Virus record (IMG/VR): IMGVR_UViG_3300037721_000031
Coordinates: 96,001 to 160,000 of that record
Direction: 5' to 3' (one strand)
DNA from: a virus
Lineage: Duplodnaviria; Caudoviricetes
Length of the DNA stretch: 64,000 nucleotides
In this document: piece by piece, positions 1 to 64,000 of the stretch
How positions within the stretch are numbered: position 1 is the stretch's first letter
Layout: the number at the start of each line of letters is the position of its first letter
Translations under genes and position numbers: made by a program
The notes under the pieces: model-generated
The model's input: the letters and a program-made list of their open reading frames with translations, nothing else
What the model was told of the DNA's origin: nothing
Database searches by the model: none

Positions 1-1128
1 ACCACGTATCGTAGTACGACTAAGCTTGATATCCGGACAGAAAACCAGATTATAGTTAATCAAACTACCATCCAAACCCCATCGCTCACTCTCTTTGATG
101 TAGTGGAATTCAGTGAGAGAAGGCAATACTCCTTCTTGCTGCGATACTAGAATTTCCATAGCCATTCCAGAAGGCCCGGACTTACTACGTAATTGACGCA
201 GTCGTACTACAGATAGGTCCGTATCAAGGTGCAGATTGTCTTCACCGTCACGAGGATATTCAGGGGCTTTAGTTGTTTGATTAATCAGCGGAATAGTACC
301 GTAGCAGTGCCAACAGTTATTCATGATAAACGTAAACTTCTCAGGAACACCCTTGATCTTAACATCACCTTTCAGATGAGCTAGTTTATTAGGCTTTGGG
401 TTGTTAGGATCCATCTCAAACTTATCGCCAATTTGAGCAACCATAAGTACATACGTACCTGACCCACCGGCCAACGCAGGAATCTCGGCAAGGAAACGAT
501 TCTTCTGTAACCCTTGACGCATGAAAACTGTATTTGCACCTTTTTCACCAAGACTGTTATCATTCTGCATCTTGATTACGTCTTGAGTAACGAACTCGCT
601 TAAAGAGTCAACTTCATTAAACGTAGGCAGAATAGTTTCAAGGTTACCAGTTCTCTCTCTATTAGGAAATGGTAATTTAATAAGAATGCTTCGTGCGTTC
701 TTCTTCTTATTTTCCATGAACTCTTTGAAAATATCGTACCATTGATCGCCATGGTAAACTGTTTTATCAGTAATGACCCAGCGACCAGTATCCAGTATAT
801 CTTCTCCGTAGAATTCACCGATAGCATCCATTAGTATTTTCAGGTGAGTCTCATGGACATTAATTTCAGTATCATAGGTACTAGCGGATGTCCTAGTACC
901 AATACGACTCATAGCTGACAGCATACTGTAATGCATTAGCGTCGATTTGAATGAGTTACCCATTCCTACGAAGCCAGTTAATGTACCCAATCCACCGTTA
1001 AGGATATGCTCACCCTTTAGGCCTTTAATATATGTACCTGTCGGAATATCCATCAGACAGCCAATATTTATCATCACTTTGGTATTAGGTGCTGATGTAA
1101 AAACGTTTTGTTTTAAGTCCATATTCAT
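1..1128 (-). CDS. uvsX: UvsX/RecA-like recombinase, phiKZ-type (3' end lies beyond the window start)
   Basis: Not in the ORF track. Manual translation from ATG 1128 (or 1122, AAGG upstream) gives MNMDLKQNVFTSAPNTKVMINIGCLMDIPTG...GGLGTLTGFVGMGNSFKSTLMH, a Walker A-like GxGNxFKST. Near the window edge the same frame reads SGPSGMAMEILVSQQEGVLPSLTEFHYIK and KLSRTTIRG. Both ends were translated and match motifs I recall from phiKZ-like UvsX; the middle was not checked codon by codon. Confidence 0.8.
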   Translation of the reverse strand, partial: MNMDLKQNVFTSAPNTKVMINIGCLMDIPTGTYIKGLKGEHILNGGLGTLTGFVGMGNSFKSTLMHYSMLSAMSRIGTRTSASTYDTEINVHETHLKILMDAIGEFYGEDILDTGRWVITDKTVYHGDQWYDIFKEFMENKKKNARSILIKLPFPNRERTGNLETILPTFNEVDSLSEFVTQDVIKMQNDNSLGEKGANTVFMRQGLQKNRFLAEIPALAGGSGTYVLMVAQIGDKFEMDPNNPKPNKLAHLKGDVKIKGVPEKFTFIMNNCWHCYGTIPLINQTTKAPEYPRDGEDNLHLDTDLSVVRLRQLRSKSGPSGMAMEILVSQQEGVLPSLTEFHYIKESERWGLDGSLINYNLVFCPDIKLSRTTIRG

Positions 1129-1226
1129 CCTTAGTTCGAAGTCATATCTCTCAATAAATAAAGACGATCCGTATTTTTATGACATACTTGTGAATAACAC
1201 ACCAATTACTTATTATTTTGGAATCT

Positions 1227-2081
1227 ATGACTACTACTAAATTTCAGACGGCCATAGAGGGCCACATGGAACTTGCCAGCCGTATCGATAGAAGAATCGC
1301 TATGGAAGCAGGCTTCCTTTCTAATCTCAGTACTACGGTTCGTGAAGCTATTCCGTCTATGATGGCTTCCATCAATGGTGCTTTAAGTTCTATGAAGTTT
1401 TTCTCAAATGAGAAAAATTCTATTAATGGAAGTTCTCTTTTTTTGAACTTGCTAGAAAAAAGCAACTTTGTAGAAATCAGTGATTTAAAGGTATATACGC
1501 CTGAGGGGTTTGTAGGAAATCTTCCCGCATACGCCGACGTTTTGAAGTCATGCAGTGTGCATGCTAGTGAAGTAATAAATGATGTACTGGTACCCTATAA
1601 TACATTTCTGTCGCAGCTTCTTAGCTCAAACAGTGCACGTTTATCTAGCTTTGGCCAGTTAAACTACATGTTGAAGAAAGACGAACAACGTGAGAAACTT
1701 AATGAGCTTGTTGGTAGCTTTATCGTACCAGGTTCTACTCAAGTAAAGCAATCAATTGGTAAAGCCTTTAATAGAAACTCTGAATGGAGAGACATGCTGA
1801 TTAGTCAGAATGAATCTACTCAGGCTATCAATAAGGTAGATGTTAAGACAGTGTTATCAACTGTAGATGAGTGTGTTCAATTAATTGACACTATCAGGAC
1901 AGCATCTAACGCTGGTGAATTGGATGGTTTATCAGGACCAATGCTCAAGCAGCTTTCTAACACCACGTTAACAGCTGCTAATGAAGTAACCTTTTACTCG
2001 ATAACATCGTATCGAGTAAGTGTGTTGAGTAAAGCAATTAATGACTCAATTGAGGCTCTTACTAAAGAACTAAAGAAGTGA
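1227..2081 (+). CDS. Putative virion head/internal protein
   Basis: ORF track 1218..2081; ATG at 1227 preferred. The N-terminal region has A-x-E motifs (AIE, AME) like phiKZ prohead protease sites. Core-gene neighbourhood. Confidence 0.45.
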   Translation: MTTTKFQTAIEGHMELASRIDRRIAMEAGFLSNLSTTVREAIPSMMASINGALSSMKFFSNEKNSINGSSLFLNLLEKSNFVEISDLKVYTPEGFVGNLPAYADVLKSCSVHASEVINDVLVPYNTFLSQLLSSNSARLSSFGQLNYMLKKDEQREKLNELVGSFIVPGSTQVKQSIGKAFNRNSEWRDMLISQNESTQAINKVDVKTVLSTVDECVQLIDTIRTASNAGELDGLSGPMLKQLSNTTLTAANEVTFYSITSYRVSVLSKAINDSIEALTKELKK

Positions 2082-2088
2082 GTAAAAT

Positions 2089-2124
2089 CATAAATGACCA
2101 GGGGAACTCCCCTGGTCATTTATG
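2089..2124. terminator. Bidirectional hairpin terminator
   Basis: 16-bp perfect stem CATAAATGACCAGGGG/CCCCTGGTCATTTATG, loop AACT, between convergent genes. Confidence 0.75.
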
Positions 2125-2141
2125 CCAGAAAGTAAATGACA

Positions 2142-4616
2142 TTACGATATTACTACATGTTCATTAAACTTGTCAGGCACAACAATATTAGATGCGCTAA
2201 GTACGCAACACTCTGTATTTGAGAGGGCTGTAAATTGTACGTAATCATGCGATATCATGTATAGTTGTGAAAATGCGCAGTAGTCTAGTAGGTACTTAAT
2301 TAGATTCACAGTACACGCTTTATGCTCAGCATCCATTCTCTGACCTAATTCGTCAGCAAATAACGGTGCGGAAGATAGATCTAAGTACTGCATGGCTACG
2401 ACTTTAAATGCAAGATCTATAATCTCACACATACCGCCGCTACCTTTAGAGATATCCGGCACAGGTGAATTACCATCACCAACAATCATTGGAAACTTAT
2501 AATCAAGTTCTGTATTACCAGATTCAGAATCTAAGCTGCAGTCCTGTACTTCTAATCGGTATGTCCAGATCTTACTTATCAGTAAGTTCATCTTGCGAAT
2601 AAAACTTCTGATGAATCCGAGCAATCCCTCAGCAATCAGTCCGTCATGAGGAGACAGACATTCCACTAATGTACTTAAAGCTTTCTCTTCTGATTCTAAA
2701 CGTTCTATATTTACTTCAATATCAGCAATGATACCGCGTTGTACGTTTATTTCATTTAAAGCATTTTGCTTCTGAGCTAGCTGGATTTGTAATTCATTCA
2801 AGCATTTATTAATGAATTCATTACGCATTGCTCGCAATAAGTCTACGGTATTATGTTCTAGCTTCTCAACAGACGACGACAGCATCTCACTTAATTTTAT
2901 AATCTCTTGTGTACGCAGTAGCTCTTGTTGCTTGTCTTGTAATAAGCGTTGTTTTTCACGTATAGATCGTGCTAAGCCGCCGAGTTCAACTTCTATTACT
3001 TTTAAAGCATCACTCATTTTACCAACGTCAGCATTATTAGCCTTTATAGCGAGATCAATCAGTGCGTTGTTATTTATCTGTTCAGTATTTAACTTTATGC
3101 ACTTTATGTCATATTCTAAATCTGTCTTAAGCTTTTCCATGTCTCGATATACCTGCATTGGGGAGGTATAGATTGTATCTTTAACAATACTCCAGAATGG
3201 ATTAAGAACAGGTATAGTGCGAACACAACGCATGTATTCGCGCATTAGTTCACCATACTTAACATTTTCCTCTATAGCTTTTTGAATCTCTAGTAGCTTT
3301 TTATTATGCTCTTCTAGAAACTTAGTACCTGAGTTAATGTCGTGATTTATTTTGTTTAGGTTATCTAGAGTATAGCCTGGTATCCACCTGTGTCTGCAAT
3401 TAGGACATTCAGTAGACTCACCATTACGTAAATCTTCCATATGTTTAAGTTGATGCTGTAGATGACTAACTGCGGATACTGCTCGCTGAATCTTATCTTT
3501 TAATTGATATTCTTTATCTTTAAGTGCCTGTAATGACTCAAAGCTCAGACTGCGATCTTCGTTAGGGGATATCTCATGAGTGATTCGCTCTACTAGGTCA
3601 AATATAGATAAGAGGGCTGCTTGAGCTGTAGAGGGATCATCAAAAACCAAATTAAGTTGTTTACGGCTTTGTATTTCATTTCTTTGAATGATTAACTCAT
3701 TATACTTACACCGCAAGTCATCCAGCCCAGAAATATCAGCTTTACTGTACGTGTCGTATTTTTCTTTTAACTCACCGTATGTTTTAAAGCGTATACTAGA
3801 TTCGGTATTGGTTCTTGTAATATCATGCTTGAGTTCATCAATGTAAGTACTTAACTCATCCAGTTTATTTGTTGTCTTTCCTTTTGTTAAAGAAATGACT
3901 CTATTACTAGATTTTAGTATTTCAGATTCAAGTCGGTTCTGATCAGCAATTATTTCAGATACACTAGATTTATCTTCTTTACGTGAATTGTATAGTAAAT
4001 TGATTTCTCTTAACAGGTTCTCTATATCCTGCTGTATTCGATTTGTTTCTTCAGAACTGATGATCTTAGCTGTTTCAACTACTAAACGCCTACGAGCTAG
4101 TTTTAGAGCACCTGATGTATCCCTACTGCGCTCGGAGACTTTATTATAAACGCCGATCGCATAATCATAACTAGTTTCACATAGCTCAGTAAACCATTTA
4201 CGACGAAGTGCCGGACTCATTGAAGAGAATTTCTCAACACCAGTAAGTAAGTCATGAATATCTTGCCTGTACCCGAAGATAGTTTTAACTAAGTCTTTTT
4301 GTACAGTGACAGTTCCACCAGTATTGAGCTCTTCTATTCCATTCTTAATGATAGAGTGTTTTTGAGTAGGATGGAACTTACTTGTCAAAGTGTACTCATC
4401 GTTCAGATGAGTAATCGATATGGCTTTATACCCATCTTTTTCATAATGGATAGGTGTAGCTGGGAGTGGAGATAGCTCACTCACAAGTGAAGACTTACCG
4501 CTGCCATTAGTTCCAAGTATGAGCTGAATACGTTCGGTTGGTGTAATCTTAAAGAAATTAATGTGATTCAAAGCCATGCGCTTGAATCCTTTTAATTCGA
4601 TCCAGTTTATTCTCAC
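2142..4616 (-). CDS. sbcC: SbcC/Rad50-like SMC ATPase
   Basis: Walker A GTNGSGKS, long coiled coil with central CPNC zinc hook, signature SKGSGG, Walker B LFADELG, H-loop ISH. Confidence 0.9.
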   Translation of the reverse strand: MRINWIELKGFKRMALNHINFFKITPTERIQLILGTNGSGKSSLVSELSPLPATPIHYEKDGYKAISITHLNDEYTLTSKFHPTQKHSIIKNGIEELNTGGTVTVQKDLVKTIFGYRQDIHDLLTGVEKFSSMSPALRRKWFTELCETSYDYAIGVYNKVSERSRDTSGALKLARRRLVVETAKIISSEETNRIQQDIENLLREINLLYNSRKEDKSSVSEIIADQNRLESEILKSSNRVISLTKGKTTNKLDELSTYIDELKHDITRTNTESSIRFKTYGELKEKYDTYSKADISGLDDLRCKYNELIIQRNEIQSRKQLNLVFDDPSTAQAALLSIFDLVERITHEISPNEDRSLSFESLQALKDKEYQLKDKIQRAVSAVSHLQHQLKHMEDLRNGESTECPNCRHRWIPGYTLDNLNKINHDINSGTKFLEEHNKKLLEIQKAIEENVKYGELMREYMRCVRTIPVLNPFWSIVKDTIYTSPMQVYRDMEKLKTDLEYDIKCIKLNTEQINNNALIDLAIKANNADVGKMSDALKVIEVELGGLARSIREKQRLLQDKQQELLRTQEIIKLSEMLSSSVEKLEHNTVDLLRAMRNEFINKCLNELQIQLAQKQNALNEINVQRGIIADIEVNIERLESEEKALSTLVECLSPHDGLIAEGLLGFIRSFIRKMNLLISKIWTYRLEVQDCSLDSESGNTELDYKFPMIVGDGNSPVPDISKGSGGMCEIIDLAFKVVAMQYLDLSSAPLFADELGQRMDAEHKACTVNLIKYLLDYCAFSQLYMISHDYVQFTALSNTECCVLSASNIVVPDKFNEHVVIS

Positions 4617-4692
4617 TTTAAGTTTCCTTCTTGTGATTTATTATAATGCATGAGACCCAGTACAATATAACGTAACAAAGTAGAATCTTACC

Positions 4693-5694
4693 ATGAGTAT
4701 AACTCCACCAACCACAGGCAGTAAGTTGCACATTTACGGTCTTGGAATTGTTGCCGCTAATAAAGAACTTCATTCTAAATTCATTGAAGTGGTACCTATA
4801 GAAGCAACCCCAATGTTAGATGGTGAAATTACAGATAACATGGAGACAATCGTAACAAAAGGAAAAGATGCTAGCGGTAGTGTGTATGAGAATAGCGTCA
4901 ACACTACTGCCTCAATTCAGGCTGAGTGGCTCCCTATAGGCGGGTCTAATAGGGCTACTGCTCCAGATGTGCGCCGTGGTGAGCATGTAGTCTTATATAA
5001 GTTCGGAGATACTGATAAGTATTATTGGGTTACTCTTATCTATGACATGAAGTTGCGTAAGTTAGAAACAGCTATCTGGGTTTTTAGTAATACTAGAAAT
5101 GAAGATGTCGATGGTACTGCAGATACAACTTACTTTTTAGAAATATCTACGCACAGGAAATTAGTACATCTCCACACCAGTAAATCAGATGGTGAACCGT
5201 TTGTGTACGATATTCAGCTTAACACCAAAGATGGAGTTTTTACGTTTCAAGACGATATTGGAAATTATATTCAGTTAGATTCTAAGAATGTTAGAATAGA
5301 AGCCAAGAATGCTGATGGTTCGTGGATCGATATGAATCGGCGCGTCATCAACATGTACGCCCCTGAAGATATCAATCTCCGTGCTGATAATAATATCAAT
5401 ATCAGTGCCGGTAATAGTATTAATTCTGACGCTGGATCATCTATAAATGATAAGACTCCAGTGATAACTACAGAAGCAGATAGTACAACTAACACTGTAC
5501 CTGTAACTACATTCACAGGTCAAGTAATAATTGGTGGTGGAATGGCTGTGAGTGGTGGTAGTGGAGCCAGCGCTACCGTTCAAGGGACTGTTGAAGTTAC
5601 AGGCGGTGATGTCATCGTTGAAGGTATTAGTTTCCTTCCGCATGGTCACATTGAACAAGGTGACGGTAACCGTGTTGGTCCGCCAATCGCTTAA
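4693..5694 (+). CDS. Baseplate central spike (gp5/VgrG-like; phiKZ-type)
   Basis: OB-fold-like N-terminus (EWLPIGGSNRATAPDVRRGEHV), beta-helix-like I/N/S repeats, C-terminal HxH apex (PHGH). Divergent from sbcC, as I recall in phiKZ-like phages. Confidence 0.7.
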   Translation: MSITPPTTGSKLHIYGLGIVAANKELHSKFIEVVPIEATPMLDGEITDNMETIVTKGKDASGSVYENSVNTTASIQAEWLPIGGSNRATAPDVRRGEHVVLYKFGDTDKYYWVTLIYDMKLRKLETAIWVFSNTRNEDVDGTADTTYFLEISTHRKLVHLHTSKSDGEPFVYDIQLNTKDGVFTFQDDIGNYIQLDSKNVRIEAKNADGSWIDMNRRVINMYAPEDINLRADNNINISAGNSINSDAGSSINDKTPVITTEADSTTNTVPVTTFTGQVIIGGGMAVSGGSGASATVQGTVEVTGGDVIVEGISFLPHGHIEQGDGNRVGPPIA

Positions 5695-5709
5695 AGTATT
5701 AGTATGTTT

Positions 5710-5758
5710 TACGGCATAAAAGCTCCAGCGGATTATACCCTGGAGCTTTTATGCCGTA
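5710..5758. terminator. Bidirectional hairpin terminator
   Basis: 19-bp stem TACGGCATAAAAGCTCCAG/CTGGAGCTTTTATGCCGTA between convergent genes. Confidence 0.75.
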
Positions 5759-5778
5759 TTTATTGTATTTAGTTATTA

Positions 5779-6282
5779 TTAGAGATACGAGTCTCTTTCA
5801 TAATAGACTTCCGGAGAGCCAGAATCAGGCACGAGTATGAAATACTTAACAATAACATAATCACCATCGCTAACAGAAGCACTTCCTTTAATTCTATTAA
5901 AACTAGGAGATGCACCATTTACAGTAGTTATTTGTGGAACAGTAGTCGAGCCTGAAGGATTATAAATCAATGTAAACGGTACTAATACCTTATTGCTTGA
6001 TGATGGACCAACATATGGTACATTCGTAAGAACGACAGCCGTAATGTTTCCATAGCCAGTCATTCGTACAATATTACCCTGACGATAGTCGTGAGTCAAT
6101 GTAGATGGATCAGGTAACGTTACATCCTTACTTACATTACCAGCAGAATATGTATAGAAACCACCAGGAAATGCTGCAGCTACGCTGTTTGTCCCTTTAT
6201 TTAACTTATTCCCAACTGCAGTGGTTGTATTGGAAGCTGCATTAGAAATGGCAGCTTGAAGAGCAGTATAACTTATTGTCAC
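5779..6282 (-). CDS. Hypothetical protein, possibly virion/tail-associated
   Basis: 167-aa ORF, S/T/G/V-rich, co-oriented with two upstream probable structural genes. Confidence 0.4.
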   Translation of the reverse strand: MTISYTALQAAISNAASNTTTAVGNKLNKGTNSVAAAFPGGFYTYSAGNVSKDVTLPDPSTLTHDYRQGNIVRMTGYGNITAVVLTNVPYVGPSSSNKVLVPFTLIYNPSGSTTVPQITTVNGASPSFNRIKGSASVSDGDYVIVKYFILVPDSGSPEVYYERDSYL

Positions 6283-6301
6283 GGCGTATTCCTATTAATC
6301 A

Positions 6302-6916
6302 TCAAGGTGGTAAGTTAGCCGCAATATATGCTTCTAACTCTTGAATTTGCAATGTAAGTGCGTCTCGTTGGGTAACAGCTTCTAAGTAGAGTGCTCTATC
6401 TGTTCTAGTAGCCGTTATGTTAGCTACGCGGTTGGCCTCAACAGCGTTATGATCGGATTGAGGTAGATTCTTTGTAGGTGAAATAGCTACTTGAGTTACA
6501 GTTGACGTAACTCCTATGGTTTCTCTTACAAGATCAACGACTCGTTGCTTTATAACAGATAGATCTAAATAGTTAGGAACCGCACCTATGTTAATTCCAA
6601 GAACAATAGCGGTATATGGAATACCACCCATGTTTGGATAACCAAGCACGTATGAGGTTGGTACGTATACCCAGTGACCACCATTAGAGCGAAGAGATAC
6701 AATACACTCACCGTTCTGCAAGTCGTTCTGATATTGTTGGTAAGTTAACCCGTGTTCGGAATAAAATTCTGCATGCGGGTCTATTCCCAGTACAATGATA
6801 TCAGTCATCTTACGTACAGCATCGCATGTGTACGATACATTAGACTGTAACAGAGCTGCGTACGGGCCACTTAACCTAAATATACCAGATGCCCCAATAG
6901 GGGGTGTTAAAGACAT
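6302..6916 (-). CDS. Conserved phiKZ-like hypothetical (probable structural) protein
   Basis: 204-aa ORF with C-terminal coiled coil; operon with 6936..8267. Confidence 0.5.
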   Translation of the reverse strand: MSLTPPIGASGIFRLSGPYAALLQSNVSYTCDAVRKMTDIIVLGIDPHAEFYSEHGLTYQQYQNDLQNGECIVSLRSNGGHWVYVPTSYVLGYPNMGGIPYTAIVLGINIGAVPNYLDLSVIKQRVVDLVRETIGVTSTVTQVAISPTKNLPQSDHNAVEANRVANITATRTDRALYLEAVTQRDALTLQIQELEAYIAANLPP

Positions 6917-6935
6917 ATTTAGCCTTTCTTACCTA

Positions 6936-8267
6936 TTACGGTGTATTGTAGTCTAAACCTAATTTGTCGTAAACTGAACGTTTAGACGCCACCAAATATT
7001 GAATATTTTGATAAGTCTTTACGACATACCAGATTTCACTACGTTGCATTTTCATCATACCTTGAGGTACAGTGGAAAACTCAGTCATAGTCTCAGCCAC
7101 AATGATCATTTCAGAAAGCATCAGTACCCATGCTTGCGTGACAGGATTCATCCGGTTGAATTCAATAGAACTGGTAGTGACGTTAATGTAATCTTCAAAT
7201 ACTTGATCAATACCAAACAAACTATCTCTGTTCTCAGACGATCCAATAGTGGATACTGTCAATGATCGGTATGGGTGCCCCATTACCACTGTATTAGCAT
7301 CAATATGTGTGTTACCATAATCTACAGCAATTTGCTTTACGAATGCTATGGCATTAACAGGACGACTCAGAGGAGAATAAATTCCTTGCTGAAGAGTCAT
7401 GTTAGGAATACCATATTTATGCCAATGAGGAATAATAACAAATTCAGTACGCTTGAAGATGTCTGGAAAAATTACTGTCCATTCAGCACGATTATGCGAA
7501 CTGTGAGTAAGAATCCAATCCACTAGTGCATCTTTAATAGCATCGATGTTATTACCTGACGGGCCATAGATTAGTACAGGCCAATTCACAGGTACTCGAT
7601 GAGCGCTATTGATTGGATCTACATAATCGTAAATGTCTGAACGGATAATTGTCTCAGGATTACCACCCTTAAACTGTTGGATTCTATCCATTGTTTGAGG
7701 AACAGTAATTGCAGAGATTAGGCTCTCAACATTGGCACCTGATGTAAAGAAGTTATCTAAATTATCTAACGGTGTTACAACGGTGATGTTAAAATCAGTG
7801 TATTGAGTAATAAACCCATTAATTGTAAACCATACTGTATTTTCGTTATCTTCTACGAGTAAGTCAGAAGACCATTTAACCCAGTCAGGAAACCACTTTC
7901 CGTCGTGAGAATTCATTGGCCCTAGTGTGAAAGTACCAGCATCGTTGGTCAATCCCCACGTAAATAAATCGTCAAGAAGTTCGTCAGAGAATATCTCGCC
8001 GCTAGTAGTCTGACCTTTATCAATTATAAGATGAGAAATAGCGATAGCTTGAGTAACTAGTTGAAAGTCCATAGTTGCAGGACCATCAACATCTGAGCTA
8101 CTTACGAAATTCATTAATGTATAACCTGGTCGATCGTGATCGACATACACTCCAAGATCTCTGGTAAATGTTTGACCATAAGTTGACAATTCACCAACGC
8201 TCGAGTTTTCACCAGGAACATTAGTTATCAACGCATCAACGTTGCAAAAGCTTTTCGATGAGTACAT
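6936..8267 (-). CDS. phiKZ-like virion structural protein
   Basis: 443-aa ORF. N-terminus (NVPGENSSVGELSTYGQTF) resembles jumbo phage structural proteins as recalled; sits between the spike and RNase H genes. Confidence 0.5.
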   Translation of the reverse strand: MYSSKSFCNVDALITNVPGENSSVGELSTYGQTFTRDLGVYVDHDRPGYTLMNFVSSSDVDGPATMDFQLVTQAIAISHLIIDKGQTTSGEIFSDELLDDLFTWGLTNDAGTFTLGPMNSHDGKWFPDWVKWSSDLLVEDNENTVWFTINGFITQYTDFNITVVTPLDNLDNFFTSGANVESLISAITVPQTMDRIQQFKGGNPETIIRSDIYDYVDPINSAHRVPVNWPVLIYGPSGNNIDAIKDALVDWILTHSSHNRAEWTVIFPDIFKRTEFVIIPHWHKYGIPNMTLQQGIYSPLSRPVNAIAFVKQIAVDYGNTHIDANTVVMGHPYRSLTVSTIGSSENRDSLFGIDQVFEDYINVTTSSIEFNRMNPVTQAWVLMLSEMIIVAETMTEFSTVPQGMMKMQRSEIWYVVKTYQNIQYLVASKRSVYDKLGLDYNTP

Positions 8268-8436
8268 GAATTATTTCCTAGAAGCAAAGCTTAAATGTTA
8301 GAATAGTGCTAGGTTTATTATAGTAGACAGCTATTCTTAAATATAGAAGAACGGAACTAGTGCTAATAAATTGTATAGTAATACATGTTTTAGCGTTTAT
8401 TTAAGTTCCGAACATACACAGGATTAAGGAGCCCGA

Positions 8437-8817
8437 ATGTCTGGATTTACAATCCTTGCGTCGGTTTTCAAAGCACTGAAGTTTATATGGCCTTTTATTG
8501 CAGAGATGTTTTTTGCTGGTAAGAATATAAAGCAAATACTAGTTGAGAATAAATTCGCAATAATTTTACTTGTCTTACTCTTATTTTCTATTTTTCTTAA
8601 TTATGCTAGCTTTAGCAAGGTTTATGAACTTGCCATTGCTCGTAGAGAAAATGATCCTCAAAAGAAAATACTAAAAGACAGAGTCGAAAAAGACAAGTCA
8701 GTAGCTGAAGAACCGTACCCACCTACCTCCTCTTTACCATCATCTGCTCCATCAGAAGGAATTGACTCACACGAGGCCGTGCGTCAAAGACTAGAGCATA
8801 TTTATAAGAGTCACTAA
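8437..8817 (+). CDS. Membrane protein (one or two TM segments)
   Basis: AAGGAG RBS; hydrophobic segments FKALKFIWPFIAEMFF and FAIILLVLLLFSIFLNYA. Confidence 0.55.
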   Translation: MSGFTILASVFKALKFIWPFIAEMFFAGKNIKQILVENKFAIILLVLLLFSIFLNYASFSKVYELAIARRENDPQKKILKDRVEKDKSVAEEPYPPTSSLPSSAPSEGIDSHEAVRQRLEHIYKSH

Positions 8818-9309
8818 ATGAATACCCGTTATGTTTTACTTGCTGTAGTAGTTCAATTTATTTGCTTATCAAGTTGTTCTATTATGGTGGAGTATCCGCC
8901 TAAATCTAAAAACTCTATCCCATTATTACTGGAGGCTAGTGAAAAAGAAACTGCGACAGCGGCTAACCGACCATCAGAAGATGGTCGGAAGCAATTTGAT
9001 ACATCTATTGCAGCTATTACAGATAAAATTAATAAGCTAGAACAACGGAATGAATCACTAAATAAATCTATTGTGAAAGTGACACTTTGTTCCGCATTCG
9101 TACCACCAGTAATGCCTGAGGCACCACGAGTAGACTTTTCAAAGTTAAGGGCCATACCAAGTAATGATCATACAGCGGTGAAAAATCTATTAATAGATAA
9201 CATACAGGCAATGAATGATCATGCTAAGAAAGTAGAGGATTCTTTGAAATTAGCCATGATCATTCATCGTAGAACATGTGGTGTTCGTGATGTTATCAAT
9301 AAGAAATAA
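8818..9309 (+). CDS. Putative lipoprotein
   Basis: Signal peptide with lipobox LSSC, coiled coil, Pro-rich stretch; abuts the upstream stop codon. Confidence 0.55.
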   Translation: MNTRYVLLAVVVQFICLSSCSIMVEYPPKSKNSIPLLLEASEKETATAANRPSEDGRKQFDTSIAAITDKINKLEQRNESLNKSIVKVTLCSAFVPPVMPEAPRVDFSKLRAIPSNDHTAVKNLLIDNIQAMNDHAKKVEDSLKLAMIIHRRTCGVRDVINKK

Positions 9310-9405
9310 CACACGTTGCTGATGATGTGTTCTATAGATATTAGTTAGCTCTATATCTGTTAAAGAGAATAATCATTAAATACACTATTCGCAAGAGGAC
9401 TTTAA

Positions 9406-10941
9406 ATGAATGCTGATTCTATTATTAAAGGAATGGTACTGTACTGCGACGGTGGAACAAGACCCAACCCAGGATTTGGTGGATATGGAATTCACGGATA
9501 CATTTACAGCGCTGTAAGTCCAAGTAAAGGCATTGGCCGTAACTTCATCACTACGTCTCAAGGGTATTTAGAGCGTGGTAAGGATAATGAAGTAATTACT
9601 GTAAGTCAAACTGACTCTGTAGAAAAGTATTTGAATGACTCAGAATCTGTCTTAGTGACTCCTGTAACCTATGTCGATATTACAGGATCTATTCCTGGGA
9701 CAGCGACTAACAATACAGCTGAAGTCATGGCTATGACACAGGCATTACAATACGCATCAAAGCAACCTGATATTAAGTTTCTTCAGATTTTTACAGATTC
9801 TGAGTACACTAAAAATGGTGTAAATGAATGGGTAGACAATTGGGCCCGTAACAATTGGTTTAAATCTGACGGTAACCCAGTAGTTAATAAAGAATTGTGG
9901 ATGAGTTTGAAGACGATTCGTGACATCGTACTAGCCACAGGCATCTCTGTAAGTGTTGAGTGGATTCGTGGTCACGATGGCGCTGTTGGTAACGAGAAAG
10001 CAGACATGCTTGCGTCGATGGGTGTCTTTGATGCTCAGAGAAGTGTTATTGGGGAAACTGTAAAAGAAACAGAAGCAGAAGGTTACTGGAAGAATACGGT
10101 AACGCGTCATCCGTTTATTACTCATCGCAGGTGTTACTTTAGTTCACAATCTGAAATCGCGCCAGGTGTTTATCACTTAGGAGACCACGGTAAAGATGAC
10201 GAACTTTTGGGTAAGAAATCTAGTGAGGGGTGTTACTCGGTGGTTCAGTTGTTGGAACCTGACAGTGTTTTAGATTTGATTCGCAGATATCAAGCTAGTC
10301 TTACAGGATATTCTGATTCTATTTTTGCCATGCATTTGGATCAAATCTATAATGCGGATCTCTACAAGTCTCTCATGCTTTTTGGAGAGAAGGGTCTGGA
10401 ACCTCCAAGTGGATATCGTTTAGATATTAAACATGCGGATAAGACACCCCTTACACGAGAATTTAAGCCGGCACGGTTAGCATCACGCTCAATACAAGAA
10501 CTGTTAGAGTTAGAAATCTTACTGGAAAAATTTAAAACAAACTCTCCAGATTTGATAGTCAACGATATTACAGAAAACTTCTACGATACAGTTGAGAAAA
10601 AGATTCCCCCTAAGAAGGGTAAAAGTGAAGGTACTGTAGAGGTTAGTACAAAATTAAAGAGTGATATCGTTGTTGGTTGCAGTGAGATAACTGTGAAGTG
10701 TAAGCTGGTATCATCAGGGCAAGATATCTCTGAAGATTTGAAACTAACACTAGGGATAGATGTTTTAGATAGAAACGCTCTTAAACGGTTAGAAACGTTA
10801 TCTCCTAAGATATATGTAATAACTTGGAGCGTAAGTGATGTAGCCTATCGCTATGCTACAATTGTCAAGACATGTGACGACATTGGTATATGGTGCGGAG
10901 TATATAGTAACTTACGTATACTCGGAGCGGTAACTAAGTAA
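9406..10941 (+). CDS. rnhA: Ribonuclease HI with long C-terminal extension (phiKZ-type)
   Basis: YCDGG..PNPG.GG, TNNTAEVMA, FTDSEY, V.N.ELW, WIRGH.G..GNEKAD: full RNase H catalytic set. Confidence 0.9.
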   Translation: MNADSIIKGMVLYCDGGTRPNPGFGGYGIHGYIYSAVSPSKGIGRNFITTSQGYLERGKDNEVITVSQTDSVEKYLNDSESVLVTPVTYVDITGSIPGTATNNTAEVMAMTQALQYASKQPDIKFLQIFTDSEYTKNGVNEWVDNWARNNWFKSDGNPVVNKELWMSLKTIRDIVLATGISVSVEWIRGHDGAVGNEKADMLASMGVFDAQRSVIGETVKETEAEGYWKNTVTRHPFITHRRCYFSSQSEIAPGVYHLGDHGKDDELLGKKSSEGCYSVVQLLEPDSVLDLIRRYQASLTGYSDSIFAMHLDQIYNADLYKSLMLFGEKGLEPPSGYRLDIKHADKTPLTREFKPARLASRSIQELLELEILLEKFKTNSPDLIVNDITENFYDTVEKKIPPKKGKSEGTVEVSTKLKSDIVVGCSEITVKCKLVSSGQDISEDLKLTLGIDVLDRNALKRLETLSPKIYVITWSVSDVAYRYATIVKTCDDIGIWCGVYSNLRILGAVTK

Positions 10942-11038
10942 CTCTTAAAGTAGATCTCATTTTCTTATTTTTATAGTTTTGGATATATATTCTTTGAGAG
11001 CTAAATTAGTTCTCGCTCCTTAGCTATGAAATATTTAA

Positions 11039-11431
11039 ATGAGATCCTTAATACACAAACTCCTATCTGCACTTTTATCAAAGCTCCTGCCAGATAGAAC
11101 AAAGCGATTGGTCATGCTATCATCACTGTACGCATTAGTGTATGGTATCACTTCATTTGATAGTAAAATGGTCAATAAACTGAATCAAATCATGAATTTA
11201 AGTAGCGCTGATAAAGCATTGGAATTTCCAATGCAGTTATCGTCCGTGATTTGGCGTGGGGTGGATGGTAAGACAATAACTTATCCTAATGTTAATACAT
11301 ATGGAATAGATGAGATTATACTGAAGATAATGGATAAAATTCCACAATGTTTAGTTTACTCTGATAGACAAAGTATTCTCACAGACATCTCTAAACTTTT
11401 TACAGAAAGAAGTAATCTAATTCCTAACTAA
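11039..11431 (+). CDS. Hypothetical protein
   Basis: 130-aa ORF followed by a hairpin. Confidence 0.5.
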   Translation: MRSLIHKLLSALLSKLLPDRTKRLVMLSSLYALVYGITSFDSKMVNKLNQIMNLSSADKALEFPMQLSSVIWRGVDGKTITYPNVNTYGIDEIILKIMDKIPQCLVYSDRQSILTDISKLFTERSNLIPN

Positions 11432-11453
11432 GGGAAAAGATGATGTATCACGT

Positions 11454-11497
11454 CATAAACGCCCTACCACTGGTGATCCCGGTGGTAGGGCTTTATG
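11454..11497. terminator. Bidirectional hairpin terminator
   Basis: CATAAA(C)GCCCTACCACTG/CGGTGGTAGGGCTTTATG between convergent genes. Confidence 0.65.
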
Positions 11498-11514
11498 CTG
11501 CCTAGTATGTTAAG

Positions 11515-12054
11515 TTAAGCGGACCAAACATTAAAACCATCTAGAAATCTATTTTCTACCAAGATAAAATTACTACTATTTGGAGGAGGTATAGCTACAT
11601 CTGCGGATCCACACCAAAATAAAGAATGTTCTGCTGCGCGAATAACAATGTTATTCGTATCTTCATCCGTAATTTGATAATCTACGAAATCTTCAGCGCG
11701 TAATGGATACCGTAGTTGCGGATTAATTTGATCTAGAATGACTTGATGTAATGTGGTTGGCCAATCTGTAAACTCTATGTCTAAGTCCACACCAGAAAGG
11801 TGATCGAATAAGCTACGACGACGATACATGAATCCGCGGTGCGGACCAAATAGCCGTACATCGTAGACTCCAGAAACCTTAATAGGTATAAATGTATTAG
11901 GATCTGTCAGTACATCTGGTCTAGCATCTAGCTCAGAAGGGTGACCGTACTCAATAGAGTTTAAAGGTATACGTTGGCCAGTTGATTCGTAAATCAAGTC
12001 TGTTAGTAACTGATACTTTGTTTTACCAATATCATGCTCATCGATAATTACCAT
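11515..12054 (-). CDS. Putative baseplate/tail structural protein
   Basis: 179 aa; G.FMYRRRSL...IRAAEHSLFWCGS resembles the small Ig-like domains of phiKZ-like tail proteins as recalled. Confidence 0.45.
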   Translation of the reverse strand: MVIIDEHDIGKTKYQLLTDLIYESTGQRIPLNSIEYGHPSELDARPDVLTDPNTFIPIKVSGVYDVRLFGPHRGFMYRRRSLFDHLSGVDLDIEFTDWPTTLHQVILDQINPQLRYPLRAEDFVDYQITDEDTNNIVIRAAEHSLFWCGSADVAIPPPNSSNFILVENRFLDGFNVWSA

Positions 12055-12076
12055 TTATTCACCATACTTGTTAGCT

Positions 12077-13324
12077 TTATATTGCGGTAAGAATATCTGA
12101 TCCAATTCTCATGAACTGACATCTACTATTCTCAATAGGATCTCCAGGAGATACTGAATTATCGTACGAAACTAAGTCTTGCTCAGGTACAGTGTTGAAT
12201 ATATAGTTCCACTTTAAACTATCCTGGACAGTGACTGACCATTGATCGTGCTCTTTAGTACTCCAGTAATCTCCTAAAATACCATAACCTAAAGATAATG
12301 GATATTTTGGTTCTGTAAAGCTAGTATACATGTTAGGCAGCTTTGAACGCCGTAGTGTGTCGTACTCAATGAATAAATCTGGGTTATCTATAAATACTAA
12401 GAATGATTGACTTAAAGTAAACATCTTAGTAATGTTAATATCAGAATACAATTCACTTTCAACAACTTGATTTTCATTATGTATAAATTCTTCTAATTCT
12501 AAAGAACTCAAATCGATTATCTTACGTGATTCAAAGAAGCGTTCTCTCCAAGGAACATTAAGTATGTTGAATCCGTAGACAGTGTCCGAGATTTGGAAGA
12601 AGTTACGTTCGTCTAAAATATATAAATAGCCACCTACAACTAACATTGGATACTTTCCAGGCTTAGCTGTACCGATATCAATGTATACACGTTGTTTAAG
12701 TGGTTCATCTACATATCTACGATGAATCATTTGTTGAGTTATGGAAGTGAATTCTAATTCACCTAGATTCATGAAACTTGTAATACCCATTTGGTTCTCA
12801 CCAGAGATACGGCATGATTTCATTCCATCTAAGACATACACTCTATCACCATCAGTATCTGTTCTATGAAATAAACCATTTACAGACACTAGACAACTTT
12901 TAAAAAATAAATTATAATCTGTATTCGGCCTAGTGATAGACAGCCAGGTTCGTTCAGACAAAGGAATTGTTGAATCAACGTGACCGTTGGATGGGGTAGG
13001 TCTTATTTTATATCTAGCTTTAACAGCATCATTATAGTGAACCCATTTTGTTTCAACTTGATAAAGCTGATCTACAACAGGTAATGAAGCATTGCCAATT
13101 GATTGGAGATACTGTGGTAATGTTGAGGTTACAGCTATTACACTGTTTTTAATACTGCTAAGTAACAGTGTGCGATTTCCAGTGTAAAATGAATTACTTA
13201 AAACAGCATACACTTCTTGATAGTCGTGATATACGTCATTCAAAGCTATGCTTGAAATATCAATACTAACCCAGCGACTCCCAGCTGCTTTACGCTTACC
13301 GATCGCAGAAACTAGTGTGTACAT
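12077..13324 (-). CDS. phiKZ-like virion structural protein
   Basis: 415 aa; LVSVNGLFHRT and LVVGGYL motifs; divergent from the tail fibre genes. Confidence 0.5.
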   Translation of the reverse strand: MYTLVSAIGKRKAAGSRWVSIDISSIALNDVYHDYQEVYAVLSNSFYTGNRTLLLSSIKNSVIAVTSTLPQYLQSIGNASLPVVDQLYQVETKWVHYNDAVKARYKIRPTPSNGHVDSTIPLSERTWLSITRPNTDYNLFFKSCLVSVNGLFHRTDTDGDRVYVLDGMKSCRISGENQMGITSFMNLGELEFTSITQQMIHRRYVDEPLKQRVYIDIGTAKPGKYPMLVVGGYLYILDERNFFQISDTVYGFNILNVPWRERFFESRKIIDLSSLELEEFIHNENQVVESELYSDINITKMFTLSQSFLVFIDNPDLFIEYDTLRRSKLPNMYTSFTEPKYPLSLGYGILGDYWSTKEHDQWSVTVQDSLKWNYIFNTVPEQDLVSYDNSVSPGDPIENSRCQFMRIGSDILTAI

Positions 13325-13506
13325 ATTGGAATTTTCTATAAAAAGTGAACATACGGGGTGATACTCTGCCTCAAATAATGTGATCGACTGAAGCCCTAAA
13401 AAGTCATAATCAGTGTATCGAATAATTGATTTACTTTTTATTGTGAAAATGAATATCGTCTTTACTGTAAAAAGTAAAATCTTTCCTTAATAGAAGGTGT
13501 CCGCAA

Positions 13507-16500
13507 ATGACTACTGTGACTTACCCTTTTGATCCGACGGGGAGTAATCCACTTTCTCGGGTTACTAACGAACAACACGTTCTCACGTCGCTTAACAATA
13601 CAGAACTATATCAGACGGTTATACCGTCAGCAGCACCTTTCTTTACAGATAACGTTATTATCTCGTTTACGAATCCGGATACTTCGATTCGGGTACTGAC
13701 AGAAGGTGTTGATTACTACTTCACACATATTTTTATTTCAGCTGGTAAAGCTACCGCTAAGCCGCTAGCTGGTTCAATTACGTTCCTTGATACCGATATT
13801 ACTGGGGTGCTTCGTGTAACGTACCAGACTATCGGTGGAGCATGGAACCTGGATGATAATGAGATTGCTGAGATTCTCGCTAACCTGATTAAGAATCCTC
13901 GTATCACTGCATGGGAACAAATAACTGACTTACCGTTCCAATTTCCGGTTATCGATCATGAGTGGAATTTATCCGACATGGTTGGTGCTACGGAGATCGT
14001 GGAAGGCATCAACGGTATTCGTGATGCGGTTCTGGCTGGTAATGCAGGCGGTATTGCGGCTCACGTAGGTAACACAAATAATCCTCATGAAACTACTAAG
14101 GCTCAAGTAGGTCTAGGTAGTGTTGAGAATTATCCTATTGCAACACAGACTCAGGCGCAGGTGGGTACTAACAACACGGCTTATATGACGCCGTTACGAG
14201 TAGCTCAAGCCATTAGTGAGTTTGGTGGTGGTGACTTAGCTACACACGTTACGCGTACTGATAATCCTCACGAAGTCACCAAGTCGCAAGTAGGTCTTGG
14301 CAGTGTTGAGAACTATGGTATCGCCAGTACTGGTGAAGCTACGTTAGGTACTTCAGATATTAAGTACATGACTCCGCTGAAGGTTAAGACAGTTGTTGAT
14401 GTAGTCAGCGCTTCTCTTGTATCACATACTGCGAATCAGTCAAATCCTCACAATACGACTAAGAGTCAGATTGGCCTGTTCAATGTTCAAAACTATGATG
14501 TAGCAACAGCAGTAGAGGCTCAAAACGGTACAGTCAACGATAAATACATGACTCCGTTGAGAGTGAAACAAGCTATTACTGCATTGGCATCTGTTGACTT
14601 AACAACTCACTTGATGGATACTGCTAATCCTCATAGTACGACCAAAGCACAAGTAGGTCTGGGCAGCGTCGATAACTTTCAGGTAGCGTCGCAGTTAGAA
14701 GCTGAAGCTGGATTGCTAACTAATCGCTTTATGACTCCCCAGAGAGTAGCGCAAGCGGTTACTGCACAAGTCGGTCAAAGTTTTGTAGATCACTTGAATG
14801 CGACAAATCCCCACGGAGTGACTAAGGATCAAGTAAATCTTGGTAATGTTGATAATTATGTTACTTCTTCACAAGTAGAAGCTGAAGCTGGTGATCTGAA
14901 CACTAGGTTCATGACTCCTTTGCGTACAAAGCAAGCTATCGCAGTTCTCGCTTCTGGAAGTATTGCTTCACATACGTCAGATACTAATAATCCTCACAAT
15001 ACGACTAAGAGTCAGATTGGGCTGGGTAACGTTAGCAATTATCTGACTGCTGATCAAGCTGAAGCTGAAGCTGGTAATGCCACAGATAAGTACATGACCC
15101 CATTGGGTACTTACCAAGCGATATCGTTTCAAGCAGTATCTCCTCTGAATACACACACTGCTGATATAGCTAATCCTCATGCGGTAACTAAATCTCAAGT
15201 AGGTCTAGGTAGTGTTGAGAATTATACAGTAGCTACGCAAGTTGAAGCTCAGGATGGCACTCTTAACGATAAGTACATGACTCCTCTGAGAGTGAAACAA
15301 GCTATTGTAGCTCTTGCATCTGGAGATATTGCGGCGCATACGTTGGATATGGGTAATCCCCATAACACAACCAAAACGCAGGTAGGTTTAGGGCTTGTAG
15401 AGAACTATACTGTAGCTTCACAAGCTGAAGCTGAAGCTGGTAATGCCACAGATAAGTACATGACACCATTACGTACTAATCAGGCAATCGCAACGCTGAT
15501 TAGTGGTACTGTTACAACACACATTAGTGATCATAACAACCCCCACGTAGTGACTAAGGCCCAGGTAGGCCTCGGTAATGTTAGTGATCTTTCTATAGCC
15601 AGTCAGGCGGAAGCTGAAGCAGGTAGCAGTAATGCCGCCTACATGACTCCTTTGCGCACATACCAGGCTATTGCAGTATTAGCATCAGGGAATATTGCTT
15701 CTCACTTGGCAGATACCAATAATCCTCATAGTACTACAAAAACACAGGTAGGTTTAGGTAATGTTGGTAACTTCGCTGTAGCTTCACAAGTTGAAGCTGA
15801 AGCTGGTAATGCCACAGATAAGTACATGACTCCGTTGAGTACTAATCAGGCAATTGCATTACAAGCAGTTACTCCGTTAAATACACACATTGCTGACCAG
15901 AGTAATCCGCATAACACTACAAAGACTCAGGTTGGTCTAGGTAATGTTAGTGATTTCGCTGTAGCTTCTCAGGCCGAAGCAGAAGCAGGTAGTAGCAGTA
16001 CTGTATACATGACGCCTCAGCGCACCGCACAGGCTATTTCGTCTCAGGTAGGATCGACATTATCTACGCACGTTAGTGATACTAATAATCCACACAACAC
16101 TACTGCATCACAGCTCGGTGTATACACAACATCGCAAGTAGACACTGCACTTGCAGGTAAACTTGGAACAGCTGCAACAGCGGCTAATTCCAGCCTGTTG
16201 GAAGGTAAATCTTCAGCAGTACTTTCTAGTGAAATAACACTTGCAGCTATTGCAGCTATAGAAACTTCGTTTGCGCCTCAATTGTTGGCAGCTAAGATGG
16301 ACTTTGACGCAGGTCTTGGTTCATTCTATACTTGGGTTCAATTAGGTGGATTATCTCTAGATGATACGGCTGGTAATGAAAATAGTCCACTGTGCTGGTT
16401 AATTAGTGGAATTGGTTACAATGCAAATGAAGATATAGTCGGACCTAATTATTCATTGAATTCTTATATCCTGACTGCAACTATCGCTGAAAATGCTGAG

Positions 16501-17367
16501 GCTGATGATATTATTGTAAACTCACAGTTGAAGTATTTAACTAGTGGCGGTAATATCGTTGTTGAGTTTAGACAGAAAATTGACGTTGCTTTGAAAGAAG
16601 TCACTTACTACATCAGACTTCCTAATGGTCATTCTCAGTTCTCTATTACAAACCTCAACCCTCACGGTTTCCAAGGTATTGACATTTTAGATGTTGGCGC
16701 TAGTACTCCTGCAAGCACTACAGAACTGTTACCTACAGGCGATGGTGACTTAACTGCTCACACATCAAATACCAGTAATCCTCATTCGACGACTAAAACT
16801 CAGGTGGGGTTAGGGTCTGTAGAAAACTATGCTATCGCCAGTCAAGCAGAAGCTGAGGCAGGTAGTAGTGATGTCAAGTATATGACACCACTTAAGACTG
16901 CACAAGCAATCACTATTCAGGCTGGCGCTGCACTGACTACGCATACTTCGAATACCAGTAATCCGCATAGCACTACAGCTACGCAGGTAGGTCTTGGTAG
17001 TGTTAGTAACTTTGCTGTAGCTTCACAAGCAGAAGCGGTAGCTGGTACAAGTGCTGTTAAATACATGACGCCTCAACGTACGCAACAAGCAATTGATGCG
17101 CAGGTTGGTACTGCCGCTAATACTCACTATAGCGATCAGAATAATCCTCACTTTGTGAATCAGAGTCAGGTTGGATTAGGTAATGTACAAAATTACGGTA
17201 TTGCTAGTCAGGCTCAAGCAGAAGCAGGTAGCGATAATGCCACCTACATGACTCCGTTACGCACAAAGCAAGCCATTACCTTACAGGTGGAAGCTATGCT
17301 GAATACATTACTTACGGAAGTTACAGCTGGCTTTACAGCTATCTCCAACGCAATGGCTTCAGTGTAA
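13507..17367 (+). CDS. Tail fibre protein with 61-aa His-containing repeats
   Basis: N-terminal YPFDPTG anchor domain; 15 NPH units (one partial) with consensus H-x6-NPHxTTKxQVGLGxVxNYxxAxQAEAEAGxxxxxYMTPLRTxQAI; non-repeat insert at ~16110-16750. Confidence 0.8.
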   Translation: MTTVTYPFDPTGSNPLSRVTNEQHVLTSLNNTELYQTVIPSAAPFFTDNVIISFTNPDTSIRVLTEGVDYYFTHIFISAGKATAKPLAGSITFLDTDITGVLRVTYQTIGGAWNLDDNEIAEILANLIKNPRITAWEQITDLPFQFPVIDHEWNLSDMVGATEIVEGINGIRDAVLAGNAGGIAAHVGNTNNPHETTKAQVGLGSVENYPIATQTQAQVGTNNTAYMTPLRVAQAISEFGGGDLATHVTRTDNPHEVTKSQVGLGSVENYGIASTGEATLGTSDIKYMTPLKVKTVVDVVSASLVSHTANQSNPHNTTKSQIGLFNVQNYDVATAVEAQNGTVNDKYMTPLRVKQAITALASVDLTTHLMDTANPHSTTKAQVGLGSVDNFQVASQLEAEAGLLTNRFMTPQRVAQAVTAQVGQSFVDHLNATNPHGVTKDQVNLGNVDNYVTSSQVEAEAGDLNTRFMTPLRTKQAIAVLASGSIASHTSDTNNPHNTTKSQIGLGNVSNYLTADQAEAEAGNATDKYMTPLGTYQAISFQAVSPLNTHTADIANPHAVTKSQVGLGSVENYTVATQVEAQDGTLNDKYMTPLRVKQAIVALASGDIAAHTLDMGNPHNTTKTQVGLGLVENYTVASQAEAEAGNATDKYMTPLRTNQAIATLISGTVTTHISDHNNPHVVTKAQVGLGNVSDLSIASQAEAEAGSSNAAYMTPLRTYQAIAVLASGNIASHLADTNNPHSTTKTQVGLGNVGNFAVASQVEAEAGNATDKYMTPLSTNQAIALQAVTPLNTHIADQSNPHNTTKTQVGLGNVSDFAVASQAEAEAGSSSTVYMTPQRTAQAISSQVGSTLSTHVSDTNNPHNTTASQLGVYTTSQVDTALAGKLGTAATAANSSLLEGKSSAVLSSEITLAAIAAIETSFAPQLLAAKMDFDAGLGSFYTWVQLGGLSLDDTAGNENSPLCWLISGIGYNANEDIVGPNYSLNSYILTATIAENAEADDIIVNSQLKYLTSGGNIVVEFRQKIDVALKEVTYYIRLPNGHSQFSITNLNPHGFQGIDILDVGASTPASTTELLPTGDGDLTAHTSNTSNPHSTTKTQVGLGSVENYAIASQAEAEAGSSDVKYMTPLKTAQAITIQAGAALTTHTSNTSNPHSTTATQVGLGSVSNFAVASQAEAVAGTSAVKYMTPQRTQQAIDAQVGTAANTHYSDQNNPHFVNQSQVGLGNVQNYGIASQAQAEAGSDNATYMTPLRTKQAITLQVEAMLNTLLTEVTAGFTAISNAMASV
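14062..17280 (+). repeat. Intragenic 183-bp (61-aa) degenerate tandem repeats, fibre 1
   Basis: Recurrent AATCCxCAT, CAxGTxGGxxTxGG and TACATGACxCC motifs with heavy synonymous divergence. Confidence 0.85.
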
Positions 17368-17386
17368 GATAGTATTGTTAGTTTAC

Positions 17387-17437
17387 GGTAAATCTACAGT
17401 CAGTAAAAAGACTTGTAGATTTACCTCTTTTTTCTTT
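17387..17437 (+). terminator. Intrinsic terminator after fibre 1
   Basis: Stem GGTAAATCTACAGTC/GACTTGTAGATTTACC (1-nt bulge) followed by TCTTTTTTCTTT. Confidence 0.7.
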
Positions 17438-17460
17438 AATAATCGAAACGGATATTAATT

Positions 17461-20013
17461 ATGGCGACCCAGCTACCTCGCTATCCTCTTGACTCCACCG
17501 GTACTAGTCCTGATAACTTGGTAGTCGGTGAACAACATACATTACCTAACAGAACTATACGCGCACTAGCACCTCTGTACGGTGCATTTTTTACAGAATC
17601 TGTTGTGGTAAGGGATAGATCTAATAATCAAGTTCTCCAAAGAAATGTACAATATACCGCAACAGAACTCTATGAATTTCCTACAGGTCGCTGGGGAAAA
17701 GAAATTTGTGGTATCATTTTAATTACTGATGAAGCAGTCAGTAATGAAGTCGAAGTTGACTATCAGGCTCTCGGTGGTGAGTACAGTACCAATGTCGATG
17801 CAATTGTTTCGATGTTTAATGAAGCGATGCTGGAGCGACCTGTATCTTGGCCTAACATCTTAGGTCAACCGGATGATTTTAATCCGGCTGCTCACTTCCA
17901 TGATGTCGGTGACATTTATGGATTCGAATATGTTGTCAATGCTTTAGAGCGGCTTCGTACAGCAGTATTAATTGGTGATGCGGCATCTCACGAAGAGATC
18001 CTGAAATACATAGATAGACAAGATGAAGATATACGTGCAGACACCGCTGTTGTCTCTGGTAATCTAAGTGAACATACTGCAAACGTAAACAATCCTCACA
18101 ATACGACTAAGAGTCAAGTGGGGTTAGGTAGTGTTGAGAACTACCCAATAGCGACAACTACAGAAGCTCAGACAGGTACGGGTAATGCGTACATGACTCC
18201 AGCTCTAGTCAAATTGTCTATCGCGCCAGAGTTAACTCCATTTCAATCACACATTGCTAATACCAGCAACCCTCACAGTACAACAGCTACTCAAGTGGGA
18301 TTAGGTAGTGTACAGAATTACGATGTATCGACTCAAGCTGAAGCTGAAGCCGGTACCAGTAATGTTAAGTACATGACTCCGTTACGCACGTCACAAGCTA
18401 TCACTACACTGGCATTAGGACCTTTAGCAGTACATGCTGGTAGATCAGATAATCCGCACAATACAACAGCTACACAGGTAGGCTTAGGCAGTGTCAGTAA
18501 CTTTGCTGTAGCTACTCAAGCAGAAGCCGAAGCTGGTGCTAGCGGTACTACTTACATGACTCCGGCTCGTACTGCGCAAGCGATTACAGTACAAGCGTTA
18601 GGGCCTCTTAATACACATACTGCTCGTGTAGATAATCCCCATAATACCTCTAAATCTCAAGTAGGTTTAGGTAATGTTAGTAATTATGGTAATGCCGGTA
18701 TTACTGAGGCTCAAGCCGGCACCAGTGACAGTCATTTCATGACTCCGTTGCGTGTATCTCAGGCTATTAGTGCGTTAGCATTAGTACCTCTGAATACTCA
18801 CACTGCTCGTACTGATAATCCACATAGTACGACTAAATCTCAGGTCGGGTTGGGTAGTGTTGATAATTTCGCGACAGCTAGCCAGGCCGAAGCAGAAGCT
18901 GGTGTAAACGCAATTACGTTTATGACACCTCAGCGTACAGCACAGGCTATCTCTTTACAAGCTGTGGCTCCTTTGAATGTGCATACGGCTAGACAAGATA
19001 ATCCTCACAATACGACTAAGAGTCAAGTGGGGTTAGGTAGTGTTGATAATTTCGCGACAGCTACTCAAGCTGAAGCCCAGGCCGGTGCGAGTAATGCAAC
19101 ATTTATGACTCCTTTGCGTACAGCACAGGCTATAAGTGTTCAAGCGGTAGCTCCACTAAATTCCCACATTACTAACACCAGCAATCCTCATAGTACGACT
19201 GCTTCTCAGGTAGGCTTGGGTAGTGTACAGAATTATCCAGTAGCAACACAAATAGAGGCGGAAGGTGGTGTCAGTACTGTAACATATATGACTCCGTTAC
19301 GTACTGCTCAGTTAATAAATGTACAGGCAATTGCTCCTCTGAATACTCACATTGGTCGTACAGATAATCCTCATAGTACGACTAAATCTCAGGTCGGGTT
19401 GGGTAGTGTCAGTAACTTTGATATTGCTACTCAAGCAGAAGCCCAGGCAGGCAGTAGTAATGTTAAGTACATGACTCCGTTGAGTACTGCGCAAGCGATC
19501 TCGACTCAAGCCATAGCTCCGTTAAATACTCATACTGCCAGAACGGATAACCCCCATAGTACGACAGCTACTCAGGTGGGTTTAGGTAATGTTCAAAATC
19601 TTGGTTTAGCAAATACTTCTGAAGCCCAGGCCGGTACAAGTCATGCATTATACATGACACCATTACTTACAGCTCAAGCAATTAGTGCGCAAGCTTTATC
19701 ACCTCTAAATACTCACGTTGCTAGAACTGATAATCCTCACAGTACTACAGCTACGCAGGTAGGTCTTGGTAGTGTGAGTAACTTCGCTGTAGCTTCACAA
19801 GCAGAGTCTGAAGCGGGTAGCAGTAATGCTAAATACATGACTCCGTTAGGTGTGAATCAACGTGTAGCTGTCCACGTTGCTAGTGGTGATCATGACTCAA
19901 GGTACCCGCGATTGAATGCTAACGTATCTGCAGCCGTTCGTGAATCAGGTGGACAATTTCAAGCATTTATTGGTGGAGCTTGGCGTATTGTGTGGCCTCC
20001 TCAGTGGCAATAA
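17461..20013 (+). CDS. Second tail fibre protein (paralog) with 61-aa His repeats
   Basis: N-terminal YPLDSTG anchor, HFH motif, 10 NPH repeat units, short C-terminal tail ending GGAWRIVWPPQWQ. Confidence 0.8.
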   Translation: MATQLPRYPLDSTGTSPDNLVVGEQHTLPNRTIRALAPLYGAFFTESVVVRDRSNNQVLQRNVQYTATELYEFPTGRWGKEICGIILITDEAVSNEVEVDYQALGGEYSTNVDAIVSMFNEAMLERPVSWPNILGQPDDFNPAAHFHDVGDIYGFEYVVNALERLRTAVLIGDAASHEEILKYIDRQDEDIRADTAVVSGNLSEHTANVNNPHNTTKSQVGLGSVENYPIATTTEAQTGTGNAYMTPALVKLSIAPELTPFQSHIANTSNPHSTTATQVGLGSVQNYDVSTQAEAEAGTSNVKYMTPLRTSQAITTLALGPLAVHAGRSDNPHNTTATQVGLGSVSNFAVATQAEAEAGASGTTYMTPARTAQAITVQALGPLNTHTARVDNPHNTSKSQVGLGNVSNYGNAGITEAQAGTSDSHFMTPLRVSQAISALALVPLNTHTARTDNPHSTTKSQVGLGSVDNFATASQAEAEAGVNAITFMTPQRTAQAISLQAVAPLNVHTARQDNPHNTTKSQVGLGSVDNFATATQAEAQAGASNATFMTPLRTAQAISVQAVAPLNSHITNTSNPHSTTASQVGLGSVQNYPVATQIEAEGGVSTVTYMTPLRTAQLINVQAIAPLNTHIGRTDNPHSTTKSQVGLGSVSNFDIATQAEAQAGSSNVKYMTPLSTAQAISTQAIAPLNTHTARTDNPHSTTATQVGLGNVQNLGLANTSEAQAGTSHALYMTPLLTAQAISAQALSPLNTHVARTDNPHSTTATQVGLGSVSNFAVASQAESEAGSSNAKYMTPLGVNQRVAVHVASGDHDSRYPRLNANVSAAVRESGGQFQAFIGGAWRIVWPPQWQ
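18072..19860 (+). repeat. Intragenic 183-bp degenerate tandem repeats, fibre 2
   Basis: Ten units of the same consensus as fibre 1. Confidence 0.85.
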
Positions 20014-20082
20014 CAGTGATAATTAAAGAGCTTAAAATTACACCTCGCCAATATTTCATGAGTTACATACGAGGAATTCGTA

Positions 20083-20595
20083 ATGACACATGTATTTATA
20101 GAGAAAATGAACCTTAATATAGTTAAGGAAGATCTATATATTGACGAGGTTCTTTTCAGTCCTTATACTTATCAGCAAGAACTTATAAAAATAATAGTAT
20201 CTCCAGACATCTGTATTAATGCTTTAAATGTAGCAGATACAGTAAGACACGCTGACAGGACTATCAAGATAGAGGGAATGGAGAAACTATCCAAAGTCCT
20301 CTATCGACTCTGTCGGCAGATTGCCGACAAAATGAGTCATGATGGTCCTGTCACGTGTCACCTTTTTTTATCTCGTTCTGGATCTGAGAGCTTTCCAGCC
20401 CATACAGATCCAGATAATGTTTTGATTTATATAGTTGATGGTGAGAAGACCATAGTGTTAGATAACGAAACAATTACTCTAACCACGGATCAAGCTTTAT
20501 TTATGCCGTATGGTACTAAGCATCAAGCTGTTAATCAAAAAGAATCAATCATGCTAAGTTTTGGCTTAGAACGGTTTATAGTGGAGAAACTCTAA
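20083..20595 (+). CDS. Cupin/JmjC-like Fe(II)/2-oxoglutarate oxygenase
   Basis: SFPAHTDPDNVLIYIVDGEK...ALFMPYGTKHQA gives the HxD...H facial triad and a JmjC-like Lys; GAGGA RBS. Confidence 0.7.
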   Translation: MTHVFIEKMNLNIVKEDLYIDEVLFSPYTYQQELIKIIVSPDICINALNVADTVRHADRTIKIEGMEKLSKVLYRLCRQIADKMSHDGPVTCHLFLSRSGSESFPAHTDPDNVLIYIVDGEKTIVLDNETITLTTDQALFMPYGTKHQAVNQKESIMLSFGLERFIVEKL

Positions 20596-20597
20596 TT

Positions 20598-21683
20598 ATG
20601 ATGCGCACCGTCTACGTCAAGACTACGGAATCATGTAATCTTGATTGCAAACATTGCTTTACTGGTGGTAATCGACCTCCTCGTACGTTTTTAGATTTAG
20701 CTAAGACTGAGGATTGGATATCTCGCTTTGCTAACTACATATCTCCTGAAGATGATGTGCATTTTGAGTTACATGGAGGAGAACCGTTTCTTGCTCCTGT
20801 AAGTACTCTGAAATCTATTGTAACTACAATACGAGCTACTGGTTTAAAACATATGTCTATTGGAGCTACTACTAATCTAGTATATAAACTCAAAGATGAT
20901 TTGTTAGATTTTATAGTTAATGATTTAGATGCAATTGGTACAAGCTGGGATGCAGGTATTCGTTTCGCTAATGAAAAGCAAGAAGAGTTATGGCGTAAGA
21001 ATCTTCAAACACTAACAGATAAGAACATAAAAGTTGTACTGAATATTAGTGTCTCTCGCGCTGTTGTCGAAATGGATTGCGAAAAATTAATTACATTTAT
21101 TAGAGATACTAAATGTTATAAAGTCTTATTTGACCGTATAACACTTAATGGCAACGCTAATAATCATTTAAAATTATTTCCATCTAATGCTGAAATAAAT
21201 GACTGGTATTTGCGCATGCATGAGGCAACTACTAGACTAGATGCTCGTAAATGGTTTCATAATTCCATGCTAGAAGATGTTTACGCCAAGTTCGAGAATT
21301 CATTCTCAGCATGCGGTACATTCTGCAGAGATTGTGAAGAACGAAATATCACTCTAAATGCAAATGGTTCTATTGGTGGTTGTCCAAATTCTGCTCCTGA
21401 AGAGTTCTTTGGTCACATCGATATGGATATTGCAGAAATGTTCGGTACATCTAAAAGAATAGATGTAATGGTGAAAGAGCGCACACGTAACGATCACTGT
21501 TATACTTGTCCTGTCTTCAGTTACTGTGGATCAGATTGTCATCGTTTGGCGTGGGATGGTGATGTATGTGCTTCACCGAGGCGGTTAATGATGCGGTTAG
21601 CAGGCGTAGATGACTCTCTAGAACAACGACCGGCGACTACCACTCGTGTGTATAAAAACATTATTCCAATCTTTTCATCTTAA
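20598..21683 (+). CDS. Radical SAM/SPASM protein 1
   Basis: CNLDCKHC (CxxxCxxC), HGGEPF, SPASM Cys: CRDC...GCP...CYTCPVFSYCGSDC...C. Confidence 0.9.
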   Translation: MMRTVYVKTTESCNLDCKHCFTGGNRPPRTFLDLAKTEDWISRFANYISPEDDVHFELHGGEPFLAPVSTLKSIVTTIRATGLKHMSIGATTNLVYKLKDDLLDFIVNDLDAIGTSWDAGIRFANEKQEELWRKNLQTLTDKNIKVVLNISVSRAVVEMDCEKLITFIRDTKCYKVLFDRITLNGNANNHLKLFPSNAEINDWYLRMHEATTRLDARKWFHNSMLEDVYAKFENSFSACGTFCRDCEERNITLNANGSIGGCPNSAPEEFFGHIDMDIAEMFGTSKRIDVMVKERTRNDHCYTCPVFSYCGSDCHRLAWDGDVCASPRRLMMRLAGVDDSLEQRPATTTRVYKNIIPIFSS

Positions 21684-21698
21684 ATTTGAGAATTAAAT

Positions 21699-22274
21699 AT
21701 GCCAGATATTCTTAAAAGTAATGTACAGACCGATGCATATTCGGCTATTGTTGATAACATAAATAGTGTTGCAACCGACTATGGTCCTGCACCTATTGGG
21801 TCAGAACGCGGTTTGTCGTATTGTAATACTGCGATGTTGGAGTATTACAGTTTTGATCCCTCTGAGGCATGGCTTGCTAGCTATTTAAGTGGAAGCATTA
21901 CCCGTAGTGGACTCGTTGCTAGAGTAGGTATACTAGGTGGTTGGTACGCCCGTACTACTTGGGCAATACACGGTTTGACTGGTACTACATCTAGTGGTGC
22001 TTGGGATGGTTTTACTGTTCCATTTAGTGAACTTGATATTTTCTTTGTAAAGCCAGAATATCATCAAAGTCATTATGATGCCACGATAGCGGCTATTGCA
22101 GCTGCCGATACATCTGAATTATTTAATGACATTACTAGAACTGCAGTCGTCTCTTACTTAGTTAGAATTAAAAATGTTGTGCTTAATAATGCCACAACTG
22201 GTGATGTTGTAGATCTAAGAGTATGTCATAGCTCGTGTCACTCTAACTGTCACGGTTCGCGTGGTCGTCGCTAA
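21699..22274 (+). CDS. Putative rSAM substrate protein with C-terminal (CHxx)3-RGRR motif
   Basis: C-terminus CHSSCHSNCHGSRGRR (22224-22271); lies between rSAM genes. Confidence 0.65.
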   Translation: MPDILKSNVQTDAYSAIVDNINSVATDYGPAPIGSERGLSYCNTAMLEYYSFDPSEAWLASYLSGSITRSGLVARVGILGGWYARTTWAIHGLTGTTSSGAWDGFTVPFSELDIFFVKPEYHQSHYDATIAAIAAADTSELFNDITRTAVVSYLVRIKNVVLNNATTGDVVDLRVCHSSCHSNCHGSRGRR

Positions 22275-22287
22275 AATAGGTAATAAC

Positions 22288-23355
22288 ATGAAAAATCTTA
22301 TTAACCGTGTTTACATTAAGCACGACAACAATATAACACCAAGTAGCTATCAGTCAAGAATAATTGTTACTGATCGTGAAATGAGATATCCTATTTCAGA
22401 AGAGAGAGAAGTGCTTGATAAGGTGTTTATTAAACACTATGTTAAGTCTCTTGATGAACTGGATACACTGTATGGCGATAGAGAAGGGTTTTGGTCGGCG
22501 ATGCTTCTCTCTACTGAGAAACTGCTGATTATTGCTTCTCCGGCATTTACAGCTGAATTACTAATCCAGTACTGGAAGTCTGTCTTTAAGGATCCGAGTA
22601 GGTCCTTTATTAAGCTAATGTACGATTTGTTTACAGCACAGGAAAATCTACTCGGTTGCCGTGAAAAAGAAAGACAAATATCTAAAGAAGATGTTAACGT
22701 TATTGACAGAAAGTGTGTACCTGTTAGTGATGATTTGTTTAATGCTTTATTTGATAAAGTAGAACATTCGCAGATTGTCTCCGAAGCTCCAGTGACCAAG
22801 TTACCTTTCGAATACCTGCTGATTGGTCACCTGACTAAATCTGGTGGAAAGGGTTTAAATACTGAGTTCTATCGGCGTGCATCAAGTATTGTGCTGTTAA
22901 ACATTGTAAGGGCTATTGTTAATGCTAAAGAAGATTTCTTTAGTGAGACACATAACTACTACTTACTCGATGACGAAACTAGTCTTGGTGAATTGCGTAC
23001 AAATCCGATAGGATATCTTTCTAAGCACAAACGTTTAGCTTGGGTAGTTGATGAAGAGTTTGTATACGGTAATGAGGATGTCATCCTCAAAAAGTATTCT
23101 TTAGATAAGCTTAAAGATATTTTTAAAGTTTATACCACACTCTTTAAGTTTGAATATGATGAAGAGAAAGCTCTTGATTTCATCATAGCCAAAGATTATG
23201 CTGGTATGATTAGATATGATATTGCTGATCAAAAGGGTAATTTCTTTGGCGCAGATAGTTTCACAGCCAAAATAAACGGATTACTTATATCTCACCTTTA
23301 CGAGCTAGTTCGTAATAGTAAGGCTCAAGAATTGGATTGCTTTTCATTGAAGTAA
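22288..23355 (+). CDS. Unknown rSAM-cluster partner protein A
   Basis: ORF track 22261..23355; ATG 22288 with AGGT upstream preferred. No recognisable motif. Confidence 0.6.
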   Translation: MKNLINRVYIKHDNNITPSSYQSRIIVTDREMRYPISEEREVLDKVFIKHYVKSLDELDTLYGDREGFWSAMLLSTEKLLIIASPAFTAELLIQYWKSVFKDPSRSFIKLMYDLFTAQENLLGCREKERQISKEDVNVIDRKCVPVSDDLFNALFDKVEHSQIVSEAPVTKLPFEYLLIGHLTKSGGKGLNTEFYRRASSIVLLNIVRAIVNAKEDFFSETHNYYLLDDETSLGELRTNPIGYLSKHKRLAWVVDEEFVYGNEDVILKKYSLDKLKDIFKVYTTLFKFEYDEEKALDFIIAKDYAGMIRYDIADQKGNFFGADSFTAKINGLLISHLYELVRNSKAQELDCFSLK

Positions 23356-23357
23356 CT

Positions 23358-24455
23358 ATGTTCGACAAAAGTAACGTTGTGATTTTTGTAAGAGTTGTGC
23401 AAGGTTGTAATCTTAACTGCACACACTGCTTCACTCTTGGGAACCAAGATAAGGTATTGACAACACCTTTCGAATATATCGATCAGTTTCTTACATCAAT
23501 TAAGAAAAATGTCGATCCACGTCGAGGTGTTGTCTATTTACATGGTGGCGAGACATTCTTAGCTAAGTTATCATATCTTCGCAAAGTAACACAAAGAGCA
23601 CGAGAATTGTTCTCAGAAAAAGACTTTAAGATTATTCCACAGACTAACCTTGTTTATAAGCTTACTGATGACTTTCTAGATTTTATCCGCACAGAGTGTA
23701 ACGGGCATATTGGCGTATCTTGGGATGCCAAGATACGCTTTGGGTCAATTAAGACGGAACATCAAGAACGTCAAGAAGCAATGTATTTTCGTAATTTAAA
23801 AACATTACTAGATAATGGCTTTAAAGTGCATATTACAATTACAGCACAAAGACACTTACTAAACGTTAATCCATTGAACATAGCTAAGATGTTTGCAGGA
23901 GTAGCTTCAATAGACTTTGAACATCTAACAACATTCGATGAGAAGACTAGGGATTTACGTGTTAACTTACTGAAGTGGTCTAATTGGTTAGATAAGCTAG
24001 TTGATTATTATCAGCATAATGACGTAAGCTGGTGCCTGCCTCAGGTTGATCTTTTTACAAAGTCTATTGAGGATGGAGAAATTTATGCTTGTAAATGTAA
24101 CTGCTGTGATAGAAAAACGTTTACTCTAAATCCAAACGGCACTACTGGGTTTTGTCCGGACAATTCTTACATCTCACCTATATCTCATGTAAAAGAGATG
24201 ACTGAATCTTGGTCTACGTATGAAGAGAAAGCTCATAACGCTCACATTGAGCGATTAGCTACTTTGAGTACAGAGAACTGCTATACTTGTGAACATTATG
24301 CTGAGTGTGGCGGTAACTGTGAAGATACTTTCTTTGATGATTCTGGTGAATGTCCATTATCTAAGAAGGTGATCTCACGTATCAAGGAAAACAAGGTAAC
24401 ATTCATTAAATTACTTAATGAGCGTTCGAGTAAGAATTTAGCCGAAATGCAATAA
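23358..24455 (+). CDS. Radical SAM/SPASM protein 2
   Basis: CNLNCTHC, HGGETF, CKCNCC...GFCP...CYTCEHYAECGGNC...C. ATG 23358 preferred over 23337. Confidence 0.9.
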   Translation: MFDKSNVVIFVRVVQGCNLNCTHCFTLGNQDKVLTTPFEYIDQFLTSIKKNVDPRRGVVYLHGGETFLAKLSYLRKVTQRARELFSEKDFKIIPQTNLVYKLTDDFLDFIRTECNGHIGVSWDAKIRFGSIKTEHQERQEAMYFRNLKTLLDNGFKVHITITAQRHLLNVNPLNIAKMFAGVASIDFEHLTTFDEKTRDLRVNLLKWSNWLDKLVDYYQHNDVSWCLPQVDLFTKSIEDGEIYACKCNCCDRKTFTLNPNGTTGFCPDNSYISPISHVKEMTESWSTYEEKAHNAHIERLATLSTENCYTCEHYAECGGNCEDTFFDDSGECPLSKKVISRIKENKVTFIKLLNERSSKNLAEMQ

Positions 24456-24467
24456 AAGGAATCTGAC

Positions 24468-25307
24468 GTGTCTGACGAAACAACTCAACAACCAGCTAGC
24501 GACGTACCTGTAGTTCCAGAATACCGTGAGGTAACTGCACCTATTGGTACTGAATTTATTAGAGAATTCTTTAAGAATAAGAATATTACATTCCTAGTAA
24601 ATCACTCTCAGTCTAGGTTAAAGGGAGCAGTGTTCCTTACGTACTTGGCTAACTTAGCAGTGCCATCAGATATTAGGTTTGACCAACCCTTATCTGAAGA
24701 CGAGTATGTAACTATCATGAGTGCATACCTGGTACAGCGCACGATTAGTAAAGCTAAGACGTTACAGCTGATGATGGCGCAGGTAATTCTCTGGGCTAAA
24801 GGATTGAGCTTCGACAAGATTCCGTATAAGACTGGTGTACCAGAGAGCCACGTCTTAGCATTTGCTAAGAAGAACGGTCCAACTATCATGAGGTGGTTGC
24901 ACTTTGTTGACTCATCTCATGTCTTCGCAATGTCATCTATCGAAGCACTGAAAAAGGAACATGATCCTTTACAGCATGGCGTTAGCGTCATTGATGATAA
25001 AGAGTATATTGGTCATAACGCAGTATTACTCTACGATGTACCGCTCTTTACAGAGTTCTACTTCTCTATTCCTAATGCAGGTTATCGTTCTTCGTATTTT
25101 GTACGACAGTATGAGGACTACATGTTCGGTAATGAGAAGTTCGCAAAGTTCTTTGCTGTAAAGAATAACTTTTTAGCAAACATATACGAAGGTGTAGCCT
25201 CAGGCTATATTGATCTGAATAAGCCAGAAGAGTGTATGCTACTTGAAGGAAATAATGATGTCGGAAGTATCGCAACTGACAGTACCGAAACACCTCAAAA
25301 CGGATAA
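24468..25307 (+). CDS. Unknown rSAM-cluster partner protein B
   Basis: 279-aa ORF, GTG start with AAGGA RBS; overlaps the next rSAM gene. Confidence 0.6.
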   Translation: MSDETTQQPASDVPVVPEYREVTAPIGTEFIREFFKNKNITFLVNHSQSRLKGAVFLTYLANLAVPSDIRFDQPLSEDEYVTIMSAYLVQRTISKAKTLQLMMAQVILWAKGLSFDKIPYKTGVPESHVLAFAKKNGPTIMRWLHFVDSSHVFAMSSIEALKKEHDPLQHGVSVIDDKEYIGHNAVLLYDVPLFTEFYFSIPNAGYRSSYFVRQYEDYMFGNEKFAKFFAVKNNFLANIYEGVASGYIDLNKPEECMLLEGNNDVGSIATDSTETPQNG

Positions 25308-26394
25308 CTTCCTGACTTCTGTAGAGCGCGAAAGCGCCACTGGTTATCATCTCAGCTTAAACCTGGAATTACTACGCGGATGCCAGTTTAGCTGTAAGGG
25401 TTGTTTCGTAGATAAGTATGGTTCAGATCCAATGACTGACGAGCGAGGTGCGCAGCTTCTATCTTGGGTTACCAGTGCGCAAGAAGATGGTGGTTATCTA
25501 CCTACGGTAATATTTATCGGACCTACTGACTTCTTATCCTCTGGGAATACCATCGACGTACTGCGAGATCCACGTATTCAGCAAGTTGTCAGACGTTTTA
25601 AAAGACTATCTCTACAAACTACTTGTTTAGATATCAGTACAGCTCCAGAGATTGCTAAAGTGTTACGTGAACACTACAGTCATATGGAACTCGAGGTTAA
25701 CTTCTTAATGGAGCCAGAGCATGTTCTAACAGAGAAGTACCTTCGTACTGTTAAAGAGAATAGAGACAGTCTGTATGAGATAATTGACTGGCACATTCCC
25801 GTAAAAAGCTTCTGTATTATGAACGTCTATGAATACGAGAATGCAAAGAAAGATGACGTCATTAAGCTATTAAATGACTACAAAGAAATGCATTTGCGTA
25901 TCAAGGATATGTTTGATACTACAATTGACTTTAACTTCTCGATGTCAAGAAAACACAATCAAAACAAGTCATCCGAAGTTAAAGAAGCAATCATCAGAGT
26001 AACTAAGATGTTTGATAAAAGTGTTAATCACGATACATCTCAGTTTATTCGTTTCTCGTTTGGAAAATTAACTGATAGTCTGATCGAGAAACATTTTAAC
26101 TTTCTTAATGGTAAGTTTTACGTGTCACCATTACTTTACGATCGTTATGTAGCTTTTGTGCCAGAGTTGCAAATACCGTTTGTAAACTTTACTGTAGCTG
26201 AGTCTGAAGCATTTGAAGAACAGCTACAGCTAGAGCAATATCAGAATGCCGGCCAAAAAGACGAATGTGGTAGTTGTCGTTATCTTGGGTCGTGTACGGA
26301 TAGAAATATTCTTAAAGTTATGGATATCTATTCTATCAAGCACTGCATCATAGCGCGAGACGCCTTGGACAGTATTAACGTACGGCCAAATTAA
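25255..26394 (+). CDS. Radical SAM protein 3 (GPTD subtype)
   Basis: GCQFSCKGC; IGPTDFLS in place of GGEP; C-terminal CGSCRYLGSC...HC. ATG 25255 or 25258 after GAAGGA. Confidence 0.8.
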   Translation: MMSEVSQLTVPKHLKTDNFLTSVERESATGYHLSLNLELLRGCQFSCKGCFVDKYGSDPMTDERGAQLLSWVTSAQEDGGYLPTVIFIGPTDFLSSGNTIDVLRDPRIQQVVRRFKRLSLQTTCLDISTAPEIAKVLREHYSHMELEVNFLMEPEHVLTEKYLRTVKENRDSLYEIIDWHIPVKSFCIMNVYEYENAKKDDVIKLLNDYKEMHLRIKDMFDTTIDFNFSMSRKHNQNKSSEVKEAIIRVTKMFDKSVNHDTSQFIRFSFGKLTDSLIEKHFNFLNGKFYVSPLLYDRYVAFVPELQIPFVNFTVAESEAFEEQLQLEQYQNAGQKDECGSCRYLGSCTDRNILKVMDIYSIKHCIIARDALDSINVRPN

Positions 26395-26404
26395 CCTAGT
26401 AACA

Positions 26405-26444
26405 GCATAAGAGAGACTAGAGCGTACGCTCTAGTCTCTTGTGC
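26405..26444 (+). terminator. Hairpin inside the rSAM operon (terminator or processing/stabilising stem)
   Basis: 13-bp stem AGAGACTAGAGCG/CGCTCTAGTCTCT between rSAM3 and rSAM4. Confidence 0.55.
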
Positions 26445-26469
26445 CATAATTTAATAAAAGGTACTTGAC

Positions 26470-27531
26470 ATGCAAAATGCTGAAGAACAGTTACTTAAAC
26501 AGTTACTCGCTTCCAAAGTACAAGATTCCTCAGAAATAGAACACCATTTATTCGAATTGTGCAATCTTAATTGCTCCTTCTGCGGACAGGATCATGATTC
26601 GAAAGAAGGTATTGATACAATCTTAGAGAAAGCTCATCAGACTGTGGAGTTCATGCGTAACTCTCCATTGAAGAGCCATACAGTCAATGTGATGGGTGGC
26701 GAGATCTTTAATGATTTGGTACCAGATTCTGTATTTGATGACTATTATGCTTTTTATAAAGTTATTAATGACTATGCAGTTTCAAACGACCTTACAGTTA
26801 GAATTAACTTTGTAACCAATTTAATATTTTCTAAGAATACTTCTAGTGTTCAGAAATTACTTGAGATATGTGGTGACAATGTTTGGATTTCTACGTCTTA
26901 CGACTTTGCTGGTAGGGGGCTTGATATAAATCGCATGATGATGTTCAAACGTAATCTAGAGATCTTTAAGCCTCGTATCGGAGTAGTTGGTTTTGTACTG
27001 GCTAAGCCATCTATTCGTAAGTTGATTGCTGATAAAGATAAGTTCTTTAAAGAAGTTCTATACGCTAACTACCCGTTGTACTTTGATTGGTATGTACCTG
27101 AAAATAGTGCAGATAAGATGATGCCTTCAGAGCAAGAGATGCTTGACGGTCTTCTATTCGTTGCTGATCGTTATCCTAAGATAGAGCCAGTTAGAAGCAT
27201 GTTAGAAAATGAAGAAAATAAGATGACATGCTTTTCACTTAATAAGACAACTATCTTACCAGATGGTCGTGAAGTTAAGTGTAGGTATATGGAGTATGAA
27301 GCTGAACAGTTTGAGACTCCAATCGATTATTCTACTAATAGTGGAATCATCAATGCGCATCTCGAACGTAATGAATGTTTTAGTTGCGAGTGGTATAAAA
27401 GGTGTCCATTAGTATGCTTCGTACAATCAGACTGGACAAAAAGAGAAAGACTACCTGTCTGTTTTATGAAAACATTCTTTAACACAGCAGTCGGAAAAAA
27501 TAATGCCACCAACGATACAGATGAAAGATAA
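26470..27531 (+). CDS. Radical SAM/SPASM protein 4
   Basis: CNLNCSFC, MGGEIF, C-terminal CFSCEWYKRCPLVC...C. Confidence 0.88.
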   Translation: MQNAEEQLLKQLLASKVQDSSEIEHHLFELCNLNCSFCGQDHDSKEGIDTILEKAHQTVEFMRNSPLKSHTVNVMGGEIFNDLVPDSVFDDYYAFYKVINDYAVSNDLTVRINFVTNLIFSKNTSSVQKLLEICGDNVWISTSYDFAGRGLDINRMMMFKRNLEIFKPRIGVVGFVLAKPSIRKLIADKDKFFKEVLYANYPLYFDWYVPENSADKMMPSEQEMLDGLLFVADRYPKIEPVRSMLENEENKMTCFSLNKTTILPDGREVKCRYMEYEAEQFETPIDYSTNSGIINAHLERNECFSCEWYKRCPLVCFVQSDWTKRERLPVCFMKTFFNTAVGKNNATNDTDER

Positions 27532-28270
27532 AAGATTCGGTAGATTAACAGTTATTGATAATGGTACAAGGTTACCTAACCGTACTCGTGTTTATGAGTG
27601 TCTATGTGAGTGCGGAGTTGTTAAAAAAGTAGACGGTGGTAATCTGAGGCATGGAGTAATAAAAAGTTGCGGATGCTTACGTCGTGAGATTGTTAGTCAA
27701 AGCAATAACAATCTCACTCACGGGATGCGCTATACACCGGAATATCAAGCTTGGATTAACATGCGTAGACGATGTGATGCGGGTCCAGATACGAGGGAGT
27801 ATGCGTATTACGGTGCTAAAGGGATTACTGTTTGCGAAAGATGGCTGAACAGCTTCGAAGCTTTTTATGAAGATATGGGTCCTAGACCATCGCCAGACCA
27901 TTCTATCGATAGAAGAGAAAATGATAAAGGCTACTACAAAAATAATTGTAGATGGGCTACCTGGGAAGAGCAGCAGAATAACAGAAGTAATAATTCAGTT
28001 AATACTGTTGATGGAGTTGTATATTCCTCTATTGCAAAGCTGGCTCGTGAAAAAAATATATCAGAAGCTACTGTAAAAGCAAGAATCTATAAACAAAATA
28101 TGTCTGTAGAAGAAGCTGTTTCTAAAGGAACAAATCGCTATTCACTTATGGTAAACGGTGAAAGTAAATCTGTTAATGAGTTAAGTGAAATAACAAATAA
28201 AACATCTGCTACAATTCGATATCATCTTAGAAGAGGTAGGACTGTAGAAGACATACTTAAAGATAGGTAG
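27503..28270 (+). mobile_element. Free-standing HNH homing endonuclease gene
   Basis: FGRLTVI...YECLCECG...KSCGC...HGM..TPEY.AW.NMRRRC...YG.KGITVC.RW..FEAFY.DMG.RP....SIDR..ND.GY...NCRWAT..EQ.NN, plus C-terminal HTH-like repeats; overlaps the rSAM4 3' end by 29 nt. Confidence 0.85.
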
Positions 28271-28387
28271 CTTAGATGTTTCGTGAATGCAGATTGGACA
28301 AAGCTAGAGAGACTACCAACTTGCTTTTTAAAGACATTTTTTAATGAAACAGTTGGAAAGAAGAATCATGTTCAGACGACTACTTGA
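28271..28387 (+). pseudogene. Displaced original 3' end of rSAM4
   Basis: Translates LRCFVNADWTKLERLPTCFLKTFFNETVGKKNHVQTTT*, 23/32 aa identical to the rSAM4 C-terminus encoded from 27409. No start codon. Confidence 0.85.
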
Positions 28388-28526
28388 TGTGTTTATGAAA
28401 GTTACCGGTAATAGTCAATATGGCTGGTGGGCTAAGTATTTATGGGAGGATAAATATGTTTGGTCAGCCACTAAAGAGGCAGCTATACTTGGCTGTCGTC
28501 AAAGAGCAATGGAGAGTAAGAAATGA
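28368..28526 (+). CDS. Small hypothetical protein
   Basis: ORF track 28344..28526; in-frame ATG 28368 after GGAAAG preferred; ATGA-type overlap with the next gene. Confidence 0.45.
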   Translation: MFRRLLDVFMKVTGNSQYGWWAKYLWEDKYVWSATKEAAILGCRQRAMESKK

Positions 28527-28849
28527 TTAAAACATTTACTCTGTTCTTTATAACTGCTTACTTTGAGATTCTTGGCTGTTACTCAGTATTGCAATATGTC
28601 AAAACATTTCGGCAAAGTGGCTCCTCTGCCATAGCTCTTATTACTGCAATTATATCTCTCAGTATATTTGCGTGGCTACTTACATTACACCCAACAGAAT
28701 CTGGGAGAGTGTATGCTGCTTATGGCGGCGTATATGTACTTACATCTCTTTTATGGTTGTGGCTTATTGATGGAGTTCATCCGACTGTATCGGATATCTC
28801 AGGAGTAGTGTTAATATTACTAGGCTCACTATTGATAATGAAGCAATAA
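28523..28849 (+). CDS. ynfA: YnfA/UPF0060 family small membrane protein (SMR-like)
   Basis: AYFEILGCY...FAWLLTLHPTESGRVYAAYGGVYVLTSLLWLWLIDG..PT..DISG; four TM helices, 108 aa. Confidence 0.85.
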   Translation: MIKTFTLFFITAYFEILGCYSVLQYVKTFRQSGSSAIALITAIISLSIFAWLLTLHPTESGRVYAAYGGVYVLTSLLWLWLIDGVHPTVSDISGVVLILLGSLLIMKQ

Positions 28850-28867
28850 CCTCTCTGGAGAACTATC

Positions 28868-29113
28868 TTGACTTTTGAAGAACTGTTAGAATTGCGTAGA
28901 ACACAAGGTCCAGAAGCTGCAAATGAAGTTTTAAAGACAATGTCTCTAGAACAGATGAGGGACATTACCATTGAAGCTAATAAACAAATTATAAATTTGG
29001 CTAACTTATTTGTTGCGACTTATATGGATTATGCTGTTGAAGCGAACCTACCATCTGCACAAAAAGCAAAACAAGATGTAGATTTTCTCATTAAAAAGGT
29101 AAATGGGAAATGA
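28868..29113 (+). CDS. Hypothetical protein
   Basis: 81-aa ORF, GGAG RBS, ATGA overlap with the NUDIX gene. Confidence 0.5.
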   Translation: MTFEELLELRRTQGPEAANEVLKTMSLEQMRDITIEANKQIINLANLFVATYMDYAVEANLPSAQKAKQDVDFLIKKVNGK

Positions 29114-29553
29114 AGTACGTCGTAGGTCTTTTATTCAGTAAGAAATTGGATCAAGTTCTACTTTTAAAAAAGGTAAAAGGTCCAGAAGGCGTTGTAGGTA
29201 AGTGGAACGGTCATGGTGGTAAAATTGAGCCAACGGAATATGCACTAGATGCTATTGTAAGAGAAACAATTGAAGAGACTGGATTAGTTATACCTGCAAA
29301 AGACTGGTTACTATTTCATCACTTTATTCGAGCCGATGGTAATGAAGTTTATTTCTATACATCTACTATACCAGATAGTCAAACGTACAGTCAGATAGAA
29401 GAAGAAACTATTGAACTAAAATATGTTAATGATGTCATACTGTCTTTTCTTGGAGACGGTAGTTTAAACAATCCACATGTTTATAACTTGTCATACCTTA
29501 TTCCGATGGCGTTGTCTTATTGTAAGTTTCCACAGTTTCGTTACGCTGAGTAA
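29110..29553 (+). CDS. NUDIX hydrolase (MutT-like)
   Basis: Exact Nudix box G-KIEPT-E-YALDAIV-RETIEETGL. Confidence 0.88.
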   Translation: MKYVVGLLFSKKLDQVLLLKKVKGPEGVVGKWNGHGGKIEPTEYALDAIVRETIEETGLVIPAKDWLLFHHFIRADGNEVYFYTSTIPDSQTYSQIEEETIELKYVNDVILSFLGDGSLNNPHVYNLSYLIPMALSYCKFPQFRYAE

Positions 29554-29737
29554 ATCAGCTTCATTAAATAATGCGAATAGAGAGCTTTTATTATTTTATA
29601 ATAATAAAAATTGGACAGTTGGTGATCTATCTAAAGAATTTGGTATTAAGTATTAGACACTCTACGACCGTATCTTTACTAAAAGATGGAGTGCTGATAA
29701 GTCCATTAATACACCTGTTAATGTTAGGAGTACATAA

Positions 29738-30814
29738 ATGGATCTCATCCTGAAACCAACTTCCGCTTGCAATTTTCGCTGCACGTTTTGCAGTTCAACA
29801 GTTTTAAGTGAAAATGATTCGGATGTACTGGATCTATCTTACGTACGAGAGTTTCTCGTACGTTTCCCAAATACACGAACCATCATAGTCAATGGTGGTG
29901 ATCCGCTAATGATGAGACCAGAGTACTATTGGGAGATTATCAGTATACTTGAAGAACTGGGGCTGAAAGATACCACGATATCACTTACAACTAATCTATG
30001 GGCATTCTACAAAAAGCCTGAGATGTGGCAGGATCTTTTCAAACATCCTCAAGTTGGAGTAGCAACAAGTTTCCAGTATGGTAATGCACGCTTGAAAGGT
30101 GACTATAAGCCTTATACAGAAGAAGAGTTCTGGAAAGTATCTGATTTGTTTTTAGAACGTATTGGATACAGGCCTAGTTTCATTGCGGTCATTACAAAAG
30201 AAAACGAAGACTCAGCAATACAGACTGTTGAATTGGCTAAGAAGATGGGTGTAGTGTGTAAGGTCAATTATGCAGTAGCTTCTGGCCCTAAGAAAACCAC
30301 ATTCAAAGGTATCACAATTGGTAATGCTGGTAGTACGTATGTGCTGTCTGACATTTACGAAATGTATATCAAGATCCATGAAGCAGGATTGACGCAGTGG
30401 GAACATAACACTTCACAAATGGCTGTACGTTTGCGTGGTGAGAACACTACATGCCCACAAGCTCGTGATTGCGACAGCGCTATTAGAACTTTACAGCCTG
30501 GAGGTAAATACTACTCCTGTGGGGCTTTTGGTGATGATGGTCTGTACCCCATCGACTTTAAAAAAGAAATGACTGGAGAGCTCGCTAGGCCCCTGCAAAC
30601 GCATGAGCTAATGTCATTGAAAACTGCGTGCTTCGAATGCCCGATGTTTGATATCTGTAATGGGTGTAGGAAAACTACTCACGATTTGAAGACACTAGGT
30701 TTAGTAGAAACACATTGCAAGAAAATGAAGACTCTTGCATCCAAGATCATTGAGATCAACGGTATGTCTGATGTGCTTAAACCTACTCCTTACATTAAGG
30801 AATATGAAGAATGA
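29738..30814 (+). CDS. Radical SAM/SPASM protein 5
   Basis: CNFRCTFC, NGGDPL, CPQARDC...YSCG...CFECPMFDICNGC...C. Confidence 0.9.
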   Translation: MDLILKPTSACNFRCTFCSSTVLSENDSDVLDLSYVREFLVRFPNTRTIIVNGGDPLMMRPEYYWEIISILEELGLKDTTISLTTNLWAFYKKPEMWQDLFKHPQVGVATSFQYGNARLKGDYKPYTEEEFWKVSDLFLERIGYRPSFIAVITKENEDSAIQTVELAKKMGVVCKVNYAVASGPKKTTFKGITIGNAGSTYVLSDIYEMYIKIHEAGLTQWEHNTSQMAVRLRGENTTCPQARDCDSAIRTLQPGGKYYSCGAFGDDGLYPIDFKKEMTGELARPLQTHELMSLKTACFECPMFDICNGCRKTTHDLKTLGLVETHCKKMKTLASKIIEINGMSDVLKPTPYIKEYEE

Positions 30815-31866
30815 GCTACAGTAACTCAGTATCTCTTATACTTGAAGGGAGTCAGGGTTGCCAAATGAATTGTACTGGGTGCCGTATAAACAAAGCATCG
30901 TCATACTTTCCTTCTGAAAGAGAACAGTACGATATAGACGCATTCCTAGACAGTGTTGTAGCTGATGGTTTAGAGCTGGATGAGGTGGAGCTTGGACCTA
31001 CTGATTTATTGTCTGCAAGTAATCGAGTAGAGTTTTTTAGTCCCTATTTGAAGGTATTAATTGAGCGCTTTAAACTAGCAGCTTTTCAAGTATCTCTTAT
31101 TCATCCGAGAGAATCTGTGGAAGGTTTTGTAGCTGATATTAACAAAGTAGCTAACTCAAATTCTAAGATTAATCTTACAACACCGCTTGAAGTGAAGCAT
31201 GTCTTTAATGATAAGTATATTCAGCGTATTAAAGATAATGTTGAAATTATTCGGCAAGGCTCTATTTCTCGTGTAGATGAAGTGGTCTTGAGTGTCGTCT
31301 TCGATATTGATATACTGTCTAATATTGGTTCTAAATATAACTACGAAGAACTCTTTTGCAGAGTGCGTAACTTATCTATAGGTCCTGACACATTAGTAGA
31401 TTTTGTTTTTCATCACGGTCGTGGTGATCTAACTGATCCTGTCGTAGGTAAGAACTTTATAAAATCATTTAAAGAAGTAAATCGCTTCTTTACTAATGAT
31501 TTTGAACGTAATGCAGATATGCCTACAGTAAGAAAAATGCCTTCTCAGCTAGTGGTGCCAAATGACCGTCCAGTGGAAGTTGTTTGGAGAGCAGGTAAGT
31601 TATTCATCAGACCAATCTTAAATGAAGGTTTTGTAATTGAAGACTCTCGTTTTGAGATTTCTAAGCCTTGGGATGCATCGACATATCGTACAAAGTTGAT
31701 TGAAGACATAACTCGCAATCTGGAATATTCGGAACAGATAGATGATTGTCAAAGCTGTCAACACGTGATGCTGTGTGCCTCACGTTCCATGCATGACGTA
31801 TTACAAATGGTTGGTAGTAAGCATTGTTTCTACTTGCTTAAAGACTATAAACCAATTGAATTGTAA
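30811..31866 (+). CDS. Radical SAM protein 6 (GPTD subtype)
   Basis: GCQMNCTGC, LGPTDLLS, C-terminal CQSCQHVMLC...HC; ATGA overlap with rSAM5. Confidence 0.8.
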   Translation: MSYSNSVSLILEGSQGCQMNCTGCRINKASSYFPSEREQYDIDAFLDSVVADGLELDEVELGPTDLLSASNRVEFFSPYLKVLIERFKLAAFQVSLIHPRESVEGFVADINKVANSNSKINLTTPLEVKHVFNDKYIQRIKDNVEIIRQGSISRVDEVVLSVVFDIDILSNIGSKYNYEELFCRVRNLSIGPDTLVDFVFHHGRGDLTDPVVGKNFIKSFKEVNRFFTNDFERNADMPTVRKMPSQLVVPNDRPVEVVWRAGKLFIRPILNEGFVIEDSRFEISKPWDASTYRTKLIEDITRNLEYSEQIDDCQSCQHVMLCASRSMHDVLQMVGSKHCFYLLKDYKPIEL

Positions 31867-31913
31867 AGTAACAATATCTACGTTTCAATTCTACTGTTGA
31901 ATGGAGAAAAAAT

Positions 31914-33032
31914 ATGGCATTCAACGAGAAGGCTGCTGCATTAATTTTCGAAGTCACTCATGGTTGTCAGTATAGCTGTACAGGCTGTACTGTAAATAAA
32001 CAATCCTCTAACTTACCAGATGAAGAAAGCTTTAATACACTGATCGCTTTCTTAGACAACCTGGAATATAACGGAATAACATTATCAGAGTTAGAATTAG
32101 GACCGACAGATTTAATGACGTCGATTAATAGGGATGAAGTTTTATCGCATCCTACGTTTAACGCTATGGCTAAACGTTTCCAATTATTAACGTTTATTGT
32201 CGGCTTAATTCTACCTAAAGAAGATGATTACATTAGGTTAGCACACCAGTTAAATCTACTTACTGATAAGGTGGACATTGGAATAGTCACTCCAATAGAA
32301 CTTACACATGTTGGCAATGATAAGTATCTGCGTACGATAGAGAAGAATGTTAGAACTTTAATTGATCATCTAGATGCACCGCTTGTAGAAATTATTTTAC
32401 AAGTACAGTTCGACGCAAGGTTTCTTACTCAACGTCAAGTAGGTTCACCGTCTTACGATAATTTATTTGATAAAATTCATAGCTTAGATTTACCTGTACG
32501 TACAAAAGTGAACTTTACATTACCTCATGGTAGATCAAAGCTGGAGTCGGAATTAGTAGCAGGTAACTTTTTAGATTCCATACAAGCTCTTAACACATTC
32601 TATCTGCGAGATATGAAGCGACGTGCTGGTAGTCTGGAACGGCGTCATCTTCCGTTTCAACTATTAAATCCTCGCCACAGCGGTGAAGTACTTTGGCACG
32701 ATAATAACTTGTATATTAGGCCAGTTATTAACGAGAGATTTACTGCACTGAGTGAAGACCGTAAATTTACACAGCCATGGACGTATGATAGTTTTGTAAC
32801 TACTTCTCTAGAGATGACAAATCGTTCTTTAGAGAAAGGATTACAGTTTGAAGATTGTGTCAGTTGTGAGCATTTAATGACTTGTGCTAACAGAGGTATT
32901 CATGAAGTGATGGATGTTGTCGGTACTAGCAAGTGCATTATGCTTCTGAAGAATTATGGCTATTTATGTACTCCCCTGCAGAATGGGGAATTTGGTGAAA
33001 TTGATTGGGGTACTATTCTGCCTCTCCCATGA
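31914..33032 (+). CDS. Radical SAM protein 7 (GPTD subtype, tandem paralog of rSAM6)
   Basis: GCQYSCTGC, LGPTDLMT, HGR, L(Y/F)IRP.(I/L)NE, CVSCEHLMTC...KC. Confidence 0.8.
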   Translation: MAFNEKAAALIFEVTHGCQYSCTGCTVNKQSSNLPDEESFNTLIAFLDNLEYNGITLSELELGPTDLMTSINRDEVLSHPTFNAMAKRFQLLTFIVGLILPKEDDYIRLAHQLNLLTDKVDIGIVTPIELTHVGNDKYLRTIEKNVRTLIDHLDAPLVEIILQVQFDARFLTQRQVGSPSYDNLFDKIHSLDLPVRTKVNFTLPHGRSKLESELVAGNFLDSIQALNTFYLRDMKRRAGSLERRHLPFQLLNPRHSGEVLWHDNNLYIRPVINERFTALSEDRKFTQPWTYDSFVTTSLEMTNRSLEKGLQFEDCVSCEHLMTCANRGIHEVMDVVGTSKCIMLLKNYGYLCTPLQNGEFGEIDWGTILPLP

Positions 33033-33052
33033 TTATTCTTTAGGAAATTGAC

Positions 33053-33538
33053 GTGAATAAAGCTGAAATTATGACGATGATCGAACCTTACTCGACATAC
33101 GTGCAAGTGATGCTTGATAGAATTAAGAATAAACGAGAATCTTATTCTAAGATGCTTGACAATCACTCTACCTTTTTAGAGCAGATAGCTACTCTTGGTT
33201 TAATAATTCCTCGACAACAGTGCGCTAGTATGTGGTTAACTCATGAATTTACTACGCGTAATAGTGGCGACATTATCTATGGGTACGGAAGTCTCCGATA
33301 TGTGATTTCTTCTAATTACAGTAATTGTTTGGACATGACGTTCAATGATGATTTAGTAAGTAGAATGAAGACCACTGATGACATTCGCACAAGTATTACT
33401 CACGATATCCCACCATCTGGAGATTTTATTTTTATTGATGGATCTCGTCAATTATTTAAGTGTGTGAGGGCTGGTAAATTCTATAATTGGTTAGCTAATC
33501 ACGTGGATATTAACTTTACCATAGTTTGTCTTAACTGA
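33053..33538 (+). CDS. Hypothetical protein
   Basis: 161-aa ORF, GTG start after AGGA. Confidence 0.5.
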   Translation: MNKAEIMTMIEPYSTYVQVMLDRIKNKRESYSKMLDNHSTFLEQIATLGLIIPRQQCASMWLTHEFTTRNSGDIIYGYGSLRYVISSNYSNCLDMTFNDDLVSRMKTTDDIRTSITHDIPPSGDFIFIDGSRQLFKCVRAGKFYNWLANHVDINFTIVCLN

Positions 33539-33545
33539 AAGTAAA

Positions 33546-34505
33546 GTGATGTTAGCTAATCCAAATGGCATTATACACATTAGCTTGAATCCAAGCTATC
33601 ATTGTAACTTTCGTTGTAAGAACTGCTACCTCACTGAAGAACAACTAAGCAACCGTCAGCTATTACAGTTAGAAGAGTTGGATAAACGCCTTACTGAAAT
33701 CAAAGCATCAGGTCACACCCTAGGCCATATGGACATCTACGGTGGAGAGGTGATGATTCTGCCTAAAGGTTATATTCAAAGTGTTAAAAGCATTTTACAT
33801 AATCACGGCATAAATGAAATTGAAATTATCACCAACTTATCCGCACTAAATAAAGATATAGTAGATGATGAAGATTTTGGTATTAGCGTTAGCTATGACT
33901 TCACAGCTAGAGAACGTCATGGTGAAGTATATGAAAATATGCTTAAGATGAGTAGGCATTTCACTGTACTTACTTTAGCCACACCTGAAGTAATTAAGAT
34001 GGATGTTGACGAATTGATAATGGAACTGAATACGCTTGGTAACATGTATTGTTGGGAAATAAAGCCGTATAGTACTAATCAAGCTAATCAATCCAGTGTT
34101 ACGTTTAGTGAGTTTGAAGAGTTTATTAAACGAATTTTTCAAAGCCTTATCCCTAAGAATTTTGAATTCTTGAATGCGTCTATTTTGTATGATGCTGTTA
34201 AAGGTGAACGTAATTCATTTTCAGACGACCACATCTACATTACTCCTACCGGTAAATTCGCTGTGTTAGAGTTTGATCTTAATGATAATGAATACTTTTT
34301 AGAACTTGATAACTTCGACAAGTATCTGGAGTGGTGCGTTATTGAAAAGAATAGAGTATTCAACAATAAGTTCTGTTCACAATGCGAGTTCTCAGGGAAA
34401 TGTTTATCTGAGCATTTACGGAAAGTAACGTCTCTCGATAATAGCTGCAACGGGCTTCATAATTTGATACAGTGGGCGAAGACTAATGTGGAAGTAAGAG
34501 TATGA
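33546..34505 (+). CDS. Radical SAM protein 8
   Basis: CNFRCKNC, YGGEVM, C-terminal CSQCEFSGKC...C (reduced SPASM). Confidence 0.87.
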   Translation: MMLANPNGIIHISLNPSYHCNFRCKNCYLTEEQLSNRQLLQLEELDKRLTEIKASGHTLGHMDIYGGEVMILPKGYIQSVKSILHNHGINEIEIITNLSALNKDIVDDEDFGISVSYDFTARERHGEVYENMLKMSRHFTVLTLATPEVIKMDVDELIMELNTLGNMYCWEIKPYSTNQANQSSVTFSEFEEFIKRIFQSLIPKNFEFLNASILYDAVKGERNSFSDDHIYITPTGKFAVLEFDLNDNEYFLELDNFDKYLEWCVIEKNRVFNNKFCSQCEFSGKCLSEHLRKVTSLDNSCNGLHNLIQWAKTNVEVRV

Positions 34506-34933
34506 AAGAATGGAAAGATTATCAGGAAATATATCGTCGATTAGTAACTGAACATACTGATGCGCGTCATCTACATAAGCGTGTAATGAGTGATGAAAAA
34601 GTAGATAACGCAATTCGCTATGTTCAAGCCCAAGATGATTATGGTATTTATCCTGCTAAGAGTTACATTATAGCGATCATATATGCATTCATGATACAGG
34701 AAGTATATGGTGAAGATCTGTATGAATCATTGAACGATCCTGAGTTACTTCCTCAAGATGATTTCTTTGTTACGTATGAAGAAGACTCTGAAACCTACGA
34801 TGCTATTCTTACTAAACTAGAAGGAATTCCTGACTGGATTAAAGGTGGTTGGGCTCCTAGAACAGTCGAGTACTTCTATGCCGAGTGTACTGAAGAAGGT
34901 GTGAATTCTATTAATGGAGTCATTAATGAATAA
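34502..34933 (+). CDS. Unknown rSAM-cluster partner protein C (acidic)
   Basis: 143 aa, translationally coupled to rSAM8. Confidence 0.6.
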   Translation: MKEWKDYQEIYRRLVTEHTDARHLHKRVMSDEKVDNAIRYVQAQDDYGIYPAKSYIIAIIYAFMIQEVYGEDLYESLNDPELLPQDDFFVTYEEDSETYDAILTKLEGIPDWIKGGWAPRTVEYFYAECTEEGVNSINGVINE

Positions 34934-35123
34934 CCCATTTAAGAACAGAGCTGCTGAAACAATGGGACATGAGAGTCCTCCAGAATTTAGAAGAACTTCT
35001 GGATCTGTAATTTGTCAGACTTGCGGTAAAGAGTATCGCAGACATCCTGGTAGTGAGCATAAAGACTGGAATGGTGACTACTTTCTGAAACAGTTATGTG
35101 ATGGAAGCTTGGTAAAGCTATAA
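34914..35123 (+). CDS. Small CxxC zinc-finger-like protein
   Basis: ICQTCGKEYRRHP...LCDG; last gene before the terminator. Confidence 0.55.
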   Translation: MESLMNNPFKNRAAETMGHESPPEFRRTSGSVICQTCGKEYRRHPGSEHKDWNGDYFLKQLCDGSLVKL

Positions 35124-35165
35124 AGCAGCATAAAAGCCTGGCAATTGCCAGGCTTTTATGCTGCT
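35124..35165. terminator. Perfect 42-bp palindrome, bidirectional terminator
   Basis: AGCAGCATAAAAGCCTGGCAA|TTGCCAGGCTTTTATGCTGCT between convergent genes. Confidence 0.75.
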
Positions 35166-35181
35166 ATGTAAATACAATCAA

Positions 35182-35847
35182 TTACTTATCGAGAGTAGGA
35201 TTTTTCTTAAGAAAGATGGTCTCATACAACTCAGAAATCTTCTTCTTTTGTTCAGGATCCTGAGTAGTATCATAAATCAATTCAGAAGTCTTAAGTGGTA
35301 ATTCAGGAATATCTACAGGTACATCCTTGAACTCTAAGTCAATTTTAACCCACTCGTAGTAGGTGCCGTCTTCTTTAAGGTATACGTCTACTTCGAATAC
35401 TAATTCAGTCCCGTTAATAGGAAAATGGAAACGATGTTTACACATTCCATTTTCAGCTAAGAGCTTAAACAAGTCAAACATGTCTTTACTAGCAGGAAGA
35501 GGAACTTCTGCACGATCATCAGCTTTACGTTCTGCTTTAACAGTAATCACATATTGAACAGAATCTTCGTTAGTATCTGTAAGTTCGAAACCTTTATCAG
35601 TCTTGGTTAAAGGTATGATCTTGCGGACACGCATAGTGCCCTTGGCTGCATTCTTATCAGTCTTAGGTAGTTTGATCTGCCATTGCTCTTGCGAGTCTAC
35701 AGAGACCGCATTATTCAGTTCACTTAGATCTGAGAGCTTAGCATAAATAACACGCTCACGTTCACGAAAGAGCTTACCATCTTGGACATCTTCTTCCATG
35801 CCGATCTCTAACGACATAATAGCTAATAATTGATTTTTCTTCGACAT
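35182..35847 (-). CDS. CYTH-like (triphosphate tunnel) domain protein
   Basis: ERER.IY, QEQWQI, MRVRK, YVITVK, K.RF.FP, FEVDVY, WVKIDLE pattern typical of the CYTH fold. Confidence 0.6.
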   Translation of the reverse strand: MSKKNQLLAIMSLEIGMEEDVQDGKLFRERERVIYAKLSDLSELNNAVSVDSQEQWQIKLPKTDKNAAKGTMRVRKIIPLTKTDKGFELTDTNEDSVQYVITVKAERKADDRAEVPLPASKDMFDLFKLLAENGMCKHRFHFPINGTELVFEVDVYLKEDGTYYEWVKIDLEFKDVPVDIPELPLKTSELIYDTTQDPEQKKKISELYETIFLKKNPTLDK

Positions 35848-35913
35848 AATCGTAAGTCCTAATTTAAAAGTAATACTAGAAGCACTATCACATATAAAGT
35901 AGATTGCGACATA

Positions 35914-35949
35914 AAGAACTACTGACCCATTATAGAGTCAGTAGTTCTT
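35914..35949 (-). terminator. Hairpin
   Basis: 13-bp stem AAGAACTACTGAC/GTCAGTAGTTCTT. Confidence 0.55.
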
Positions 35950-35970
35950 ATAGTCTTAAAACACATCTAC

Positions 35971-36249
35971 TCATACTGGCGCTAATATGATTTTTATAAT
36001 TTCAGATAATGTCTGAAGGAATAGACCAATAGTACTTTCTTTTATAGAAGACTTACTAGTCACAGACAAATACAAAAATGTTAACACAACAAGAGTAGTG
36101 AGTAATGCTAATGTCAATATCAGTACTTTGACAATCCAGTGCTTCAGGCGTCTTACTTCAGCCTTTTCATTAGCATCAGCTACATTACACATTACTTCTT
36201 TATCGTTTTTAGCGTTTTTACGTATGGATGTTATCTTTAGCTTATTCAT
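35971..36249 (-). CDS. Small membrane protein
   Basis: 92 aa with long hydrophobic helix WIVKVLILTLALLTTLVVLTFLYLSV. Confidence 0.5.
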   Translation of the reverse strand: MNKLKITSIRKNAKNDKEVMCNVADANEKAEVRRLKHWIVKVLILTLALLTTLVVLTFLYLSVTSKSSIKESTIGLFLQTLSEIIKIILAPV

Positions 36250-36316
36250 GCTTCACTACCTATTAAAGCCTACAAACAATAAGGGATCGGTAGTGTAATC
36301 CTAATTTACTATATTA

Positions 36317-38437
36317 TTAATTTCCAGGTGGCGATAACATGGAATATAGTTCTTGTACCTGTGCTTCAAGTTGCAGTATCCTAGCGTCGGATGCTTTTAC
36401 CTTAGCATGAAGTTGTTGAGTAGCTTTAATAAGAGGCGATATGAATTGTTCATATCTCAGAGCTTGCGATGAATCGGGATTGTTAACATCTTCTAAAACC
36501 CATCCAGCAAAGTCTTCAACGTTGAGTGTATCCAGAACTTGTTTTACTTGCTGAGCACTTAAACCATAATGCCTGCGAACGCCAGGAATTAATGTCTGAG
36601 TATTTTCTCCATCTTCAGATACAGCTATTTGTCCAACTATTTTACGGTAAGATATAGCCCAAAGCAGATCTATAAAATCTAACCCTAGGGCTGAGTCTTC
36701 TACATCAGTCTTAGTACGTATATCTGACGTCACAGTTACAGCATTAGCTGAAAAAATATCTCTATATGCTGTAGTTAATTCACCAAGATCTCGTGCGTTA
36801 TGTGTCTGAGATACGAACGCATTACTACCATACATGAACGCTGCGACATTGTTAGCTGCTAGACCTACAACACCAGCCGCCTTCTTATACATCCCATCAG
36901 TTGGACCGGTTGTACTAGTTGGAATGAATGATGTTGCTTCTAAACCTGCAGTCGTAGTAGATGCAATAGTGACGCCAGCATGCTTTACAATAACGGCACC
37001 TTTACTACCGCCGCCAGTACTATTACCTGATCCAATAGTTACGGTACCACCATTACCACTACCGGTAGTATCACCGCCTAAGAGTTCAACATTACCTGAA
37101 TGTGAGACACCTGCACCTGCACCACCTTTAAGTCTCAGTACACCAGCATCTCTAACACCTGAAGTCGCATCACCAGTAATTATCGTTAGTGACGCAGACT
37201 CTGTTCCAGAAGCTGCAGTCGCTGTCCTAATGATACTTATACCAGCGCCTGTACCAAGTTGTACAGTATTAGTAGCACTATCATACGTCAATGAACTACT
37301 GCCACTTAACAGATTAGAACCATCACCCACACCGATCTGTTTATTATTAAGTGTTGCTGAGCTACTGATAGACTTCCATGTTCCATCACCGCACCAGAAT
37401 GTAGTACCGCTAGCATTAGTACCGCTGTTAAGGTTTGCTACCGGTAAATTACCAGTGATGTGAGCAGTTAAATCAACCTTACCATAGCTAGGAGCTACAC
37501 CTACACCACCAGAAATTAATACATTACCAGTTGCAACACCTGCAAGCTTACTCAAAGTGTTTGTCGCACTAGCGTAAGGAAGATCACCAGTGGTCCAGCT
37601 AGTAATGTTAGTACCACCGTAAGCAGTACCAATCGGTGTTGCATTCCATGTAGCTGTTGTAACTGTACCTAACGTATTAATAGATGTTTGGCCAGCATAA
37701 GTAGCTGAAACTGTGACTGTAATGTTACCAGCTACACCATCTTCATTAGTTACAGTAATCTTATCAGCAGTACCAGTAACTAAACGTACTTGCCAAATAT
37801 TAGTAGCCGTACGAACTGCAATACCAGTACCGGAGATACCTTCAACAGCCTCTAAATCATCAGATAACGCCAGTGTGCGTGTACTCGTACCTGAAACAGT
37901 TATACCCGCAGCGGGTTGGACTATACTAGAGACCGCATCATTAGCTGTAGATAACGCGGTACTAGCATCACTGGCTGCAGAATTAGCAGCAGTCAGTGCG
38001 TCATTAGCGTTGTCTGCCGCAGTACCTGCAATTGCTAGTGCGGAGTTAGCTGTGGCATTAGCACCACTAGCGGTACTACTGGCAGCAGCGGCAGCTTGTA
38101 ATGCGTCAGCAGCATCATCAATTGCTGTTACAGCGTTAGAATTTGCAGATGACGCCATCTGACTTGCTTCGCTTATTTGTTGTCCAAGTGTAGACTCTAC
38201 CGTACTAATGGCAGTTGCAACAGTACTAATTTCTCCAGACAAGTTTACAGATAACTGACTTATCTGTGTAGACACGTCAGTAGATAATTGACTTATTGCA
38301 GTATCAGTATCATTAGAAAGTGTACTAATTTGTCCAGAAAGATCGTCTGACGTTTCACTAATCTGAGTGAAAGCTTGAGTAATACGCTTATTAACACCAA
38401 GAGCATCAATTGCCTTAGCAACTTGAGCAATAGTCAT
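36317..38437 (-). CDS. Tail fibre/spike with C-terminal peptidase S74 intramolecular chaperone
   Basis: N-terminal coiled coil, G/T/A-rich shaft, C-terminal TSDIRTKTDVED...HYGLSAQQV...LRYEQFISPLIKATQQL. Confidence 0.8.
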   Translation of the reverse strand: MTIAQVAKAIDALGVNKRITQAFTQISETSDDLSGQISTLSNDTDTAISQLSTDVSTQISQLSVNLSGEISTVATAISTVESTLGQQISEASQMASSANSNAVTAIDDAADALQAAAAASSTASGANATANSALAIAGTAADNANDALTAANSAASDASTALSTANDAVSSIVQPAAGITVSGTSTRTLALSDDLEAVEGISGTGIAVRTATNIWQVRLVTGTADKITVTNEDGVAGNITVTVSATYAGQTSINTLGTVTTATWNATPIGTAYGGTNITSWTTGDLPYASATNTLSKLAGVATGNVLISGGVGVAPSYGKVDLTAHITGNLPVANLNSGTNASGTTFWCGDGTWKSISSSATLNNKQIGVGDGSNLLSGSSSLTYDSATNTVQLGTGAGISIIRTATAASGTESASLTIITGDATSGVRDAGVLRLKGGAGAGVSHSGNVELLGGDTTGSGNGGTVTIGSGNSTGGGSKGAVIVKHAGVTIASTTTAGLEATSFIPTSTTGPTDGMYKKAAGVVGLAANNVAAFMYGSNAFVSQTHNARDLGELTTAYRDIFSANAVTVTSDIRTKTDVEDSALGLDFIDLLWAISYRKIVGQIAVSEDGENTQTLIPGVRRHYGLSAQQVKQVLDTLNVEDFAGWVLEDVNNPDSSQALRYEQFISPLIKATQQLHAKVKASDARILQLEAQVQELYSMLSPPGN

Positions 38438-39117
38438 TCTCTTACTCCCTTACCAGCTAAATCTCCATCGGTAGTAAAAAAGAATGTTTCTGATGTACCG
38501 TCGGCATAATCATAAACAACATCATTAGCATTGTCCGGAGTACGACCTTGGATTGTAAACGGATCATCCTTCTCAACAATCTGTACTGCAGTAGCGCGTA
38601 ACTGAGCATTGCTAAGACCTAAAGATCCAACAAGTTCAAGATTACTAATGGATGGTGCCGATACAAAATCAACTCCAGTAGTTTGATTACGCCAAACAGT
38701 TGTAACTGTAGATGCTACAGATCCAGAGACGTCAAGTATCTGAACTAAGGTAACAACATCACCAACAGACGAGTCATCAAAGTCAATAGCCACACGGTAT
38801 GTCGTTGTGACTAATTCTCGATCAGTGGTAGTAGTATCTGATTCACCACCAGGGAATGTCCCTGTGGTAATAGCAAAGTCATCATCACTGCGTTCAGTAA
38901 AGATATAAACTTCACCGATAACTCCTGAACATTCAAAGAGTTCATTACCGAGATATTTTTCACCGGTAACTTCTTCCGCCGGTTCACCACCGGTAGTTAC
39001 AGCGACGCACCACCAGCGACTACCGCTAAGAGCATTACTCTTAATTCTGATATATCCAGGATCTGTAGCGACTAACGTCCAAGTTCTCTGGTCTGGTTGA
39101 ATATTATCTGTTTGCAT
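38434..39117 (-). CDS. Hypothetical protein, possibly tail-associated
   Basis: 227 aa, T/V/D-rich, 4-nt overlap with the S74 fibre gene. Confidence 0.45.
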   Translation of the reverse strand: MQTDNIQPDQRTWTLVATDPGYIRIKSNALSGSRWWCVAVTTGGEPAEEVTGEKYLGNELFECSGVIGEVYIFTERSDDDFAITTGTFPGGESDTTTTDRELVTTTYRVAIDFDDSSVGDVVTLVQILDVSGSVASTVTTVWRNQTTGVDFVSAPSISNLELVGSLGLSNAQLRATAVQIVEKDDPFTIQGRTPDNANDVVYDYADGTSETFFFTTDGDLAGKGVRE

Positions 39118-39126
39118 ATATCCTGC

Positions 39127-39447
39127 CTATGGTTTTTGATCTTTAGTCGAATAAATTTCTTGCTGCTTTTGTTTCCAGTCGCGCAAGGTCTTCTTACTGA
39201 CATTACATAGGATAGTTTTGCGAACCGAGCCATGATAAGCAGTAACAAGTAAAGCCTCTTTATCAGACCATTCTGACTTAGTGTATTCTTCAATATTTGG
39301 AGGAGGTTGAAGTTCACAGTCTTTTAGTAATTCATCAGGAGGTGTTACTAAAACAGTATTATAAACTATTCTTTCTTCTGGTACAGTCGGATTGACCTGG
39401 CACGCAGTCAGGAGAGAAACTAGCAGAAATGTAATAAAAAGCTTCAT
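39127..39447 (-). CDS. Putative o-spanin (Rz1-like lipoprotein)
   Basis: Lipobox LTAC, Pro-rich TPPDELLKDCELQPPP, additional Cys. Confidence 0.65.
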   Translation of the reverse strand: MKLFITFLLVSLLTACQVNPTVPEERIVYNTVLVTPPDELLKDCELQPPPNIEEYTKSEWSDKEALLVTAYHGSVRKTILCNVSKKTLRDWKQKQQEIYSTKDQKP

Positions 39448-39461
39448 GATATTTCCTCAAA

Positions 39462-39938
39462 TTACTTTACTGTACATTGCGGTGAAGATGCACTATTTGT
39501 ACAGAATGATGCCCATAATCCATTTATCCTCGCACTGCTAATTTCCGCTTCTTCAGCTTTCTTATTTTCAACAGTACGTTCTTTATCCTCATACTTTTTC
39601 TTGATGTCGTTTACTTTAGAAGCTACACGCTGATCTACTAAATCAAAACGGTCTTTGTAAATAACTGCAGTCTTAGTACCTTCGTCTAAGACATCACTAG
39701 TTGCTTTACCAGACTGTTGAAGCTGTTTAAGCTGTGATTCTAGTCCAGCATACTGATCTTTTAACAACTTATGCTTAGCATCGAGATTAGTGAAATTACT
39801 TTCAGATATAGTTAACTTATTAGTAATTCTACTATTCTGAATAAACTGATAAGTACAAAAAATTCCAAGAGCAGCTATAGACCCAAGCATTACCTTGCTT
39901 AGTATTCCAGAGAAGGCCGTTTTTATAAAACTGAACAT
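39462..39938 (-). CDS. Putative i-spanin (Rz-like)
   Basis: N-terminal TM, long coiled coil, two C-terminal Cys; directly upstream of the lipoprotein gene. Confidence 0.65.
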   Translation of the reverse strand: MFSFIKTAFSGILSKVMLGSIAALGIFCTYQFIQNSRITNKLTISESNFTNLDAKHKLLKDQYAGLESQLKQLQQSGKATSDVLDEGTKTAVIYKDRFDLVDQRVASKVNDIKKKYEDKERTVENKKAEEAEISSARINGLWASFCTNSASSPQCTVK

Positions 39939-39953
39939 GATGATTCCTTTTAT

Positions 39954-40526
39954 TTAGGTAATGGATCTGTATTGCATTATTTTAGAATAACAGACAGCGA
40001 TAGCATCTATAGAATGCTCATCAATCTCAAGTAATGAAGAAGGACCGATGAAGTTTAAGTCAGGTAAGTTTAAAACAAGTTTCTTCATCTCATCTTTATC
40101 TGCATTACCTTTACCGCCAACACAACGTTTAACAGTAGGTGGGTCGATGAGGTCTAATGGCATGCACTGGTCATGTTCCCATACAGCCTGACGAATAGCG
40201 TCCAGTGTTTCTACAAGGGCGCCATATGCCTGAGGACGAGTTGGGTTGTAGAACGGAGACTCACACACTACGGCTACTGGTAGACAGTGCTGTAAGATCC
40301 TTTTAATATTTTCTTTATGAGCAGAGATTCTAGCAAATCTAGGAGAATGTATCTGTTCCATCCACGGGTTGATTTGTAGCTTCGAGGCTGTAAATGTAAT
40401 TGCTTGAGTACACACAATCTCAAGTGTATGTACATCTATAGACATGCATGAGATGCCTAAAGTAGAACTACCAGGATCAATCCCTAGGATTTGTGCTGAT
40501 TGACTATTAGCTGGGATATGAAACAT
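39954..40526 (-). CDS. ruvC: RuvC-like Holliday junction resolvase
   Basis: ILGIDPG, VCESPF, GKGNADKDEM, EHSIDAIAV. ATG 40526 (MFHIP) preferred over the 40631 extension, which overlaps the upstream gene. Confidence 0.85.
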   Translation of the reverse strand: MFHIPANSQSAQILGIDPGSSTLGISCMSIDVHTLEIVCTQAITFTASKLQINPWMEQIHSPRFARISAHKENIKRILQHCLPVAVVCESPFYNPTRPQAYGALVETLDAIRQAVWEHDQCMPLDLIDPPTVKRCVGGKGNADKDEMKKLVLNLPDLNFIGPSSLLEIDEHSIDAIAVCYSKIMQYRSIT

Positions 40527-40590
40527 ATATGTAATTCCTTGACGGCATAGAAGAGAACAGGAGTTTATCCTGTCTCTTCTATACTGTATA

Positions 40591-41448
40591 TTAGAGACTA
40601 CTAATAGCAAACAATGGTTCAGTGGCCCCAACAGCCAGCGTGATATCAGTACCAGTGTTACTAAACTTTAGAGGAATCATAGCAGGGATATGGGATGCGA
40701 TTTGAACAACGATAGCTTCATTGAAGTTAAATGTTCCACCAATACTGCTAGTTACCTGTACGACTTTATCAATACCTGTGCAGAGCCCGATCTCAGAAAT
40801 GATAGAATAATATTCATCATTATAAAGCACTTTGGCTACATTGATTAGTTCTAATGCATCACTTTCAGTCAGACTAAGCGTAAGAATAGCTGATGCTGAA
40901 ACATACTCGCCATTAGTAACATTAACACCAGAGTTAATGATGTCCGGAGGTGTCGGATTCAGATTACTACTGTTAGGAACAAATACAGTAGTTTGTTCCA
41001 CACCGTTAGTGACTACTTTGTAGTTCATCACGGGTGTGACATTGGTCATGTCAAGACGACGTAAGTAGTAAGCGATATATGTATCACCGTTATGAGTTTC
41101 CTCACGACGTAATGCATACCTAGCTCTTTCTATACTAGTCAAATCGTCTGTAATTTCTCGAAGTACAAACGGGATATGTCCATACAGTGCGGCATCAGTA
41201 GCTCTATGTTGCACTGGCTCTGGCTTGGGAATACCCTCACCACCTACTACCAATTGGTGACCGCGATTACCGATACAGTAGTACCTGAGGCTCGGTCGTT
41301 CAGTTGATATCGGTAATGTTCCATTTTGGATACCGAACTTCTGATTGAGAGTAGAATTTGCTGGATATGCGGGAGCGATATTCAGAAGCATACAAGTCTG
41401 AATATAACTGGAATATACGGTGCGTGTGACTGATTCCATATTTATCAC
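40591..41448 (-). CDS. phiKZ-like virion structural (baseplate-region) protein
   Basis: 285 aa; YYCIGNRGH, H.ATDAALY..IPFVLR, ISEIGLCTG.D motifs as recalled from jumbo phage structural proteins. Confidence 0.55.
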   Translation of the reverse strand: MINMESVTRTVYSSYIQTCMLLNIAPAYPANSTLNQKFGIQNGTLPISTERPSLRYYCIGNRGHQLVVGGEGIPKPEPVQHRATDAALYGHIPFVLREITDDLTSIERARYALRREETHNGDTYIAYYLRRLDMTNVTPVMNYKVVTNGVEQTTVFVPNSSNLNPTPPDIINSGVNVTNGEYVSASAILTLSLTESDALELINVAKVLYNDEYYSIISEIGLCTGIDKVVQVTSSIGGTFNFNEAIVVQIASHIPAMIPLKFSNTGTDITLAVGATEPLFAISSL

Positions 41449-41525
41449 ATTTAGAAGTAATTTGTATTAGACTACTACTCTACATCAAGTAGATTAATAG
41501 CTGGCGTAATCATCACAAGATGAGG

Positions 41526-41557
41526 CTCATTAGGTAAGTTTTAACCTACCTAATGAG
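41526..41557 (-). terminator. Hairpin
   Basis: 11-bp stem CTCATTAGGTA/TACCTAATGAG. Confidence 0.45.
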
Positions 41558-41565
41558 TATTCTCA

Positions 41566-43758
41566 CTATACGTGCCAAAAGTCAGGAACGGTCATTTGTT
41601 CTTCAATATCTAATTCAAGATATCTATCAATTCCTATTACATTAGTTACGTCTCTAGGATTATTAACTAACTCTGGTAAATCATAGCTAACGTCTACTGA
41701 AATAGGAGAACGGTTATAATACGTAGCACTGACGTCGGTCAGACTAGGTTTAACAGGTATGTCCAATTCTGCACTGATTTTACGGCCAACATGAATAACT
41801 TCATCAAACGTGGCTGATCCGATATCGAAATAACCACCTTGCTTTTGTTTTTGATCAGCTGTCAATACACCGACAGTCATTGGAAGCTTTTGATGATACT
41901 TTGTATAGCCGGTGATATTATCAGGCCTTGTTCCTGATTCTCCAGCATCCAATATTGCAGTACTATTAATAGCTGAATTATATTGCACACTGTAACTAGA
42001 CAACTGTGACATTATGCGAATCATGGCTCGCTGAATATCTTCTAAACTTATAGCTTTAGAAGCAATGATACCTGTTGCCGCCTCAAGTAAATCTACAGAT
42101 AGTTGTGCTAAGTGAGATAGTGTATATTCAGATATAGTTATATTTCTATCTGAGAACCAATCTGCGTAGAACTGTCCTTCTTCACCTAACTGTATACCTA
42201 CATCGGCCCAGAAACGAGTAATAAGTCCCATTTTCTGACCGCGGGCATTATTAAATTGCTCAGATGATGCGTACCCATACTGAAGTAATGCGCACTTCTG
42301 AATACTGCGACAGTGTTCGTTGAAAGTGTCTACAGAGATCATTGGGTTAGTGGTCGGTACTAAGCTCAACATATTTTGAGCAAACTCAGTACTAACTACT
42401 TTTGGATTAACAACAGACATTACATCCTGTACTGTTGGTTTTGGTACTAGCATAACTCGTTCAGCAACTACTTTAGGTAGCCTAACCAAAGTAATATTCA
42501 TATTCACACAAGTAGCGTATGTGTAAAATACGAAGGCGTCTCTTGCAGTCATAACTAATGCTTCACCAGTCAGTGGAGAAGTTACACTGATGAATGCACG
42601 GTAATGATCTAGATGACTAAGCCACAGCCAGTGATTAAGTAATATATCTGCTAGCGTGTAACGTTCAGATCCTGTGAAGTCAATAATTGACGATTCTAAA
42701 AGTTTAGTCTTCAATTCATTAGCAAGAGAATATTCCATTACTCTAGCTGCTACTCTTTGTTCTGAGTCACGATACTTGGTATTATCACGTGCTAGAAAGT
42801 CTTCTTTATCCATGACTTGAGTCAAGGTAAAAGTATCTTTCATGTCGTAATTAGTCTTAGTATTCAGAGGTATTTTCTTGAATGATATTTCTGGCTTTAG
42901 ATTACCAGGCATATCTTGCAAGTCATGTCGCATTTGATATTCAGCAAGAGGTAAACCTCTGCTGGTCATGATATGTTCTGTCAACCATTCAAACACTTCT
43001 TGTTTGCCGCTATTTCTCTCAATGTAAGCTATGTTACGATACAGCCAAAGCGCTTGTGATCTAGTGAGGTACATCAAGTATACATCAAGTAATCCGTGGC
43101 TCGCTAAGTATTGCCGTAAGTGATAGCTATGCACTTCATTTGTTTTACATGCTCTTAATCTGAGATTGATAATACTAGCAACCATGTTGATATAAAGTAT
43201 ACCAAGCATTGTTGTTGAGTATAGATTATCAGATAATCCATATTGAGGATTATCCCATCTAGACAGGTAACTGTATATCCACTCTTGCAAGTTATTAATA
43301 AGTGAATATTCGTGCTCTTCCACTAACTGTGGGGGATACGATAAAATAGTTCCATTACGGGCTGAAATAGCAGCGTCAATATTGCAAGGATGTAAAATAC
43401 CAAGAATTAGTCTTTCTTGATTCGGATAGCGATTAACTAATTCTTTATAGTACTGTCCGCCGTAGGCGTATGTTTTAGCGGTAGTGCGGTGAAACTGCAA
43501 GTTATCCTTGGTGAAATTTACCACCTCTAACGTATCTAATGATATCACAGTCATCATAGTGTCGTCGTAATGATAGACACCAGATACGTGTAGATAGTAT
43601 TTCCATGTGGTAGGATCAAGACGATCTACAGCCTGAGGACCTAGACGAATATACAACTCATCGTTAATTGCATTTGCAGTGTCTTTAGACTTTAGGACGA
43701 TACTCTCTGCCAGTCTAAATACTGACTCGGCATAGATTGAATAATAATTATCTTCCAC
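41566..43758 (-). CDS. phiKZ-like large virion structural protein
   Basis: 730 aa, GTG start; WKYYLHVSGVYH, WLYRNIAYIERNSGKQEVF; divergent from the probable portal gene. Confidence 0.55.
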   Translation of the reverse strand: MEDNYYSIYAESVFRLAESIVLKSKDTANAINDELYIRLGPQAVDRLDPTTWKYYLHVSGVYHYDDTMMTVISLDTLEVVNFTKDNLQFHRTTAKTYAYGGQYYKELVNRYPNQERLILGILHPCNIDAAISARNGTILSYPPQLVEEHEYSLINNLQEWIYSYLSRWDNPQYGLSDNLYSTTMLGILYINMVASIINLRLRACKTNEVHSYHLRQYLASHGLLDVYLMYLTRSQALWLYRNIAYIERNSGKQEVFEWLTEHIMTSRGLPLAEYQMRHDLQDMPGNLKPEISFKKIPLNTKTNYDMKDTFTLTQVMDKEDFLARDNTKYRDSEQRVAARVMEYSLANELKTKLLESSIIDFTGSERYTLADILLNHWLWLSHLDHYRAFISVTSPLTGEALVMTARDAFVFYTYATCVNMNITLVRLPKVVAERVMLVPKPTVQDVMSVVNPKVVSTEFAQNMLSLVPTTNPMISVDTFNEHCRSIQKCALLQYGYASSEQFNNARGQKMGLITRFWADVGIQLGEEGQFYADWFSDRNITISEYTLSHLAQLSVDLLEAATGIIASKAISLEDIQRAMIRIMSQLSSYSVQYNSAINSTAILDAGESGTRPDNITGYTKYHQKLPMTVGVLTADQKQKQGGYFDIGSATFDEVIHVGRKISAELDIPVKPSLTDVSATYYNRSPISVDVSYDLPELVNNPRDVTNVIGIDRYLELDIEEQMTVPDFWHV

Positions 43759-43796
43759 GATATCTCCAACCCATTCCTTCAGAATTAGAAACTGAA

Positions 43797-46745
43797 ATGA
43801 GCAAAAATACGATTATTAAGACGATCGGTTTAGCCAATAAAGGCCAAACCTACCCCGTGATGAAGCTGGTTTCTGATAACCCTGATATGGCTGCGCTTAT
43901 CAGTAAGATGGTTAGTAATCCAGCAACCCCTACTTCTTACGATAATAAAGGCCAGCGCACAATAGCTCAGCCGAACTCTTATGAATTTAAGAATACATCA
44001 TGGAGAACTGCTCGTAATGCAAATGATGCTAGAGCAGTAATGCAGATGTTTCCTGACATGGAGTTGGCTGCGCAGATTTTAGTTAGTTCTATCTTGTCTC
44101 CAAAAGACATGATGACAACAGAACTAATTTTTCAAGCACCAGAGAATGTTGTTAGTAATCAGATCAGTGGTGAACTGCTACGTATTATTCGGCAACACTT
44201 TGATCAGGTCTATAAAATTAAGCCAATGTTAGGCAGAATCTTAAGAGATATCCTGTTTGAAAAAGGTAGCTATATCTGCGCAGTTATTCCTGAAAATAGC
44301 TTAGACGAAATTATTAATCGTCACACTACTATTACGATGGAAGGTATTTCTGAACTTATTGACAAAGAAGGTAAGGTAAGAAGTATTGGTATTCTTGGTC
44401 CTAGTAAGAAGCCTAATGGTGCACCTGATAGTGTTGATCCGTCACCTGGAGTATCTTTAGAAAGCTTTGCACAATATGATTTCCGGACAGCGCATCGTAG
44501 TATCGACGGCCGTCTGAATATGGAAGGATTTAAGGATGGTAACACCTTACAAAATCCATATCTTCTAGTTACAGATAACCCGGACGTTTTAAAGTTTCCC
44601 AAGATCCAAAAGAAATTGACTGAGCAGCGTGTTAATGATTCACTGAAACACATCGGAAATTCGTTAGCTTCTAGAGTAAATCGTAATTCTTCTATTGCGT
44701 TAGAAGCAATGGCCAGGAATAGAGTTACTAACCAAAATAAGTTAACTGACCGTGAACTGACTAGTGCCATTTACAAGAACGCAAGTAATACGCATGAAGG
44801 TGTAGCGTTACTCAAAACAGATCAACAGCTCAAGCGTAAATCTGTAAGTAACCCCCTGATTATGGACTTACCGTCAGAATCTGTTATACCGGTGCATGTG
44901 CCAGGACAAGAAGAAAAACATATCGGATACTTCGTTCTGCTCGATATGAACGGTAATCCAATTAATTCTGTTGGTGATAAAGATTACTACGGTGAACTAA
45001 CTGAACGTATGAACGGTGGTGGTAACTCTAGTAGCTTCCCAAGTCAGCTGCTGAATCGTATTAAGAGTATGCACAGTGGTTTTGACTGTACTAATAAAGA
45101 GCACTTGGATTACAGTACTCGAGTATATGCCGATATGATCGAACAAGATCTTATCGCACGTCTGAAAAATGGTATTTATACAAACGGTGTACAACTTGCT
45201 CGAAATGAAGAAGTATATCGAATAATGCTCGCACGTACATTTTCTAGACAGCAGACTCAAATGTTGTTCTTACCTGTAGAACTGGTTACCTATTATGCAT
45301 TTAGATATACTGCAGATGGTATCGGTAAGTCATTAATGGATGACATGAAGGTACTGAATTCATTACGAGCAACGACAATGTTTGCAAATGTCATGGCGTC
45401 TATTCGTAATTCAGTAGCACAGACAAATGTAAAGTTGAAGCTAGATGAACATGATCCTGATCCGTATAAGTCAATCGAACGGATGATGAATGAAATTGTT
45501 CGTGCTAAGCAGCAGTCATTTCCATTAGGTGCAAACTCTCCAGTTGATATTGTAAATTGGTTACAACGTGCAGGGTATCAATGGGCATTTGAAGGTCACC
45601 CAGGTCTTCCCGATATTCAAGTTGAGTTTAGTGAAAGTTCAACAAACTATCCAAAACCAGATAGTGAGTTAGAAGAGAGTTTACGTAAACGTGCTATCAT
45701 GTCGACTGGCTTGAATCCAGAAACTGTGGATAATGGTTTTAGTGGTGAGTTTGCAACATCTGTTGTGGCAAATAATGTATTACTGTCTAGACGGGTAATG
45801 CAGATTCAAGAACAGTTCTGTCCTCTTCTTAATGATAATATTCAGAAAATTATTCTAGCTACACCGTCTTTACTTGATAACATGAGAAGTGTTATTGAAA
45901 ACGGGTATAACTCAATTAAACTAGAAGATGATCAAAGGAAGAGAATTTGTTCTGGTTTAGCTGATGAGAAAAGTGCGATAATTGATTATGTGCTATTAGA
46001 ATGGATTCATGGGATGGAAACTCAACTCCCACGTCCCAACTCTGTAACATTAGAAAATCAGTTTCAAGCATATGAGACATATTCCAAGATTCTAGATCAA
46101 CTTCTAGATGCGTGGATTAACGAATCGTTCTTTACAGCAGAGACTGGTGGTGATGTTGCGCAACACGTAACTACTATGCGTAATGCAGTGCGTGCTCACT
46201 TCATACGTAAGTGGTCTGCTGAGAACGGTGTAATGCCGGAGTTGTCAGACATTACAGCAATGACAGAAGAAGGCTCTGCACAGACTAACTTCTGGGAAAT
46301 TCAGCAGTCGCATATGGGATCACTCATGAAAACTATGAGTGAGTTTCTGAAGAGTCTTCAACCTGCAAAAGATAAATCTGATGCAGTGCTTGCCAATAGT
46401 ACTGATATGGCTGAAGCTCCAGAACAAAGTATGAATTCTAATACTGATTCTAGTAGTGGAGCAGATGGTCTAGATACTGATTTAGATAACAATGATCTAG
46501 ACAATACAGAAATTTTTGACGATAGTGATCAGACTAGTGATTTAGAAAGTACTGTTTCCGACAGTAGTATTGATGTCACTACTGATACTGATGACGAAGT
46601 TCCTAAGGAAGACTCAGACGCTATTCTACCGGTTGGTGATGTCAAAACAGAATCATTAAAGGAAGAGTCTCAGAATACAAGTAGTGGTGGGAAGAAGATA
46701 AAGTCAATCACACCTACATACGTGTATAAACCTAAGCGGACTTGA
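43797..46745 (+). CDS. Probable portal protein (phiKZ gp129-like)
   Basis: FPDMELAAQILVSSILSPKDM, SESVIPVHVPG....HIGYFVLLD, acidic C-terminal tail; size and position fit the phiKZ-like portal as recalled. ATG 43797 preferred. Confidence 0.55.
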   Translation: MSKNTIIKTIGLANKGQTYPVMKLVSDNPDMAALISKMVSNPATPTSYDNKGQRTIAQPNSYEFKNTSWRTARNANDARAVMQMFPDMELAAQILVSSILSPKDMMTTELIFQAPENVVSNQISGELLRIIRQHFDQVYKIKPMLGRILRDILFEKGSYICAVIPENSLDEIINRHTTITMEGISELIDKEGKVRSIGILGPSKKPNGAPDSVDPSPGVSLESFAQYDFRTAHRSIDGRLNMEGFKDGNTLQNPYLLVTDNPDVLKFPKIQKKLTEQRVNDSLKHIGNSLASRVNRNSSIALEAMARNRVTNQNKLTDRELTSAIYKNASNTHEGVALLKTDQQLKRKSVSNPLIMDLPSESVIPVHVPGQEEKHIGYFVLLDMNGNPINSVGDKDYYGELTERMNGGGNSSSFPSQLLNRIKSMHSGFDCTNKEHLDYSTRVYADMIEQDLIARLKNGIYTNGVQLARNEEVYRIMLARTFSRQQTQMLFLPVELVTYYAFRYTADGIGKSLMDDMKVLNSLRATTMFANVMASIRNSVAQTNVKLKLDEHDPDPYKSIERMMNEIVRAKQQSFPLGANSPVDIVNWLQRAGYQWAFEGHPGLPDIQVEFSESSTNYPKPDSELEESLRKRAIMSTGLNPETVDNGFSGEFATSVVANNVLLSRRVMQIQEQFCPLLNDNIQKIILATPSLLDNMRSVIENGYNSIKLEDDQRKRICSGLADEKSAIIDYVLLEWIHGMETQLPRPNSVTLENQFQAYETYSKILDQLLDAWINESFFTAETGGDVAQHVTTMRNAVRAHFIRKWSAENGVMPELSDITAMTEEGSAQTNFWEIQQSHMGSLMKTMSEFLKSLQPAKDKSDAVLANSTDMAEAPEQSMNSNTDSSSGADGLDTDLDNNDLDNTEIFDDSDQTSDLESTVSDSSIDVTTDTDDEVPKEDSDAILPVGDVKTESLKEESQNTSSGGKKIKSITPTYVYKPKRT

Positions 46746-46774
46746 TTCTACTGTTAATCAAAAAAAAAATAACA

Positions 46775-46814
46775 GCATACAGAGCTAGGGCAATTGCCCT
46801 AGCTCTGATTATGC
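46775..46814. terminator. Bidirectional terminator with 28-bp perfect palindrome
   Basis: CAGAGCTAGGGCAA|TTGCCCTAGCTCTG (46780-46807), flanked by GCATA...TATGC, between convergent genes. Confidence 0.7.
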
Positions 46815-46839
46815 CGTAGCTCATCGGTTTACTAATAAA

Positions 46840-47265
46840 TCAAAACACTGCTTCAGTTTTTCCACTCAAAATATCAGAATAGCAAGTGCGCATGTCTTTA
46901 TAAATATTAAACGCATTAGCTGTAGTGGGCCAGTGTGCACCGATAAATGAAGACACTTCTTCAACAGATGTCTCAAATGCTTTAGAGCAATCATTCCATG
47001 TTAGTAGCTTTTTACCGAATGACTCTTCCAGCCCTAACGCAATGCAGCGGTTATCTAGAAATTCGTTACCACTAATGACTCGAGCGTTAGGATTAACTTC
47101 TAAGGTATAGACGATGACTCCAGTATCCCAGCAGTTCCTATCCTTAACAGATACTACTCCACCAATTGCTCGCCCGGTAAATAGATGTAATTTACCTTTT
47201 GCAGAAAAGATTAGGAATGGCTTGTGCTTTCTAGATTGCGAACTATTCCTGTAAACCACTTCCAT
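46840..47265 (-). CDS. Hypothetical protein
   Basis: 141-aa ORF. Confidence 0.5.
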   Translation of the reverse strand: MEVVYRNSSQSRKHKPFLIFSAKGKLHLFTGRAIGGVVSVKDRNCWDTGVIVYTLEVNPNARVISGNEFLDNRCIALGLEESFGKKLLTWNDCSKAFETSVEEVSSFIGAHWPTTANAFNIYKDMRTCYSDILSGKTEAVF

Positions 47266-47312
47266 ATAGTATCCCTTAGTTACTTGTTAACAAAAAATTA
47301 GCTTGTAGACAT

Positions 47313-47344
47313 TGCAGTAACAGGGTATAACTCCTGTTACTGCA
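47313..47344 (-). terminator. Hairpin terminator
   Basis: 12-bp stem TGCAGTAACAGG/CCTGTTACTGCA downstream of 47371..49497. Confidence 0.6.
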
Positions 47345-47370
47345 TATGCCGACTTTGTTTTTAATAAATA

Positions 47371-49497
47371 CTAGACGCGCCGGACGAGGATAGCTTCTTT
47401 ATTGATGAAACCGTTAGTCACTTGCATAACTACATTATCGGTTGTCACCATATAAATTTGGTAGGCACCCTTCTGGATGGCTCCAAGAGACTTTGTCAGA
47501 ATTGCAAAGAGTTCTTTGTTACCAGCTTCAGTTACGAGAACCGTTCTGTTACCAGTATCCGCAAGATTGATATCCCTGGAGTGAAGCTTAAGACAAATGT
47601 ATGCCATATCAGCAGCACTGAAAGCCACGGTTCCATTCTTATAATCATTACCCCAGCTATCACCAATCACACCCTTCACATACATTGCGGTATCTTCCTT
47701 ACCGAGCAGAAGGAGTCGGTGCATAATTGACTCTTCCTCAGCCTCAAGAGAGTTACCAACAGTGTCACCGAACGCTTGTGAAAGAGCAGTACTGAGTCCA
47801 AGAGTATCGTTAAATGAATCGATAGTAACGTTGTCCAACCCCATCTCAAGACTCAATACTGAATTAATACTATCCACCAGTATCTTGTCAATGAACGGGA
47901 GAAGATGAATCTTACCATCGCTACTCATATCCTTGATAATCTCCAGACCTTCACTGAACGTCTTTGACGATGACAGAAGCAGAACGACTGTGCGAAGTTC
48001 TTCTTCTAGTTCCCGAGTGTCTACGAACAAAGGCGTGACAACAGTCATCTTTACAATGCATGCATCATTGCTGGACAGATACTCATCCTGCTTTGCTTTG
48101 AGTCTTGCAATGCTTACTGCTGCTTCACTACATGTAGCGATCATAGAACCACTAGTGTCTTCGACAACAGTGACTTCAAATGGTTTCGAAATAATGTTCA
48201 CAATCTTCCCATCGATGTTGTCTTGCGTACTTTCAGATACAGACTGATTCACTGGTCGCCTACCGACCAAATGTTTCTCGTATTCCATCATACCCTTTTC
48301 CTCTTCAGAGAGATCAATTAAAACGCAAATGCAAGCACCATCTACTACGGTGTACATCGGCTTTTGGATTGTAGGATTCCATATTGGGTGATAAGGTTGC
48401 TTATCACTACGTTCCCACTTCATTCCACTAGGTAATGCTTCCGGACTGTAAACAGTCGTCTCGTAAGAGCTTGTAACTTTTCTTTCTTCTCTGATACTTT
48501 CACCAGTTACCTGATTATTAAACCAGTCATTTGGTTGAGTATTCATTACAGACGTTGGTTGAGAGGCCCGTGCATTTGGTGAGAAGGTAGCTTCTGACAC
48601 AACTGCTGGTTCACGAGATACGAATGGTTGTTGAATGCTACCAGTCTTCATCAAATCAGCAACAGTTGCTCGTGCAGAAGACTTCCCAGAAAACTGAGAC
48701 GGTGCAGTCTGCTGTACGGGAGTAGAACTATACTGGTGGCTAGTATTGAAGCTGTTAGTATTCTGTTCACTCAATTGCTTCTTGTAACGGTTAATGGCCC
48801 CACCAGAGCTATGACTAGCATTTACAATGTTGTTCTGAGGAAATGATTGCCTATTAGCTTGACCAAATAAGCCGTACCCGTCTTCTGATACGCCAGCCAT
48901 AGTAGGAACTGCGCCACCCATTCCACTACGAACAGGCATTTGCGTGTTATACCCGCCTTGTTGACGAGTACTGGCGGTGATGTCACGCACAATAGTCTCT
49001 AAAGCTCTGGTTCCATTCACAGCACTTTGTTGTAAATCCGGCTGTAGGAGTTGCATGAGTGAAGGAAAAGGTTTGATCTGTGCACACGCCATCATAGTCA
49101 CAACGTTTTGCACCACGCCAAGAACAGCACCTTCGATAGAATTATATTCCCTACCATTCATCATAACTAGATGAATGTAGTTTGAACAAATCTCCACAAG
49201 TTCCGTAAATTCCCTATTGTTGTATTGATTCATACTGTAGAGATTAAACATAAATACTCGCAGAGGATTCTGCTGCATTTTGTTTTGAATCTCCATTATG
49301 ATCACAGATGTAATCAGAGGGATATATTGCTGTATTTGCTGAGGCACATTCACAGCAGGTATGAAATGCGGCTGACCTGGAGATACGTTTACCGGTTGAT
49401 TTGTGATTTGTGTTGGATTTACAGGCAGCTGCATTTGAGGTTGCATTTGCATGCCTGAATTATTAGGATAACCGTTATTCTGAGGATAATAGCTCAC
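47371..49497 (-). CDS. Conserved phiKZ-like hypothetical protein with Q/N/P/S-rich low-complexity regions
   Basis: 708 aa, directly downstream of the nvRNAP subunit gene. Confidence 0.55.
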   Translation of the reverse strand: MSYYPQNNGYPNNSGMQMQPQMQLPVNPTQITNQPVNVSPGQPHFIPAVNVPQQIQQYIPLITSVIIMEIQNKMQQNPLRVFMFNLYSMNQYNNREFTELVEICSNYIHLVMMNGREYNSIEGAVLGVVQNVVTMMACAQIKPFPSLMQLLQPDLQQSAVNGTRALETIVRDITASTRQQGGYNTQMPVRSGMGGAVPTMAGVSEDGYGLFGQANRQSFPQNNIVNASHSSGGAINRYKKQLSEQNTNSFNTSHQYSSTPVQQTAPSQFSGKSSARATVADLMKTGSIQQPFVSREPAVVSEATFSPNARASQPTSVMNTQPNDWFNNQVTGESIREERKVTSSYETTVYSPEALPSGMKWERSDKQPYHPIWNPTIQKPMYTVVDGACICVLIDLSEEEKGMMEYEKHLVGRRPVNQSVSESTQDNIDGKIVNIISKPFEVTVVEDTSGSMIATCSEAAVSIARLKAKQDEYLSSNDACIVKMTVVTPLFVDTRELEEELRTVVLLLSSSKTFSEGLEIIKDMSSDGKIHLLPFIDKILVDSINSVLSLEMGLDNVTIDSFNDTLGLSTALSQAFGDTVGNSLEAEEESIMHRLLLLGKEDTAMYVKGVIGDSWGNDYKNGTVAFSAADMAYICLKLHSRDINLADTGNRTVLVTEAGNKELFAILTKSLGAIQKGAYQIYMVTTDNVVMQVTNGFINKEAILVRRV

Positions 49498-49573
49498 TTT
49501 AGAAACCCTTTTTCAAATAAAGTAAGAGATGTGTTGTGTAAGTTTCCAATTTACTCAATACATCTCAAATGTA

Positions 49574-51283
49574 TCATACCTCAATATCTCCGACAACATC
49601 CTCACTAGGAATAGCTGAGATATGCTGCCTTGATATTTTAGCCTGAGCGTCATCAAGAAGAGGAGCCAGTGCGATGTTTCTAACTATCCTGCCTTTATGA
49701 TCGATCAACGCATGGTGATTTAGCTTACCATGACCTGATGGGTCACTTTTAGCCATACCACTGTACGAGCCAATTTCTGCTACCGATACGTGAAACTTCT
49801 TGCTTGGATCACCAATTGATCCACGATCACTTGATTTACCCATTCCGCGACGAGTAGCGCTGGACTGAGGTACAAGAATAGAAGTAATCTTAAACGCCAT
49901 GTTGTCACCAGAGTAACTATTACTCGAGACTTCACCGTGATCTTTACGCAGATCAAAGATCCTGCGCGCAGTCATCATGGTGTTCATGGTGTTCACGATA
50001 TCCTTCTTCGTCAACTCCTTATTAGGACGAGCTGCTGTTGCGTTAATCTTGTAATAAAACGTGAATATAGCTTTGGTAATATCCATCAAAGCGTAATACA
50101 CCGTTACTAACTCTTTGTCGTACATTGAGTTAATTTTACTAGATCCTTCAAGCAACCAGTCATTGTACTTTGCAATGATGATTGCAAAGAACTCGTACAA
50201 GTTACCGACGTGAACACCAGACTCAGCCATATTGGCTTTAACAATTGTATCTACATATTCATCTAGAGAATGTATGTGGCTTTGCATCTTCTCAAGTAAC
50301 TTACCTGCGCCAATACCGCCTGAAAACAGAATATGACCCATTAGAACTTGCCACTGCAATACGGAATCTACATACTCTGGCTTCATTTGCTGTGGGAAAT
50401 GATCCACGACGTAAAAGAATGCAGCTATCATGGCCTTGACCATAGGTGTATAGTGTTCACGCCTAACAGCTACTTTTAGAGGAGTACTCTCGTAATACTC
50501 TTTACTGTTTCCACGACCATATCCTCTAGGCTTCATTCCTGGACTGCTGTAGATAGTCGAGCAGATGATCCACATATCCTTGGGATACATGTCAGGATCA
50601 AAGCTTTCTGCAACAACTGGCTCAGCTCCTGTAAAACGCTTGAATGCTTCTGTGAATCCATACTTACAGAATAAGTAATGAACCATTGAGGATTGCGCCC
50701 TAACTGTCGGGTGAACGCTCTTTTCCTTATGGATACGCGAATGAACTATCTGTTCAGTTTCACGCTCTCCATCTGCCATGTACGCACACAGAGATCTTTC
50801 GAACGTAATCTTATCACGTACGAATCTTACGAATATACTGCTGGCGCCAATGCTGAATACCCTGTCCTGAATCACTGGTGAAATAGTGAAACGACTACCG
50901 CTGATATAGATACTACCAGCTTGTGAAACAAAAGGTAGATAGATATACCTGGGGTCAAGAAGTTCACCATTGAACTTGAAGAAGTACTTCATGAGGTAAA
51001 TATCTGAACGAGCTGTCTCGTGTGTTCTCTTAGAACGCTTTACCCCACCACCACGCTTCGTATTGTGCTTGATCGCTTCAGTGTACTCTTCTTCAGGAGT
51101 GCATCGTTGACAGCCGGCGTAAGTTAGTCCTTGAGGAAAGTCTTTTGCGGCAGACTTAAATACTTCATCAATGTACCGTTCTGCAAACGTCATTTGATGA
51201 GTTGCAAGGCCCTCCGCTAACAATGAATTTAAACATGGCGTAGTATCTTTTATAAACTTAACTAATTCTGGATGTAATGCCAT
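49574..51283 (-). CDS. Non-virion RNA polymerase beta subunit, N-terminal part (phiKZ gp123-like)
   Basis: YIYLPFV..AGSIYISGSRFTISPV.QD resembles the beta-subunit N-terminal region; 569 aa; two genes downstream of the major capsid gene, as in phiKZ. Confidence 0.7.
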   Translation of the reverse strand: MALHPELVKFIKDTTPCLNSLLAEGLATHQMTFAERYIDEVFKSAAKDFPQGLTYAGCQRCTPEEEYTEAIKHNTKRGGGVKRSKRTHETARSDIYLMKYFFKFNGELLDPRYIYLPFVSQAGSIYISGSRFTISPVIQDRVFSIGASSIFVRFVRDKITFERSLCAYMADGERETEQIVHSRIHKEKSVHPTVRAQSSMVHYLFCKYGFTEAFKRFTGAEPVVAESFDPDMYPKDMWIICSTIYSSPGMKPRGYGRGNSKEYYESTPLKVAVRREHYTPMVKAMIAAFFYVVDHFPQQMKPEYVDSVLQWQVLMGHILFSGGIGAGKLLEKMQSHIHSLDEYVDTIVKANMAESGVHVGNLYEFFAIIIAKYNDWLLEGSSKINSMYDKELVTVYYALMDITKAIFTFYYKINATAARPNKELTKKDIVNTMNTMMTARRIFDLRKDHGEVSSNSYSGDNMAFKITSILVPQSSATRRGMGKSSDRGSIGDPSKKFHVSVAEIGSYSGMAKSDPSGHGKLNHHALIDHKGRIVRNIALAPLLDDAQAKISRQHISAIPSEDVVGDIEV

Positions 51284-51322
51284 CGTTACTCACCTTTATT
51301 GATTATGCCAAACAAGAGTCAG

Positions 51323-52516
51323 TTAAAGTTTCTGATGCGGAGTAGTCATTTTCTTATAAAATACATATAGACCAACTACACTAGTGATGGCAATAGGTAC
51401 GGTCTTTATTAATTCTAAAACACTTTTTCGTTCGATAGACTTTCGTTCTTCTTGTTCACGCAGCTCTGAAGTCTTACGCTCTTCACGCATAGTTTCAACT
51501 TTATTCCTAAAGAACTCTACTTCATTTTGATGCTTTATAATTGATGCTTCCAATTCTCTTTGTAAGCTATCACGTTCTACTGTTAAACGTTCCGCATCTA
51601 ATTCAGCACGACGTGTCTTATTCTTACTCTCTTCTTCTCGTGTTTGTAAGTCCTGAATAGCTAGTTGTGCTTTTCTTACCTCAGAACTCACCTCATCATT
51701 CAATGCTTCTATGTAAGATCTATGTAATTTGAAGAATGGAATGTCATCGCAAACATCATACCGTTCAGCTATTACTTCACTCTTTTCCATCTCATTGCGG
51801 ACAGGACTATTCGTGAGTACGTAAATTCCATCCCGCATCCCAATTTCTTTATGGGATTTAATAACATAGATATCATTTCCAATTTTAACGAACCTATCGC
51901 CAATTATACCACTGTTATCAACAATCCTAATGCTTCTAGTAAAATTATGGCAGGCAGTAAAATTGTTACCGGTATCAACCTCTGTCAATGAATTCTTTAA
52001 CGAGTTATGACTAACTTTAATTATTTCACTAATGATGGAGTATGGGTGAAAGAAGTTTTCCGTTACGCCGTAAATACTAAAGGCGTAATCTATATCTTTA
52101 ATGTAAACTGTACCACCGTACTTCTTTAGGAGTTGTAAGGGGATACTATACTCAGTACGCATTACGTCACCACTATAGTTAGTTATAGTAGCCGTACTCA
52201 TATTTGTCCAATATGTTTTAGCTATCTGTAATTCTACGCTGTTCTCATAATCTTGTTGATTCATTAACTGCATTAATTGTTTCTTAATGTTTGAATCAAC
52301 AAATGTCTCAACTCTTACGATGAGATTGTTTTCATTAACCGAACAGCGTTTATCTATAGTGAATCTTAGACCGTCACGTGTAGCTACGGCAATATCAACA
52401 GGTAGGCAATTGATAATTGTAATATTTCTTCTGTACGATGCATTGTTTTGCAGGCTTCTATCGTTCCATGGACTAATGTGATTTTCTAAGCCAATATGGG
52501 GAAACTCTGTAGTCAT
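51323..52516 (-). CDS. Conserved hypothetical protein with C-terminal coiled coil and TM anchor
   Basis: ORF track 51323..52624; ATG 52516 after AAGGAAG preferred; C-terminal VPIAITSVVGLYVFYKK. Confidence 0.55.
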   Translation of the reverse strand: MTTEFPHIGLENHISPWNDRSLQNNASYRRNITIINCLPVDIAVATRDGLRFTIDKRCSVNENNLIVRVETFVDSNIKKQLMQLMNQQDYENSVELQIAKTYWTNMSTATITNYSGDVMRTEYSIPLQLLKKYGGTVYIKDIDYAFSIYGVTENFFHPYSIISEIIKVSHNSLKNSLTEVDTGNNFTACHNFTRSIRIVDNSGIIGDRFVKIGNDIYVIKSHKEIGMRDGIYVLTNSPVRNEMEKSEVIAERYDVCDDIPFFKLHRSYIEALNDEVSSEVRKAQLAIQDLQTREEESKNKTRRAELDAERLTVERDSLQRELEASIIKHQNEVEFFRNKVETMREERKTSELREQEERKSIERKSVLELIKTVPIAITSVVGLYVFYKKMTTPHQKL

Positions 52517-52604
52517 TATCAATACTTCCTTTTCTTCTTTATTTATTATTATTTTCATCATGAGAATAAATTCTAGTAATACAGCTATTGCATTACTCAG
52601 GATT

Positions 52605-52630
52605 GTAATATGTATCTGAAACAAAATTCA
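52605..52630 (-). promoter_or_regulatory. Putative early (virion RNAP) promoter, copy 1
   Basis: Minus strand TGAATTTTGTTTCAGATACATATTAC ends in the phiKZ early-promoter-like TATTAC; 23/26 identical to 62178-62203. Confidence 0.55.
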
Positions 52631-52663
52631 TTAGAGTATAAAAGACAGCATAAAAAAGTATTA

Positions 52664-52816
52664 ACAGTCAGGCTACAATGTAGCCTGACTGTCTATGCGG
52701 CATAAATCCCAAACAGAGCAATTACGCTCTGTTTGGGACAAGCCCCAAGAAAACATCTTGCTCTGGAAACAAGAATGAATTCCTGGTGTAGATGATCATT
52801 ACTAATCATCTACACC
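52664..52816 (-). terminator. Three tandem hairpins downstream of the major capsid gene
   Basis: Stems 52664-52692 (14 bp), 52707-52738 (13 bp) and 52785-52816 (12 bp). Confidence 0.65.
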
Positions 52817-52831
52817 ATTGTCAAGTATTTA

Positions 52832-55009
52832 TCAAGTCACATCATGAAAGTCGATAGAGATCTTGCTGTTGGTCAGTTCGGCCAGACCAGACACCTCGAG
52901 CACGCCCAGGACAGGCAGGTTCGTGATGTGCAGGAATGACGGCTGCACCGTCAGTTCCTTGCTGTTTGCGCCATTGCGATGCAGCGGCAGAACCAGCGTC
53001 AGTTCAGGCTTCCAAGCCATGTTACCGAATTGCAGAGGATTGGGAACACCAGAAGCAGCGCCTTCAGAAGTACCGAAGGTCACGAAGATCTTACCAGTGA
53101 CACGGATATCCAGCGTAGACACGACCTTAACATTGAAATGATCACCCAGCAGACGCGGGTCACCAGTAATGTTCAAGTAACGTGACAGAACCGGATCAGT
53201 AGCGATAATGACTGTCGGAGTTTGAGCAACGCCGCCATTCAGAGCATCAGCAGCAGCCTTGTAGCCGCTGTCACGGTACATGCGATAGACCAGCGAACGG
53301 ATGATCGACACCAGAGCACCTTGGATGTCTTGATCCTTTTCAGCTGACTTAATGCTATTCGTGATATCGGCCACATCCACAGAAATCAGTTCGAAGAACG
53401 GATCCACCAGGAAGCGAGCCACACCCAGAATTTCAGGAGAATCACCGATTGCATCGTTGTTATTCACATACGCTTGCAGCAGATCACGTGCACGCAGAAG
53501 TTCAGTCACAGCAGCGTTGCTGGTACGGATGCGAGTAGCAGTAATCAGAGCAGCCAGATCCGAAGCGTCGGTGTTGTCACCTTGGCCCAGAGGACGCGGC
53601 ACGGTAATCGGAGCCAGCAGGGGCACTGCGTAAGTCTGATTGAAAACGGTCACGTCCAGCAGTTGACCACGTTGACGACGGTTAGTGTTCGTACGACGAG
53701 CATCCAGATCGAAACCGACCAGGACAGCCGAACTAAATGCAGCAACGATAGCCGACACAGCGCTATCAGTCGGAGCATACTTAACACCGTCTTCATCAGT
53801 CACACTCACAACGCTAACGGCACCAGTCAGAAGTTCCGTATCAGCGGTTTCCATATTCACGGAACCATTGATCGTGACACCCAGACGCACAGTGTAGTTA
53901 CCAGAAGCAACACCAGCCAGAATGACAGAACTAGCACCGGTAACAAGCTTGGTGTCAGCGTCAATCTTCAACGAACTCGTGGTGAAGTTCAGTTGCATCA
54001 GACGGTAGTTACCTTGCACTGCGTGATTAAACGTAGCCAGGGGCAGATCAGCAGTCGTAAACTTGATGATTTCGTTGATATCCGGATTCGCGCCATTGGC
54101 ATCAAACAGATGCATGTACACAGCGCCCAGACGAACAGCGGTATCGATAGCATCAGTACTATCTTGTTGGCCAGTAGCCAGCAACGAAGCTGATTGCGAA
54201 ATACCCAGCAGCGAGAACTTCTTAGCGAAGGCCAGAGCCGACGTCGTCAGAGATTCGTCACCCAGCAACACAGTACGCGGCGTCAGAAGAGTGGAACTCA
54301 CGAAGTTAGCAGCAGAACCGACAGCGTGAATAGGAACAATCTTCGTCAGATCATTTTGCAGGATCGAAGGATCGCGCAGAGCGTGAATGATATTGCGACG
54401 ACGGAACTGGTCAAGAGCACCAGTAGCCAGACGACGAACTTCATTGTACACTTGCACCAGATGCACAGACACAGTGTAACCGACTTGATCGGGAGTCACG
54501 GTGACGGTAGGATACAGAGCTTCACCGAACTCATCTTGACGAGCGGCTTGCATGTTGTACGCAACAGAATACACTGCAGCGTTCTTGTTTTCCTTCTCGT
54601 CGTAAGCTTCCATAGCTTGCGACAGACGGTTAACACCACTGGAGGTACCAATGTAACGGTCACCTTCAGTCGACGTCGGCATCGGCTTCGCAGTACGCAT
54701 CCACGAGCTGATATCACCAGACATCACGCCAGCCACCAAACCGGCTTCTTGAGAAGACACAGAAACTTGTTCCATGCCCATCGACTTACCGGATTGCATA
54801 ATCAAGTTCAGAGCGTTTTGCAAACGATCAATTGAATTATGCAGATGGCTAACGTGGGTATCAGACATGCTTTCCATAGCCACTGCGGCGCGGGAAAGAC
54901 TAGCATCAACAAACGAACCGCCGCCATTGGCGTTAACGTCACGCTTGAGTTGTTCCACCAGCTGACCGAGGCCAGTAGTGGGCTTTTGCTTTTGAAACAT
55001 ATTCTTCAT
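52832..55009 (-). CDS. Major capsid protein (phiKZ gp120-like)
   Basis: AMEAYDEKEN..AAVYSVAYNMQAARQDEFGEALYPTVTV and WKPELTLVLP; strong C-ending codon bias; A-x-E propeptide sites; next to DnaB. ATG 55009 preferred. Confidence 0.85.
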   Translation of the reverse strand: MKNMFQKQKPTTGLGQLVEQLKRDVNANGGGSFVDASLSRAAVAMESMSDTHVSHLHNSIDRLQNALNLIMQSGKSMGMEQVSVSSQEAGLVAGVMSGDISSWMRTAKPMPTSTEGDRYIGTSSGVNRLSQAMEAYDEKENKNAAVYSVAYNMQAARQDEFGEALYPTVTVTPDQVGYTVSVHLVQVYNEVRRLATGALDQFRRRNIIHALRDPSILQNDLTKIVPIHAVGSAANFVSSTLLTPRTVLLGDESLTTSALAFAKKFSLLGISQSASLLATGQQDSTDAIDTAVRLGAVYMHLFDANGANPDINEIIKFTTADLPLATFNHAVQGNYRLMQLNFTTSSLKIDADTKLVTGASSVILAGVASGNYTVRLGVTINGSVNMETADTELLTGAVSVVSVTDEDGVKYAPTDSAVSAIVAAFSSAVLVGFDLDARRTNTNRRQRGQLLDVTVFNQTYAVPLLAPITVPRPLGQGDNTDASDLAALITATRIRTSNAAVTELLRARDLLQAYVNNNDAIGDSPEILGVARFLVDPFFELISVDVADITNSIKSAEKDQDIQGALVSIIRSLVYRMYRDSGYKAAADALNGGVAQTPTVIIATDPVLSRYLNITGDPRLLGDHFNVKVVSTLDIRVTGKIFVTFGTSEGAASGVPNPLQFGNMAWKPELTLVLPLHRNGANSKELTVQPSFLHITNLPVLGVLEVSGLAELTNSKISIDFHDVT

Positions 55010-55088
55010 GATTAAGACTTTCCTATTTTCCAGAGAAAGAGATTTTGTTGGGACACGCAAACAAAAAAAGATGTTTTATTGCAGACTA

Positions 55089-55640
55089 TTATTCCTGCGA
55101 TAAAAGCTCGAGATACCTGAGATACAACCCGGAAGCTGTAACAGGAGTGCGCTTTTCGTACACATACAATTGCTTCAGTATGTCACGAATAACCGACAGA
55201 TGATGATCGTTCGCCTTAGTGCCCGCGAAAGCACCAGGTGAAATCACCACGCCGATAGCGAGGTCAGCCAAAGGCACTACCTCGAATGGTGGTTGTCCAC
55301 TCAGATTATTAGTCTCAGTAAACAGTAAAGAATGTACGGTATCTCGTTGAAATTTATCTTTAGATAATGGTTCTATTTGTGTATTGATATAAACTTTATC
55401 CACATCATTAGCAGTAGAATACCATTCATAAAGAATAGATTGATTTTCTTTAATACCAATAACTTCTTTGAAGTACGATTGCGCAGCTTCAATGCTGAGC
55501 AAATCATTCATAGAAAGGATAGATTTAATCTTGTTAAACACAAGTAAATCTGATAGTTGCATTTGATGACGTTTTAGTGTGGCTGCAATCCAATTAGGAA
55601 TTACATACACACACTGGTGCATCGGGCTGAATCGGTACAT
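55089..55640 (-). CDS. Conserved hypothetical protein upstream of the capsid gene
   Basis: 183 aa, between MCP and DnaB as in phiKZ-like gene order. Confidence 0.55.
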   Translation of the reverse strand: MYRFSPMHQCVYVIPNWIAATLKRHQMQLSDLLVFNKIKSILSMNDLLSIEAAQSYFKEVIGIKENQSILYEWYSTANDVDKVYINTQIEPLSKDKFQRDTVHSLLFTETNNLSGQPPFEVVPLADLAIGVVISPGAFAGTKANDHHLSVIRDILKQLYVYEKRTPVTASGLYLRYLELLSQE

Positions 55641-55802
55641 AATGTTTGTTCCCGGTTTATAATAACCAATGTATGGTCCACTACATTATTTATAACTATT
55701 ATTGTAAGTGCTGTTGTTTTTTATAGGATCGTTAAATGTTTTGTCATAGGAAATGTAGTTACATTATTTTCCTTAAAGAATTTTTTCTAAAAGAAATACC
55801 TC

Positions 55803-57353
55803 ATGAACGACAAAAAACTTATCCTAGTGAAATGTGTTACGTTACTATTTCGTGAGAGTCAGCTACCTAACATTACTGATAATTCTACTGATCTTGTAAA
55901 GACAATTATCAGTAATGTGGCATTGCCAGAAGTTAGTGTTGGGTTAGTTAATACAGAACGCGACTTACTTGGTGGGCTTAAAGAAATCTGCATGGAGATG
56001 TGTAGTTTCGATGCAAGTCATCAATATTCTAAAACAGAATTGCTCCAAAGAATCCGTCACGTTACTCGTGATGAAGAGTCTTTATATACTTCTTTTTCTG
56101 AAGGAATAGAAGTTGACTTAGACGAAAATGAGTTAAAGAAATTCTGTATCAATTTACGTTTCTCACTTAACGATCATCAACGTGAAGAAAAAGTAACTCA
56201 AATAATTTCAGCAGCAGCTAGAAAGATTCGTTTTGAGAGAGACAAGATTACAAGTATTTCTCAATTTGTTGCAGAAGTGCAAATTGAACTTGAGCCATAT
56301 TTAAACACCACTAAGACTATAGATCCAGCTATTGTAAATTCAATAGACTTAGGAGATTCAAAGTCTATTGAAAAAGTGTTGGGTCAAGCACGAGAACTTA
56401 ATGACGATAAAGGTATCATGAAGTTTGGATGGCAAGCTTTGAACAGAATGACACAAGGCGGTTTACGACGTGGCGAGTGTGTTGTAATTGGAGCTTTGCA
56501 ACATAACTTCAAGACAGGTATGACATTATCTTTATTCAAGCATATCGCTCTATACAATAAACCGTACATGCTTAATCCGAATAAGAAACCTCTTCTTCTT
56601 CGTATCTCTTTTGAAGATCCTCTAAGTCTAAATCTACCGTTTCTATATAGAAACATTTATGAGAATAAGACTGGTAAGTTAGCTGATATAAATGGAAAGT
56701 CACTTGAAGAGCTTTCTGAGTATATTACTAACGAGCTGACTGTAAACGGATACCACATCAAGATGATGCATGTGAATCCGTCACTATGGACATACCGAGA
56801 TCTCTGTAATAAGATTCTAGAGTTAGAGGCTGAAGGGTACGAGATACATCTGTGCATGTTGGATTATCTTCCAATGTTACCTACAACAGGATGTATGGAA
56901 GGAGGACCAATTGGTTCACCGATGCGTGACATGTACCGTCGTACAAGAAATTTCTTTTCATCTAGAAAGATATCTCTCATTACACCTCATCAGTTATCAA
57001 CTGAAGCAAAGATGCTTATCCGAAATGGCATGGATGAAAACTTTGTAAAAGAGATTGCTAATAAAGGTTATTACGATGGTTGTAGAACAGTGGATCAGGA
57101 AGTTGACCTTGAGTTGTACATCCATAAAGTTATTGTGAACGGTAAGTCGTATCTAACTATTCAACGTGGTAAGCATAGAGTTGTTATTCAGACACCAGAA
57201 GAACACAAATTTTGTGTTCTACCATTTGAAGATGTTGGTGATATTCGTGATGATATAAACGGACCTGATACATCGACTAAACGGCCAGGTGCTGTAAAGT
57301 TGAGTGATGGATCTGAGAAAGCTGCCTTTTTTCAATTTAACGACGCTGCGTGA
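55803..57353 (+). CDS. dnaB: DnaB-like replicative helicase (phiKZ-type)
   Basis: QGGLRRGE..VIGALQHNFKTG (phiKZ-type Walker A), ISFED, MLDYL, ITPHQLS, QEVDLEL, QRGKHR. Confidence 0.85.
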   Translation: MNDKKLILVKCVTLLFRESQLPNITDNSTDLVKTIISNVALPEVSVGLVNTERDLLGGLKEICMEMCSFDASHQYSKTELLQRIRHVTRDEESLYTSFSEGIEVDLDENELKKFCINLRFSLNDHQREEKVTQIISAAARKIRFERDKITSISQFVAEVQIELEPYLNTTKTIDPAIVNSIDLGDSKSIEKVLGQARELNDDKGIMKFGWQALNRMTQGGLRRGECVVIGALQHNFKTGMTLSLFKHIALYNKPYMLNPNKKPLLLRISFEDPLSLNLPFLYRNIYENKTGKLADINGKSLEELSEYITNELTVNGYHIKMMHVNPSLWTYRDLCNKILELEAEGYEIHLCMLDYLPMLPTTGCMEGGPIGSPMRDMYRRTRNFFSSRKISLITPHQLSTEAKMLIRNGMDENFVKEIANKGYYDGCRTVDQEVDLELYIHKVIVNGKSYLTIQRGKHRVVIQTPEEHKFCVLPFEDVGDIRDDINGPDTSTKRPGAVKLSDGSEKAAFFQFNDAA

Positions 57354-57414
57354 TTGACATTAGTACTAAGTATAAATCATATGTCGTATTTTACTTAACA
57401 TGTGAGTAGTTAAA

Positions 57415-58164
57415 ATGTCTAGAAAAGAAATAGAAGAATATCTTAACAGAATTCCAAATAGTGTCGTTAGATCATGTAATGTAGAGTCTTTGGAAGAGTC
57501 AGCTATTCCTCAGATTCTACATATTTCCATGAATACTAATTTGAAAGAAATGGTACCAAGGATTTCTACCAGGCAGATGAGTAGAGAAGATCGCACTACG
57601 CCTAGAATTGTAGGTGCACCAACTCTATACGGTTGTATGCTCGGATACTCAACTATTGTAGATGACTACATGGGTAACGCTTCACGTACTGCTGAGAATA
57701 AAGCAGACTGGAAAAACGGTTATCGTATTTACAAGATACCGTATGAATTCTGTTTGAAGCCTGATAAGACATTAGTACCTGATGCTAAGCAAAGTGATGA
57801 GACATGGCTTGTTAATTACAATGAAGGTACTCGTACTTATAAGCCTATTCCAGCAGGCCGTGTTTTTTGTACTAAGTTTACATTTATTCCTCGCATTGGT
57901 GAGCTACCTCAATATGAAGCCACTATCTATGTAGATGTAGTTCTTGATGAAGGTTTATGGTTTTCTAAGAATTATAGATTAGGTAAAGGTTACTGGAAGA
58001 TCGAAGCACCTGTTTGTGATTCTGATAATTTTAAGAATCTTTCATGGGATAGTGATAACGATCTTACAGTTGATGAAATTAAAGCATCAGATTTTTTTAG
58101 TGCTAAACGTTCAGTAGCTGATTTACTATCAATTAAGGATGCTCCTCCTTTTTTGAGTTGGTAG
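57415..58164 (+). CDS. Conserved jumbo phage hypothetical protein
   Basis: 249 aa; LHISMN...MVPRIS...EDRTTPRIV; S-x-E motif near the N-terminus. Confidence 0.55.
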   Translation: MSRKEIEEYLNRIPNSVVRSCNVESLEESAIPQILHISMNTNLKEMVPRISTRQMSREDRTTPRIVGAPTLYGCMLGYSTIVDDYMGNASRTAENKADWKNGYRIYKIPYEFCLKPDKTLVPDAKQSDETWLVNYNEGTRTYKPIPAGRVFCTKFTFIPRIGELPQYEATIYVDVVLDEGLWFSKNYRLGKGYWKIEAPVCDSDNFKNLSWDSDNDLTVDEIKASDFFSAKRSVADLLSIKDAPPFLSW

Positions 58165-58185
58165 TTCAAAAAAAAAAGAATAAGA

Positions 58186-58223
58186 CATAAAACCCGGAAC
58201 CTATTATGGTTCCGGGTTTTATG
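58186..58223. terminator. Bidirectional hairpin terminator
   Basis: 16-bp stem CATAAAACCCGGAACC/GGTTCCGGGTTTTATG between convergent genes. Confidence 0.75.
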
Positions 58224-58235
58224 CAGTCAATTTTC

Positions 58236-58829
58236 TTACAAAGGTTTACGCCACCCAAGAATATCTGTCATTGCGAATGTTCTACGATCATCACGAATAT
58301 GACAATATGCATCAATAAGCCACTGATGATCAGGATGATGCTTACTAGTACCATAACGCGGCGGCCATCTCATTGTGATAAGACGCCATTCCCTTTTCCC
58401 AGCATAATTCACATAATCGATTTCAACAGCACCAGAAGAAGCGCACAGCATTACCATAGTAGCTAGGTGCGTGACCTGTCTTCTACTATTATCGTTATCA
58501 ACATAAAAAGTTTCAAGAGAATGATGCCACCACTTCGGTCTTTTATCGTTCGGCATCAAACTCAGTAGCTTTAGTAACTTAATAATAAAGCTGCTTAAAT
58601 GTTCAATAGCAATGTTAATTGTTCCTGATTGCTTTACTTTACCGCGCGGATCAGTAAACACGGCACATATTTTAAACACAGCCTGCGTAATGTCAATACG
58701 CGGTGAGATGATTGGAATAGCTACAGCCATTACATTTTGCTCTGTACTCTTTACGTCACCGTCAATTCGTACACCGCACATATGTCTATTACCGACTGCA
58801 GATGAAACATAATACATTACTTTATTCAT
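58236..58829 (-). CDS. Protein with C-terminal WYL-like domain
   Basis: VEIDYVNYAGKREWRLI...YGTSKHHPDHQWLIDAYCHIRDDRRTFAMTDI matches the WYL-domain pattern. Confidence 0.65.
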   Translation of the reverse strand: MNKVMYYVSSAVGNRHMCGVRIDGDVKSTEQNVMAVAIPIISPRIDITQAVFKICAVFTDPRGKVKQSGTINIAIEHLSSFIIKLLKLLSLMPNDKRPKWWHHSLETFYVDNDNSRRQVTHLATMVMLCASSGAVEIDYVNYAGKREWRLITMRWPPRYGTSKHHPDHQWLIDAYCHIRDDRRTFAMTDILGWRKPL

Positions 58830-58878
58830 AGCGGGACCTTACCTATTCATTTAAAAAAATAAATACATTAAAACAATG

Positions 58879-58910
58879 ACACTATAATGCGCAATTGCGC
58901 ATTATAGTGT
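58879..58910. terminator. Perfect 32-bp palindrome
   Basis: ACACTATAATGCGCAA|TTGCGCATTATAGTGT downstream of 58928..59302. Confidence 0.6.
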
Positions 58911-58927
58911 TTACTGGTAAATGGTTA

Positions 58928-59302
58928 TTACCATTCCATGACTTTAACATCTTTTTGTTCAGGTTCTTTTTGCTTGTCGAGTTGGTTCAGTAATGTACCA
59001 ATCTCGTTCCGACGGTAGATAATTTTCATGTAGACACAGACGTTTGTCATGCAGCCAGTGTTGGCCTTCTTAACCCACGCACTGTGTTGTCTGTCGTAGT
59101 TGTTTTTGAAGTCTTGGGTCAGTTTCTTGCTGTCGTAGACTTGACCAAGGAAATAGTCCATCTCCATCTGAGCGATCCGAAGCTGACCTGCATAACACTG
59201 ATCGACAGCATACGCATCACGTTGCATGTCACAAGCGAGGTTCTGCGCTGAAGAAGAAATTGACAGTATGCTCAGGAAGATGAATGCAATAAGCTTTTTC
59301 AT
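58928..59302 (-). CDS. Secreted LprI/DUF1311-like protein (lysozyme-inhibitor family)
   Basis: Signal peptide; C-x9-C, Q.AW...R/N..GC...C...R pattern. Confidence 0.55.
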   Translation of the reverse strand: MKKLIAFIFLSILSISSSAQNLACDMQRDAYAVDQCYAGQLRIAQMEMDYFLGQVYDSKKLTQDFKNNYDRQHSAWVKKANTGCMTNVCVYMKIIYRRNEIGTLLNQLDKQKEPEQKDVKVMEW

Positions 59303-59333
59303 GATGAAACTTTCTAGAGGATGTTGAACGATA

Positions 59334-59377
59334 CGGCATACAAGGCTATGGGATTAGTCCATAGCCTTGTATGCCGC
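59334..59377. terminator. Hairpin terminator
   Basis: 20-bp perfect stem CGGCATACAAGGCTATGGGA/TCCCATAGCCTTGTATGCCG, loop TTAG. Confidence 0.75.
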
Positions 59378-59402
59378 GATTGATTATCTCTAACGAGAAC
59401 TA

Positions 59403-59765
59403 TTAAACTTCAGCCAGCTGGAGATGCTTGTAGTCACAGACGCCATTTCGGTCAAGACCCTGTGTATCACATCCGAAGATGTCATAGCCTTCACGGTCGA
59501 AACCATGCACGTCACGACCGTCGACGTTGTAACCGTCATGAGGTGAATTCATGAAGTCAACCAATTCGGCATTGGTGCGATCTTTGTGATTCAACCAGTC
59601 CAGCTGCGCTTCCGTCAATTCGAAACGCTCCAGTACGGTGTTGCGATGGAATCGAGTATTAACTGTAGATAGACCCAGAGCGTATACTGCAGTCTCAAAG
59701 AAACTGCTTTCAGAAGCAGCCATGTACGAAATGATGCGCTCAAAACGTTCAGTATCAAATACCAT
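59403..59765 (-). CDS. Hypothetical protein with G-x-D/N-x-x pentapeptide repeats
   Basis: GYNVD GRDVH GFDRE GYDIF GCDTQ GLDRN; ATG 59765 after GGAG. Confidence 0.55.
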   Translation of the reverse strand: MVFDTERFERIISYMAASESSFFETAVYALGLSTVNTRFHRNTVLERFELTEAQLDWLNHKDRTNAELVDFMNSPHDGYNVDGRDVHGFDREGYDIFGCDTQGLDRNGVCDYKHLQLAEV

Positions 59766-59845
59766 AAGGTTCTCCAATTGAGTGAATCGGTTTGAGAAAA
59801 CTATCAGATAAAATCTAGAAAATCTCATTTGATAGTAAAGTAACT

Positions 59846-59877
59846 TACAGAGTCGTGCTAAGTGGCACGACTCTGTA
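59846..59877 (-). terminator. Hairpin terminator
   Basis: 13-bp stem TACAGAGTCGTGC/GCACGACTCTGTA downstream of 59913..61316. Confidence 0.65.
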
Positions 59878-59912
59878 GTTACACTGACCTACACTGATTT
59901 CTTATTTTTTTT

Positions 59913-61316
59913 TTACTTACTCTGCAAAGCATTCTTCAGCTTGTCAGCAAAAGCCGACTTCACTTCATCACCCACCGTGTACGACTTCCGCTGCTTGTTG
60001 TTATTGGGAAGAGGATCACCCAGAGCAGCATGGACATCACCACGTTGGACATGCTCTTTTACAGCATTCACTACAGCAGCTGTATCGAAAGTCACCAGAG
60101 TACCAGCACCGGATGACGCAACAGGACTGTCATCCATGTACTGAATACTCGGAGTCATTCCACGCGCAAACTTTTCACCGTGACCAGCATTACCATTGGA
60201 CTTACCACGGCCACCTTTCGCTTTTGACGAAGGCGCACGCGTGCTATCGCTAAGCTCATTGGCATTAGTGAACTTATCACCGCTAGTATCAAACTTACCG
60301 TCTTGGAAACGAGGCTTGCGCTCAACCTTAACCTTACCACGACCATCAGGGACGTTGTTGGCCACAACACCAATCGAATCCATTTCAGCGAGCAAAGTCT
60401 GCTTGAGACGAGTAGCTGTATCAAGCAACGCCGTCAGGTCTTGCTTCAGATTTTCGTACGAGTTACTGGGTTCGATCTTCGACTGTTCCTTGACCACCGG
60501 CTTACGGGTACTGTTGTTATATACCCGAGCGCTACGAGTTGCGGTGTTGTTTTGAATTGCTTGGTAAGGCACCCGAAGAGTTCCGGCGATACCGACCGGA
60601 ATCTTTCCAGTCAGACGAACCTTCAACACCTTCTCACCGAATTGAGCAGCCATCGTCACCAGACCACTGGCTTGATCGATTTCGTTCTTCAGCACCGACC
60701 CAGACACCAGGATGCTCTGGAAAGTAGCAGACAGTTGATTCTTCCTCTCAGCACTCATTGCGGAATACGTGCCACCCAGAACACGAGCAAGTCCATCACC
60801 AAGATCCAACACCTTTTCATAACCAAACTCAGGAAACTCACCCATCAGGGCAGTCATGAAAGTTGCTGCGCGGCTAGTATCGGCCGGATCCTTGTAACGA
60901 CAGATGCTTTCCGGCTTGTTACCGTCGTTCGAGAGGGCCATGATGACACCATGCAACACCGCCAATACCATGTGATCCCACACCGGCACAGACACTTGGG
61001 GAGTCTTGTACAGCACGTCAAAGGTACCATTGACATGAGTAGACACACGCACCAGGCCAGTTGAATCTTCCCAGATTTCACTCTGAGAAACTGGCTTACG
61101 CGGGGTCTTTTCCTTGACCGGGTTCACCAGCTCATCAGTCACCGTGTTACTGAGATCGATAACTGCACTGGCTTGGTGAGTACTGGCTGAAGTATCCGAC
61201 GTCAGGCCAGGGATGCTGTTTGCTGCCGCTTCTGCTTGAACATAGGAACCGGGACGTTCAGAAAGAACTTCACAAAGTGTGACGTCAGAAACAACAGAGT
61301 TAGAATCGTTCGACAT
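59913..61316 (-). CDS. Highly expressed-looking hypothetical protein (GC-rich codon usage)
   Basis: ORF track 59913..61394; ATG 61316 after AAGGA preferred; basic, low-complexity C-terminal half. Confidence 0.6.
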   Translation of the reverse strand: MSNDSNSVVSDVTLCEVLSERPGSYVQAEAAANSIPGLTSDTSASTHQASAVIDLSNTVTDELVNPVKEKTPRKPVSQSEIWEDSTGLVRVSTHVNGTFDVLYKTPQVSVPVWDHMVLAVLHGVIMALSNDGNKPESICRYKDPADTSRAATFMTALMGEFPEFGYEKVLDLGDGLARVLGGTYSAMSAERKNQLSATFQSILVSGSVLKNEIDQASGLVTMAAQFGEKVLKVRLTGKIPVGIAGTLRVPYQAIQNNTATRSARVYNNSTRKPVVKEQSKIEPSNSYENLKQDLTALLDTATRLKQTLLAEMDSIGVVANNVPDGRGKVKVERKPRFQDGKFDTSGDKFTNANELSDSTRAPSSKAKGGRGKSNGNAGHGEKFARGMTPSIQYMDDSPVASSGAGTLVTFDTAAVVNAVKEHVQRGDVHAALGDPLPNNNKQRKSYTVGDEVKSAFADKLKNALQSK

Positions 61317-61448
61317 GGTAAATCCTTTTAGGGAGAGTTGGTTGGTTTGGTGGGTTACACGATAACTAGTCAACCATAACTTGTTAACGTGCATTTTTCT
61401 CTTGATAAGAATAATGCTTTACTATTACTCTATCTAGAGAGAATTTCT

Positions 61449-61856
61449 TTAGTAGACTCCATTTATCACGGAAATCAAAACTGGACTACCGCTGGCCACG
61501 CTTCGAATTGTAAGAACGTACGTCGAAGTTGTTTCAATAGCTCCAAAGTATGTCAGTTGTACAATGAAGTGTTTTGACTTTGTCTTATGGCTCAGATACT
61601 CGTGACAACCTGTCAGTGCTGCAGTAAATCCAATCAGACACTCACTGAACTCTTCAGAGATAGCGCTGGTGGGATTGGCTGACCTCACTAACCGAGTACG
61701 AGCCAATCGCTTCTCGATTGTGTGGAACAAAGATGAATCTGGAGAGGTGATCTGAATCATCTTTTCATCAACACCATTACCACCCAGAAACACAATGAGT
61801 GCGCTGAAGAGACCTCGCTTGTTGTATGTTTCCAAGGCGCATGCTAGTTTTGACAT
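61449..61856 (-). CDS. Hypothetical protein
   Basis: 135-aa ORF with AGGA RBS. Confidence 0.55.
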   Translation of the reverse strand: MSKLACALETYNKRGLFSALIVFLGGNGVDEKMIQITSPDSSLFHTIEKRLARTRLVRSANPTSAISEEFSECLIGFTAALTGCHEYLSHKTKSKHFIVQLTYFGAIETTSTYVLTIRSVASGSPVLISVINGVY

Positions 61857-61868
61857 GATTTATCCTAT

Positions 61869-62096
61869 TTAGGAAAGATTGGGGTACGGATCGGAAGACA
61901 GTGATTCCAGCATATTCTTTATTTCTTGGATGTTTTCTTGACTGTATGCCGTCACACGGATATGACTATCAGTCTGCTCATCAGCCAACCACGTGATACC
62001 GGTGGCGCTGATGATTCCCCAGTTTTCACTGGAGTTTACTACATCGACAGAAAAGGGCTTCGATTTTTCAATACAGACTAATTGATCCATGATCAT
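61869..62096 (-). CDS. Hypothetical protein
   Basis: 75-aa ORF with GGGA RBS. Confidence 0.5.
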   Translation of the reverse strand: MIMDQLVCIEKSKPFSVDVVNSSENWGIISATGITWLADEQTDSHIRVTAYSQENIQEIKNMLESLSSDPYPNLS

Positions 62097-62177
62097 TTCC
62101 CATTAATGGTTGATTGTGATAAAAAGAAAATATGTAACAGCAAGAATAAAAGCACATCCTGCCTCTATTTCAATTTT

Positions 62178-62203
62178 GTTATATGTATCTGAAATAAAAT
62201 ACA
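62178..62203 (-). promoter_or_regulatory. Putative early promoter, copy 2
   Basis: Minus strand TGTATTTTATTTCAGATACATATAAC; 23/26 identical to 52605-52630; upstream of the minus-strand gene run. Confidence 0.55.
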
Positions 62204-62234
62204 ATTAAAAAATAATTACAGATTACATTAGGGC

Positions 62235-62274
62235 ATAAAGAATCAAGACCTTCTAAAAGACCTTGATTCTTTAT
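62235..62274 (-). terminator. Hairpin terminator
   Basis: 13-bp stem ATAAAGAATCAAG/CTTGATTCTTTAT downstream of 62290..62877. Confidence 0.6.
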
Positions 62275-62289
62275 TCTAATTTATGTAAT

Positions 62290-62877
62290 TCAGGTACGTA
62301 GTGCTTTTTTCTTCATTTCAACCAGTAGTTTCTGACTAGCAAATTCTGAAGCATCACATTCAGTCCTAAGCATTAGAAGAATGTTCTCTGTATTACTAGA
62401 CAACTTCATTTTAGCTAATTGCATCATGTGGCTGTGTTTTACTTTTTCATTCTCTCTGAAAATAAACTGAACAAAGGTACCACGATCTGAGTTATCAAAG
62501 AAATGATGCGGAACAGAAATACTATCGACTATTTCAGACAAAGTGCAAGACAAGAGCTTGACAGCAGTCTTATTACTGCGAGACTGCAATGGATTACTTA
62601 CTTTGCTAGAAACTATTTTAATTTCTGAGTTAAATCCATAGTCGATGTTTCTTACTAGATTTGACAATGTATTCATAAATTGGAAGTTATATGTGTTCTT
62701 ATCCAACTTCAAACCATTGCGACACTTTAACCAATCTTTAGCACCCATCAATACTAGCTGAATCCATAGAGCATTGGCTGGATTCATGTACCAGTTATCA
62801 TCATTCCAAGCAATAGCCCCCTGTGTAATTACATACCTAGAACCATCTTGAGCCGGAAGTAGTTTTGAAATGATCAA
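62290..62877 (-). CDS. Hypothetical protein
   Basis: 195 aa, TTG start with GAGGA RBS. Confidence 0.55.
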   Translation of the reverse strand: MIISKLLPAQDGSRYVITQGAIAWNDDNWYMNPANALWIQLVLMGAKDWLKCRNGLKLDKNTYNFQFMNTLSNLVRNIDYGFNSEIKIVSSKVSNPLQSRSNKTAVKLLSCTLSEIVDSISVPHHFFDNSDRGTFVQFIFRENEKVKHSHMMQLAKMKLSSNTENILLMLRTECDASEFASQKLLVEMKKKALRT

Positions 62878-62947
62878 TTTATCCTCACTATGAGTCTGGT
62901 TACAATCACACTATTGCCATTTATAACATAAAAAAATTTTAACAGAA

Positions 62948-62976
62948 AAGAGGATGGGAGTTAATCCCATCCTCTT
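62948..62976. terminator. Hairpin bordering the structured non-coding region
   Basis: 12-bp stem AAGAGGATGGGA/TCCCATCCTCTT. Confidence 0.6.
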
Positions 62977-62999
62977 CCTGCCTACTACCTGTTTTTTGT

Positions 63000-63860
63000 A
63001 TCCACACTTTCTTGGCTGTGTGGATTTAATTTTGAGTGCTCAAGACTCACCTTCGAAGGGACAGGATATTAATCTTCAGTACTACCTTCATCGCAAGAAA
63101 GAAGTGCGCACTTCCTCTCACTAGTACTTGCATCGGGTCCTTAAATGGCGTTACCCCGAATGGTTATTTAATGGCCACTACTTTTCAATTAATTTAAGCG
63201 ATCCTGTCTACGGCTTCCAGCGACATCCGGGCATGTAAAGCTACTGGAATTTCATGTGCCACAACCGCAGACACTTAAGAGCCGCGTATCTCTTAAGTTG
63301 GATCACAGGTGGAGTCTCGATCTGGTTTATCATGTAACATCGGTAAGGCTCCCACATCACCAACATTAATACCTCAATGCCATTTGGTGTTAAAACTGAT
63401 CGTTAGCTCTCTGTTGGATTATTATCCGAGAGAGGTTCCTAGAGTTCTGTAAAATGCATCGAGTCAGGTAAAGACTCCACCTGTGATCCAATATCTATAA
63501 CAAGACGGTTCCGTGTACAATGTGTAGTCTAACTAATAAATAAAACCTACACTATCATACACTACTAGTTTTAGGTATCAGTTTCCTTCCGAATCCACCG
63601 TAAGTTTGGAAGGTTTTATTCGTTGTTTCAAGCACTTTACTCTACACCCACTCTACTCGACGATTTCCAAATTACATGGAAATGGTTAGGCCCTTTCGCG
63701 AGAGTCCGGTAAAATATAAAACTTGAAAAACGAAATTGAATGTTGTCTGAAGCTGCCTCGACAGTGAGACCCAAGAGCGTACGTTTACGCGTGTCCCTAG
63801 ACGGTGGAGATACTATCTCACTTTAACCGACTCTTATGCATATCTTCAGACAACAACCTT
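63000..63860 (+). ncRNA. Candidate large structured non-coding RNA
   Basis: No ORF of 60 aa or more; many nested stems, including 20-bp and 12-bp perfect long-range pairings; several stems close only with G-U pairs on the + strand. Confidence 0.5.
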
Positions 63861-63863
63861 TAC

Positions 63864-63998
63864 TCACCCGATTAAATAGATGAGTGAATCAATAGTAGCT
63901 GCATTATGAACACAATCGTAGAAAGAGTTCCGGCGAAAATGTTCAAACGTGTATGTAGCGTCATCGACAATGATCTTCTTAAACTTGTGTAGAGACTC
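63864..63998 (-). CDS. 3' end of a gene entering from the right edge (hypothetical)
   Basis: Open frame ...ESLHKFKKIIVDDATYTFEHFRRNSFYDCVHNAATIDSLIYLIG* ending at TGA 63864-63866. Confidence 0.35.
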   Translation of the reverse strand, partial: ESLHKFKKIIVDDATYTFEHFRRNSFYDCVHNAATIDSLIYLIG

Positions 63999-64000
63999 TC

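Follow-up and report, generated by a model that had tools for sequence, protein, structure and literature searches.

The closest characterised system to the gene cluster described here is HXS, an antiphage defence system in which HxsA is encoded with HxsB, HxsC and HxsD (TIGR03976-03979; Li et al., Nat Commun 2026, PMC13128918), and it provides a precedent for His-x-Ser repeat proteins matured by radical SAM (rSAM) enzymes. The matured HxS repeats can block phage DNA entry, the product acting at the cell envelope (PMC13128918). The HxsA modification (+8 Da) was mapped to SHRSS, the Ser being part of the His-x-Ser unit modified by the rSAMs, and is essential; HxsA also requires a signal peptide and a peptidoglycan-binding domain, and 99.7% of HXS systems lie within Pseudomonadota (PMC13128918). 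Clusters of several rSAM genes have been annotated in jumbo phages RSF1/FLC6 (PMC8066314), S13 (PMC11898562) and Aeromonas phage 332-Vera (PMC12390700), the last with eight radical SAM genes inside a large structural-gene cluster, termed highly unusual. These three reports hold annotations only and describe no Cys-His-x-Ser tail protein, co-conservation, distribution, Bdellovibrionota copies or function.

The window analysed here is a 64,000-nt stretch of a jumbo phage genome. The first-pass annotation had reported eight ORFs with a CxxxCxxC motif on one strand, and all eight were recovered at the same starts on the + strand (Table 1). The many overlapping stop/start junctions that it had described amount to seven overlaps or 2-nt gaps (20595/20598, 22274/22261, 25307/25243, 27531/27503, 30814/30811, 34505/34502 and 34933/34914), and the palindrome at which it ended the run is perfect over 42 nt and likely a bidirectional terminator. 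A scan of the whole 266,566-bp genome showed that, beyond the cluster, CX3CX2C recurs in just one more ORF and that the genome has only one Cys-His-repeat ORF, which argues that the clustering is not due to chance.

Table 1. Features of the rSAM module and its surroundings in the window
Feature	Position	Strand	Basis
Paralogous tail-fibre gene pair (1286 + 850 aa)	13507..20013	+	PHROG tail-fibre, tail-protein, virion-structural matches
Cupin/JmjC-like Fe(II) oxygenase, 170 aa	20083..20595	+	Pfam Cupin_2, JmjC_2; first gene of module
rSAM1, core family R1, SPASM	20598..21683	+	CX3CX2C, GGEP, full SPASM Cys set
g03, CH-tail protein, 191 aa, proposed substrate	21699..22274	+	Conserved C-terminal tail
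g04, 364 aa, partner, distant f6-family member	22261..23355	+	hhalign to f6
rSAM2, additional R1 paralogue, SPASM	23358..24455	+	CX3CX2C, SPASM Cys set
g06, 279 aa, near-universal non-rSAM partner	24468..25307	+	Co-occurrence; hhalign to f17
rSAM3, divergent R3-type, twitch-like C-terminus	25243..26394	+	CQFSCKGC, four C-terminal Cys
rSAM4, core family R4, SPASM	26470..27531	+	CX3CX2C, seven-Cys SPASM set
HNH homing endonuclease + diverged duplicate of rSAM4 3' end	27503..28390	+	PHROG; alignment
Variable cargo slot: small ORFs, YnfA/UPF0060 membrane protein, NUDIX hydrolase	28344..29753	+	Pfam
rSAM5, core family R5, SPASM	29738..30814	+	Pfam Radical_SAM above cut-off
rSAM6 + rSAM7, R3-type paralogues	30811..33032	+	CX3CX2C, twitch-like Cys sets
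g17, 161 aa	33053..33538	+	phrog_2586
rSAM8, core family R8	33546..34505	+	CNFRCKNC, C-terminal Cys set
g19 (143 aa, conserved small partner) + g20 (69 aa)	34502..35123	+	Homologues of g19 in related loci
Perfect 42-nt palindrome	35124..35165	.	Read from sequence; between convergent genes

Each of the eight rSAM ORFs carries a single N-terminal CX3CX2C motif. The SPASM/twitch-like C-terminal Cys sets seen on first reading were also borne out, with full SPASM-type sets (CX2CX5CX3C plus upstream and downstream Cys) in rSAM1, 2, 4 and 5, and a twitch-like set of four to five Cys in rSAM3, 6, 7 and 8. The HMM searches that had been proposed as a check returned rSAM5 with Pfam PF04055 (56 bits) and rSAM1 with the TIGR04085 SPASM model (28.1 bits; cut-off 27), but the PF04055 cut-off was missed by the remaining seven, which were recognised through the motif, sub-threshold matches and profile-profile links; no NCBIfam family cut-off was reached by any of the eight. 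rSAM1 has CX3CX2C at residue 13 and GGEP at residue 60, and its top NCBIfam matches (DynA, YhhB, anSME and PapB) were all far under cut-off. rSAM2 shares 29% identity with rSAM1 (E 3e-37) and rSAM6 shares 38% with rSAM7, both of which are paralogous to rSAM3. The best-conserved enzyme of the module is rSAM5, with 73% identity to RSF1 and 53-59% to the Bdellovibrionota copies; rSAM8 shares 48-55% with RSF1, DT01, Atu_ph07 and Phosso. Membership of the housekeeping families NrdG, QueE and MoaA, which the first-pass annotation had named as grounds for refutation, was rejected at 20-38 bits against cut-offs of 131-325. By sequence, the enzymes resemble peptide- or protein-modifying SPASM maturases (DynA, YhhB, PapB, anSME), not housekeeping rSAMs.

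The C-terminus of g03 is CHSSCHSNCHGSRGRR, the tail (encoded at 22224-22271) having the pattern (C-H-x-S)3-R-G-R-R. The family of CH-tail proteins, 125-365 aa in length, comprises 849 clusters at 50% identity, none of which has a name or a Pfam domain, and the canonical end (C-H-x-x)3-R-x-R-R-stop is present in 246 of 259 profile-retrieved members. The protein bodies have conserved N-terminal motifs of their own and diverge past BLAST recognition; the tail is practically invariant, being common to positional homologues that are otherwise unalignable. Across 123 distinct viral CH-tail proteins, positions left free by the search pattern were also conserved, including the Ser at +3 of each Cys (79-91%), and 68% of the proteins contain no further Cys.

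Using the DNA pattern of the tail alone as bait, at least 120 viral contigs were identified. Lack of co-conservation with the Cys-His-repeat protein was the other computational ground for refutation set beforehand; the window's rSAM families were found to adjoin the tail gene in 118 of the 124 loci located by the tail motif alone. As both tests came out in its favour, the first-pass reading of the cluster as a dedicated protein-modification system is supported. Long loci, in which the sequence extends 9 kb or more downstream past the tail gene (n = 20), harboured R5 (20/20), R8 (20/20), R4 (19/20), g06 (18/20) and g19 (15/20); R4 was found in 66 loci and R3 in 35. R1 always neighbours the tail gene, which comes next after it in 76 of 87 cases, and the order cupin-R1-tail protein-g06 is near-fixed. 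Judged from gene content, the conserved core is R1, R4, R5, R8 and the 279-aa partner g06, with g19, an f6-like protein and cupin or 2OG oxygenases usually also present. The system is widespread and hitherto unstudied, the jumbo phage bearing one copy.

Of the 68 loci with at least 1.5 kb upstream, 54 have an ORF of 350 aa or more on the same strand among the three upstream genes, and for most of the upstream families tested, representatives matched PHROGs of tail fibres or baseplates; tail-fibre genes are the usual neighbours ahead of the module. For the fibre genes of the window the PHROG matches reach E values down to 1e-302, and their homologues (family f20) are also found ahead of the module in RSF1, DT01 and related contigs. 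The module lies behind fibre genes, on the same strand and with overlapping junctions, in unrelated phage lineages; the fibre families vary among loci, and the tail is the sole invariant non-enzyme feature. The upstream tail fibres are likely the assembly partner of the module product. The cultured carrier phages all have Pseudomonadota as hosts. The same gene set is also chromosomal in the Bdellovibrionota, the phylum of carrier genome G001, where R5 occurs in 10 of 301 sampled species genomes (about 3%) and its copies form one clade. Most of the Bdellovibrionota loci examined are without adjacent fibre-like genes and keep the tail protein. Bdellovibrionota likewise attack Gram-negative envelopes, and their patchy carriage of R5 is as compatible with an accessory or defence role as with one in predation.

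The cluster shares with HXS several rSAMs with auxiliary clusters, non-catalytic partners, a candidate target that is a protein and not a short peptide, and tandem His-x-Ser units in a basic context. However, HxsB and HxsC gave approximately 30 bits against cut-offs of 268-370, HxsA and HxsD were not matched, and HXS membership was rejected. The first-pass annotation named no characterised system with such an architecture and left HXS, now a characterised precedent, uncited (PMC13128918). Unlike in HXS, an invariant Cys precedes every unit, and exactly three units stand at the extreme C-terminus, followed by RGRR; neither a signal peptide nor a peptidoglycan-binding domain was found in the CH-tail protein. 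Further differences from HXS are the four to eight rSAMs from other subfamilies, the added oxygenases, the occurrence of one CH-tail homologue as a virion protein, and the carriers, which are phages (beside fibre genes) and Bdellovibrionota, not Gammaproteobacteria.

Among the rSAM/SPASM maturases of RiPPs, PapB matures ranthipeptides, and YhhB and XyeB form cyclophanes; as a rule, the precursor gene of an rSAM peptide system lies beside the maturase gene. RiPP maturases were the top NCBIfam matches of rSAM1, 2 and 5. Like these enzymes (PapB, sactipeptide synthases, DynA/DarE, YhhB, XyeB), those of the module combine CX3CX2C with SPASM/twitch sets, the candidate precursor gene adjoins the maturase, and Cys or aromatic-x-x units recur in the core. 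The known equivalogs (ranthipeptide PapB, DynA, the cyclophane YhhB kind) were rejected at 45-57 bits against cut-offs of 340-450. Unlike RiPP systems, the module has four or more different rSAM families and a candidate substrate of 125-365 aa with its own conserved domain in place of a leader-core peptide, and no RiPP recognition element (RRE/PqqD), peptidase or exporter was detected in it. A likeness also exists to SPASM rSAMs that alter Cys or Ser of a protein that stays intact: QhpD (of QhpD/QhpC) forms Cys-to-Asp/Glu cross-links within the quinohemoprotein amine dehydrogenase gamma subunit, and anSME converts Cys/Ser to formylglycine in sulfatases. Alignments of anSME to rSAM1, 2 and 5 were full-length; it was rejected at 41-45 bits against 349, the tail having no C/S-x-P-x-R sulfatase motif and the locus no sulfatase context. 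The QHNDH maturase was likewise rejected (21 bits against 453; no dehydrogenase context).

The suggestion that the target is plausibly a virion component gained independent support from phage Atu_ph07, whose virion proteome contains the CH-tail homologue gp170 (31.9 kDa; 8 peptides, 35% coverage), and does not list the neighbouring rSAMs, the cupin or the g06 homologue (PMC6102473 Table S5). gp170 peaks in gel band 1 at the top of the gel, and other proteins of approximately 30 kDa were in bands 7-8 (PMC6102473). As the loading buffer had no listed reductant (PMC6102473), this high apparent mass could reflect disulfides formed through Cys that are unmodified, or else an oligomer that resists SDS. 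This homologue is the only one documented in virions, and the RSF1 and S13 annotations do not give their CH-tail homologues as structural.

On balance, we favour the cluster being a protein-maturation pathway for the g03 tail, the matured protein entering the virion and having a role at the envelope. Several rSAMs probably modify the invariant Cys-His-x-Ser tail of this small, putative virion protein. In the cytoplasm, late in infection, rSAM1 (R1), rSAM4 (R4), rSAM5 (R5) and rSAM8 (R8) would modify the three Cys-His-x-Ser units, and perhaps also the Arg tail, with the additional paralogues of the jumbo phage, rSAM2 (R1-type) and rSAM3, 6 and 7 (R3-type). The Fe(II) cupin oxygenase and the non-catalytic partners g06, g04 (f6-like) and g19 would be helpers. 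By analogy with SPASM/twitch maturases and HxsB/HxsC, a set of radical cross-links or heterocycles would probably be installed. Assembly of the matured protein into the virion would follow, most likely together with the products of the tail-fibre genes immediately upstream, and the modified tail may work at the cell envelope in adsorption, penetration or DNA entry. This pathway is favoured by the invariant tail and its conserved Ser, a poor metal ligand that belongs to the His-x-Ser unit of HxsA; by the rSAMs at 118 of 124 tail-motif loci, the near-fixed order and the long-locus core; by the likeness to SPASM maturases, with SPASM/twitch Cys sets; and by the single CH-repeat ORF of the genome. 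The presence of gp170 without the enzymes in the virion, its position in band 1, the large upstream ORFs with tail-fibre/baseplate PHROG matches, and the chromosomal gene set of one R5 clade in Bdellovibrionota also argue for it. Counting against it are the missing RiPP recognition element, peptidase and exporter, the other explanations of the gp170 mass, virion residence in one homologue with RSF1 and S13 not annotated as structural, and the low frequency of R5 in the phylum.

A role like that of HXS, with the product blocking DNA entry (superinfection exclusion by the phage, antiphage defence in Bdellovibrionota) or acting as a decoy or counter-measure to host HxsA, is unlikely. The HXS precedent itself, the basic tail (RGRR) with His-x-Ser units, a distribution in the phylum (10/301) as patchy as that of defence systems and the Pseudomonadota hosts, in which nearly all HXS systems reside, point towards it; against it stand the missing signal peptide and peptidoglycan-binding domain, both needed by HxsA, the virion location of the Atu_ph07 homologue, the placing of the module behind same-strand fibre genes with overlapping junctions in unrelated lineages, and the failure to find membership for any of HxsA to HxsD. 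It is distinctly unlikely that the three Cys and three His are instead ligands of a metal centre, the rSAMs building or inserting an unusual metallocofactor to give a redox or catalytic virion protein with no peptide cross-links. Such a centre would suit the number of Cys-His pairs, which is exactly three in 246 of 259 members, and the lack of other Cys in 68% of the proteins; a need for at least four distinct rSAM families is also met more typically where a cofactor is assembled than where a RiPP receives a single cross-link. However, metal binding would leave the conserved Ser and the RGRR end unexplained. Moreover, the nearest enzyme families are peptide maturases and not NifB, HydE or HydG, the rSAMs of metallocofactor assembly, and no scaffold, GTPase or metal-transport genes were found in the module.

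Co-occurrence is no proof of an enzyme-substrate pair, and a complex prediction of rSAM1 with the tail lent no support to the pairing. The rSAMs might act on fibres (those of the window are rich in His-rich repeats), another virion protein, nucleic acid or a host envelope molecule, with the CH-tail protein an accessory such as an Fe-S/sulfur carrier or chaperone. We regard this as very unlikely, given that the fibre families differ per locus whereas the tail does not, that the Bdellovibrionota loci retain the tail protein mostly without adjacent fibre-like genes, and that a precursor beside its maturase is the rule in rSAM peptide systems. Release of the tail as a peptide-derived cofactor or metallophore, the N-terminal body being the carrier or leader, is highly improbable: a conserved C-terminal core with several rSAMs and oxygenases recalls the PQQ or mycofactocin pathways, but the module is without a peptidase, the body has conserved motifs of its own, and the protein was recovered from virions at 35% coverage.

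The cupin call of the first-pass annotation was upheld (Pfam Cupin_2 1.6e-9, JmjC_2 5e-7); cupin homologues were identified in 66 loci, directly followed by R1 in 60 of 61. The interspersed ORFs without assigned function number four (g04, g06, g17 and g19), not three. g04 had no match in Pfam or NCBIfam and a poor-quality Atlas model, and aligned with f6 (hhalign probability 98.8%, E 1.2e-16). g06 has homologues in 85 loci, and hhalign (98.9%) also identifies f17 of the tandem-ch loci as a homologue; the AF2 model of g06 (pLDDT 88, pTM 0.83) matched no PDB/AFDB fold except its own family. g17 is phrog_2586, a PHROG of unknown function, and showed no detectable kinship with the 2OG oxygenase families that related loci carry; g19, without a family match, has homologues in all four cultured lineages (21 loci). 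The cluster of approximately 15 kb first described is real, but an HNH homing endonuclease (27503-28270; PHROG HNH endonuclease 2e-63) breaks the run, and past the stop of this gene a translated remnant aligns to the rSAM4 C-terminus; this pair is an insertion outside the system. The YnfA/NUDIX cargo (Pfam UPF0060 1e-27, NUDIX 1e-9), without homologues in related loci, is not part of the conserved system either, and at the same position RSF1 carries an HNH gene and two DHFR genes.

Between two tail-fibre genes and a perfect palindrome, the 266,566-bp virus record that holds the window carries approximately 20 ORFs on one strand, with numerous overlapping junctions (see the table). The first-pass annotation had placed eight radical SAM ORFs here, behind the tail fibres, overlapping, on the same strand and ending at the palindrome, and all of this was confirmed: eight ORFs of the run (rSAM1 to rSAM8) have an N-terminal CX3CX2C motif, and a genome-wide scan identified one more such ORF, distant from the run. 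The whole genome contains a single Cys-His-repeat ORF, that of the 191-aa protein g03, referred to below as the CH-tail protein. A spike-like gene lies beyond the terminator on the opposite strand, and the module is therefore flanked by host-recognition genes on both sides. Megablast of the 15-kb region against phage records returned no match. The HNH insertion is followed by a second, diverged copy of the sequence encoding the rSAM4 C terminus, lying outside the gene (…CFVNADWTKLERLPTCFLKTFFNETVGKK… versus …CFVQSDWTKRERLPVCFMKTFFNTAVGKN…); insertion and copy together span 27503-28390. At the position of the cargo slot, the related locus in phage RSF1 (L001, 12688-13977) carries an HNH gene and two dihydrofolate reductase genes. 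Both fibre paralogues of the window are made up of a His-containing repeat of approximately 61 aa (…DNPHxTTxxQVGLGxVxN…MTP…), which occurs 14 to 15 times in one and approximately 10 times in the other.

Features of the gene run, its borders and fibres of related loci (window coordinates unless a locus or genome is named)
Feature	Position	Strand	Size	Remarks
Two tail-fibre genes	13507-20013			Upstream border of run; PHROG tail-fibre and virion-structural matches
Cupin/JmjC-like oxygenase				First gene of run
g04			364 aa	
g06			279 aa	
HNH homing endonuclease	27503-28270			Inserted at 3' end of rSAM4, overlapping it
Variable cargo slot	28344-29753			Between R4 and R5; small ORFs, YnfA/UPF0060 membrane protein, NUDIX hydrolase; unrelated to system
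g17			161 aa	
g19			143 aa	
g20			69 aa	
Perfect palindrome	35124-35165		42 nt	Downstream border of run
Tail-spike- or fibre-like protein	36317-38437	-	706 aa	phrog_4636; just past terminator
Ninth CX3CX2C ORF	G000:C1:175073-176047	-	324 aa stop-to-stop	CDQACRFC; whole virus genome (G000), outside window
Fibres with common C-terminal domain	L102 1903-5544; L060 2615-5872; L055 5371-7776; L067 2322-4019; L093 6978-8279			Related loci

Using BLAST and profile comparison, rSAM1 and rSAM2 were assigned to family R1, rSAM4 to R4, rSAM5 to R5, rSAM8 to R8, and rSAM3, rSAM6 and rSAM7 to the divergent family R3. PF04055 scored 56.1 bits for rSAM5 (cut-off, 29.5), 29.4 bits for rSAM2 and 17 to 29 bits for the others, with no match for rSAM6 or rSAM7. 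Families R1, R4, R5 and R8 were linked to one another by hhalign at 97 to 99.6% probability, and R3 was linked weakly (11 to 92%). Taken together, the motif, PF04055 and hhalign therefore place five ORFs firmly among the radical SAM enzymes, while the assignment of the three R3-type ORFs rests on the motif and weak profile links. The C-terminal SPASM/twitch-like Cys sets that had been claimed for most of the ORFs were found, as a full SPASM-type set (CX2CX5CX3C plus flanking Cys) in rSAM1, 2, 4 and 5 and as a partial, twitch-like set of four to five Cys in rSAM3, 6, 7 and 8; TIGR04085 (SPASM) scored 28.1 bits for rSAM1 (cut-off, 27), 22.0 for rSAM2 and 21.5 for rSAM5. Judged by these Cys motifs, the enzymes belong to the SPASM/twitch subgroup, with auxiliary 4Fe-4S clusters predicted. 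None of the eight reached an NCBIfam family cut-off. The top NCBIfam matches of rSAM1, 2 and 5 were SPASM peptide/protein modifiers (DynA, YhhB, PapB, anSME and FxsB), at 40 to 57 bits against cut-offs of 340 to 450. The housekeeping subfamilies that the first-pass annotation had named for checking all scored far below their cut-offs (NrdG2, at most 28 bits against 131; QueE, 21 against 260; MoaA, at most 38 against 284), as did prokaryotic viperin (at most 48 against 180). A predicted complex of rSAM1 with CH-tail residues 140 to 191, three 4Fe-4S clusters and SAM scored 0.18 (mark, 0.32), which carries no weight either way.

The positional homologues of g03 in cultured phages could not be aligned to it by tblastn, and all of them end in C-H-[ST]-S-C-H-x-S-C-H-x-[SA]-R-[GS]-R-R-stop. 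This ending was searched for as a degenerate DNA pattern; as the pattern carries approximately 43 bits, essentially no chance matches are expected. At least 120 contigs in IMG/VR matched. Among the matches listed, the 123 distinct CH-tail proteins are 124 to 364 aa long, 68% have no further Cys, and conservation extends to positions that the pattern did not fix, namely, Ser at +3 from each Cys (79 to 91%) and the Gly of RGRR (88%). When 1.84 billion representatives were searched with a profile of the family, 849 clusters were obtained at the 50% identity level; at 90% identity there were 357. Every one is labelled "hypothetical" and lacks a Pfam domain, and 246 of 259 profile-retrieved members have the canonical three-repeat end. 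The body of the protein is conserved as well. For g03 there was no NCBIfam match at an E value of ≤0.01, a structural model was mediocre (pLDDT, 67.6) and without a PDB match, and inspection of the CH-tail protein revealed no signal-peptide-like N terminus, the Bdellovibrionota copies included.

The synteny proposed for checking in other jumbo phages was found in two groups of cultured phages, namely, the Ralstonia RSL2/RSF1 group with Burkholderia FLC6, FLC8 and S13 and Pseudomonas pPa_SNUABM_DT01, and the unrelated giant T4-like phages Atu_ph07 and Phosso. Co-conservation of the enzymes with the CH-repeat protein also held, as the radical SAM families of the window adjoin the CH-tail gene in 118 of 124 loci among the matches listed, the exceptions being short fragments. 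The usual order is fibre-like gene(s), cupin, R1, CH-tail protein, g06, family f6, R4, 2OG oxygenases (to which a B12-binding radical SAM enzyme is sometimes added), R5, R8 and g19. In a second layout, two CH-tail proteins of approximately 127 aa stand in tandem and are followed by several R3 paralogues, family f14 and a g06 homologue, and the longer loci of this layout also hold the cupin, R1, R4, R5, R8 and g19. Among the matches listed, 20 loci had at least 9 kb downstream of the CH-tail gene; R5 and R8 are present in all 20, R4 in 19, g06 in 18, g19 in 15 and a 2OG oxygenase in 14. Tandem short CH-tail proteins, ending IEGRxxNRSxxxxxCHxSCHxSCHxSRGRR, adjoin three to six R3-type enzymes in many contigs, and a small number of CH-tail proteins carry four CHxx units rather than three (loci for these two observations: L005, L030, L039, L043, L058 and others; L037, L154 and L162). 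Radical SAM genes are listed in papers on RSF1/FLC6 (PMC8066314), S13 (PMC11898562) and Aeromonas phage 332-Vera, the last with eight such genes inside its structural cluster, termed "highly unusual" (PMC12390700); these three papers go no further than gene listing. Literature searches on phage radical SAM/SPASM enzymes with tail fibres, phage-encoded RiPPs and Bdellovibrio radical SAM enzymes found no functional study.

Among the partner proteins, g04 is a distant homologue of f6 (hhalign, 98.8%), and the window therefore has the full core plus four extra radical SAM paralogues. At an E value of ≤0.1, NCBIfam gave no match for g04, g06, g17, g19 or g20, and the g06, f6 and g19 families are as unnamed as that of the CH-tail protein. 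An Atlas search with g04 was uninformative (model pLDDT, 0.29; feature scores, ≤0.87). The g06 model was good, yet Foldseek found no PDB match, the best VIA Z score was 4.8, and AFDB returned its own family alone; long alignments to ChlB and anSME (Z of approximately 3) were too weak to make g06 a degenerate radical SAM enzyme. No relation was found between f14 of the tandem loci and f6, or between either family and radical SAM enzymes in degenerate form, and g17 was unrelated by hhalign to 2OG oxygenases, of which it had been considered a divergent member. Related loci carry a B12-binding radical SAM enzyme of 556 aa and up to four 2OG-Fe(II) oxygenase families (L117 961-2631; L080 6015-7222; L046 1717-2283; L118 9591-10109); the window has neither, the cupin being its sole oxygenase.

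To cover cellular genomes, the same pattern was run on one genome per prokaryotic species, giving 47 matches, approximately 30 of them from Bdellovibrionota (Bdellovibrio, Bacteriovorax, Halobacteriovorax and Pseudobdellovibrio). Beside the CH-tail gene, these loci hold R1, R3, R4, R5, R8, g06, f6, g19 and the cupin. In four genomes examined, the cluster lies in contigs of 0.3 to 2.8 Mb among CarB, SMC, a DinG-like helicase and the PilQ secretin, so that it is chromosomal in those four and prophages are ruled out there. The R5 enzymes of Bdellovibrionota share 53 to 59% identity with rSAM5, and among 301 species genomes sampled from the phylum to which a Bacteriovoracaceae MAG (G001) belongs, only 10 carry R5. 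All 13 Bdellovibrionota R5 sequences and one from a Flavobacteriaceae MAG form one supported clade, separate from the phage clades. In G001, a 2,355-aa RCC1/Big_2 surface-type protein adjoins g06 and the CH-tail gene (L173 2865-9932); in a second carrier genome (G002), two genes separate R8 from a protein of 413 aa whose Peptidase_S74 intramolecular-chaperone domain is of a type usual in trimeric fibres or spikes; this protein lies at L178 15764-17005.

Of the 68 loci with enough upstream sequence (among the matches listed), 54 have an ORF of 350 aa or more on the same strand within the three genes upstream, and fibre or baseplate proteins make up most of the upstream families tested. Otherwise different upstream fibres have in common a C-terminal domain of approximately 100 aa (phrog_19602 tail fibre, phrog_22593 and phrog_6427), which may be a docking site for the CH-tail protein; it is not among the top PHROG matches of the window's own fibres. 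That the candidate target would be a virion component, earlier considered plausible, gains support from the homologue gp170 of Atu_ph07, which the virion proteome lists at 31.89 kDa with 8 unique peptides and 35% coverage (PMC6102473, Table S5). Upstream gp176 and gp177 are in the same list; the adjacent radical SAM enzymes gp165, gp168 and gp171, the cupin gp172 and the g06 homologue gp169 are not (PMC6102473). gp170 was detected in gel bands 1 to 9 and peaked in the topmost, band 1, while other proteins of approximately 30 kDa peak in bands 7 and 8 (PMC6102473). The loading buffer is described without reductant; disulfide bonding, an oligomer that resists SDS or a covalent cross-link may therefore account for the high-mass form. 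The RSF1 and S13 homologues are annotated without a structural label.

The protein-modification reading of the first-pass annotation is supported, and the finding is broader than that annotation saw. The cluster is one member of a widespread, unannotated, putative multi-radical-SAM protein-maturation system, common to phages and predatory bacteria and defined by a (C-H-x-S)3-RGRR tail. [quoted passage not shown] HXS is the closest characterised system and has the same kind of motif, but the present system is not a member. rSAM1 scored 30.4 bits against HxsB (TIGR03978; cut-off, 370) and rSAM5 27.3 bits against HxsC (TIGR03977; cut-off, 267.9), and NCBIfam matched neither HxsD (TIGR03976) nor HxsA (TIGR03979) in g03, g04, g06, g17, g19 or g20. 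Unlike HxsA, the CH-tail protein has no signal-peptide-like N terminus or peptidoglycan-binding domain, and its His-x-Ser units are three rather than five, C-terminal, and each preceded by an invariant Cys. An HXS-like gatekeeper with an exclusion or counter-defence role is considered unlikely, although it ranks highest among the alternatives.

Our preference, held with moderate confidence, is that the module would mature the tail of a small virion protein, which would act with the fibres at the cell envelope, modification of the tail itself being predicted. Next after the gatekeeper comes a tail that serves as a metallocofactor site and not for peptide cross-links, for which we see a small chance; Cys and His recur in every unit of the tail. 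A different substrate for the radical SAM enzymes, with the CH-tail protein as an accessory, is put somewhat lower again. Release of a peptide-derived small molecule appears very improbable. Of the features typical of RiPP clusters, Pfam and NCBIfam revealed no PqqD/RRE, peptidase or ABC exporter, either in the cluster or in accessory families from related loci, and in contrast to sactipeptide, ranthipeptide and cyclophane clusters, the precursor-like protein has a conserved body and no short leader-core, and the equivalog scores of the enzymes are far below cut-offs.

Beyond the preferred maturation of a virion protein, we tentatively suggest an ancient radical-chemistry device, common to several unrelated phage lineages and a predatory Bdellovibrionota clade, in which at least four radical SAM enzymes might turn the invariant (Cys-His-x-Ser)3-RGRR tail of a small protein into a structure of a new kind, cross-linked or metal-binding, which would arm or covalently anchor the host-recognition/penetration apparatus. 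Such a device would be the attack-side counterpart of HXS defence, which blocks DNA entry via radical-SAM-modified His-x-Ser repeats, and the motif-level kinship suggests that both sides of the phage-host contest use such repeats at the DNA-entry step. That phages and predatory bacteria both have the module suggests a shared means of attack on Gram-negative envelopes. If true, this would be the first radical-SAM-matured virion protein, together with a large unannotated family, and the 16-residue conserved tail is a sharply defined, readily testable candidate substrate for novel radical reactions at Cys, His and Ser. RSF1, FLC6, S13, DT01 and Atu_ph07 are under development for biocontrol, so the role of this conserved module of 10 to 15 kb is of practical relevance.

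High-GC matches to the tail pattern (Paraburkholderia, Frankia, Microbacterium, Bordetella and others; L126 to L128, L130, L131, L148 and L159) had no in-frame tail-ending ORF or system genes and were rejected, as was L156 (Actinokineospora), in which the tail-ending ORF is cut by the locus edge and no system genes are present. A phage-type module was identified in contigs assigned to a Methanobacteriota MAG, Dysosmobacter segnis, a Rickettsiales MAG and a Rhodobacteraceae bin (L171, L153, L134, L142, L152 and L169); these probably derive from phages and were grouped with cellular genomes during binning, and some of them carry 2,000-aa fibre genes.

Follow-up and report, generated by a model that had tools for sequence, protein, structure and literature searches.

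A phage protein with a conserved Cys-His-x-Ser repeat tail as a candidate substrate of the radical SAM enzymes encoded beside it

Why would a virus carry a long row of radical SAM (rSAM) genes, and what would their products act on? The question is raised by a 64,000-nucleotide stretch of DNA (hereinafter, the window) that covers bases 96001–160000 of a 266,566-bp virus record from a sediment metagenome and encodes eight rSAM proteins (rSAM1 to rSAM8) together with a 191-amino acid protein, here denoted T. The T gene (21699..22274, + strand) starts with ATG and its translation ends in CHSSCHSNCHGSRGRR. Residues 1–175 (21699..22223, +) form a compact alpha/beta domain, hereafter the body, that is nearly free of Cys and His and matches phrog_35144 (9.5e-12). 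Residues 176–191 (22224..22274 including the stop, +) form the tail, i.e. three C-H-x-S units followed by RGRR, and are the proposed modification site. The coding part of the tail spans nucleotides 22224–22271, with the stop codon at 22272–22274 and the translation ending in ...VDLRVCHSSCHSNCHGSRGRR before it; the C-terminal peptide of T is ...VCHSSCHSNCHGSR. The first-pass annotation, made from the sequence of the window, had pointed to a Cys-poor protein that directly follows rSAM1 and ends in three Cys-His units and RGRR. The open reading frame, the translation and the 15-nt gap between the rSAM1 stop and the T start all agree with that description, and the body contains a single Cys besides those of the tail. 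The next gene downstream most likely starts at the ATG at 22288, 14 nt past the T stop, so that the DNA coding for the tail is free of other reading frames. A search of the 64-kb window in all six frames retrieves CH..CH..CH a single time.

The genes around T, from fib1 through p143, all lie on one strand (+), and a scan for promoters and terminators found no excess within this run, which is consistent with one operon. The run is headed by two paralogous genes of the repeat-rich tail-fibre type, fib1 (1286 amino acids; 13507..17367) and fib2 (850 amino acids; 17461..20013), both matching the tail or virion structural families phrog_2163, phrog_13857 and phrog_11029. The cassette proper opens, as in other phages, with a putative oxygenase of the cupin/JmjC-like type (170 amino acids; 20083..20595; Pfam Cupin_2 1.6e-9, JmjC_2 5.3e-7), followed by the rSAM/SPASM protein rSAM1 (20598..21683), which carries the CX3CX2C motif and the SPASM cysteines and lies directly 5' of T. 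Downstream of T come p364 (phrog_36207; 22288..23355), a partner protein, then the rSAM/SPASM protein rSAM2 (23337..24455; matched by Pfam and by the NCBIfam models anSME, 1.2e-10, YhhB and DynA), p279 (phrog_20767; 24468..25307), the divergent ‘GPTD'-type rSAM3 (25243..26394; phrog_31457 at 1e-114, weak Pfam Radical_SAM match) and rSAM4 (phrog_1802; 26470..27531; Pfam match, CX3CX2C). Genes for an HTH protein, YnfA and a Nudix protein (27503–29553) separate rSAM4 from rSAM5 (29738–30814), which is followed by rSAM6 (30811–31866), rSAM7 (31914–33032), p161 (33053–33538), rSAM8 (33546–34505) and p143 (34502–34933), p161 and p143 belonging to the distal half of the cluster; rSAM5 to rSAM8 all contain CX3CX2C and match Pfam. 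The HTH protein, a 255-amino acid product of 27503–28270 between rSAM4 and YnfA/Nudix with a weak C-terminal match to Sigma70_r4_2 or HTH_5, recurs at just one other locus and thus looks like an insertion into the cassette.

The AlphaFold2 (AF2) model of T, built from a 40-sequence alignment, has a pLDDT of 84.2 and a pTM of 0.80, with the tail (pLDDT about 50) exposed as a low-confidence extension of a confident body and a short helix drawn at residues 178–184. No relative of T was detected among solved structures (best E 0.9 in the Foldseek search of the PDB; best Z 4.6 in the wide VIA-align search), matches in the AFDB clusters and BFVD were limited to uncharacterised phage proteins, and the comparison with the Atlas gave no TM above 0.37. 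The profiles of T, p279 and p364 retrieved nothing below E 0.3 from the PDB sequences, and T has neither a Pfam domain nor an NCBIfam match at E<=0.01. Among 128 unique T proteins, none has a signal peptide or an N-terminal hydrophobic or membrane segment; their bodies contain 0–1 Cys and a median of one His. PADLOC leaves T unmatched and reports for the cassette only a generic viperin-like rSAM similarity. The strings CHGSRGRR and CHSSCHS did not occur in published papers in a literature search, and the T orthologs of cultured carriers are annotated as ‘hypothetical protein'.

The tail is the most conserved part of an otherwise highly divergent protein. The median pairwise identity among 129 unique T proteins is 18% in the body vs 88% in the tail. 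All 58 homologs from a word-seeded search, a sample that favours proteins with the common tail, end in C-H-x-x-C-H-x-x-C-H-x-x-RGRR. Three samples with less bias toward the tail were drawn from synteny, from viral contigs and from an index-free profile search. In the first of these directions, the protein at the T position in the Ralstonia phage RsoM3USA, located through DNA similarity of the rSAM genes, ends in CHSSCHTSCHGSRGRR. The locus sample, which comprises 71 IMG/VR loci and 6 others (77 in all), yielded 88 tail-bearing ORFs of 120–318 amino acids. The profile search, in which HMMER read 1.84 billion representatives, expanded the T family to 786 representative clusters at E<=1e-3 (479 at E<=1e-10); C-H-x-[S/N] units are present in all 140 new members inspected, 138 of which have at least three (3–6), whereas RGRR closes only 90 of the 140, most others ending in R-x-R-R and six terminating just past the last CHGS. 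The motif is far beyond chance, being present C-terminally in all family members examined. Conservation of the motif in homologs, on which the first-pass annotation had staked its reading, thus holds across the word-seeded set, the 88 tail ORFs and the profile-search members; the 16-residue ‘core' that it delimited survives as a conserved terminal element, to be redefined as a C-H-x-S repeat of 3–6 units with RGRR as a frequent ending.

Within the units, Cys and His are invariant at each tail position and the fourth residue is Ser or Asn (entropy 0.1–0.9 bits), whereas the third residue is variable (about 2 bits), with the exception of the last unit, where it is Gly in 73 of 76 sequences. The fixed positions that are not potential ligands are Ser179, Ser/Asn183, Gly186 and Ser187. 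A single substitution was seen at any tail His, a Tyr, likewise aromatic, in place of the second His (L077:5419-6051, CHSSCYYDCHGSRGRR). At every conserved residue, several synonymous codons are in use, and for Ser and Arg these come from both codon families, which places selection at the level of the peptide.

The family also includes less regular members. Some tails have four to six C-H-x-S units or lack the basic R-x-R-R (P0164, P0190 and P0191). A 453-amino acid relative (P0115) has a Pfam Gly_rich_2 domain fused to T. In one marine lineage (L069:4872-6240), a T-like N-terminus and a long Gly-rich stretch are both found in a 308-amino acid ORF, and the T that follows it, 140 amino acids in length, lacks this N-terminus; this might reflect a split or frameshifted gene.

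The association of T with rSAM genes is without exception in the sample. At least one rSAM gene lies beside T in the fetched flanks of all 77 loci, although the shared synteny of homologous cassettes means that these are not independent observations; no T homolog devoid of an rSAM neighbour, another finding that the first-pass annotation would have taken against itself, was encountered among them. An rSAM gene immediately precedes 53 of the T ORFs. Loci with a single T are usually arranged as fibre, cupin, SPASM-type rSAM, T, p279, p364 and further rSAMs, with the SPASM-type rSAM present in 64 of 65 such loci, p279 in 62, p364 in 56 and cupin in 55; over all 77 loci, p279 is found in 74, and p364 and cupin in 56 each, so that p279 accompanies T more faithfully than any single rSAM type. 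The remaining arrangement, seen in 12 loci, consists of two tandem small T paralogs (about 124 and 127 amino acids) directly 3' of a fibre of 1100–1900 amino acids, followed by p279 and GPTD-type rSAM genes; cupin and SPASM-type genes appear farther downstream in one of the 12. The rSAM type that adjoins T therefore varies by lineage, SPASM-type with single T and GPTD-type with tandem small T, and no single enzyme can be named as the modifier of T. Each of the tandem small T proteins (L024:5689-6446, L026, L028-L030, L032-L034, L038, L040, L049 and L071) has its own CH-repeat tail, the second unit of which is often C-H-Y-S. At the locus L086, a member with six repeats lies near replication genes, between an rSAM gene and a gene of the size of p279, and there is no fibre gene nearby. 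Among the proteins that are conserved across all loci, none but T carries a repeat motif.

Cultured carriers of T are Chiangmaivirus jumbo phages of Ralstonia and Burkholderia. A T gene is carried by the cultured phages RSL2, RSF1, FLC6, SURPRISE13 and RsoM3USA. A tblastn search of cultured phages with T and with a small T found nothing, and the Chiangmaivirus group was recovered only with the Ralstonia T (P0059) as the query. Published papers on jumbo phages list the cupin and rSAM genes merely as of ‘unknown function'.

The rSAM proteins next to T resemble peptide maturases. The rSAM1 orthologs retain C13, C17 and C20 of the CX3CX2C motif along with eight invariant C-terminal cysteines of the SPASM region (C243, C246, C262, C301, C304, C310, C314 and C324), and rSAM1 scores 28.1 bits against the SPASM model TIGR04085 (cut-off 27). 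The best NCBIfam models of rSAM1 and rSAM2 all describe peptide or protein maturases, namely DynA (2e-15 for rSAM1), YhhB, anSME, PapB and FxsB, with anSME as the top match of rSAM2 and anSME 4K36 as the closest full-length solved relative of rSAM1. The NCBIfam scores fall 5–10 fold under the curated cut-offs and therefore, by sequence, rSAM1 and rSAM2 are placed outside every described family. For the complex of rSAM1 and T, a single unpaired prediction that included SAM and three 4Fe-4S clusters reached 0.26 (mark, 0.34), a value that speaks neither for binding nor against it.

The two constant partners are likewise without described relatives in the searches performed. The p279 model (AF2) has a pLDDT of 84.6; the best PDB match in Foldseek has E 0.1, the AFDB search returns the family itself only, and VIA reaches a best Z of 4.6, with a partial, non-significant likeness to rSAM barrels. 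For p279 and p364, the ESM Atlas feature search retrieved unnamed clusters only. The possibility that p279 and p364 are degenerate rSAM proteins was considered and rejected, as hhalign shows no relation to the rSAM1 family.

T is not confined to viruses. In a scan of cellular genomes, one per prokaryote species, T was found in five metagenome-assembled genomes, all from Bacteriovoracaceae/Bdellovibrionota. The 247-kb contig that harbors the T island is plainly chromosomal. The island, about 13 kb in length (G001:C13:115581-128361; L078-L080), has a GC content of 0.34 vs 0.38 in the flanks; it is bordered by NrdR, NusB and YceI on one side and by SHMT (glyA) on the other, with aldehyde dehydrogenase, an MFS transporter, the 2-oxoacid dehydrogenase E1 and a sulfatase encoded nearby. 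Its genes follow the order rSAM1-like, an extra rSAM, T (211 amino acids), p364, rSAM2, p279, rSAM3, two unknown genes, rSAM4, rSAM5, rSAM8, p143 and a 499-amino acid protein. The rSAM2 ortholog is 48% identical to that of the window (1e-119), the rSAM4 ortholog matches at 1e-113, and rSAM5, rSAM8 and p143 of the window also have orthologs in the island. No cupin or fibre gene was found in the island; hence the module is self-contained and does not need a tail fibre.

In phages, the cassette typically follows a fibre or appendage gene. In 45 loci, the upstream protein (366–1916 amino acids) ends in a common domain of about 140 amino acids that was identified as the Peptidase_G2 intramolecular-chaperone autocleavage domain, PF11962 (28.0 and 26.8 bits, cut-off 25). 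Examples of this domain among the loci L009-L075 are L031:3548-3985 and L068:2925-3383. The window and the Chiangmaivirus group have the fib1/fib2 type, the fibres of the window lack the PF11962 domain, and fib2 orthologs lie 5' of the cassette in L001, L006, L008 and L014. The fibre type thus differs between lineages, whereas T and its tail are constant. The location behind fibre genes suggests that, in phages, T may function at the tail fibre or during entry.

The Ralstonia phage RP31 contains a different rSAM block (AP017925: 79172-86742, L085), with a 537-amino acid rSAM protein and anSME-like, MoaA-like and MgoB-like proteins. The block is preceded by a 125-amino acid ORF that has no Cys and a His/Tyr-rich end, ...RSHTHYSPDGSY, and is not a T homolog. 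RP31 has no T, and none of the proteins of this block is in the published phiRP31 virion table; given the different block and the lack of T, this table is uninformative on T.

Among the described systems, the closest in probable working, judging from the comparison of sequences and gene content, are HXS and the triceptide pathways, and the T cassette belongs to neither. HXS, an antiphage system whose effector was first reported in 2026, consists of HxsA with His-Xaa-Ser repeats, the rSAM proteins HxsB and HxsC, and HxsD; HxsA is a folded 214-amino acid protein, the repeats of which are matured by HxsB/HxsC, with both His and Ser being essential (PMC13128918). Like HxsA, T is a folded protein of about 200 amino acids that carries tandem H-x-S in a basic context and is encoded with rSAMs and a small or unknown partner; its H-S-S, H-S-N and H-G-S make up a tandem H-x-[S/N], with Cys before each His. 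This Cys before every His is a difference from HXS, as is the position of the repeats at the extreme C-terminus. Furthermore, HxsA is exported, N-terminally processed and endowed with a peptidoglycan-binding domain, whereas T has neither a signal peptide nor such a domain and is unmatched by the NCBIfam model of the HxsA family or by PADLOC. Against the HxsB model TIGR03978 (cut-off 370), rSAM1 and rSAM4 score only 30.4 and 16.9 bits, respectively. The T cassette has five to eight rSAM genes, two constant partners and another gene order, and it is mainly phage-borne, in contrast to HXS, which is 99.7% Pseudomonadota chromosomal.

The triceptide synthases join His-C2 to X3-C-beta in aromatic-X-X motifs (PMC11499958). 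The resemblance of T to the substrates of these 3-CyFEs (YhhB, HaaB and HtkB) lies in a repeated aromatic-X-X with a free middle and a constrained third position, where His is accepted as the aromatic residue; in T, X2 has an entropy of about 2 bits and X3 of 0.1–0.9 bits. The maturases are of the SPASM type in both cases, with the YhhB, FxsB and GrrM/OscB models among the best matches of rSAM1 and rSAM2, but the scores for YhhB (45 bits), FxsB (40.6), GrrM/OscB (23.3) and AmcB (19.6) are far from the respective cut-offs of 445, 370, 310 and 425. The cross-link in these pathways joins an aromatic residue to C-beta at -2 Da per motif. The precursors differ as well: T is folded, in contrast to a leader-core peptide, and triceptides have nothing equivalent to the invariant Cys of the unit. 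The T cassette also contains several paralogous rSAM genes where a triceptide pathway has one. The SCIFF/ranthipeptides (PapB, CteB) and the ‘Cys-every-fifth' system CefA/CefB share with T the regular Cys in a C-terminal core beside an rSAM/SPASM gene, along with weak model matches (PapB 1e-11, CefB 2.8e-4) that stay an order of magnitude short of the cut-offs. In T, however, Cys comes at every fourth residue with an obligatory His, the ranthipeptide precursor is about 45 amino acids long compared with the folded 191 amino acids of T, and the PapB model yields 44.7 bits (cut-off 340). The anaerobic sulfatase-maturating enzymes (anSME), which generate formylglycine at C/S-x-P/A-x-R sites of sulfatase-fold substrates and are represented by 4K36, the nearest full-length solved relative of rSAM1, act on a folded protein, and the last unit of T, C-H-[G/A]-S-R, resembles C-x-[P/A]-x-R. 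Where this site has Pro or Ala, however, 73 of 76 T sequences have Gly; a sulfatase domain is absent from T, and the TIGR03942 scores are 41–45 bits (cut-off 349). To the Fe-S scaffolds and carriers (IscU, NifU, A-type carriers and Nfu), T shows no Pfam, NCBIfam or structural match.

The reading that best accounts for these observations is that the rSAM enzymes of the cassette act on T as their dedicated protein substrate, with each C-H-x-S unit a modification site; a probability of about 0.55 seems appropriate. This is suggested by the obligate coupling of T, under deep divergence and in two kinds of genome, to rSAM/SPASM proteins that resemble peptide maturases; by the repeat nature of the motif and its variable copy number; by the contrast between the divergent body and the conserved tail in the sole protein conserved across all loci that bears a repeat motif; by the free-middle, fixed-third pattern after an aromatic residue, as in the aromatic-X-X sites of triceptides (PMC11499958); and by the case of HxsA, in which a folded HxS-repeat protein is served by two rSAM enzymes, with His and Ser essential (PMC13128918). 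According to this model, the folded, Cys/His-poor body of about 175 residues would display, exposed at the C-terminus, a row of C-H-x-S units that numbers three in the T of the window and up to six in relatives and is usually closed by the basic R-x-R-R. One or more of the co-encoded rSAMs, together with p279 and p364 and, in phages, the cupin oxygenase, would covalently modify the units. The candidate chemistry is a His-to-Ser/Asn C-beta cyclophane of the triceptide type and/or a Cys thioether or Cys oxidation, and the modified product would remain on the body, making T a modified protein. The conservation of the non-ligand residues and the multitude of paralogous enzymes would both follow if each of several enzymes had to recognise this one short tail. 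The notion of a candidate substrate, put forward in the first-pass annotation, comes out as likely, with the conserved motif, the universal rSAM neighbours and their SPASM-type, maturase-like character behind it; the corollary drawn there from the long body, that modified T remains a protein instead of releasing a peptide, is in line with both the confident AF2 model and the HxsA precedent (PMC13128918). The thioether or His cross-links, the hydroxylation and the metal- or receptor-binding knot envisaged there are conjectural.

Against the substrate reading, the Cys/His tail might serve in unmodified form as a ligand for Zn, Fe, Cu or an Fe-S cluster. The rSAMs, moreover, all score below the curated family thresholds, and what they act on could instead be small molecules or the fibres. 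Cys and His are classic metal ligands, and the main rival, itself not very probable, holds that the tail works as such, either in a metallochaperone or Fe-S carrier/scaffold that supplies the rSAMs or as a Zn, Fe or Cu structural tail of a fibre-associated protein, with the rSAMs acting elsewhere. The geometry is suitable, in that an i, i+4 spacing of 3–6 Cys-His pairs would bring them all to the same side of a helix, such as that drawn by AF2 at residues 178–184, on a body nearly devoid of other Cys and His; metal-binding C-terminal tails also vary in repeat number, as T does. Up to eight Fe-S enzymes per cassette would create a large demand for clusters, and rSAM-rich marine phages have been reported to encode Fe-S assembly genes (PMC5332604). 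A set of ligands, however, does not require the fixed Ser179, Ser/Asn183, Gly186 and Ser187, the sole substitution of a tail His is Tyr, it is not obvious what R-x-R-R would do in metal delivery, and T matches no Pfam or NCBIfam family, be it of the NifU/IscU/IscA/Nfu type or any other.

The two further alternatives both appear improbable. PqqA and MftA are precursors of cofactors with a fixed product structure, and T might by analogy be a precursor with a long leader, the modified C-terminal peptide of which would be cleaved off to yield a free small RiPP or redox cofactor (PQQ- or mycofactocin-like), leaving the body as a recognition element only. An invariant terminal core and maturation by rSAM/SPASM enzymes are indeed shared with such precursors, and the module of the bacterial chromosome does without fibre genes, but a repeat number that ranges from 3 to 6 argues against one defined small product, the conserved, well-folded T of 120–318 amino acids is much larger than known leaders, and neither the cassette of the window nor the bacterial island has a recognisable peptidase or exporter gene. 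Alternatively, the rSAMs could modify tail fibres or a small molecule, with T being a fibre assembly factor or distal adhesin of the gp38/Tfa type, the tail of which only docks. The position of the cassette directly 3' of a fibre or appendage gene in most phage loci, of the PF11962 type in 45 and of the fib1/fib2 type in the window, is compatible with this scenario, as is the fusion of one T family member to Gly_rich_2; it is at odds with the variation of the fibre types among lineages that share T and its tail, and with the bacterial island and L086, where T and rSAMs occur without a nearby fibre gene.

A broader view, possible yet tentative, is that T represents a new, widespread class of virus-encoded, rSAM-matured proteins, in which up to eight paralogous rSAMs and two partners would introduce dense cross-links into the (Cys-His-x-Ser)n tail and so build a C-terminal structure that might bind metal or DNA. 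Such a structure could be used at the cell envelope by phages and a lineage of predatory bacteria, as a fibre-mounted entry device or as a counterpart of, or counter-measure to, HXS-type blocks on DNA entry.

To our knowledge, the T cassettes are the largest batteries of rSAM genes in phages, and very few examples have been characterised in which rSAM enzymes mature whole proteins as opposed to short peptides. The T-type system has not been previously described; it is a large, deeply conserved and uncharacterised family of 786 clusters that extends across uncultured phages, Chiangmaivirus jumbo phages and Bacteriovoracaceae chromosomes. The existence of cultured hosts makes the question of T directly testable in the jumbo phages of Ralstonia and Burkholderia. 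The chemistry of the tail could reveal new rSAM reactions on Cys/His/Ser units, and T could explain the numerous rSAM genes in many phages and show how a modified protein contributes to infection or predation.

Follow-up and report, generated by a model that had tools for sequence, protein, structure and literature searches.

Introduction

The closest described counterparts of the element analysed here are fungal mitochondrial mORFs with a foreign C-terminus, found in atp6 of Allomyces macrogynus and in atp6, atp9, cox2 and nad3 of Glomus sp. (PMC3630166). For the Glomus genes, native ends show 91–98% identity versus 64–81% for the inserted ends (PMC3630166). Among phages, the free-standing homing endonuclease genes (HEGs) seg and mob of T4 are known for 'intronless homing' (PMC2988022, PMC2790892, PMC2330249). 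In mixed infections, T4-type HEGs spread when the genome lacking the HEG is broken, with co-conversion of flanking markers, and the HEG+ allele is protected through differences in its target sequence (PMC2988022, PMC2790892, PMC2330249).

The literature that we searched, which covered few subscription journals, yielded organelle cases, but for phages no description of an endonuclease that brings a substitute gene end with it. Work by Friedrich et al. in 2007 reportedly showed that in Aeromonas phage Aeh1 the insertion of mobE divides nrdA into two pieces that remain functional.

Here we describe a locus in a jumbo phage at which an HNH-type HEG appears to travel with a recoded substitute for the final 40 codons of the gene that it targets, a reading to which we assign a probability of roughly 0.87. 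The stretch analysed (the window, 64,000 nucleotides) comprises bases 96001–160000 of a 266.6-kb virus record, IMGVR_UViG_3300037721_000031, that is ~98% complete. Judged by its sequence, the phage is distantly related to the Chiangmaivirus jumbo phages RSL2, RSF1 and FLC6/8, with which it has a radical-SAM gene cluster in common; this eight-gene cluster is conserved in jumbo phages.

Results

An HNH gene lies between two 3′ ends of one radical SAM gene

The gene concerned, rSAM4, matches phrog_1802 (radical SAM) at E 5e-48 and the Pfam Radical_SAM model weakly. The features of the locus, all on the plus strand and numbered from the first base of the window, are as follows.

26470–27531, plus strand: rSAM4, a radical SAM/SPASM-type gene, from the ORF layout
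26470–27408, plus strand: body of rSAM4, codons 1–313, the resident part of the hybrid gene and its putative left homology arm
27376–27417, plus strand: codons of the cluster motif C-x2-C-x5-C-x3-C, from ten alleles and three stranded copies lined up at the nucleotide level
27409–28270, plus strand: putative mobile cassette of 862 nt, replacement gene end plus HNH gene, delimited by an insert of equal length and junction in the contig pair L037/L039
27409–27531, plus strand: copy 1, the part of the cassette that serves as the 3′ end of rSAM4 now in use, 40 codons and a stop, continuing the reading frame of the body
27503–28270 (255 aa), or from 27521 (249 aa), plus strand: HNH-type homing endonuclease gene, from phrog_374 and orthologs at the site
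28271–28387, plus strand: copy 2, the stranded 3′ end of rSAM4, 38 codons plus stop, start-less, from sequence comparison and a position-specific scoring matrix (PSSM)
28368–28526, plus strand: 52-aa gene of unassigned function, whose start overlaps the stranded end

In the CX2CX5CX3C motif the cassette junction falls within x3, with the last two Cys codons on either side of it, and copy 1 supplies the last Cys of the motif plus a later Cys. The triplets at 27406–27414 encode P-L-V in the window, where HEG-free alleles show Q/S/G-F-R. Copy 1 ends in TAA, and its extended tail contains the HNH ribosome-binding site, GGAAAAA, at 27493–27499. The HNH ORF and copy 2 are both in frame +1 relative to rSAM4, and because the cassette is 862 nt long (3n+1) they are separated only by the in-frame TAG that ends the HNH ORF (28268–28270). 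In the window and in contig L037 alike, this TAG coincides with the 'x' codon of C-x-F-R-C; no such in-frame TAG separates the HNH ORF from the stranded end in contig L035. An intein was also considered and is ruled out by the frames and stops (TAA of copy 1; TAG before copy 2). A readthrough fusion was likewise rejected, the TAG being a consequence of the cassette length and absent from L035.

An earlier note on this DNA had reported a start-less second rSAM4 end directly after the HNH stop at 28270, with many conserved codons differing synonymously, and codon-by-codon comparison bears out both points. Copies 1 and 2 are identical at 23 of 32 residues and at 66/96 nucleotides; 13 of the 23 conserved codons differ by synonymous changes only, and 9 codons differ non-synonymously. 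In a flank-to-flank comparison the two ends were matched by tblastx at E 5e-15 and by blastn with 73% identity over 97 nt. Since 13 of 23 conserved codons differ synonymously, the copies come from two diverged rSAM4 genes and not from a local duplication; by this codon pattern, they diverged while both were coding. The HNH gene is flanked by direct repeats, as it would be had the end of rSAM4 been duplicated in tandem, the copies diverging in place and the HNH gene landing between them by chance, but the synonymous differences are those of two selected genes rather than of a dead copy in decay.

Comparison with contig L011, the closest relative of the window phage, shows 12 synonymous-only and 2 non-synonymous codon differences over 26 codons of copy 1, and 107 synonymous-only and 27 non-synonymous codons for the rSAM4 body. 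By these codon counts copy 1 is shown to be under purifying selection, as fits a translated sequence.

The same note had equated the position of the HNH ATG in copy 1 with that of the next gene's ATG in the displaced copy. The correspondence is close, as the HNH ATG at 27503 lies 94 nt into copy 1 and the ATG at 28368 lies 97 nt into copy 2, both behind a GGAAA-type Shine-Dalgarno sequence, but the conserved HNH Met is the one at 27521. GGAAAAA precedes the 27503 ATG by 4–10 nt, with AAGGAG and GGGAAAG as equivalents in L035 and L038, respectively, and the Shine-Dalgarno sequences of the HNH gene and of the 52-aa gene are both encoded by V-G-K codons of the rSAM4 tail. Nonetheless, the Met at 27521 is the sole one conserved across all four orthologous HNH genes, and the product listed in the record is 249 aa long (98% of the query covered), which we read as a start at 27521; the HNH start codon is therefore ambiguous. 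The last part of copy 2 carries the Shine-Dalgarno sequence (28355–28363) and the ATG of the 52-aa gene, so that the next gene still has its ribosome-binding site and ATG context in the displaced end; the start of this gene overlaps the stranded end just as it would overlap an intact rSAM4 end.

The inserted gene encodes a likely HNH-type nuclease

The protein matches four PHROG families named 'HNH endonuclease' (phrog_374, phrog_3377, phrog_2081 and phrog_953) at E 2e-63 to 1e-14, phrog_374 being the best at E 2e-63; these names are annotations, not assays. No match was obtained to the Pfam HNH models or NCBIfam, profile and single-sequence searches of PDB sequences returned no nuclease relative, and Pfam helix-turn-helix matches were weak. 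An AlphaFold model built from 35 homologs (pLDDT 90.6) predicts an N-terminal Cys4 beta domain (~1–63), a nuclease core (~66–165) and two C-terminal helix-turn-helix modules, a modular architecture resembling that of an endonuclease. The predicted core is helical plus beta-beta-alpha, with modelled strands at 133–137 and 149–153 followed by a helix at 154–159; across the 35 homologs H133 is conserved in at least 90%, and N148 and N160 are invariant. The ORF in the window is intact and retains every family-invariant residue.

PacI, a rare-cutting HNH restriction endonuclease (PDB 3m7k / 3ldy), was the top fold match in two all-against-all searches, one with the whole model and one with the core alone, with modest scores (Z 6.4 over 90 residues and Z 5.7 over 79; 14–15% identity) that lie under the trusted level of the tool. 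PacI lacks the Cys4 N-domain and the helix-turn-helix tail predicted for the window protein. I-HmuI aligned to the model over 32 columns at an rmsd of 1.5 Å, but with a Foldseek E of 5.8. Foldseek searches of the PDB with the whole protein and with the core domain gave no match at E≤0.001; further HNH nucleases appear only in non-significant rows (E above 1), and the HNH fold matches are weak, with Z below 8. Overall, the protein is likely an HNH-type nuclease.

Nine paralogs of this family are present in the 266.6-kb genome, eight of them on the minus strand. A search for flank duplications within 700 nt of the other eight paralogs found none; the window locus alone has one. In a phylogenetic tree, the HNH proteins of the rSAM4 site cluster apart from the other paralogs of this genome and from the HNH of L011, with moderate support (79/17).

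The stranded end is of the native type

The homolog set for rSAM4 consisted of the best 120 of 139 matches, and the motif census drew on 121 homologs listed, 117 of them HEG-free. The motif C-x-[FML]-R-C-F-V is present in 115 of these 117, and among the homologs listed Arg occupies the second junction position in 115/117 HEG-free ends (98%), mostly as F-R. All HNH-linked or cassette-borne ends have LV or LG in place of F-R, and the close homologs with L-V or L-G among those listed are HNH-adjacent only: the window, P0003 (L011), P0004, P0020 (L038), P0033 (L035) and L037. The alleles linked to the HNH lineage of the window (window, L035, L037 and L038) all have L-V at this place. The earlier prediction that HNH-free relatives would end like 28271–28387 held as to the type of end, both in this census and in the HNH-free L014, L015, L039, RSL2 and FLC8, whose ends are of the F-R type. 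The rSAM4 bodies of L014, L015 and L039 are 85%, 81% and 80% identical to that of the window, and the tail closest to copy 2 is that of L015.

We scored the ends with a PSSM built from the 117 HEG-free ends (leave-one-out mean, 75.1). Stranded ends score as ordinary ones (window, 75.7; L037, 77.9; L035, 67.2), and the in-use cassette ends score 62, 68, 46 and 45, within the lowest 5–16%. By the same measure the 5′ two thirds of copy 2, which has no known coding role, is undecayed. Taken together, these comparisons show a hybrid gene with a foreign end in use and its native end stranded behind the HNH gene.

A before/after pair in a sister lineage

Contigs L037 (HNH+) and L039 (HNH-free) have an identical gene order; identity between them is 98.6% in the left flank (3960 nt compared) and 98.4% in the right flank (4002 nt). 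L037 differs by an insert of exactly 862 nt (3928–4789), equal in length to the window cassette and located at the same codon. The stranded end of L037 is 95.7% identical in nucleotides to the working end of L039 (27/31 codons the same and 1 non-synonymous; at the protein level, 25 of the first 26 residues), whereas the in-use end of L037 shows only 55.9% nucleotide identity to it. In the left flank, 80 identical nucleotides are followed by three synonymous changes (K, R and C codons) before the junction; because these changes lie beside it, the foreign DNA starts ~10 nt to the left of the junction, and this ~10-nt stretch looks like a short co-conversion tract.

The pair is a presence/absence polymorphism at a precise site between near-identical genomes, and shows recent mobility of a sister cassette, not of the window's own lineage. 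With its 862-nt insert at the same codon, it supports the claim of the earlier note that the HNH gene brought a replacement rSAM4 end and left the old one stranded. It also argues against the tandem duplication considered above, since the in-use end of L037 is foreign while the rest of the sequence is ~98.5% identical to L039, and since the 862-nt unit and its junction recur in two lineages; we regard local duplication as highly improbable.

Other relatives at the site, and the question of splicing

The three closest relatives of the window HNH (55, 53 and 49% identity) are in contigs L037, L038 and L035/L036. All three genes are on the plus strand and overlap the 3′ end of an rSAM4 homolog, the bodies of which are 61–80% identical to that of the window. 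In two of the three phages a stranded end directly follows the HNH gene, in L035 with 16 extra bases at the junction. L038 has no stranded end; DHFR comes directly after the HNH gene, as DHFR follows rSAM4 in RSL2. The genes downstream of rSAM4 differ among the phages compared. Identity among the in-use ends of the four cassettes is not clearly above that of the host gene bodies, and a single travelling end is therefore not demonstrated.

The closest relative of the window phage, L011/L012/L013, has an rSAM4 that is 91% identical in amino acids and an LV-type end, without the HNH lineage of the window. Its end is LV-type up to F-F-N-T and then continues into a different short tail and a hairpin, and a minus-strand HNH gene of another sub-lineage is in place, 59% identical to the window-genome paralog at 177–926 and 44% to the cassette HNH. 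The earlier note had held that relatives lacking the HNH but carrying the upstream version of the end would speak against its reading; L011 does carry the LV end, but it is not HEG-free, given this other HNH gene. Before the ortholog of the 52-aa gene (6071–6229), L011 retains a 12-codon remnant of the downstream version, to which the 3′ part of copy 2 is orthologous (25/27 nt). A search of L011 for traces of the plus-strand HNH found none, the only matches being the conserved nuclease core of its own minus-strand HNH and the remnant, 35 nt long. Either the cassette is older than the split between the window phage and L011 and its HNH gene was replaced later, or the LV end spread without the HNH gene and a second HEG then arrived 25 codons on. 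For the window itself, the direction of the event is suggested by analogy and by the L011 remnant.

These layouts bear on whether the HNH ORF might lie within a self-splicing intron, with ~27408 joined to 28271 and the downstream copy serving as exon 2. Such a joint would preserve the frame and yield a C-terminus of normal appearance, and the stranded copy is undecayed, as an exon would be. Against this, cmscan of 26400–28900 found no group I, group II or other Rfam family (E≤10), and copy 1 forms a full gene end, in frame and closed by a stop of its own, that bears the mark of purifying selection. Moreover, as L038 has no downstream copy and L011 retains only 12 codons of it, neither has a complete one, and the upstream version must be the working end in both. 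No alternative joint was seen in the contigs aligned to the stretch, which are weak evidence: DNA run X1, probably from the source sample, gave a single collinear contig in which an alternative joint is absent, and the single contig of RNA-library run X2 covers 27585–27850, wholly inside the HNH gene, and so is silent on a hybrid transcript. With selection on copy 1, no Rfam family and the L038 and L011 layouts, splicing is not needed and is unlikely; we consider an intron extremely improbable.

In the collections searched we found no near-identical HNH-free partner of the window phage and no HNH ortholog above 55% identity. The phages collection held only ~67%-identical Chiangmaivirus matches to the window, IMG/VR no HNH above 49% and no rSAM4 above 65% identity, and the metagenome contigs no HNH above 53%. 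Two further candidate cases of end replacement, L072 and L090, were seen in other genes.

Another account of the window copy is that it began as described here but is now fixed, immobile or domesticated, the stranded end being the scar of a one-off illegitimate join, kept solely for the ribosome-binding site of the next gene and without a role as a homology arm. The LV-type end is common to the window and L011 at ordinary divergence (78% nucleotide identity, versus 83% for the body), which suggests old residence; of the stranded end, L011 keeps just the stretch in front of the 52-aa gene; and the lack of HNH orthologs above 55% identity in the collections searched would also fit. In contrast, the HNH ORF is intact with all family-invariant residues, the stranded copy shows no decay over its 5′ two thirds, and L037/L039 attest to recent mobility of the sister cassette. 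We judge this account improbable.

Discussion

We propose that during co-infection the enzyme would cut or nick an HNH-free rSAM4 in the conserved SPASM-motif DNA encoding C-(Q)-F-R-C-F-V, recognition probably involving the highly conserved DNA around TGT-CAA-TTT-CGT-TGT-TT in naive alleles. Repair of the break would use the HNH+ genome as template, with homology provided on the left by the rSAM4 body and on the right by the stranded native end and the sequence behind it, so that copy 2 would act as the right homology arm. The 862-nt unit would thereby be copied in and the recipient's old end pushed behind the HNH stop. If the recipient's end becomes the new stranded end, as proposed, this accounts for the resemblance of stranded ends to local HNH-free ends. 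In-frame reading of the end carried by the cassette keeps rSAM4 whole. We presume immunity of the HNH+ allele on two grounds: Q-F-R is changed to (P/G)-L-V in copy 1, altering most of the 9 bases, and the left half of the site in copy 2 is replaced by the 3′ end of the HNH gene. We infer cleavage, its exact position and immunity, together with present-day mobility of the window's own copy.

Like the mORFs, the cassette has its endonuclease ORF in the 3′ part of a conserved gene. A diverged replacement C-terminus, in frame with the gene, comes before this ORF, and behind it lies a duplicate of the native C-terminus, near-identical to that of an ORF-less relative; the values for L037/L039 (95.7%, versus 55.9% for the in-use end) are comparable to those for Glomus. 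The window itself shows the LV signature, a normal PSSM score for copy 2 and the 25/27-nt match to the L011 remnant, in keeping with an element of the mORF type. It differs from the mORFs in residing in a jumbo phage instead of an organelle, in having a radical SAM/SPASM gene as its target, and in encoding a nuclease that is HNH-type rather than LAGLIDADG or GIY-YIG, with cleavage by the window enzyme a prediction. The window endonuclease also has its own start and overlaps the gene tail in another frame, and is not a fusion.

Like T4 seg and mob, the window HEG is phage-borne and without an intron or intein. T4-type elements are intergenic and have homology in both neighbouring genes, whereas the window cassette carries a replacement end and has both of its presumed arms in one gene. 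L038, with its HNH gene between rSAM4 and DHFR and no stranded copy, resembles the classical T4-type layout. The likeness to Aeh1 mobE is that of an HNH-type HEG inside a phage enzyme gene, with no splicing element and with enzyme function retained; the split halves of Aeh1 nrdA reportedly assemble, whereas rSAM4 remains in one piece since a spare end is supplied.

A classical free-standing HEG would need the same downstream gene in donor and recipient, as with DHFR in L038. Because the genes downstream of rSAM4 differ among these phages, having both arms within rSAM4 would allow a cassette a wider spread. More tentatively, and at somewhat less than even odds, the spare end may make a free-standing HEG, otherwise dependent on its context, into a self-contained element within a gene, with the stranded end kept both as right arm and as translation start of the next gene; this could be a general route that, unlike introns and inteins, needs no splicing, and on which this HNH family has drawn repeatedly in phages.

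The locus offers a base-pair view of how a homing endonuclease can be housed inside an intact phage enzyme gene by means of a recoded spare end, with no intron or intein. Start-less pseudo-copies of gene ends behind HNH genes become readable in annotation as insertion footprints, and the junction points to the likely recognition site (the DNA for C-Q-F-R-C-F-V) of an uncharacterised HNH lineage. The element also marks a boundary of mosaic exchange within the eight-gene radical-SAM cluster. If our reading is true, homing imposes a substitution on an Arg that is 98% conserved and adjoins an Fe-S ligand, so that a selfish element may alter the enzyme that houses it.

The stranded rSAM4 end and the HNH reading frame

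In the window (28268-28387) and in L037 (4787-4885), a relative with an orthologous HNH gene at the rSAM4 end, the stranded gene end lies in frame with the HNH ORF and is separated from it solely by a TAG codon, because the cassette length of 862 nt is 3n+1. L035, a further relative with the orthologous gene, is unlike both in this frame relation. A 266-nt contig from run X2, a marine metatranscriptome, is 98.5% identical to the HNH gene interior (window 27585-27850), with DNA carry-over possible.

A different HNH gene at the rSAM4 end of the closest relatives

Locus in the closest relatives
L011 4939-6078: rSAM4 end and downstream region; likewise in L012 and L013
L011 5152-5931, minus strand: HNH gene different from that of the window, occupying the same locus (also in L012 and L013)
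L011 about 6040-6078: 12 codons left over from the native end of rSAM4, in overlap with the 52-aa gene's ATG

The L011 rSAM4 carries a new 10-codon tail beyond F-F-N-T, and a perfect hairpin separates it from the convergent HNH gene. Because the new tail resembles those of distant rSAM4 homologs (e.g. P0047), the L011 arrangement may represent a second, nested end-replacement event.

Similar architectures at other target genes

Loci in two contigs with other HNH genes
L072 1606-2668: HNH gene and repeated end of an 89-aa gene
L090 1632-2614: HNH gene between diverged copies of a gene start

The L072 HNH gene (1974-2576), of the same broad family, lies behind the 89-aa gene (1606-1875). After it, starting at 2573, the final 24-31 or so codons of the 89-aa gene recur in diverged form. 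The layout is that of the rSAM4 cassette, at an unrelated target gene. The L090 HNH gene (1959-2507, plus strand) is flanked by two diverged 5′-end copies of a gene on the minus strand (ORFs 1632-1871 and 2465-2614). The arrangement may be a version of the same device in which the gene start is replaced.

HNH paralogs

Eight further paralogs of the window HNH family are scattered across the 266.6-kb genome.

HNH paralogs elsewhere in the genome
177-926, minus
9179-9802, minus
25980-26729, minus
35172-35987, minus
64713-65156, minus
176794-177231, minus
197718-198476, minus
220163-220753, minus

Duplicated flanks were found at none of these eight. Several have a shorter ORF, of 164-210 aa, perhaps a sign of decay. 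In the contig of P0004, an 87%-identical relative (genes 3099-3887 and 5128-5304), a 262-aa HNH homolog is encoded on the minus strand between rSAM3 and rSAM4; a second probably lies downstream of rSAM4, whose junction residues are T-L-G.

A mosaic boundary downstream of rSAM4

Within the UPF0060/YnfA family, a small membrane protein gene (window 28523-28849; Pfam E 1e-27) sits in the phage radical-SAM cluster and is retained, at variable positions, in L014 and L015 (HNH-free) and L038 (with the orthologous HNH gene). When window 26470-28526 was compared with L011 4001-6229, nucleotide identity was 82.7% for rSAM4 and fell to 61% just past the HNH site, in the 52-aa gene. In relatives, the genes that follow rSAM4 (52-aa gene, UPF0060/YnfA, 81-aa gene, NUDIX, DHFR) are reordered or missing. 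The putative homing endonuclease gene therefore lies at a boundary of mosaic exchange.

What the first reader, a model, noticed from the sequence alone, without database searches (positions are those of the whole stretch)
63000..63860. Candidate ~860-nt highly structured ncRNA, apparently on the strand opposite its neighbours
Seen: an ORF-free stretch in a gene-dense genome with nested stems: 63060-63067/63201-63208; 63101-63114 palindrome; 63141-63149/63163-63171 (two G-U); 63273-63281/63290-63298; 63298-63317/63472-63491 (20 bp); 63407-63434; 63585-63593/63605-63613 (G-U); 63741-63752/63844-63855 (12 bp) enclosing AGTGAGA/TCTCACT and GCGTA/TACGC. The wobble pairs work as G-U on the + strand. 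Established: phages encode large ornate ncRNAs of unknown function (GOLLD and ROOL classes). Inference: a large ncRNA, possibly of a new class.
Basis: partly seen in the sequence, partly recalled or inferred. Interest (0 to 1): 0.72.

Follow-up and report, generated by a model that had tools for sequence, protein, structure and literature searches.

The report
Array of new phage structured RNAs
The gene-free kilobase in this uncultivated 267-kb jumbo phage is a string of at least five separately folding, evolutionarily conserved RNA structures on the same strand as the neighbouring tRNA genes; they match no known RNA family, and one of them recurs in distantly related jumbo phages.

Summary
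In four to five related phage lineages, 105 cleanly aligned base pairs are 100% canonical. Of these, 36 show compensatory double changes, against 0-4 in slid controls.

The strand call was wrong. Wobble pairs, alignment folding energies and a position-conserved terminator all point to the minus strand, the strand of the flanking genes and the tRNA cluster.

The stretch is not demonstrably one 860-nt RNA. It is a chain of modules (A, B1, B2/B3, D1, D2, C) that are gained, lost, swapped or moved between relatives, with a tRNA or a called ORF between them in some.
- **Module C** (about 180 nt) has two pseudoknots and a loop-loop kiss.
- **Module B2/B3** (about 120 nt, pseudoknotted) also occurs alone in three distant jumbo phages whose capsid proteins are 42-53% identical to ours.

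Nothing matches Rfam, including GOLLD and ROOL. No expression data could be obtained, and function is unknown. My best reading is a tail of stable small RNAs on the tRNA operon, as with T4 species 1 and 2 RNAs.

Earlier notes of this scan had already described other large RNAs of the same RNA island on adjacent DNA of this genome.

The parts
63741..63855 (-). Module A, about 115 nt. It is closed by a 12-bp stem (63844-63855 with 63741-63752). Inside are stem GTCGGT/ACCGTC with a kept U.U mismatch (63826-63831/63800-63805), hairpin GAGAT/ATCTC (63815-63819/63807-63811), hairpin GCGTA/TACGC (63786-63790/63777-63781), and an invariant unpaired ATGCAT. It starts 9 nt after the stop codon of the 165-aa ORF.
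   Evidence: Present in all five lineages (own, L022, L015/L017, L020, L024). There are 3 compensatory pairs in the closing stem and by-eye covariation in the two inner stems. MFE z is -3.28. Model R3 finds it only in this genome and the near relatives.
63645..63711 (-). Module B1, about 67 nt: a three-way junction with hairpin ATTTCCA/TGGAAAT. The evidence for it is weak.
   Evidence: Only three near-identical copies exist (own, L022, L015), with one compensatory pair (TACC/GGTG to TATC/GATA). L017 carries a different sequence with a GNRA hairpin in its place. MFE z is -0.73.
63503..63625 (-). Module B2/B3, about 120 nt, a pseudoknotted RNA. It has a 5' hairpin CCTTCC/GGAAGG (63608-63613/63585-63590). 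Loop CGGT of that hairpin (63597-63600) pairs with the 3' tail ACCG (63506-63509). A long hairpin follows (63547-63562 with 63513-63527) with conserved tandem U.G/G.U pairs.
   Evidence: Model R2 finds it in all near relatives, at a different place in L024, and in three distant jumbo phages (G001 73.9 bits, G023 72.2 bits, G003 54.2 bits). On 9 sequences, 97.9% of cells are paired and 11 of 21 pairs show double-sided change, against 0-4 in slid controls; 0 of 500 shuffles reach the covariation score. The pseudoknot is 4/4 canonical in all 9 sequences, in three covarying states.
63299..63490 (-). Module D1: a long, perfectly Watson-Crick hairpin (19 bp, 63472-63490 with 63299-63317). In this genome alone its loop carries a 154-nt extra folded domain (63318-63471). 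It is a candidate double-strand-specific (RNase III-type) processing site.
   Evidence: The same hairpin has a 10-12-nt loop and a different stem sequence in L022/L023 (16 bp) and L020 (17 bp), and it is absent in L015/L017. There are six or more compensatory pairs. The insert folds with z -2.77 and has no copy elsewhere in the genome or in the loci. A 152-nt contig 94% alike lies in run X9.
63206..63297 (-). Module D2, about 92 nt. It has hairpin CTTAAGAG/CTCTTAAG (63290-63297/63274-63281), then stem GTCTGCGG/CCGTAGAC (63265-63272/63206-63213) enclosing stem TTCCAG/CTGGAA (63244-63249/63215-63220).
   Evidence: Present in own, L022/L023 and L020; absent in L015/L017 and L024. Four pairs show double-sided change, and four G.U/U.G pairs are invariant in all sequences.
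63001..63178 (-). Module C, about 180 nt, the most ornate part.
- P1 63174-63178/63145-63149 and P2 63155-63159/63133-63137 form an H-type pseudoknot.
- P3 63122-63127/63079-63084, P4 63117-63121/63093-63097 and P5 63110-63114/63101-63105 form a stacked arm.
- P6 63085-63090/63054-63059 is a second pseudoknot.
- The loop of hairpin P7 (63045-63048/63034-63037) kisses the loop of hairpin P9 (63018-63024/63001-63007) through P8 63041-63044/63011-63014.
   Evidence: Six sequences in four lineages were used. All 42 pairs are canonical in all sequences and 16 show double-sided change; 0 of 500 shuffles reach this. There are 19 G.U cells that would be C.A on the + strand. Under strand-neutral helix selection there are 11 G.U types against 1 A.C. 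Model R1 finds one copy per genome and only in near relatives. Nested MFE z is only -1.09.
62930..62977 (-). Intrinsic terminator of the minus-strand transcript: a 13-bp G+C-rich hairpin (62965-62977 with 62947-62959) followed by a U-rich tail.
   Evidence: Read directly from the sequence. Every relative has a hairpin of unrelated sequence followed by a T run at the same place after the last module. The simple consensus scan did not list it.
63712..63740 (-). A/U-rich linker between A and B1. A similar one lies at 63179-63205, between D2 and C.
   Evidence: At this linker the relatives carry insertions: a called 112-aa ORF, a tRNA remnant and another module in L015, and tRNA-Ser(UGA) plus another module in L020.
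63864..64000 (-). 3' end of the upstream 165-aa ORF (phrog_2586, function unknown). It runs beyond the window, and the tRNA cluster lies further upstream on the same strand.

Best explanation
The stretch is the 3' tail of the phage's minus-strand tRNA/RNA operon, and it encodes a chain of independently folding structured RNAs.

Shown:
- Each module (A, B2/B3, D1, D2, C) has its own covariation-supported fold, including three pseudoknots and a kissing loop.
- The folds work on the minus strand.
- The chain ends at a hairpin plus U-tract terminator that is kept in place in every relative.
- Modules are inserted, deleted, replaced and relocated as units between related phages.
- B2/B3 is an autonomous family found alone in distant jumbo phages.

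Inferred:
- The region is transcribed together with the upstream tRNAs and the 165-aa ORF.
- The transcript is cut into stable RNAs of about 70-190 nt. Cuts would fall in the A/U-rich linkers, in the long perfect D1 duplex (RNase III type), and at the tRNA ends (RNase P/Z) where a tRNA lies between modules.
- These RNAs act in trans, most likely by binding a host or phage protein or RNA through their conserved unpaired nucleotides. This would parallel the stable species 1 and 2 RNAs at the end of the T4 tRNA cluster, whose function is also unknown.
For: Structure
- 105 unambiguously aligned pairs give 521 cells, all canonical. 36 pairs show double-sided change against 0-4 when the 3' partner is slid.
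- Per-pair tables from the tools.

Strand
- 28 G.U cells become C.A on the + strand.
- The same helix search finds about twice as many conserved helices on the minus strand as on the plus strand in all five modules.
- Strand-neutral selection in module C gives 11 G.U types against 1 A.C.
- Alignment folding energies are lower on the minus strand in all modules.
- Invariant wobble pairs occur in B3 and D2.

Operon context
- Seven tRNA genes, an HNH gene and the 165-aa ORF lie upstream on the same strand.
- The terminator is kept in position with unrelated stem sequences.

Modularity
- Block pattern of matches.
- D1+D2 are absent in L015; C is absent in L024; B1 is replaced in L017.
- tRNA-Ser follows directly after A in L020.
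- B2/B3 sits at another locus in L024.
- B2/B3 occurs alone in G001, G003 and G023 beside unrelated genes.
- No inter-module helix survives all lineages.

Analogue
- T4 carries rnaD and rnaC right after its tRNA cluster, on the same strand, with a homing endonuclease gene inside the cluster.
Against: - No expression, 5'/3' end or processing data of any kind could be obtained.
- A, C and D rest on only four to five related lineages, so the covariation counts are not phylogenetically independent.
- Some stems needed by-eye realignment.
- Nested MFE of B and C is no better than shuffles (z -0.15 and -1.09).
- The order A-B-D-C is the same in four lineages.
- A possible D2-C helix exists (63201-63208 with 63060-63067).
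- GOLLD shows that a single giant RNA can have variable domains and even tRNAs in a linker (PMC12286853). One long RNA is therefore not excluded.
- The trans-acting binding role is pure inference.
Confidence: 0.55

Rival explanations
1. The stretch is one multi-domain RNA of about 0.9 kb, a new GOLLD/ROOL-like class of giant ornate phage RNA. It would have conserved end domains (A at the 5' end, C at the 3' end) and a variable middle, and might self-assemble through kissing loops.
For: - The setting is the same as for GOLLD and ROOL: phage, next to a tRNA island.
- GOLLD has a conserved 3' region, a less conserved 5' region and sometimes tRNAs in its linker (PMC12286853).
- The order A-B-D-C is kept in four lineages.
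- There is one terminator, only after C.
- A possible D2-C helix is kept in the three lineages that have D2.
- The covarying loop-loop pair P8 and the invariant self-complementary ATGCAT in A could be intermolecular contacts.
Against: - No covariation-supported pairing links any two modules.
- L024 has A without C and keeps B2/B3 2.5 kb away, behind three ORFs and two tRNAs.
- L015 lacks D1/D2.
- B2/B3 stands alone in three distant phages.
- In L020 a tRNA lies directly 3' of A, and its maturation would cut A off.
- The Rfam models of GOLLD and ROOL give no match, even at E up to 10.
Confidence: 0.25
2. The structures act in cis. They would be either a protective structured 3' UTR of the 165-aa ORF message, or a leader (riboswitch-like) that controls read-through of the terminator into the 195-aa ORF.
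For: Module A starts 9 nt after the stop codon of the 165-aa ORF. Module C is followed within about 25 nt by a terminator and then by the 195-aa ORF, in four lineages.
Against: - In L020, A follows an HNH gene instead of the 165-aa ORF.
- The terminator stems are unrelated in sequence between lineages, and no conserved alternative pairing with C is visible.
- L024 keeps the terminator and the ORF without C.
- B2/B3 sits next to unrelated genes in G023.
- Five elaborate folds with pseudoknots are far more than transcript protection needs.
Confidence: 0.08
3. It is a structured RNA on the plus strand, opposite to its neighbours.
For: In this genome two stems carry wobble pairs that work only on the plus strand (63141-63149/63163-63171 and the seventh pair of 63585-63593/63605-63613). 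The plus-strand fold has z -8.65.
Against: - The first of those stems is not kept in any relative.
- 28 wobble cells in conserved helices break on the plus strand and none break on the minus strand.
- Invariant tandem G.U pairs in B3 and D2 would be C.A on the plus strand.
- There is no plus-strand terminator after the region in this genome.
- All neighbouring genes and tRNAs are on the minus strand.
Confidence: 0.04
4. It is a DNA-level element (replication origin, packaging site, or protein-binding inverted repeats), or else a small protein gene on the plus strand.
For: - The long stems are perfect palindromes that would also form in DNA.
- Both strands fold well.
- Plus-strand frames of 54-78 codons stay open over module C in four lineages, and a gene caller called one in L015.
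Against: - Strand-asymmetric wobble pairs, pseudoknots and loop-loop covariation have no meaning for duplex DNA.
- There is no turn of the cumulative GC skew here.
- Substitutions in the plus-strand frames show no third-position excess (for example 14/9/10 and 5/8/10), and there are indel columns (5-7 per lineage) inside them. The start and the C-terminal part are not conserved.
Confidence: 0.04

Closest known systems
Bacteriophage T4 stable RNAs species 1 and 2 (rnaC 139 nt, rnaD 119 nt)
   Same: Both are small structured RNAs of unknown function. Both are encoded directly after a phage tRNA cluster, on the same strand, in a cluster that also holds a homing endonuclease gene (T4 record; this phage). 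This is the closest match for how I think the element works: co-transcribed with the tRNAs, then processed.
   Different: There is no sequence likeness. T4 rnaC has a tRNA-like T arm and paired ends, which the modules here lack. Here there are five or more modules with pseudoknots, spanning about 0.9 kb, and a protein ORF lies between the tRNAs and the RNAs. Processing is shown for T4 (textbook knowledge, not tested here) but not for this phage.
GOLLD RNA (Rfam RF01998)
   Same: It is a large ornate RNA of phages and prophages, often near tRNA islands. It has a conserved 3' part and a variable 5' part, sometimes has tRNAs in a linker, and uses kissing loops in its architecture. Its function is unknown (PMC12286853).
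   Different: There is no match to the Rfam model at any threshold tried. The modules here are shown to occur separately. No evidence exists for one molecule or for a multimer.
ROOL RNA (Rfam RF03087)
   Same: It is phage- or prophage-encoded, often near tRNA islands, with multiple pseudoknots and no known protein partner or function (PMC12286853).
   Different: There is no match to the Rfam model. The secondary structure is different, and the organisation here is modular rather than one about 580-nt fold (length from my own knowledge of the family, not checked here).
Other large RNAs of the same island in this genome
   Same: They lie on the same strand, in the same tRNA island, and were likewise reported as structured RNAs absent from Rfam.
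   Different: They are different sequences. Models R1-R3 find no second copy of A, B2/B3 or C anywhere in the genome. I did not re-test those neighbouring elements.

Membership tests
GOLLD (RF01998) | Match to the family covariance model | tested here: not met
   Rfam 15 cmscan of the window at gathering score gave 0 hits. For 62700-64000, both strands, at E up to 10, no GOLLD hit appeared. The relatives L020 and L015 also gave none.
GOLLD (RF01998) | Encoded by phages or prophages, often beside tRNA genes | tested here: met
   The source is a 266.6-kb virus record. Seven tRNA genes lie within 6 kb upstream on the same strand, and tRNAs flank the element in all relatives.
GOLLD (RF01998) | One long RNA with a conserved 3' region and a variable 5' region | tested here: inconclusive
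   C (3' end) is kept in 4 of 5 lineages, A (5' end) in 5 of 5, and the middle is variable. But the modules also occur apart, and no inter-module pairing is supported.
GOLLD / ROOL | RNA-only multimeric nanocage | not testable with these tools
   This needs native gels or cryo-EM of the transcript.
ROOL (RF03087) | Match to the family covariance model | tested here: not met
   No hit.
T4-type tRNA-cluster stable RNAs (rnaC, rnaD) | Placed at the 3' end of a phage tRNA cluster on the same strand | tested here: met
   T4 annotation, compared and the strand evidence.
T4-type tRNA-cluster stable RNAs (rnaC, rnaD) | Sequence or fold likeness to rnaC or rnaD | tested here: not met
   blastn gave only chance matches with E above 2. 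R1 does not hit the T4 locus.
T4-type tRNA-cluster stable RNAs (rnaC, rnaD) | Cut out of the tRNA precursor transcript and stable in the cell | not testable with these tools
   No RNA run holds the stretch.
Intrinsic (rho-independent) terminator | G+C-rich hairpin directly followed by a U tract on the transcribed strand | tested here: met
   A 13-bp hairpin at 62947-62977 is followed on the minus strand by a T-rich tail. An equivalent hairpin plus T run, with a different sequence, is present in all relatives. Caveat: the simple consensus scan did not list it.
Riboswitch or other cis-regulatory leader | Aptamer coupled to an expression platform by conserved alternative pairing, upstream of a conserved gene family | tested here: not met
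   The terminator stems are unrelated between lineages and have no conserved complement in C. B2/B3 lies next to unrelated genes. No riboswitch family was hit.
Group I/II introns and small self-cleaving ribozymes | Match to the Rfam models | tested here: not met
   There are no such hits at E up to 10 in the region or at E up to 1 in L020 and L015.

The most novel reading that the evidence does not exclude
The modules, with the other large RNAs of this island, could be a shuffled toolkit of autonomous RNA cassettes that jumbo phages exchange within their tRNA/tmRNA islands. Each cassette would be a trans-acting RNA, for example a decoy for a host RNA-targeting defence or translation factor, or a new ribozyme. 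B2/B3 would be the first member recognised across phage clades. Alternatively, A-to-C is one new giant self-assembling RNA.
Probability: 0.25. Interest if true: 0.85.

Novelty: new variant of a known kind. Interest (0 to 1): 0.62.

Why it matters
Large or ornate structured RNAs without a known function are rare, and phage tRNA islands are where GOLLD, ROOL and the T4 stable RNAs sit. This locus adds several new covariation-supported folds.
- Module C is a 180-nt RNA with two pseudoknots and a kissing loop.
- Module B2/B3 is a 120-nt pseudoknotted RNA with an invariant tandem-wobble motif, shared by jumbo phages whose capsid proteins are only 42-53% identical.

The locus also shows that such RNAs behave as exchangeable cassettes, interleaved with tRNAs, a tmRNA and homing endonuclease genes. 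That gives concrete, small targets for probing, structure determination and partner pull-downs. It also bears on what phages use their RNA islands for beyond codon supply.

Tried and rejected
- **Rfam.** Window at gathering score. Region at E up to 10. Relatives L020 and L015. Loci of the distant B2/B3 copies. Only tRNA and a permuted tmRNA in other phages were recognised.
- **Cultured phages.** blastn of the region and of distant B2/B3 copies against 50,697 phage records gave no match. The closest cultured relative by capsid protein, Burkholderia phage FLC9 (53%), has no B2/B3.
- **More homologues.**
  - Single-protein scans of viral contigs with either flanking ORF found nothing.
  - Exact DNA pattern scans of viral, metagenome and genome contigs found nothing.
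  - Alignment-based scans with the 195-aa family found nothing.
  - The third protein search, with the 493-aa ORF, added no usable contig.
  - The contig of P0005, the closest relative at 83% identity, could not be fetched.
- **blastn in relatives.** The region against five related jumbo phage records gave only chance matches.
- **Paralogues.** None in this genome by blastn or by models R1-R3.
- **Expression.** No RNA holder listed. Run X9, labelled RNA-Seq, is probably DNA and holds only a 152-nt contig like the own-only insert.
- **Inter-module pairing.** The best candidate, A 63797-63801 with the B3 loop, breaks in L015 and L024 (and reading).
- **RNAalifold outer helices for module C**. 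Rejected in favour of the local pseudoknotted helices, which carry the double-sided changes.
- **Plus-strand ORFs.** Rejected.
- **Called ORFs in relatives.** The 112-aa and 70-aa ORFs between modules have no PHROG family and no copy in this genome, so their reality is open.
- **Flanking ORFs.** Pfam gave nothing significant.
Full report
**Where it lies**

The window is bases 96,001-160,000 of a 266,566-bp virus record, 98% complete by CheckV. Its capsid protein is of the phiKZ type (phrog_3231; PF25620 on the relative L015). The closest cultured relatives are Burkholderia phage FLC9 (53% capsid identity) and Ralstonia phages RP12/RP31 (43%).

The finding lies between two minus-strand ORFs. 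The 195-aa ORF runs 62290-62877. The 165-aa ORF has its stop at 63864 and belongs to phrog_2586, function unknown. Upstream on the same strand are tRNA-Ser, Asn, Arg, Arg, Leu, Thr and Ser, plus an HNH endonuclease gene. Earlier notes of this scan describe further large RNAs in that island beyond the window end. I did not re-test them.

**The observation**

No ORF longer than 56 aa lies in the 986-nt gap. The 881-nt stretch folds to -247.0 kcal/mol on the plus strand (z -8.65) and -272.8 kcal/mol on the minus strand (z -8.29).

Taken one by one, the modules are much less exceptional. Their z-scores are A -3.28, the own-only insert -2.77, D2 -1.80, C -1.09, B1 -0.73 and B2/B3 -0.15. The global score is carried by the 12-bp and 19-bp stems.

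Rfam gives nothing at gathering score for the window. It gives nothing credible at E up to 10 for the region.

**Relatives**

DNA searches and single-protein locus scans failed. Protein searches with the two flanking ORFs succeeded. They found homologues 59-83% identical on metagenome contigs, and I fetched the DNA.

There are five lineages: own, L022/L023, L015-L018 (with L017 as a variant), L020/L021 and L024. All are oriented so that they correspond to the minus strand of the window.

blastn shows a block pattern rather than one colinear match, and an E-INS-i alignment shows why. The stretch is a chain of modules:
- **A** (63741-63855) is in all lineages.
- **B1** (63645-63711) is in three lineages and is replaced by another sequence in L017.
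- **B2/B3** (63503-63625) is in all lineages, but in L024 it lies 2.5 kb away at L024:486-605.
- **D1** (63299-63490) and **D2** (63206-63297) are in own, L022/L023 and L020 only.
- **C** (63001-63178) is in all lineages but L024.

Between the modules the relatives carry other things. L020 has tRNA-Ser(UGA) directly after A, followed by a further roughly 150-nt module, and a called 70-aa ORF between D2 and C. L015 has a called 112-aa ORF and a tRNA remnant after A.

In this genome alone, the loop of D1 holds a 154-nt folded insert. It has no copy elsewhere in the genome or in the loci. A 152-nt contig 94% alike occurs in one wastewater run.

**Covariation**

I restricted the count to helices whose alignment needs no shifting. 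That leaves 105 pairs and 521 cells, all canonical. Of these pairs, 36 show a change on both sides, against 0-4 when the 3' partner is slid by one to three columns (33-45% of cells paired). In modules B2/B3, D and C, no column shuffle out of 500 reaches the observed values.

These helices were selected for being canonical, so the controls overstate the contrast somewhat. But the double-sided changes cannot be produced by selection alone. Tool tables give the same picture for C and D2.

Some further stems are supported by eye after realigning one-base shifts: A GTCGGT/ACCGTC with a kept U.U, A GAGAT/ATCTC, the B2 stem, and D2 CTTAAGAG/CTCTTAAG.

AGTGAGA/TCTCACT competes with the conserved local hairpin. 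63141-63149/63163-63171 is 9/9 only in this genome and 5/9 or fewer in relatives, and its 3' strand instead forms the covarying stem P1.

**Architecture of module C**

The following helices are each canonical in all six sequences, with 16 double-sided covarying pairs:
- P1 (GTGGC/GCCAT) and P2 (TCGGG/CCCGA) interlock as an H-type pseudoknot.
- P3-P4-P5 form a stacked arm.
- The conserved internal loop TGAAGG of that arm pairs with CCTTCG downstream. This is P6, a second pseudoknot, and it covaries G-C to A-U in L022/L023.
- The loop of hairpin P7 pairs with the loop of hairpin P9. This is P8, which is CTTG/CAAG in two lineages and CCTG/CAGG in two others.

RNAalifold prefers long-range nested helices instead. 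Those are mostly invariant G.U pairs and are broken by the L020 changes that P2 compensates, so I reject them.

**Module B2/B3 is a family of its own**

A covariance model of it (R2) finds the six near copies and three more in jumbo phages found through their capsid proteins:
- G001: 73.9 bits, capsid 53% identical.
- G003: 54.2 bits, capsid 45% identical.
- G023: 72.2 bits, capsid 42% identical.

Thirty-three other records of that capsid clade have none, including ten complete ones.

On the nine sequences, 97.9% of cells are paired and 11 of 21 pairs change on both sides, against 0-4 in slid controls. No shuffle out of 500 reaches the covariation score. One caveat applies: this alignment was fitted to the model.

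The loop-to-tail pseudoknot is not in the model, so it is an independent test. It is 4/4 canonical in all nine sequences. It has three states: CGGT/ACCG; CGAT/ATCG in L020 and G023; and TGGT/ACCA in L024 and G001. A fifth pair is A-U, U-A or G-C in three sequences.

In G023 the flanking ORFs are unrelated to ours, and a permuted tmRNA lies 850 nt downstream (RF04321, 73.3 bits). In G003 a tRNA-Ile lies 1 kb upstream. So B2/B3 is an autonomous RNA gene that keeps company with other RNA genes.

Models of C (R1) and A (R3) hit only this genome and the near relatives.

**Strand**

- In the curated helices, 28 cells are G.U on the minus strand and would be C.A on the plus strand. None goes the other way.
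- That count is biased by selection, so I also ran the same helix search on both strands. It finds 39/27/30/77/66 conserved pairs on the minus strand against 18/10/13/26/35 on the plus strand, for A/B1/B23/D/C.
- A strand-neutral selection allowed both G.U and A.C and required a Watson-Crick to Watson-Crick change. In module C it gives 11 G.U types against 1 A.C. In the other modules this test is weak and is contaminated by spurious helices.
- Alignment folding energies favour the minus strand in all five modules.
- B3 has an invariant U.G/G.U/A-U/U.G block, and D2 has four invariant wobble pairs.
- After the last module, every lineage has a hairpin of unrelated sequence followed by a T run on this strand. 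In this genome the plus-strand reading of that hairpin has no adjacent T run.

The element is therefore on the same strand as its neighbours.

**Coding and DNA rivals**

Plus-strand frames stay open over module C in four lineages, and a gene caller called one in L015. But substitutions are spread evenly over the codon positions, indel columns (5-7 per lineage) lie inside the frames, and neither the start nor the C-terminal part is conserved.

Cumulative GC skew does not turn here. Pseudoknots, kissing loops and strand-specific wobbles have no meaning for duplex DNA.

**What it most likely is**

The shown facts are these: independent folds, the minus strand, a terminator at the end, cassette-like gain and loss, a tRNA between modules in one relative, and one module that is autonomous elsewhere.

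They fit best a tail of several small stable RNAs on the tRNA operon. The closest known layout is T4, where rnaD and rnaC follow the last tRNA on the same strand and segB sits inside the cluster. There is no sequence likeness to those RNAs.

Co-transcription, cutting in the A/U-rich linkers, cutting in the perfect D1 duplex, cutting by tRNA-processing enzymes, and a trans-acting binding function are all inferences.

The main rival is a single giant RNA of GOLLD/ROOL type. The published description of GOLLD has a conserved 3' part, a variable 5' part, tRNAs in the linker and kissing loops (PMC12286853). That is close enough that I keep this rival at 0.25, although the Rfam models do not match and no inter-module pairing is supported.

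No expression data could be had.

**Verdict**

This is real, new structured RNA. The strand is wrong, and "one 860-nt RNA" is better replaced by an array of RNA cassettes. Function is unknown.

Noticed in passing
L074:2436-2774 (+), record G023: A distant jumbo phage of the same capsid clade (capsid 42% identical) encodes a permuted tmRNA. Rfam RF04321 scores 73.3 bits against a gathering score of 47, and ARAGORN predicts the tag ANDSQFAQRLAA. It lies 850 nt downstream of that phage's copy of the B2/B3 RNA.
   Followed up: partly
L020:4874-4963 and L015:about 11100-11180: Directly after module A, L020 has an intact tRNA-Ser(UGA) with an encoded CCA end. At the same place L015 has only a minihelix ending in TCCA, which looks like a decayed tRNA. 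Both are followed by a further roughly 150-nt module with paired ends and an ACCA or GTCA tail. That module is absent from this position in the window's genome.
   Followed up: partly
window 63318-63471 (-): A 154-nt folded domain (z -2.77) is inserted in the loop of the D1 hairpin in this genome only. A 152-nt contig 94% alike occurs in a wastewater run (X9), so this domain exists elsewhere too, in an unknown context.
   Followed up: partly
L001:2465-2962 (-), running over the window end at 63864-64000: The 165-aa ORF upstream of module A has a P-loop-like motif. It reads GG.R.SGKT in the two relatives but SEKT in this genome, followed by a hhhhDD motif. There are weak AAA-domain hints only (E about 0.04 on P0002). 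It may be a small NTPase whose Walker A glycine is lost here.
   Followed up: partly
window 62920-62946 (-) and the same place in L015, L020, L022, L024: The T run of the terminator is followed in all lineages by TATG, TATA or TATT (for example TTTTTTTATG). This could be a phage promoter for the 195-aa ORF abutting the terminator. I did not test it for enrichment in the genome.
   Followed up: no
L031:1248-2530, record G001: The B2/B3 copy of G001 lies in a 1.3-kb stretch with no minus-strand ORF of 60 aa or more. This may be another array of unannotated structured RNAs.
   Followed up: no
L001:3183-3845 (-), genome 160,582-161,244: An HNH homing-endonuclease ORF of 220 aa sits between tRNA-Asn and the two tRNA-Arg(UCU) genes. 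Its reading frame overlaps tRNA-like sequence at its 5' end.
   Followed up: no
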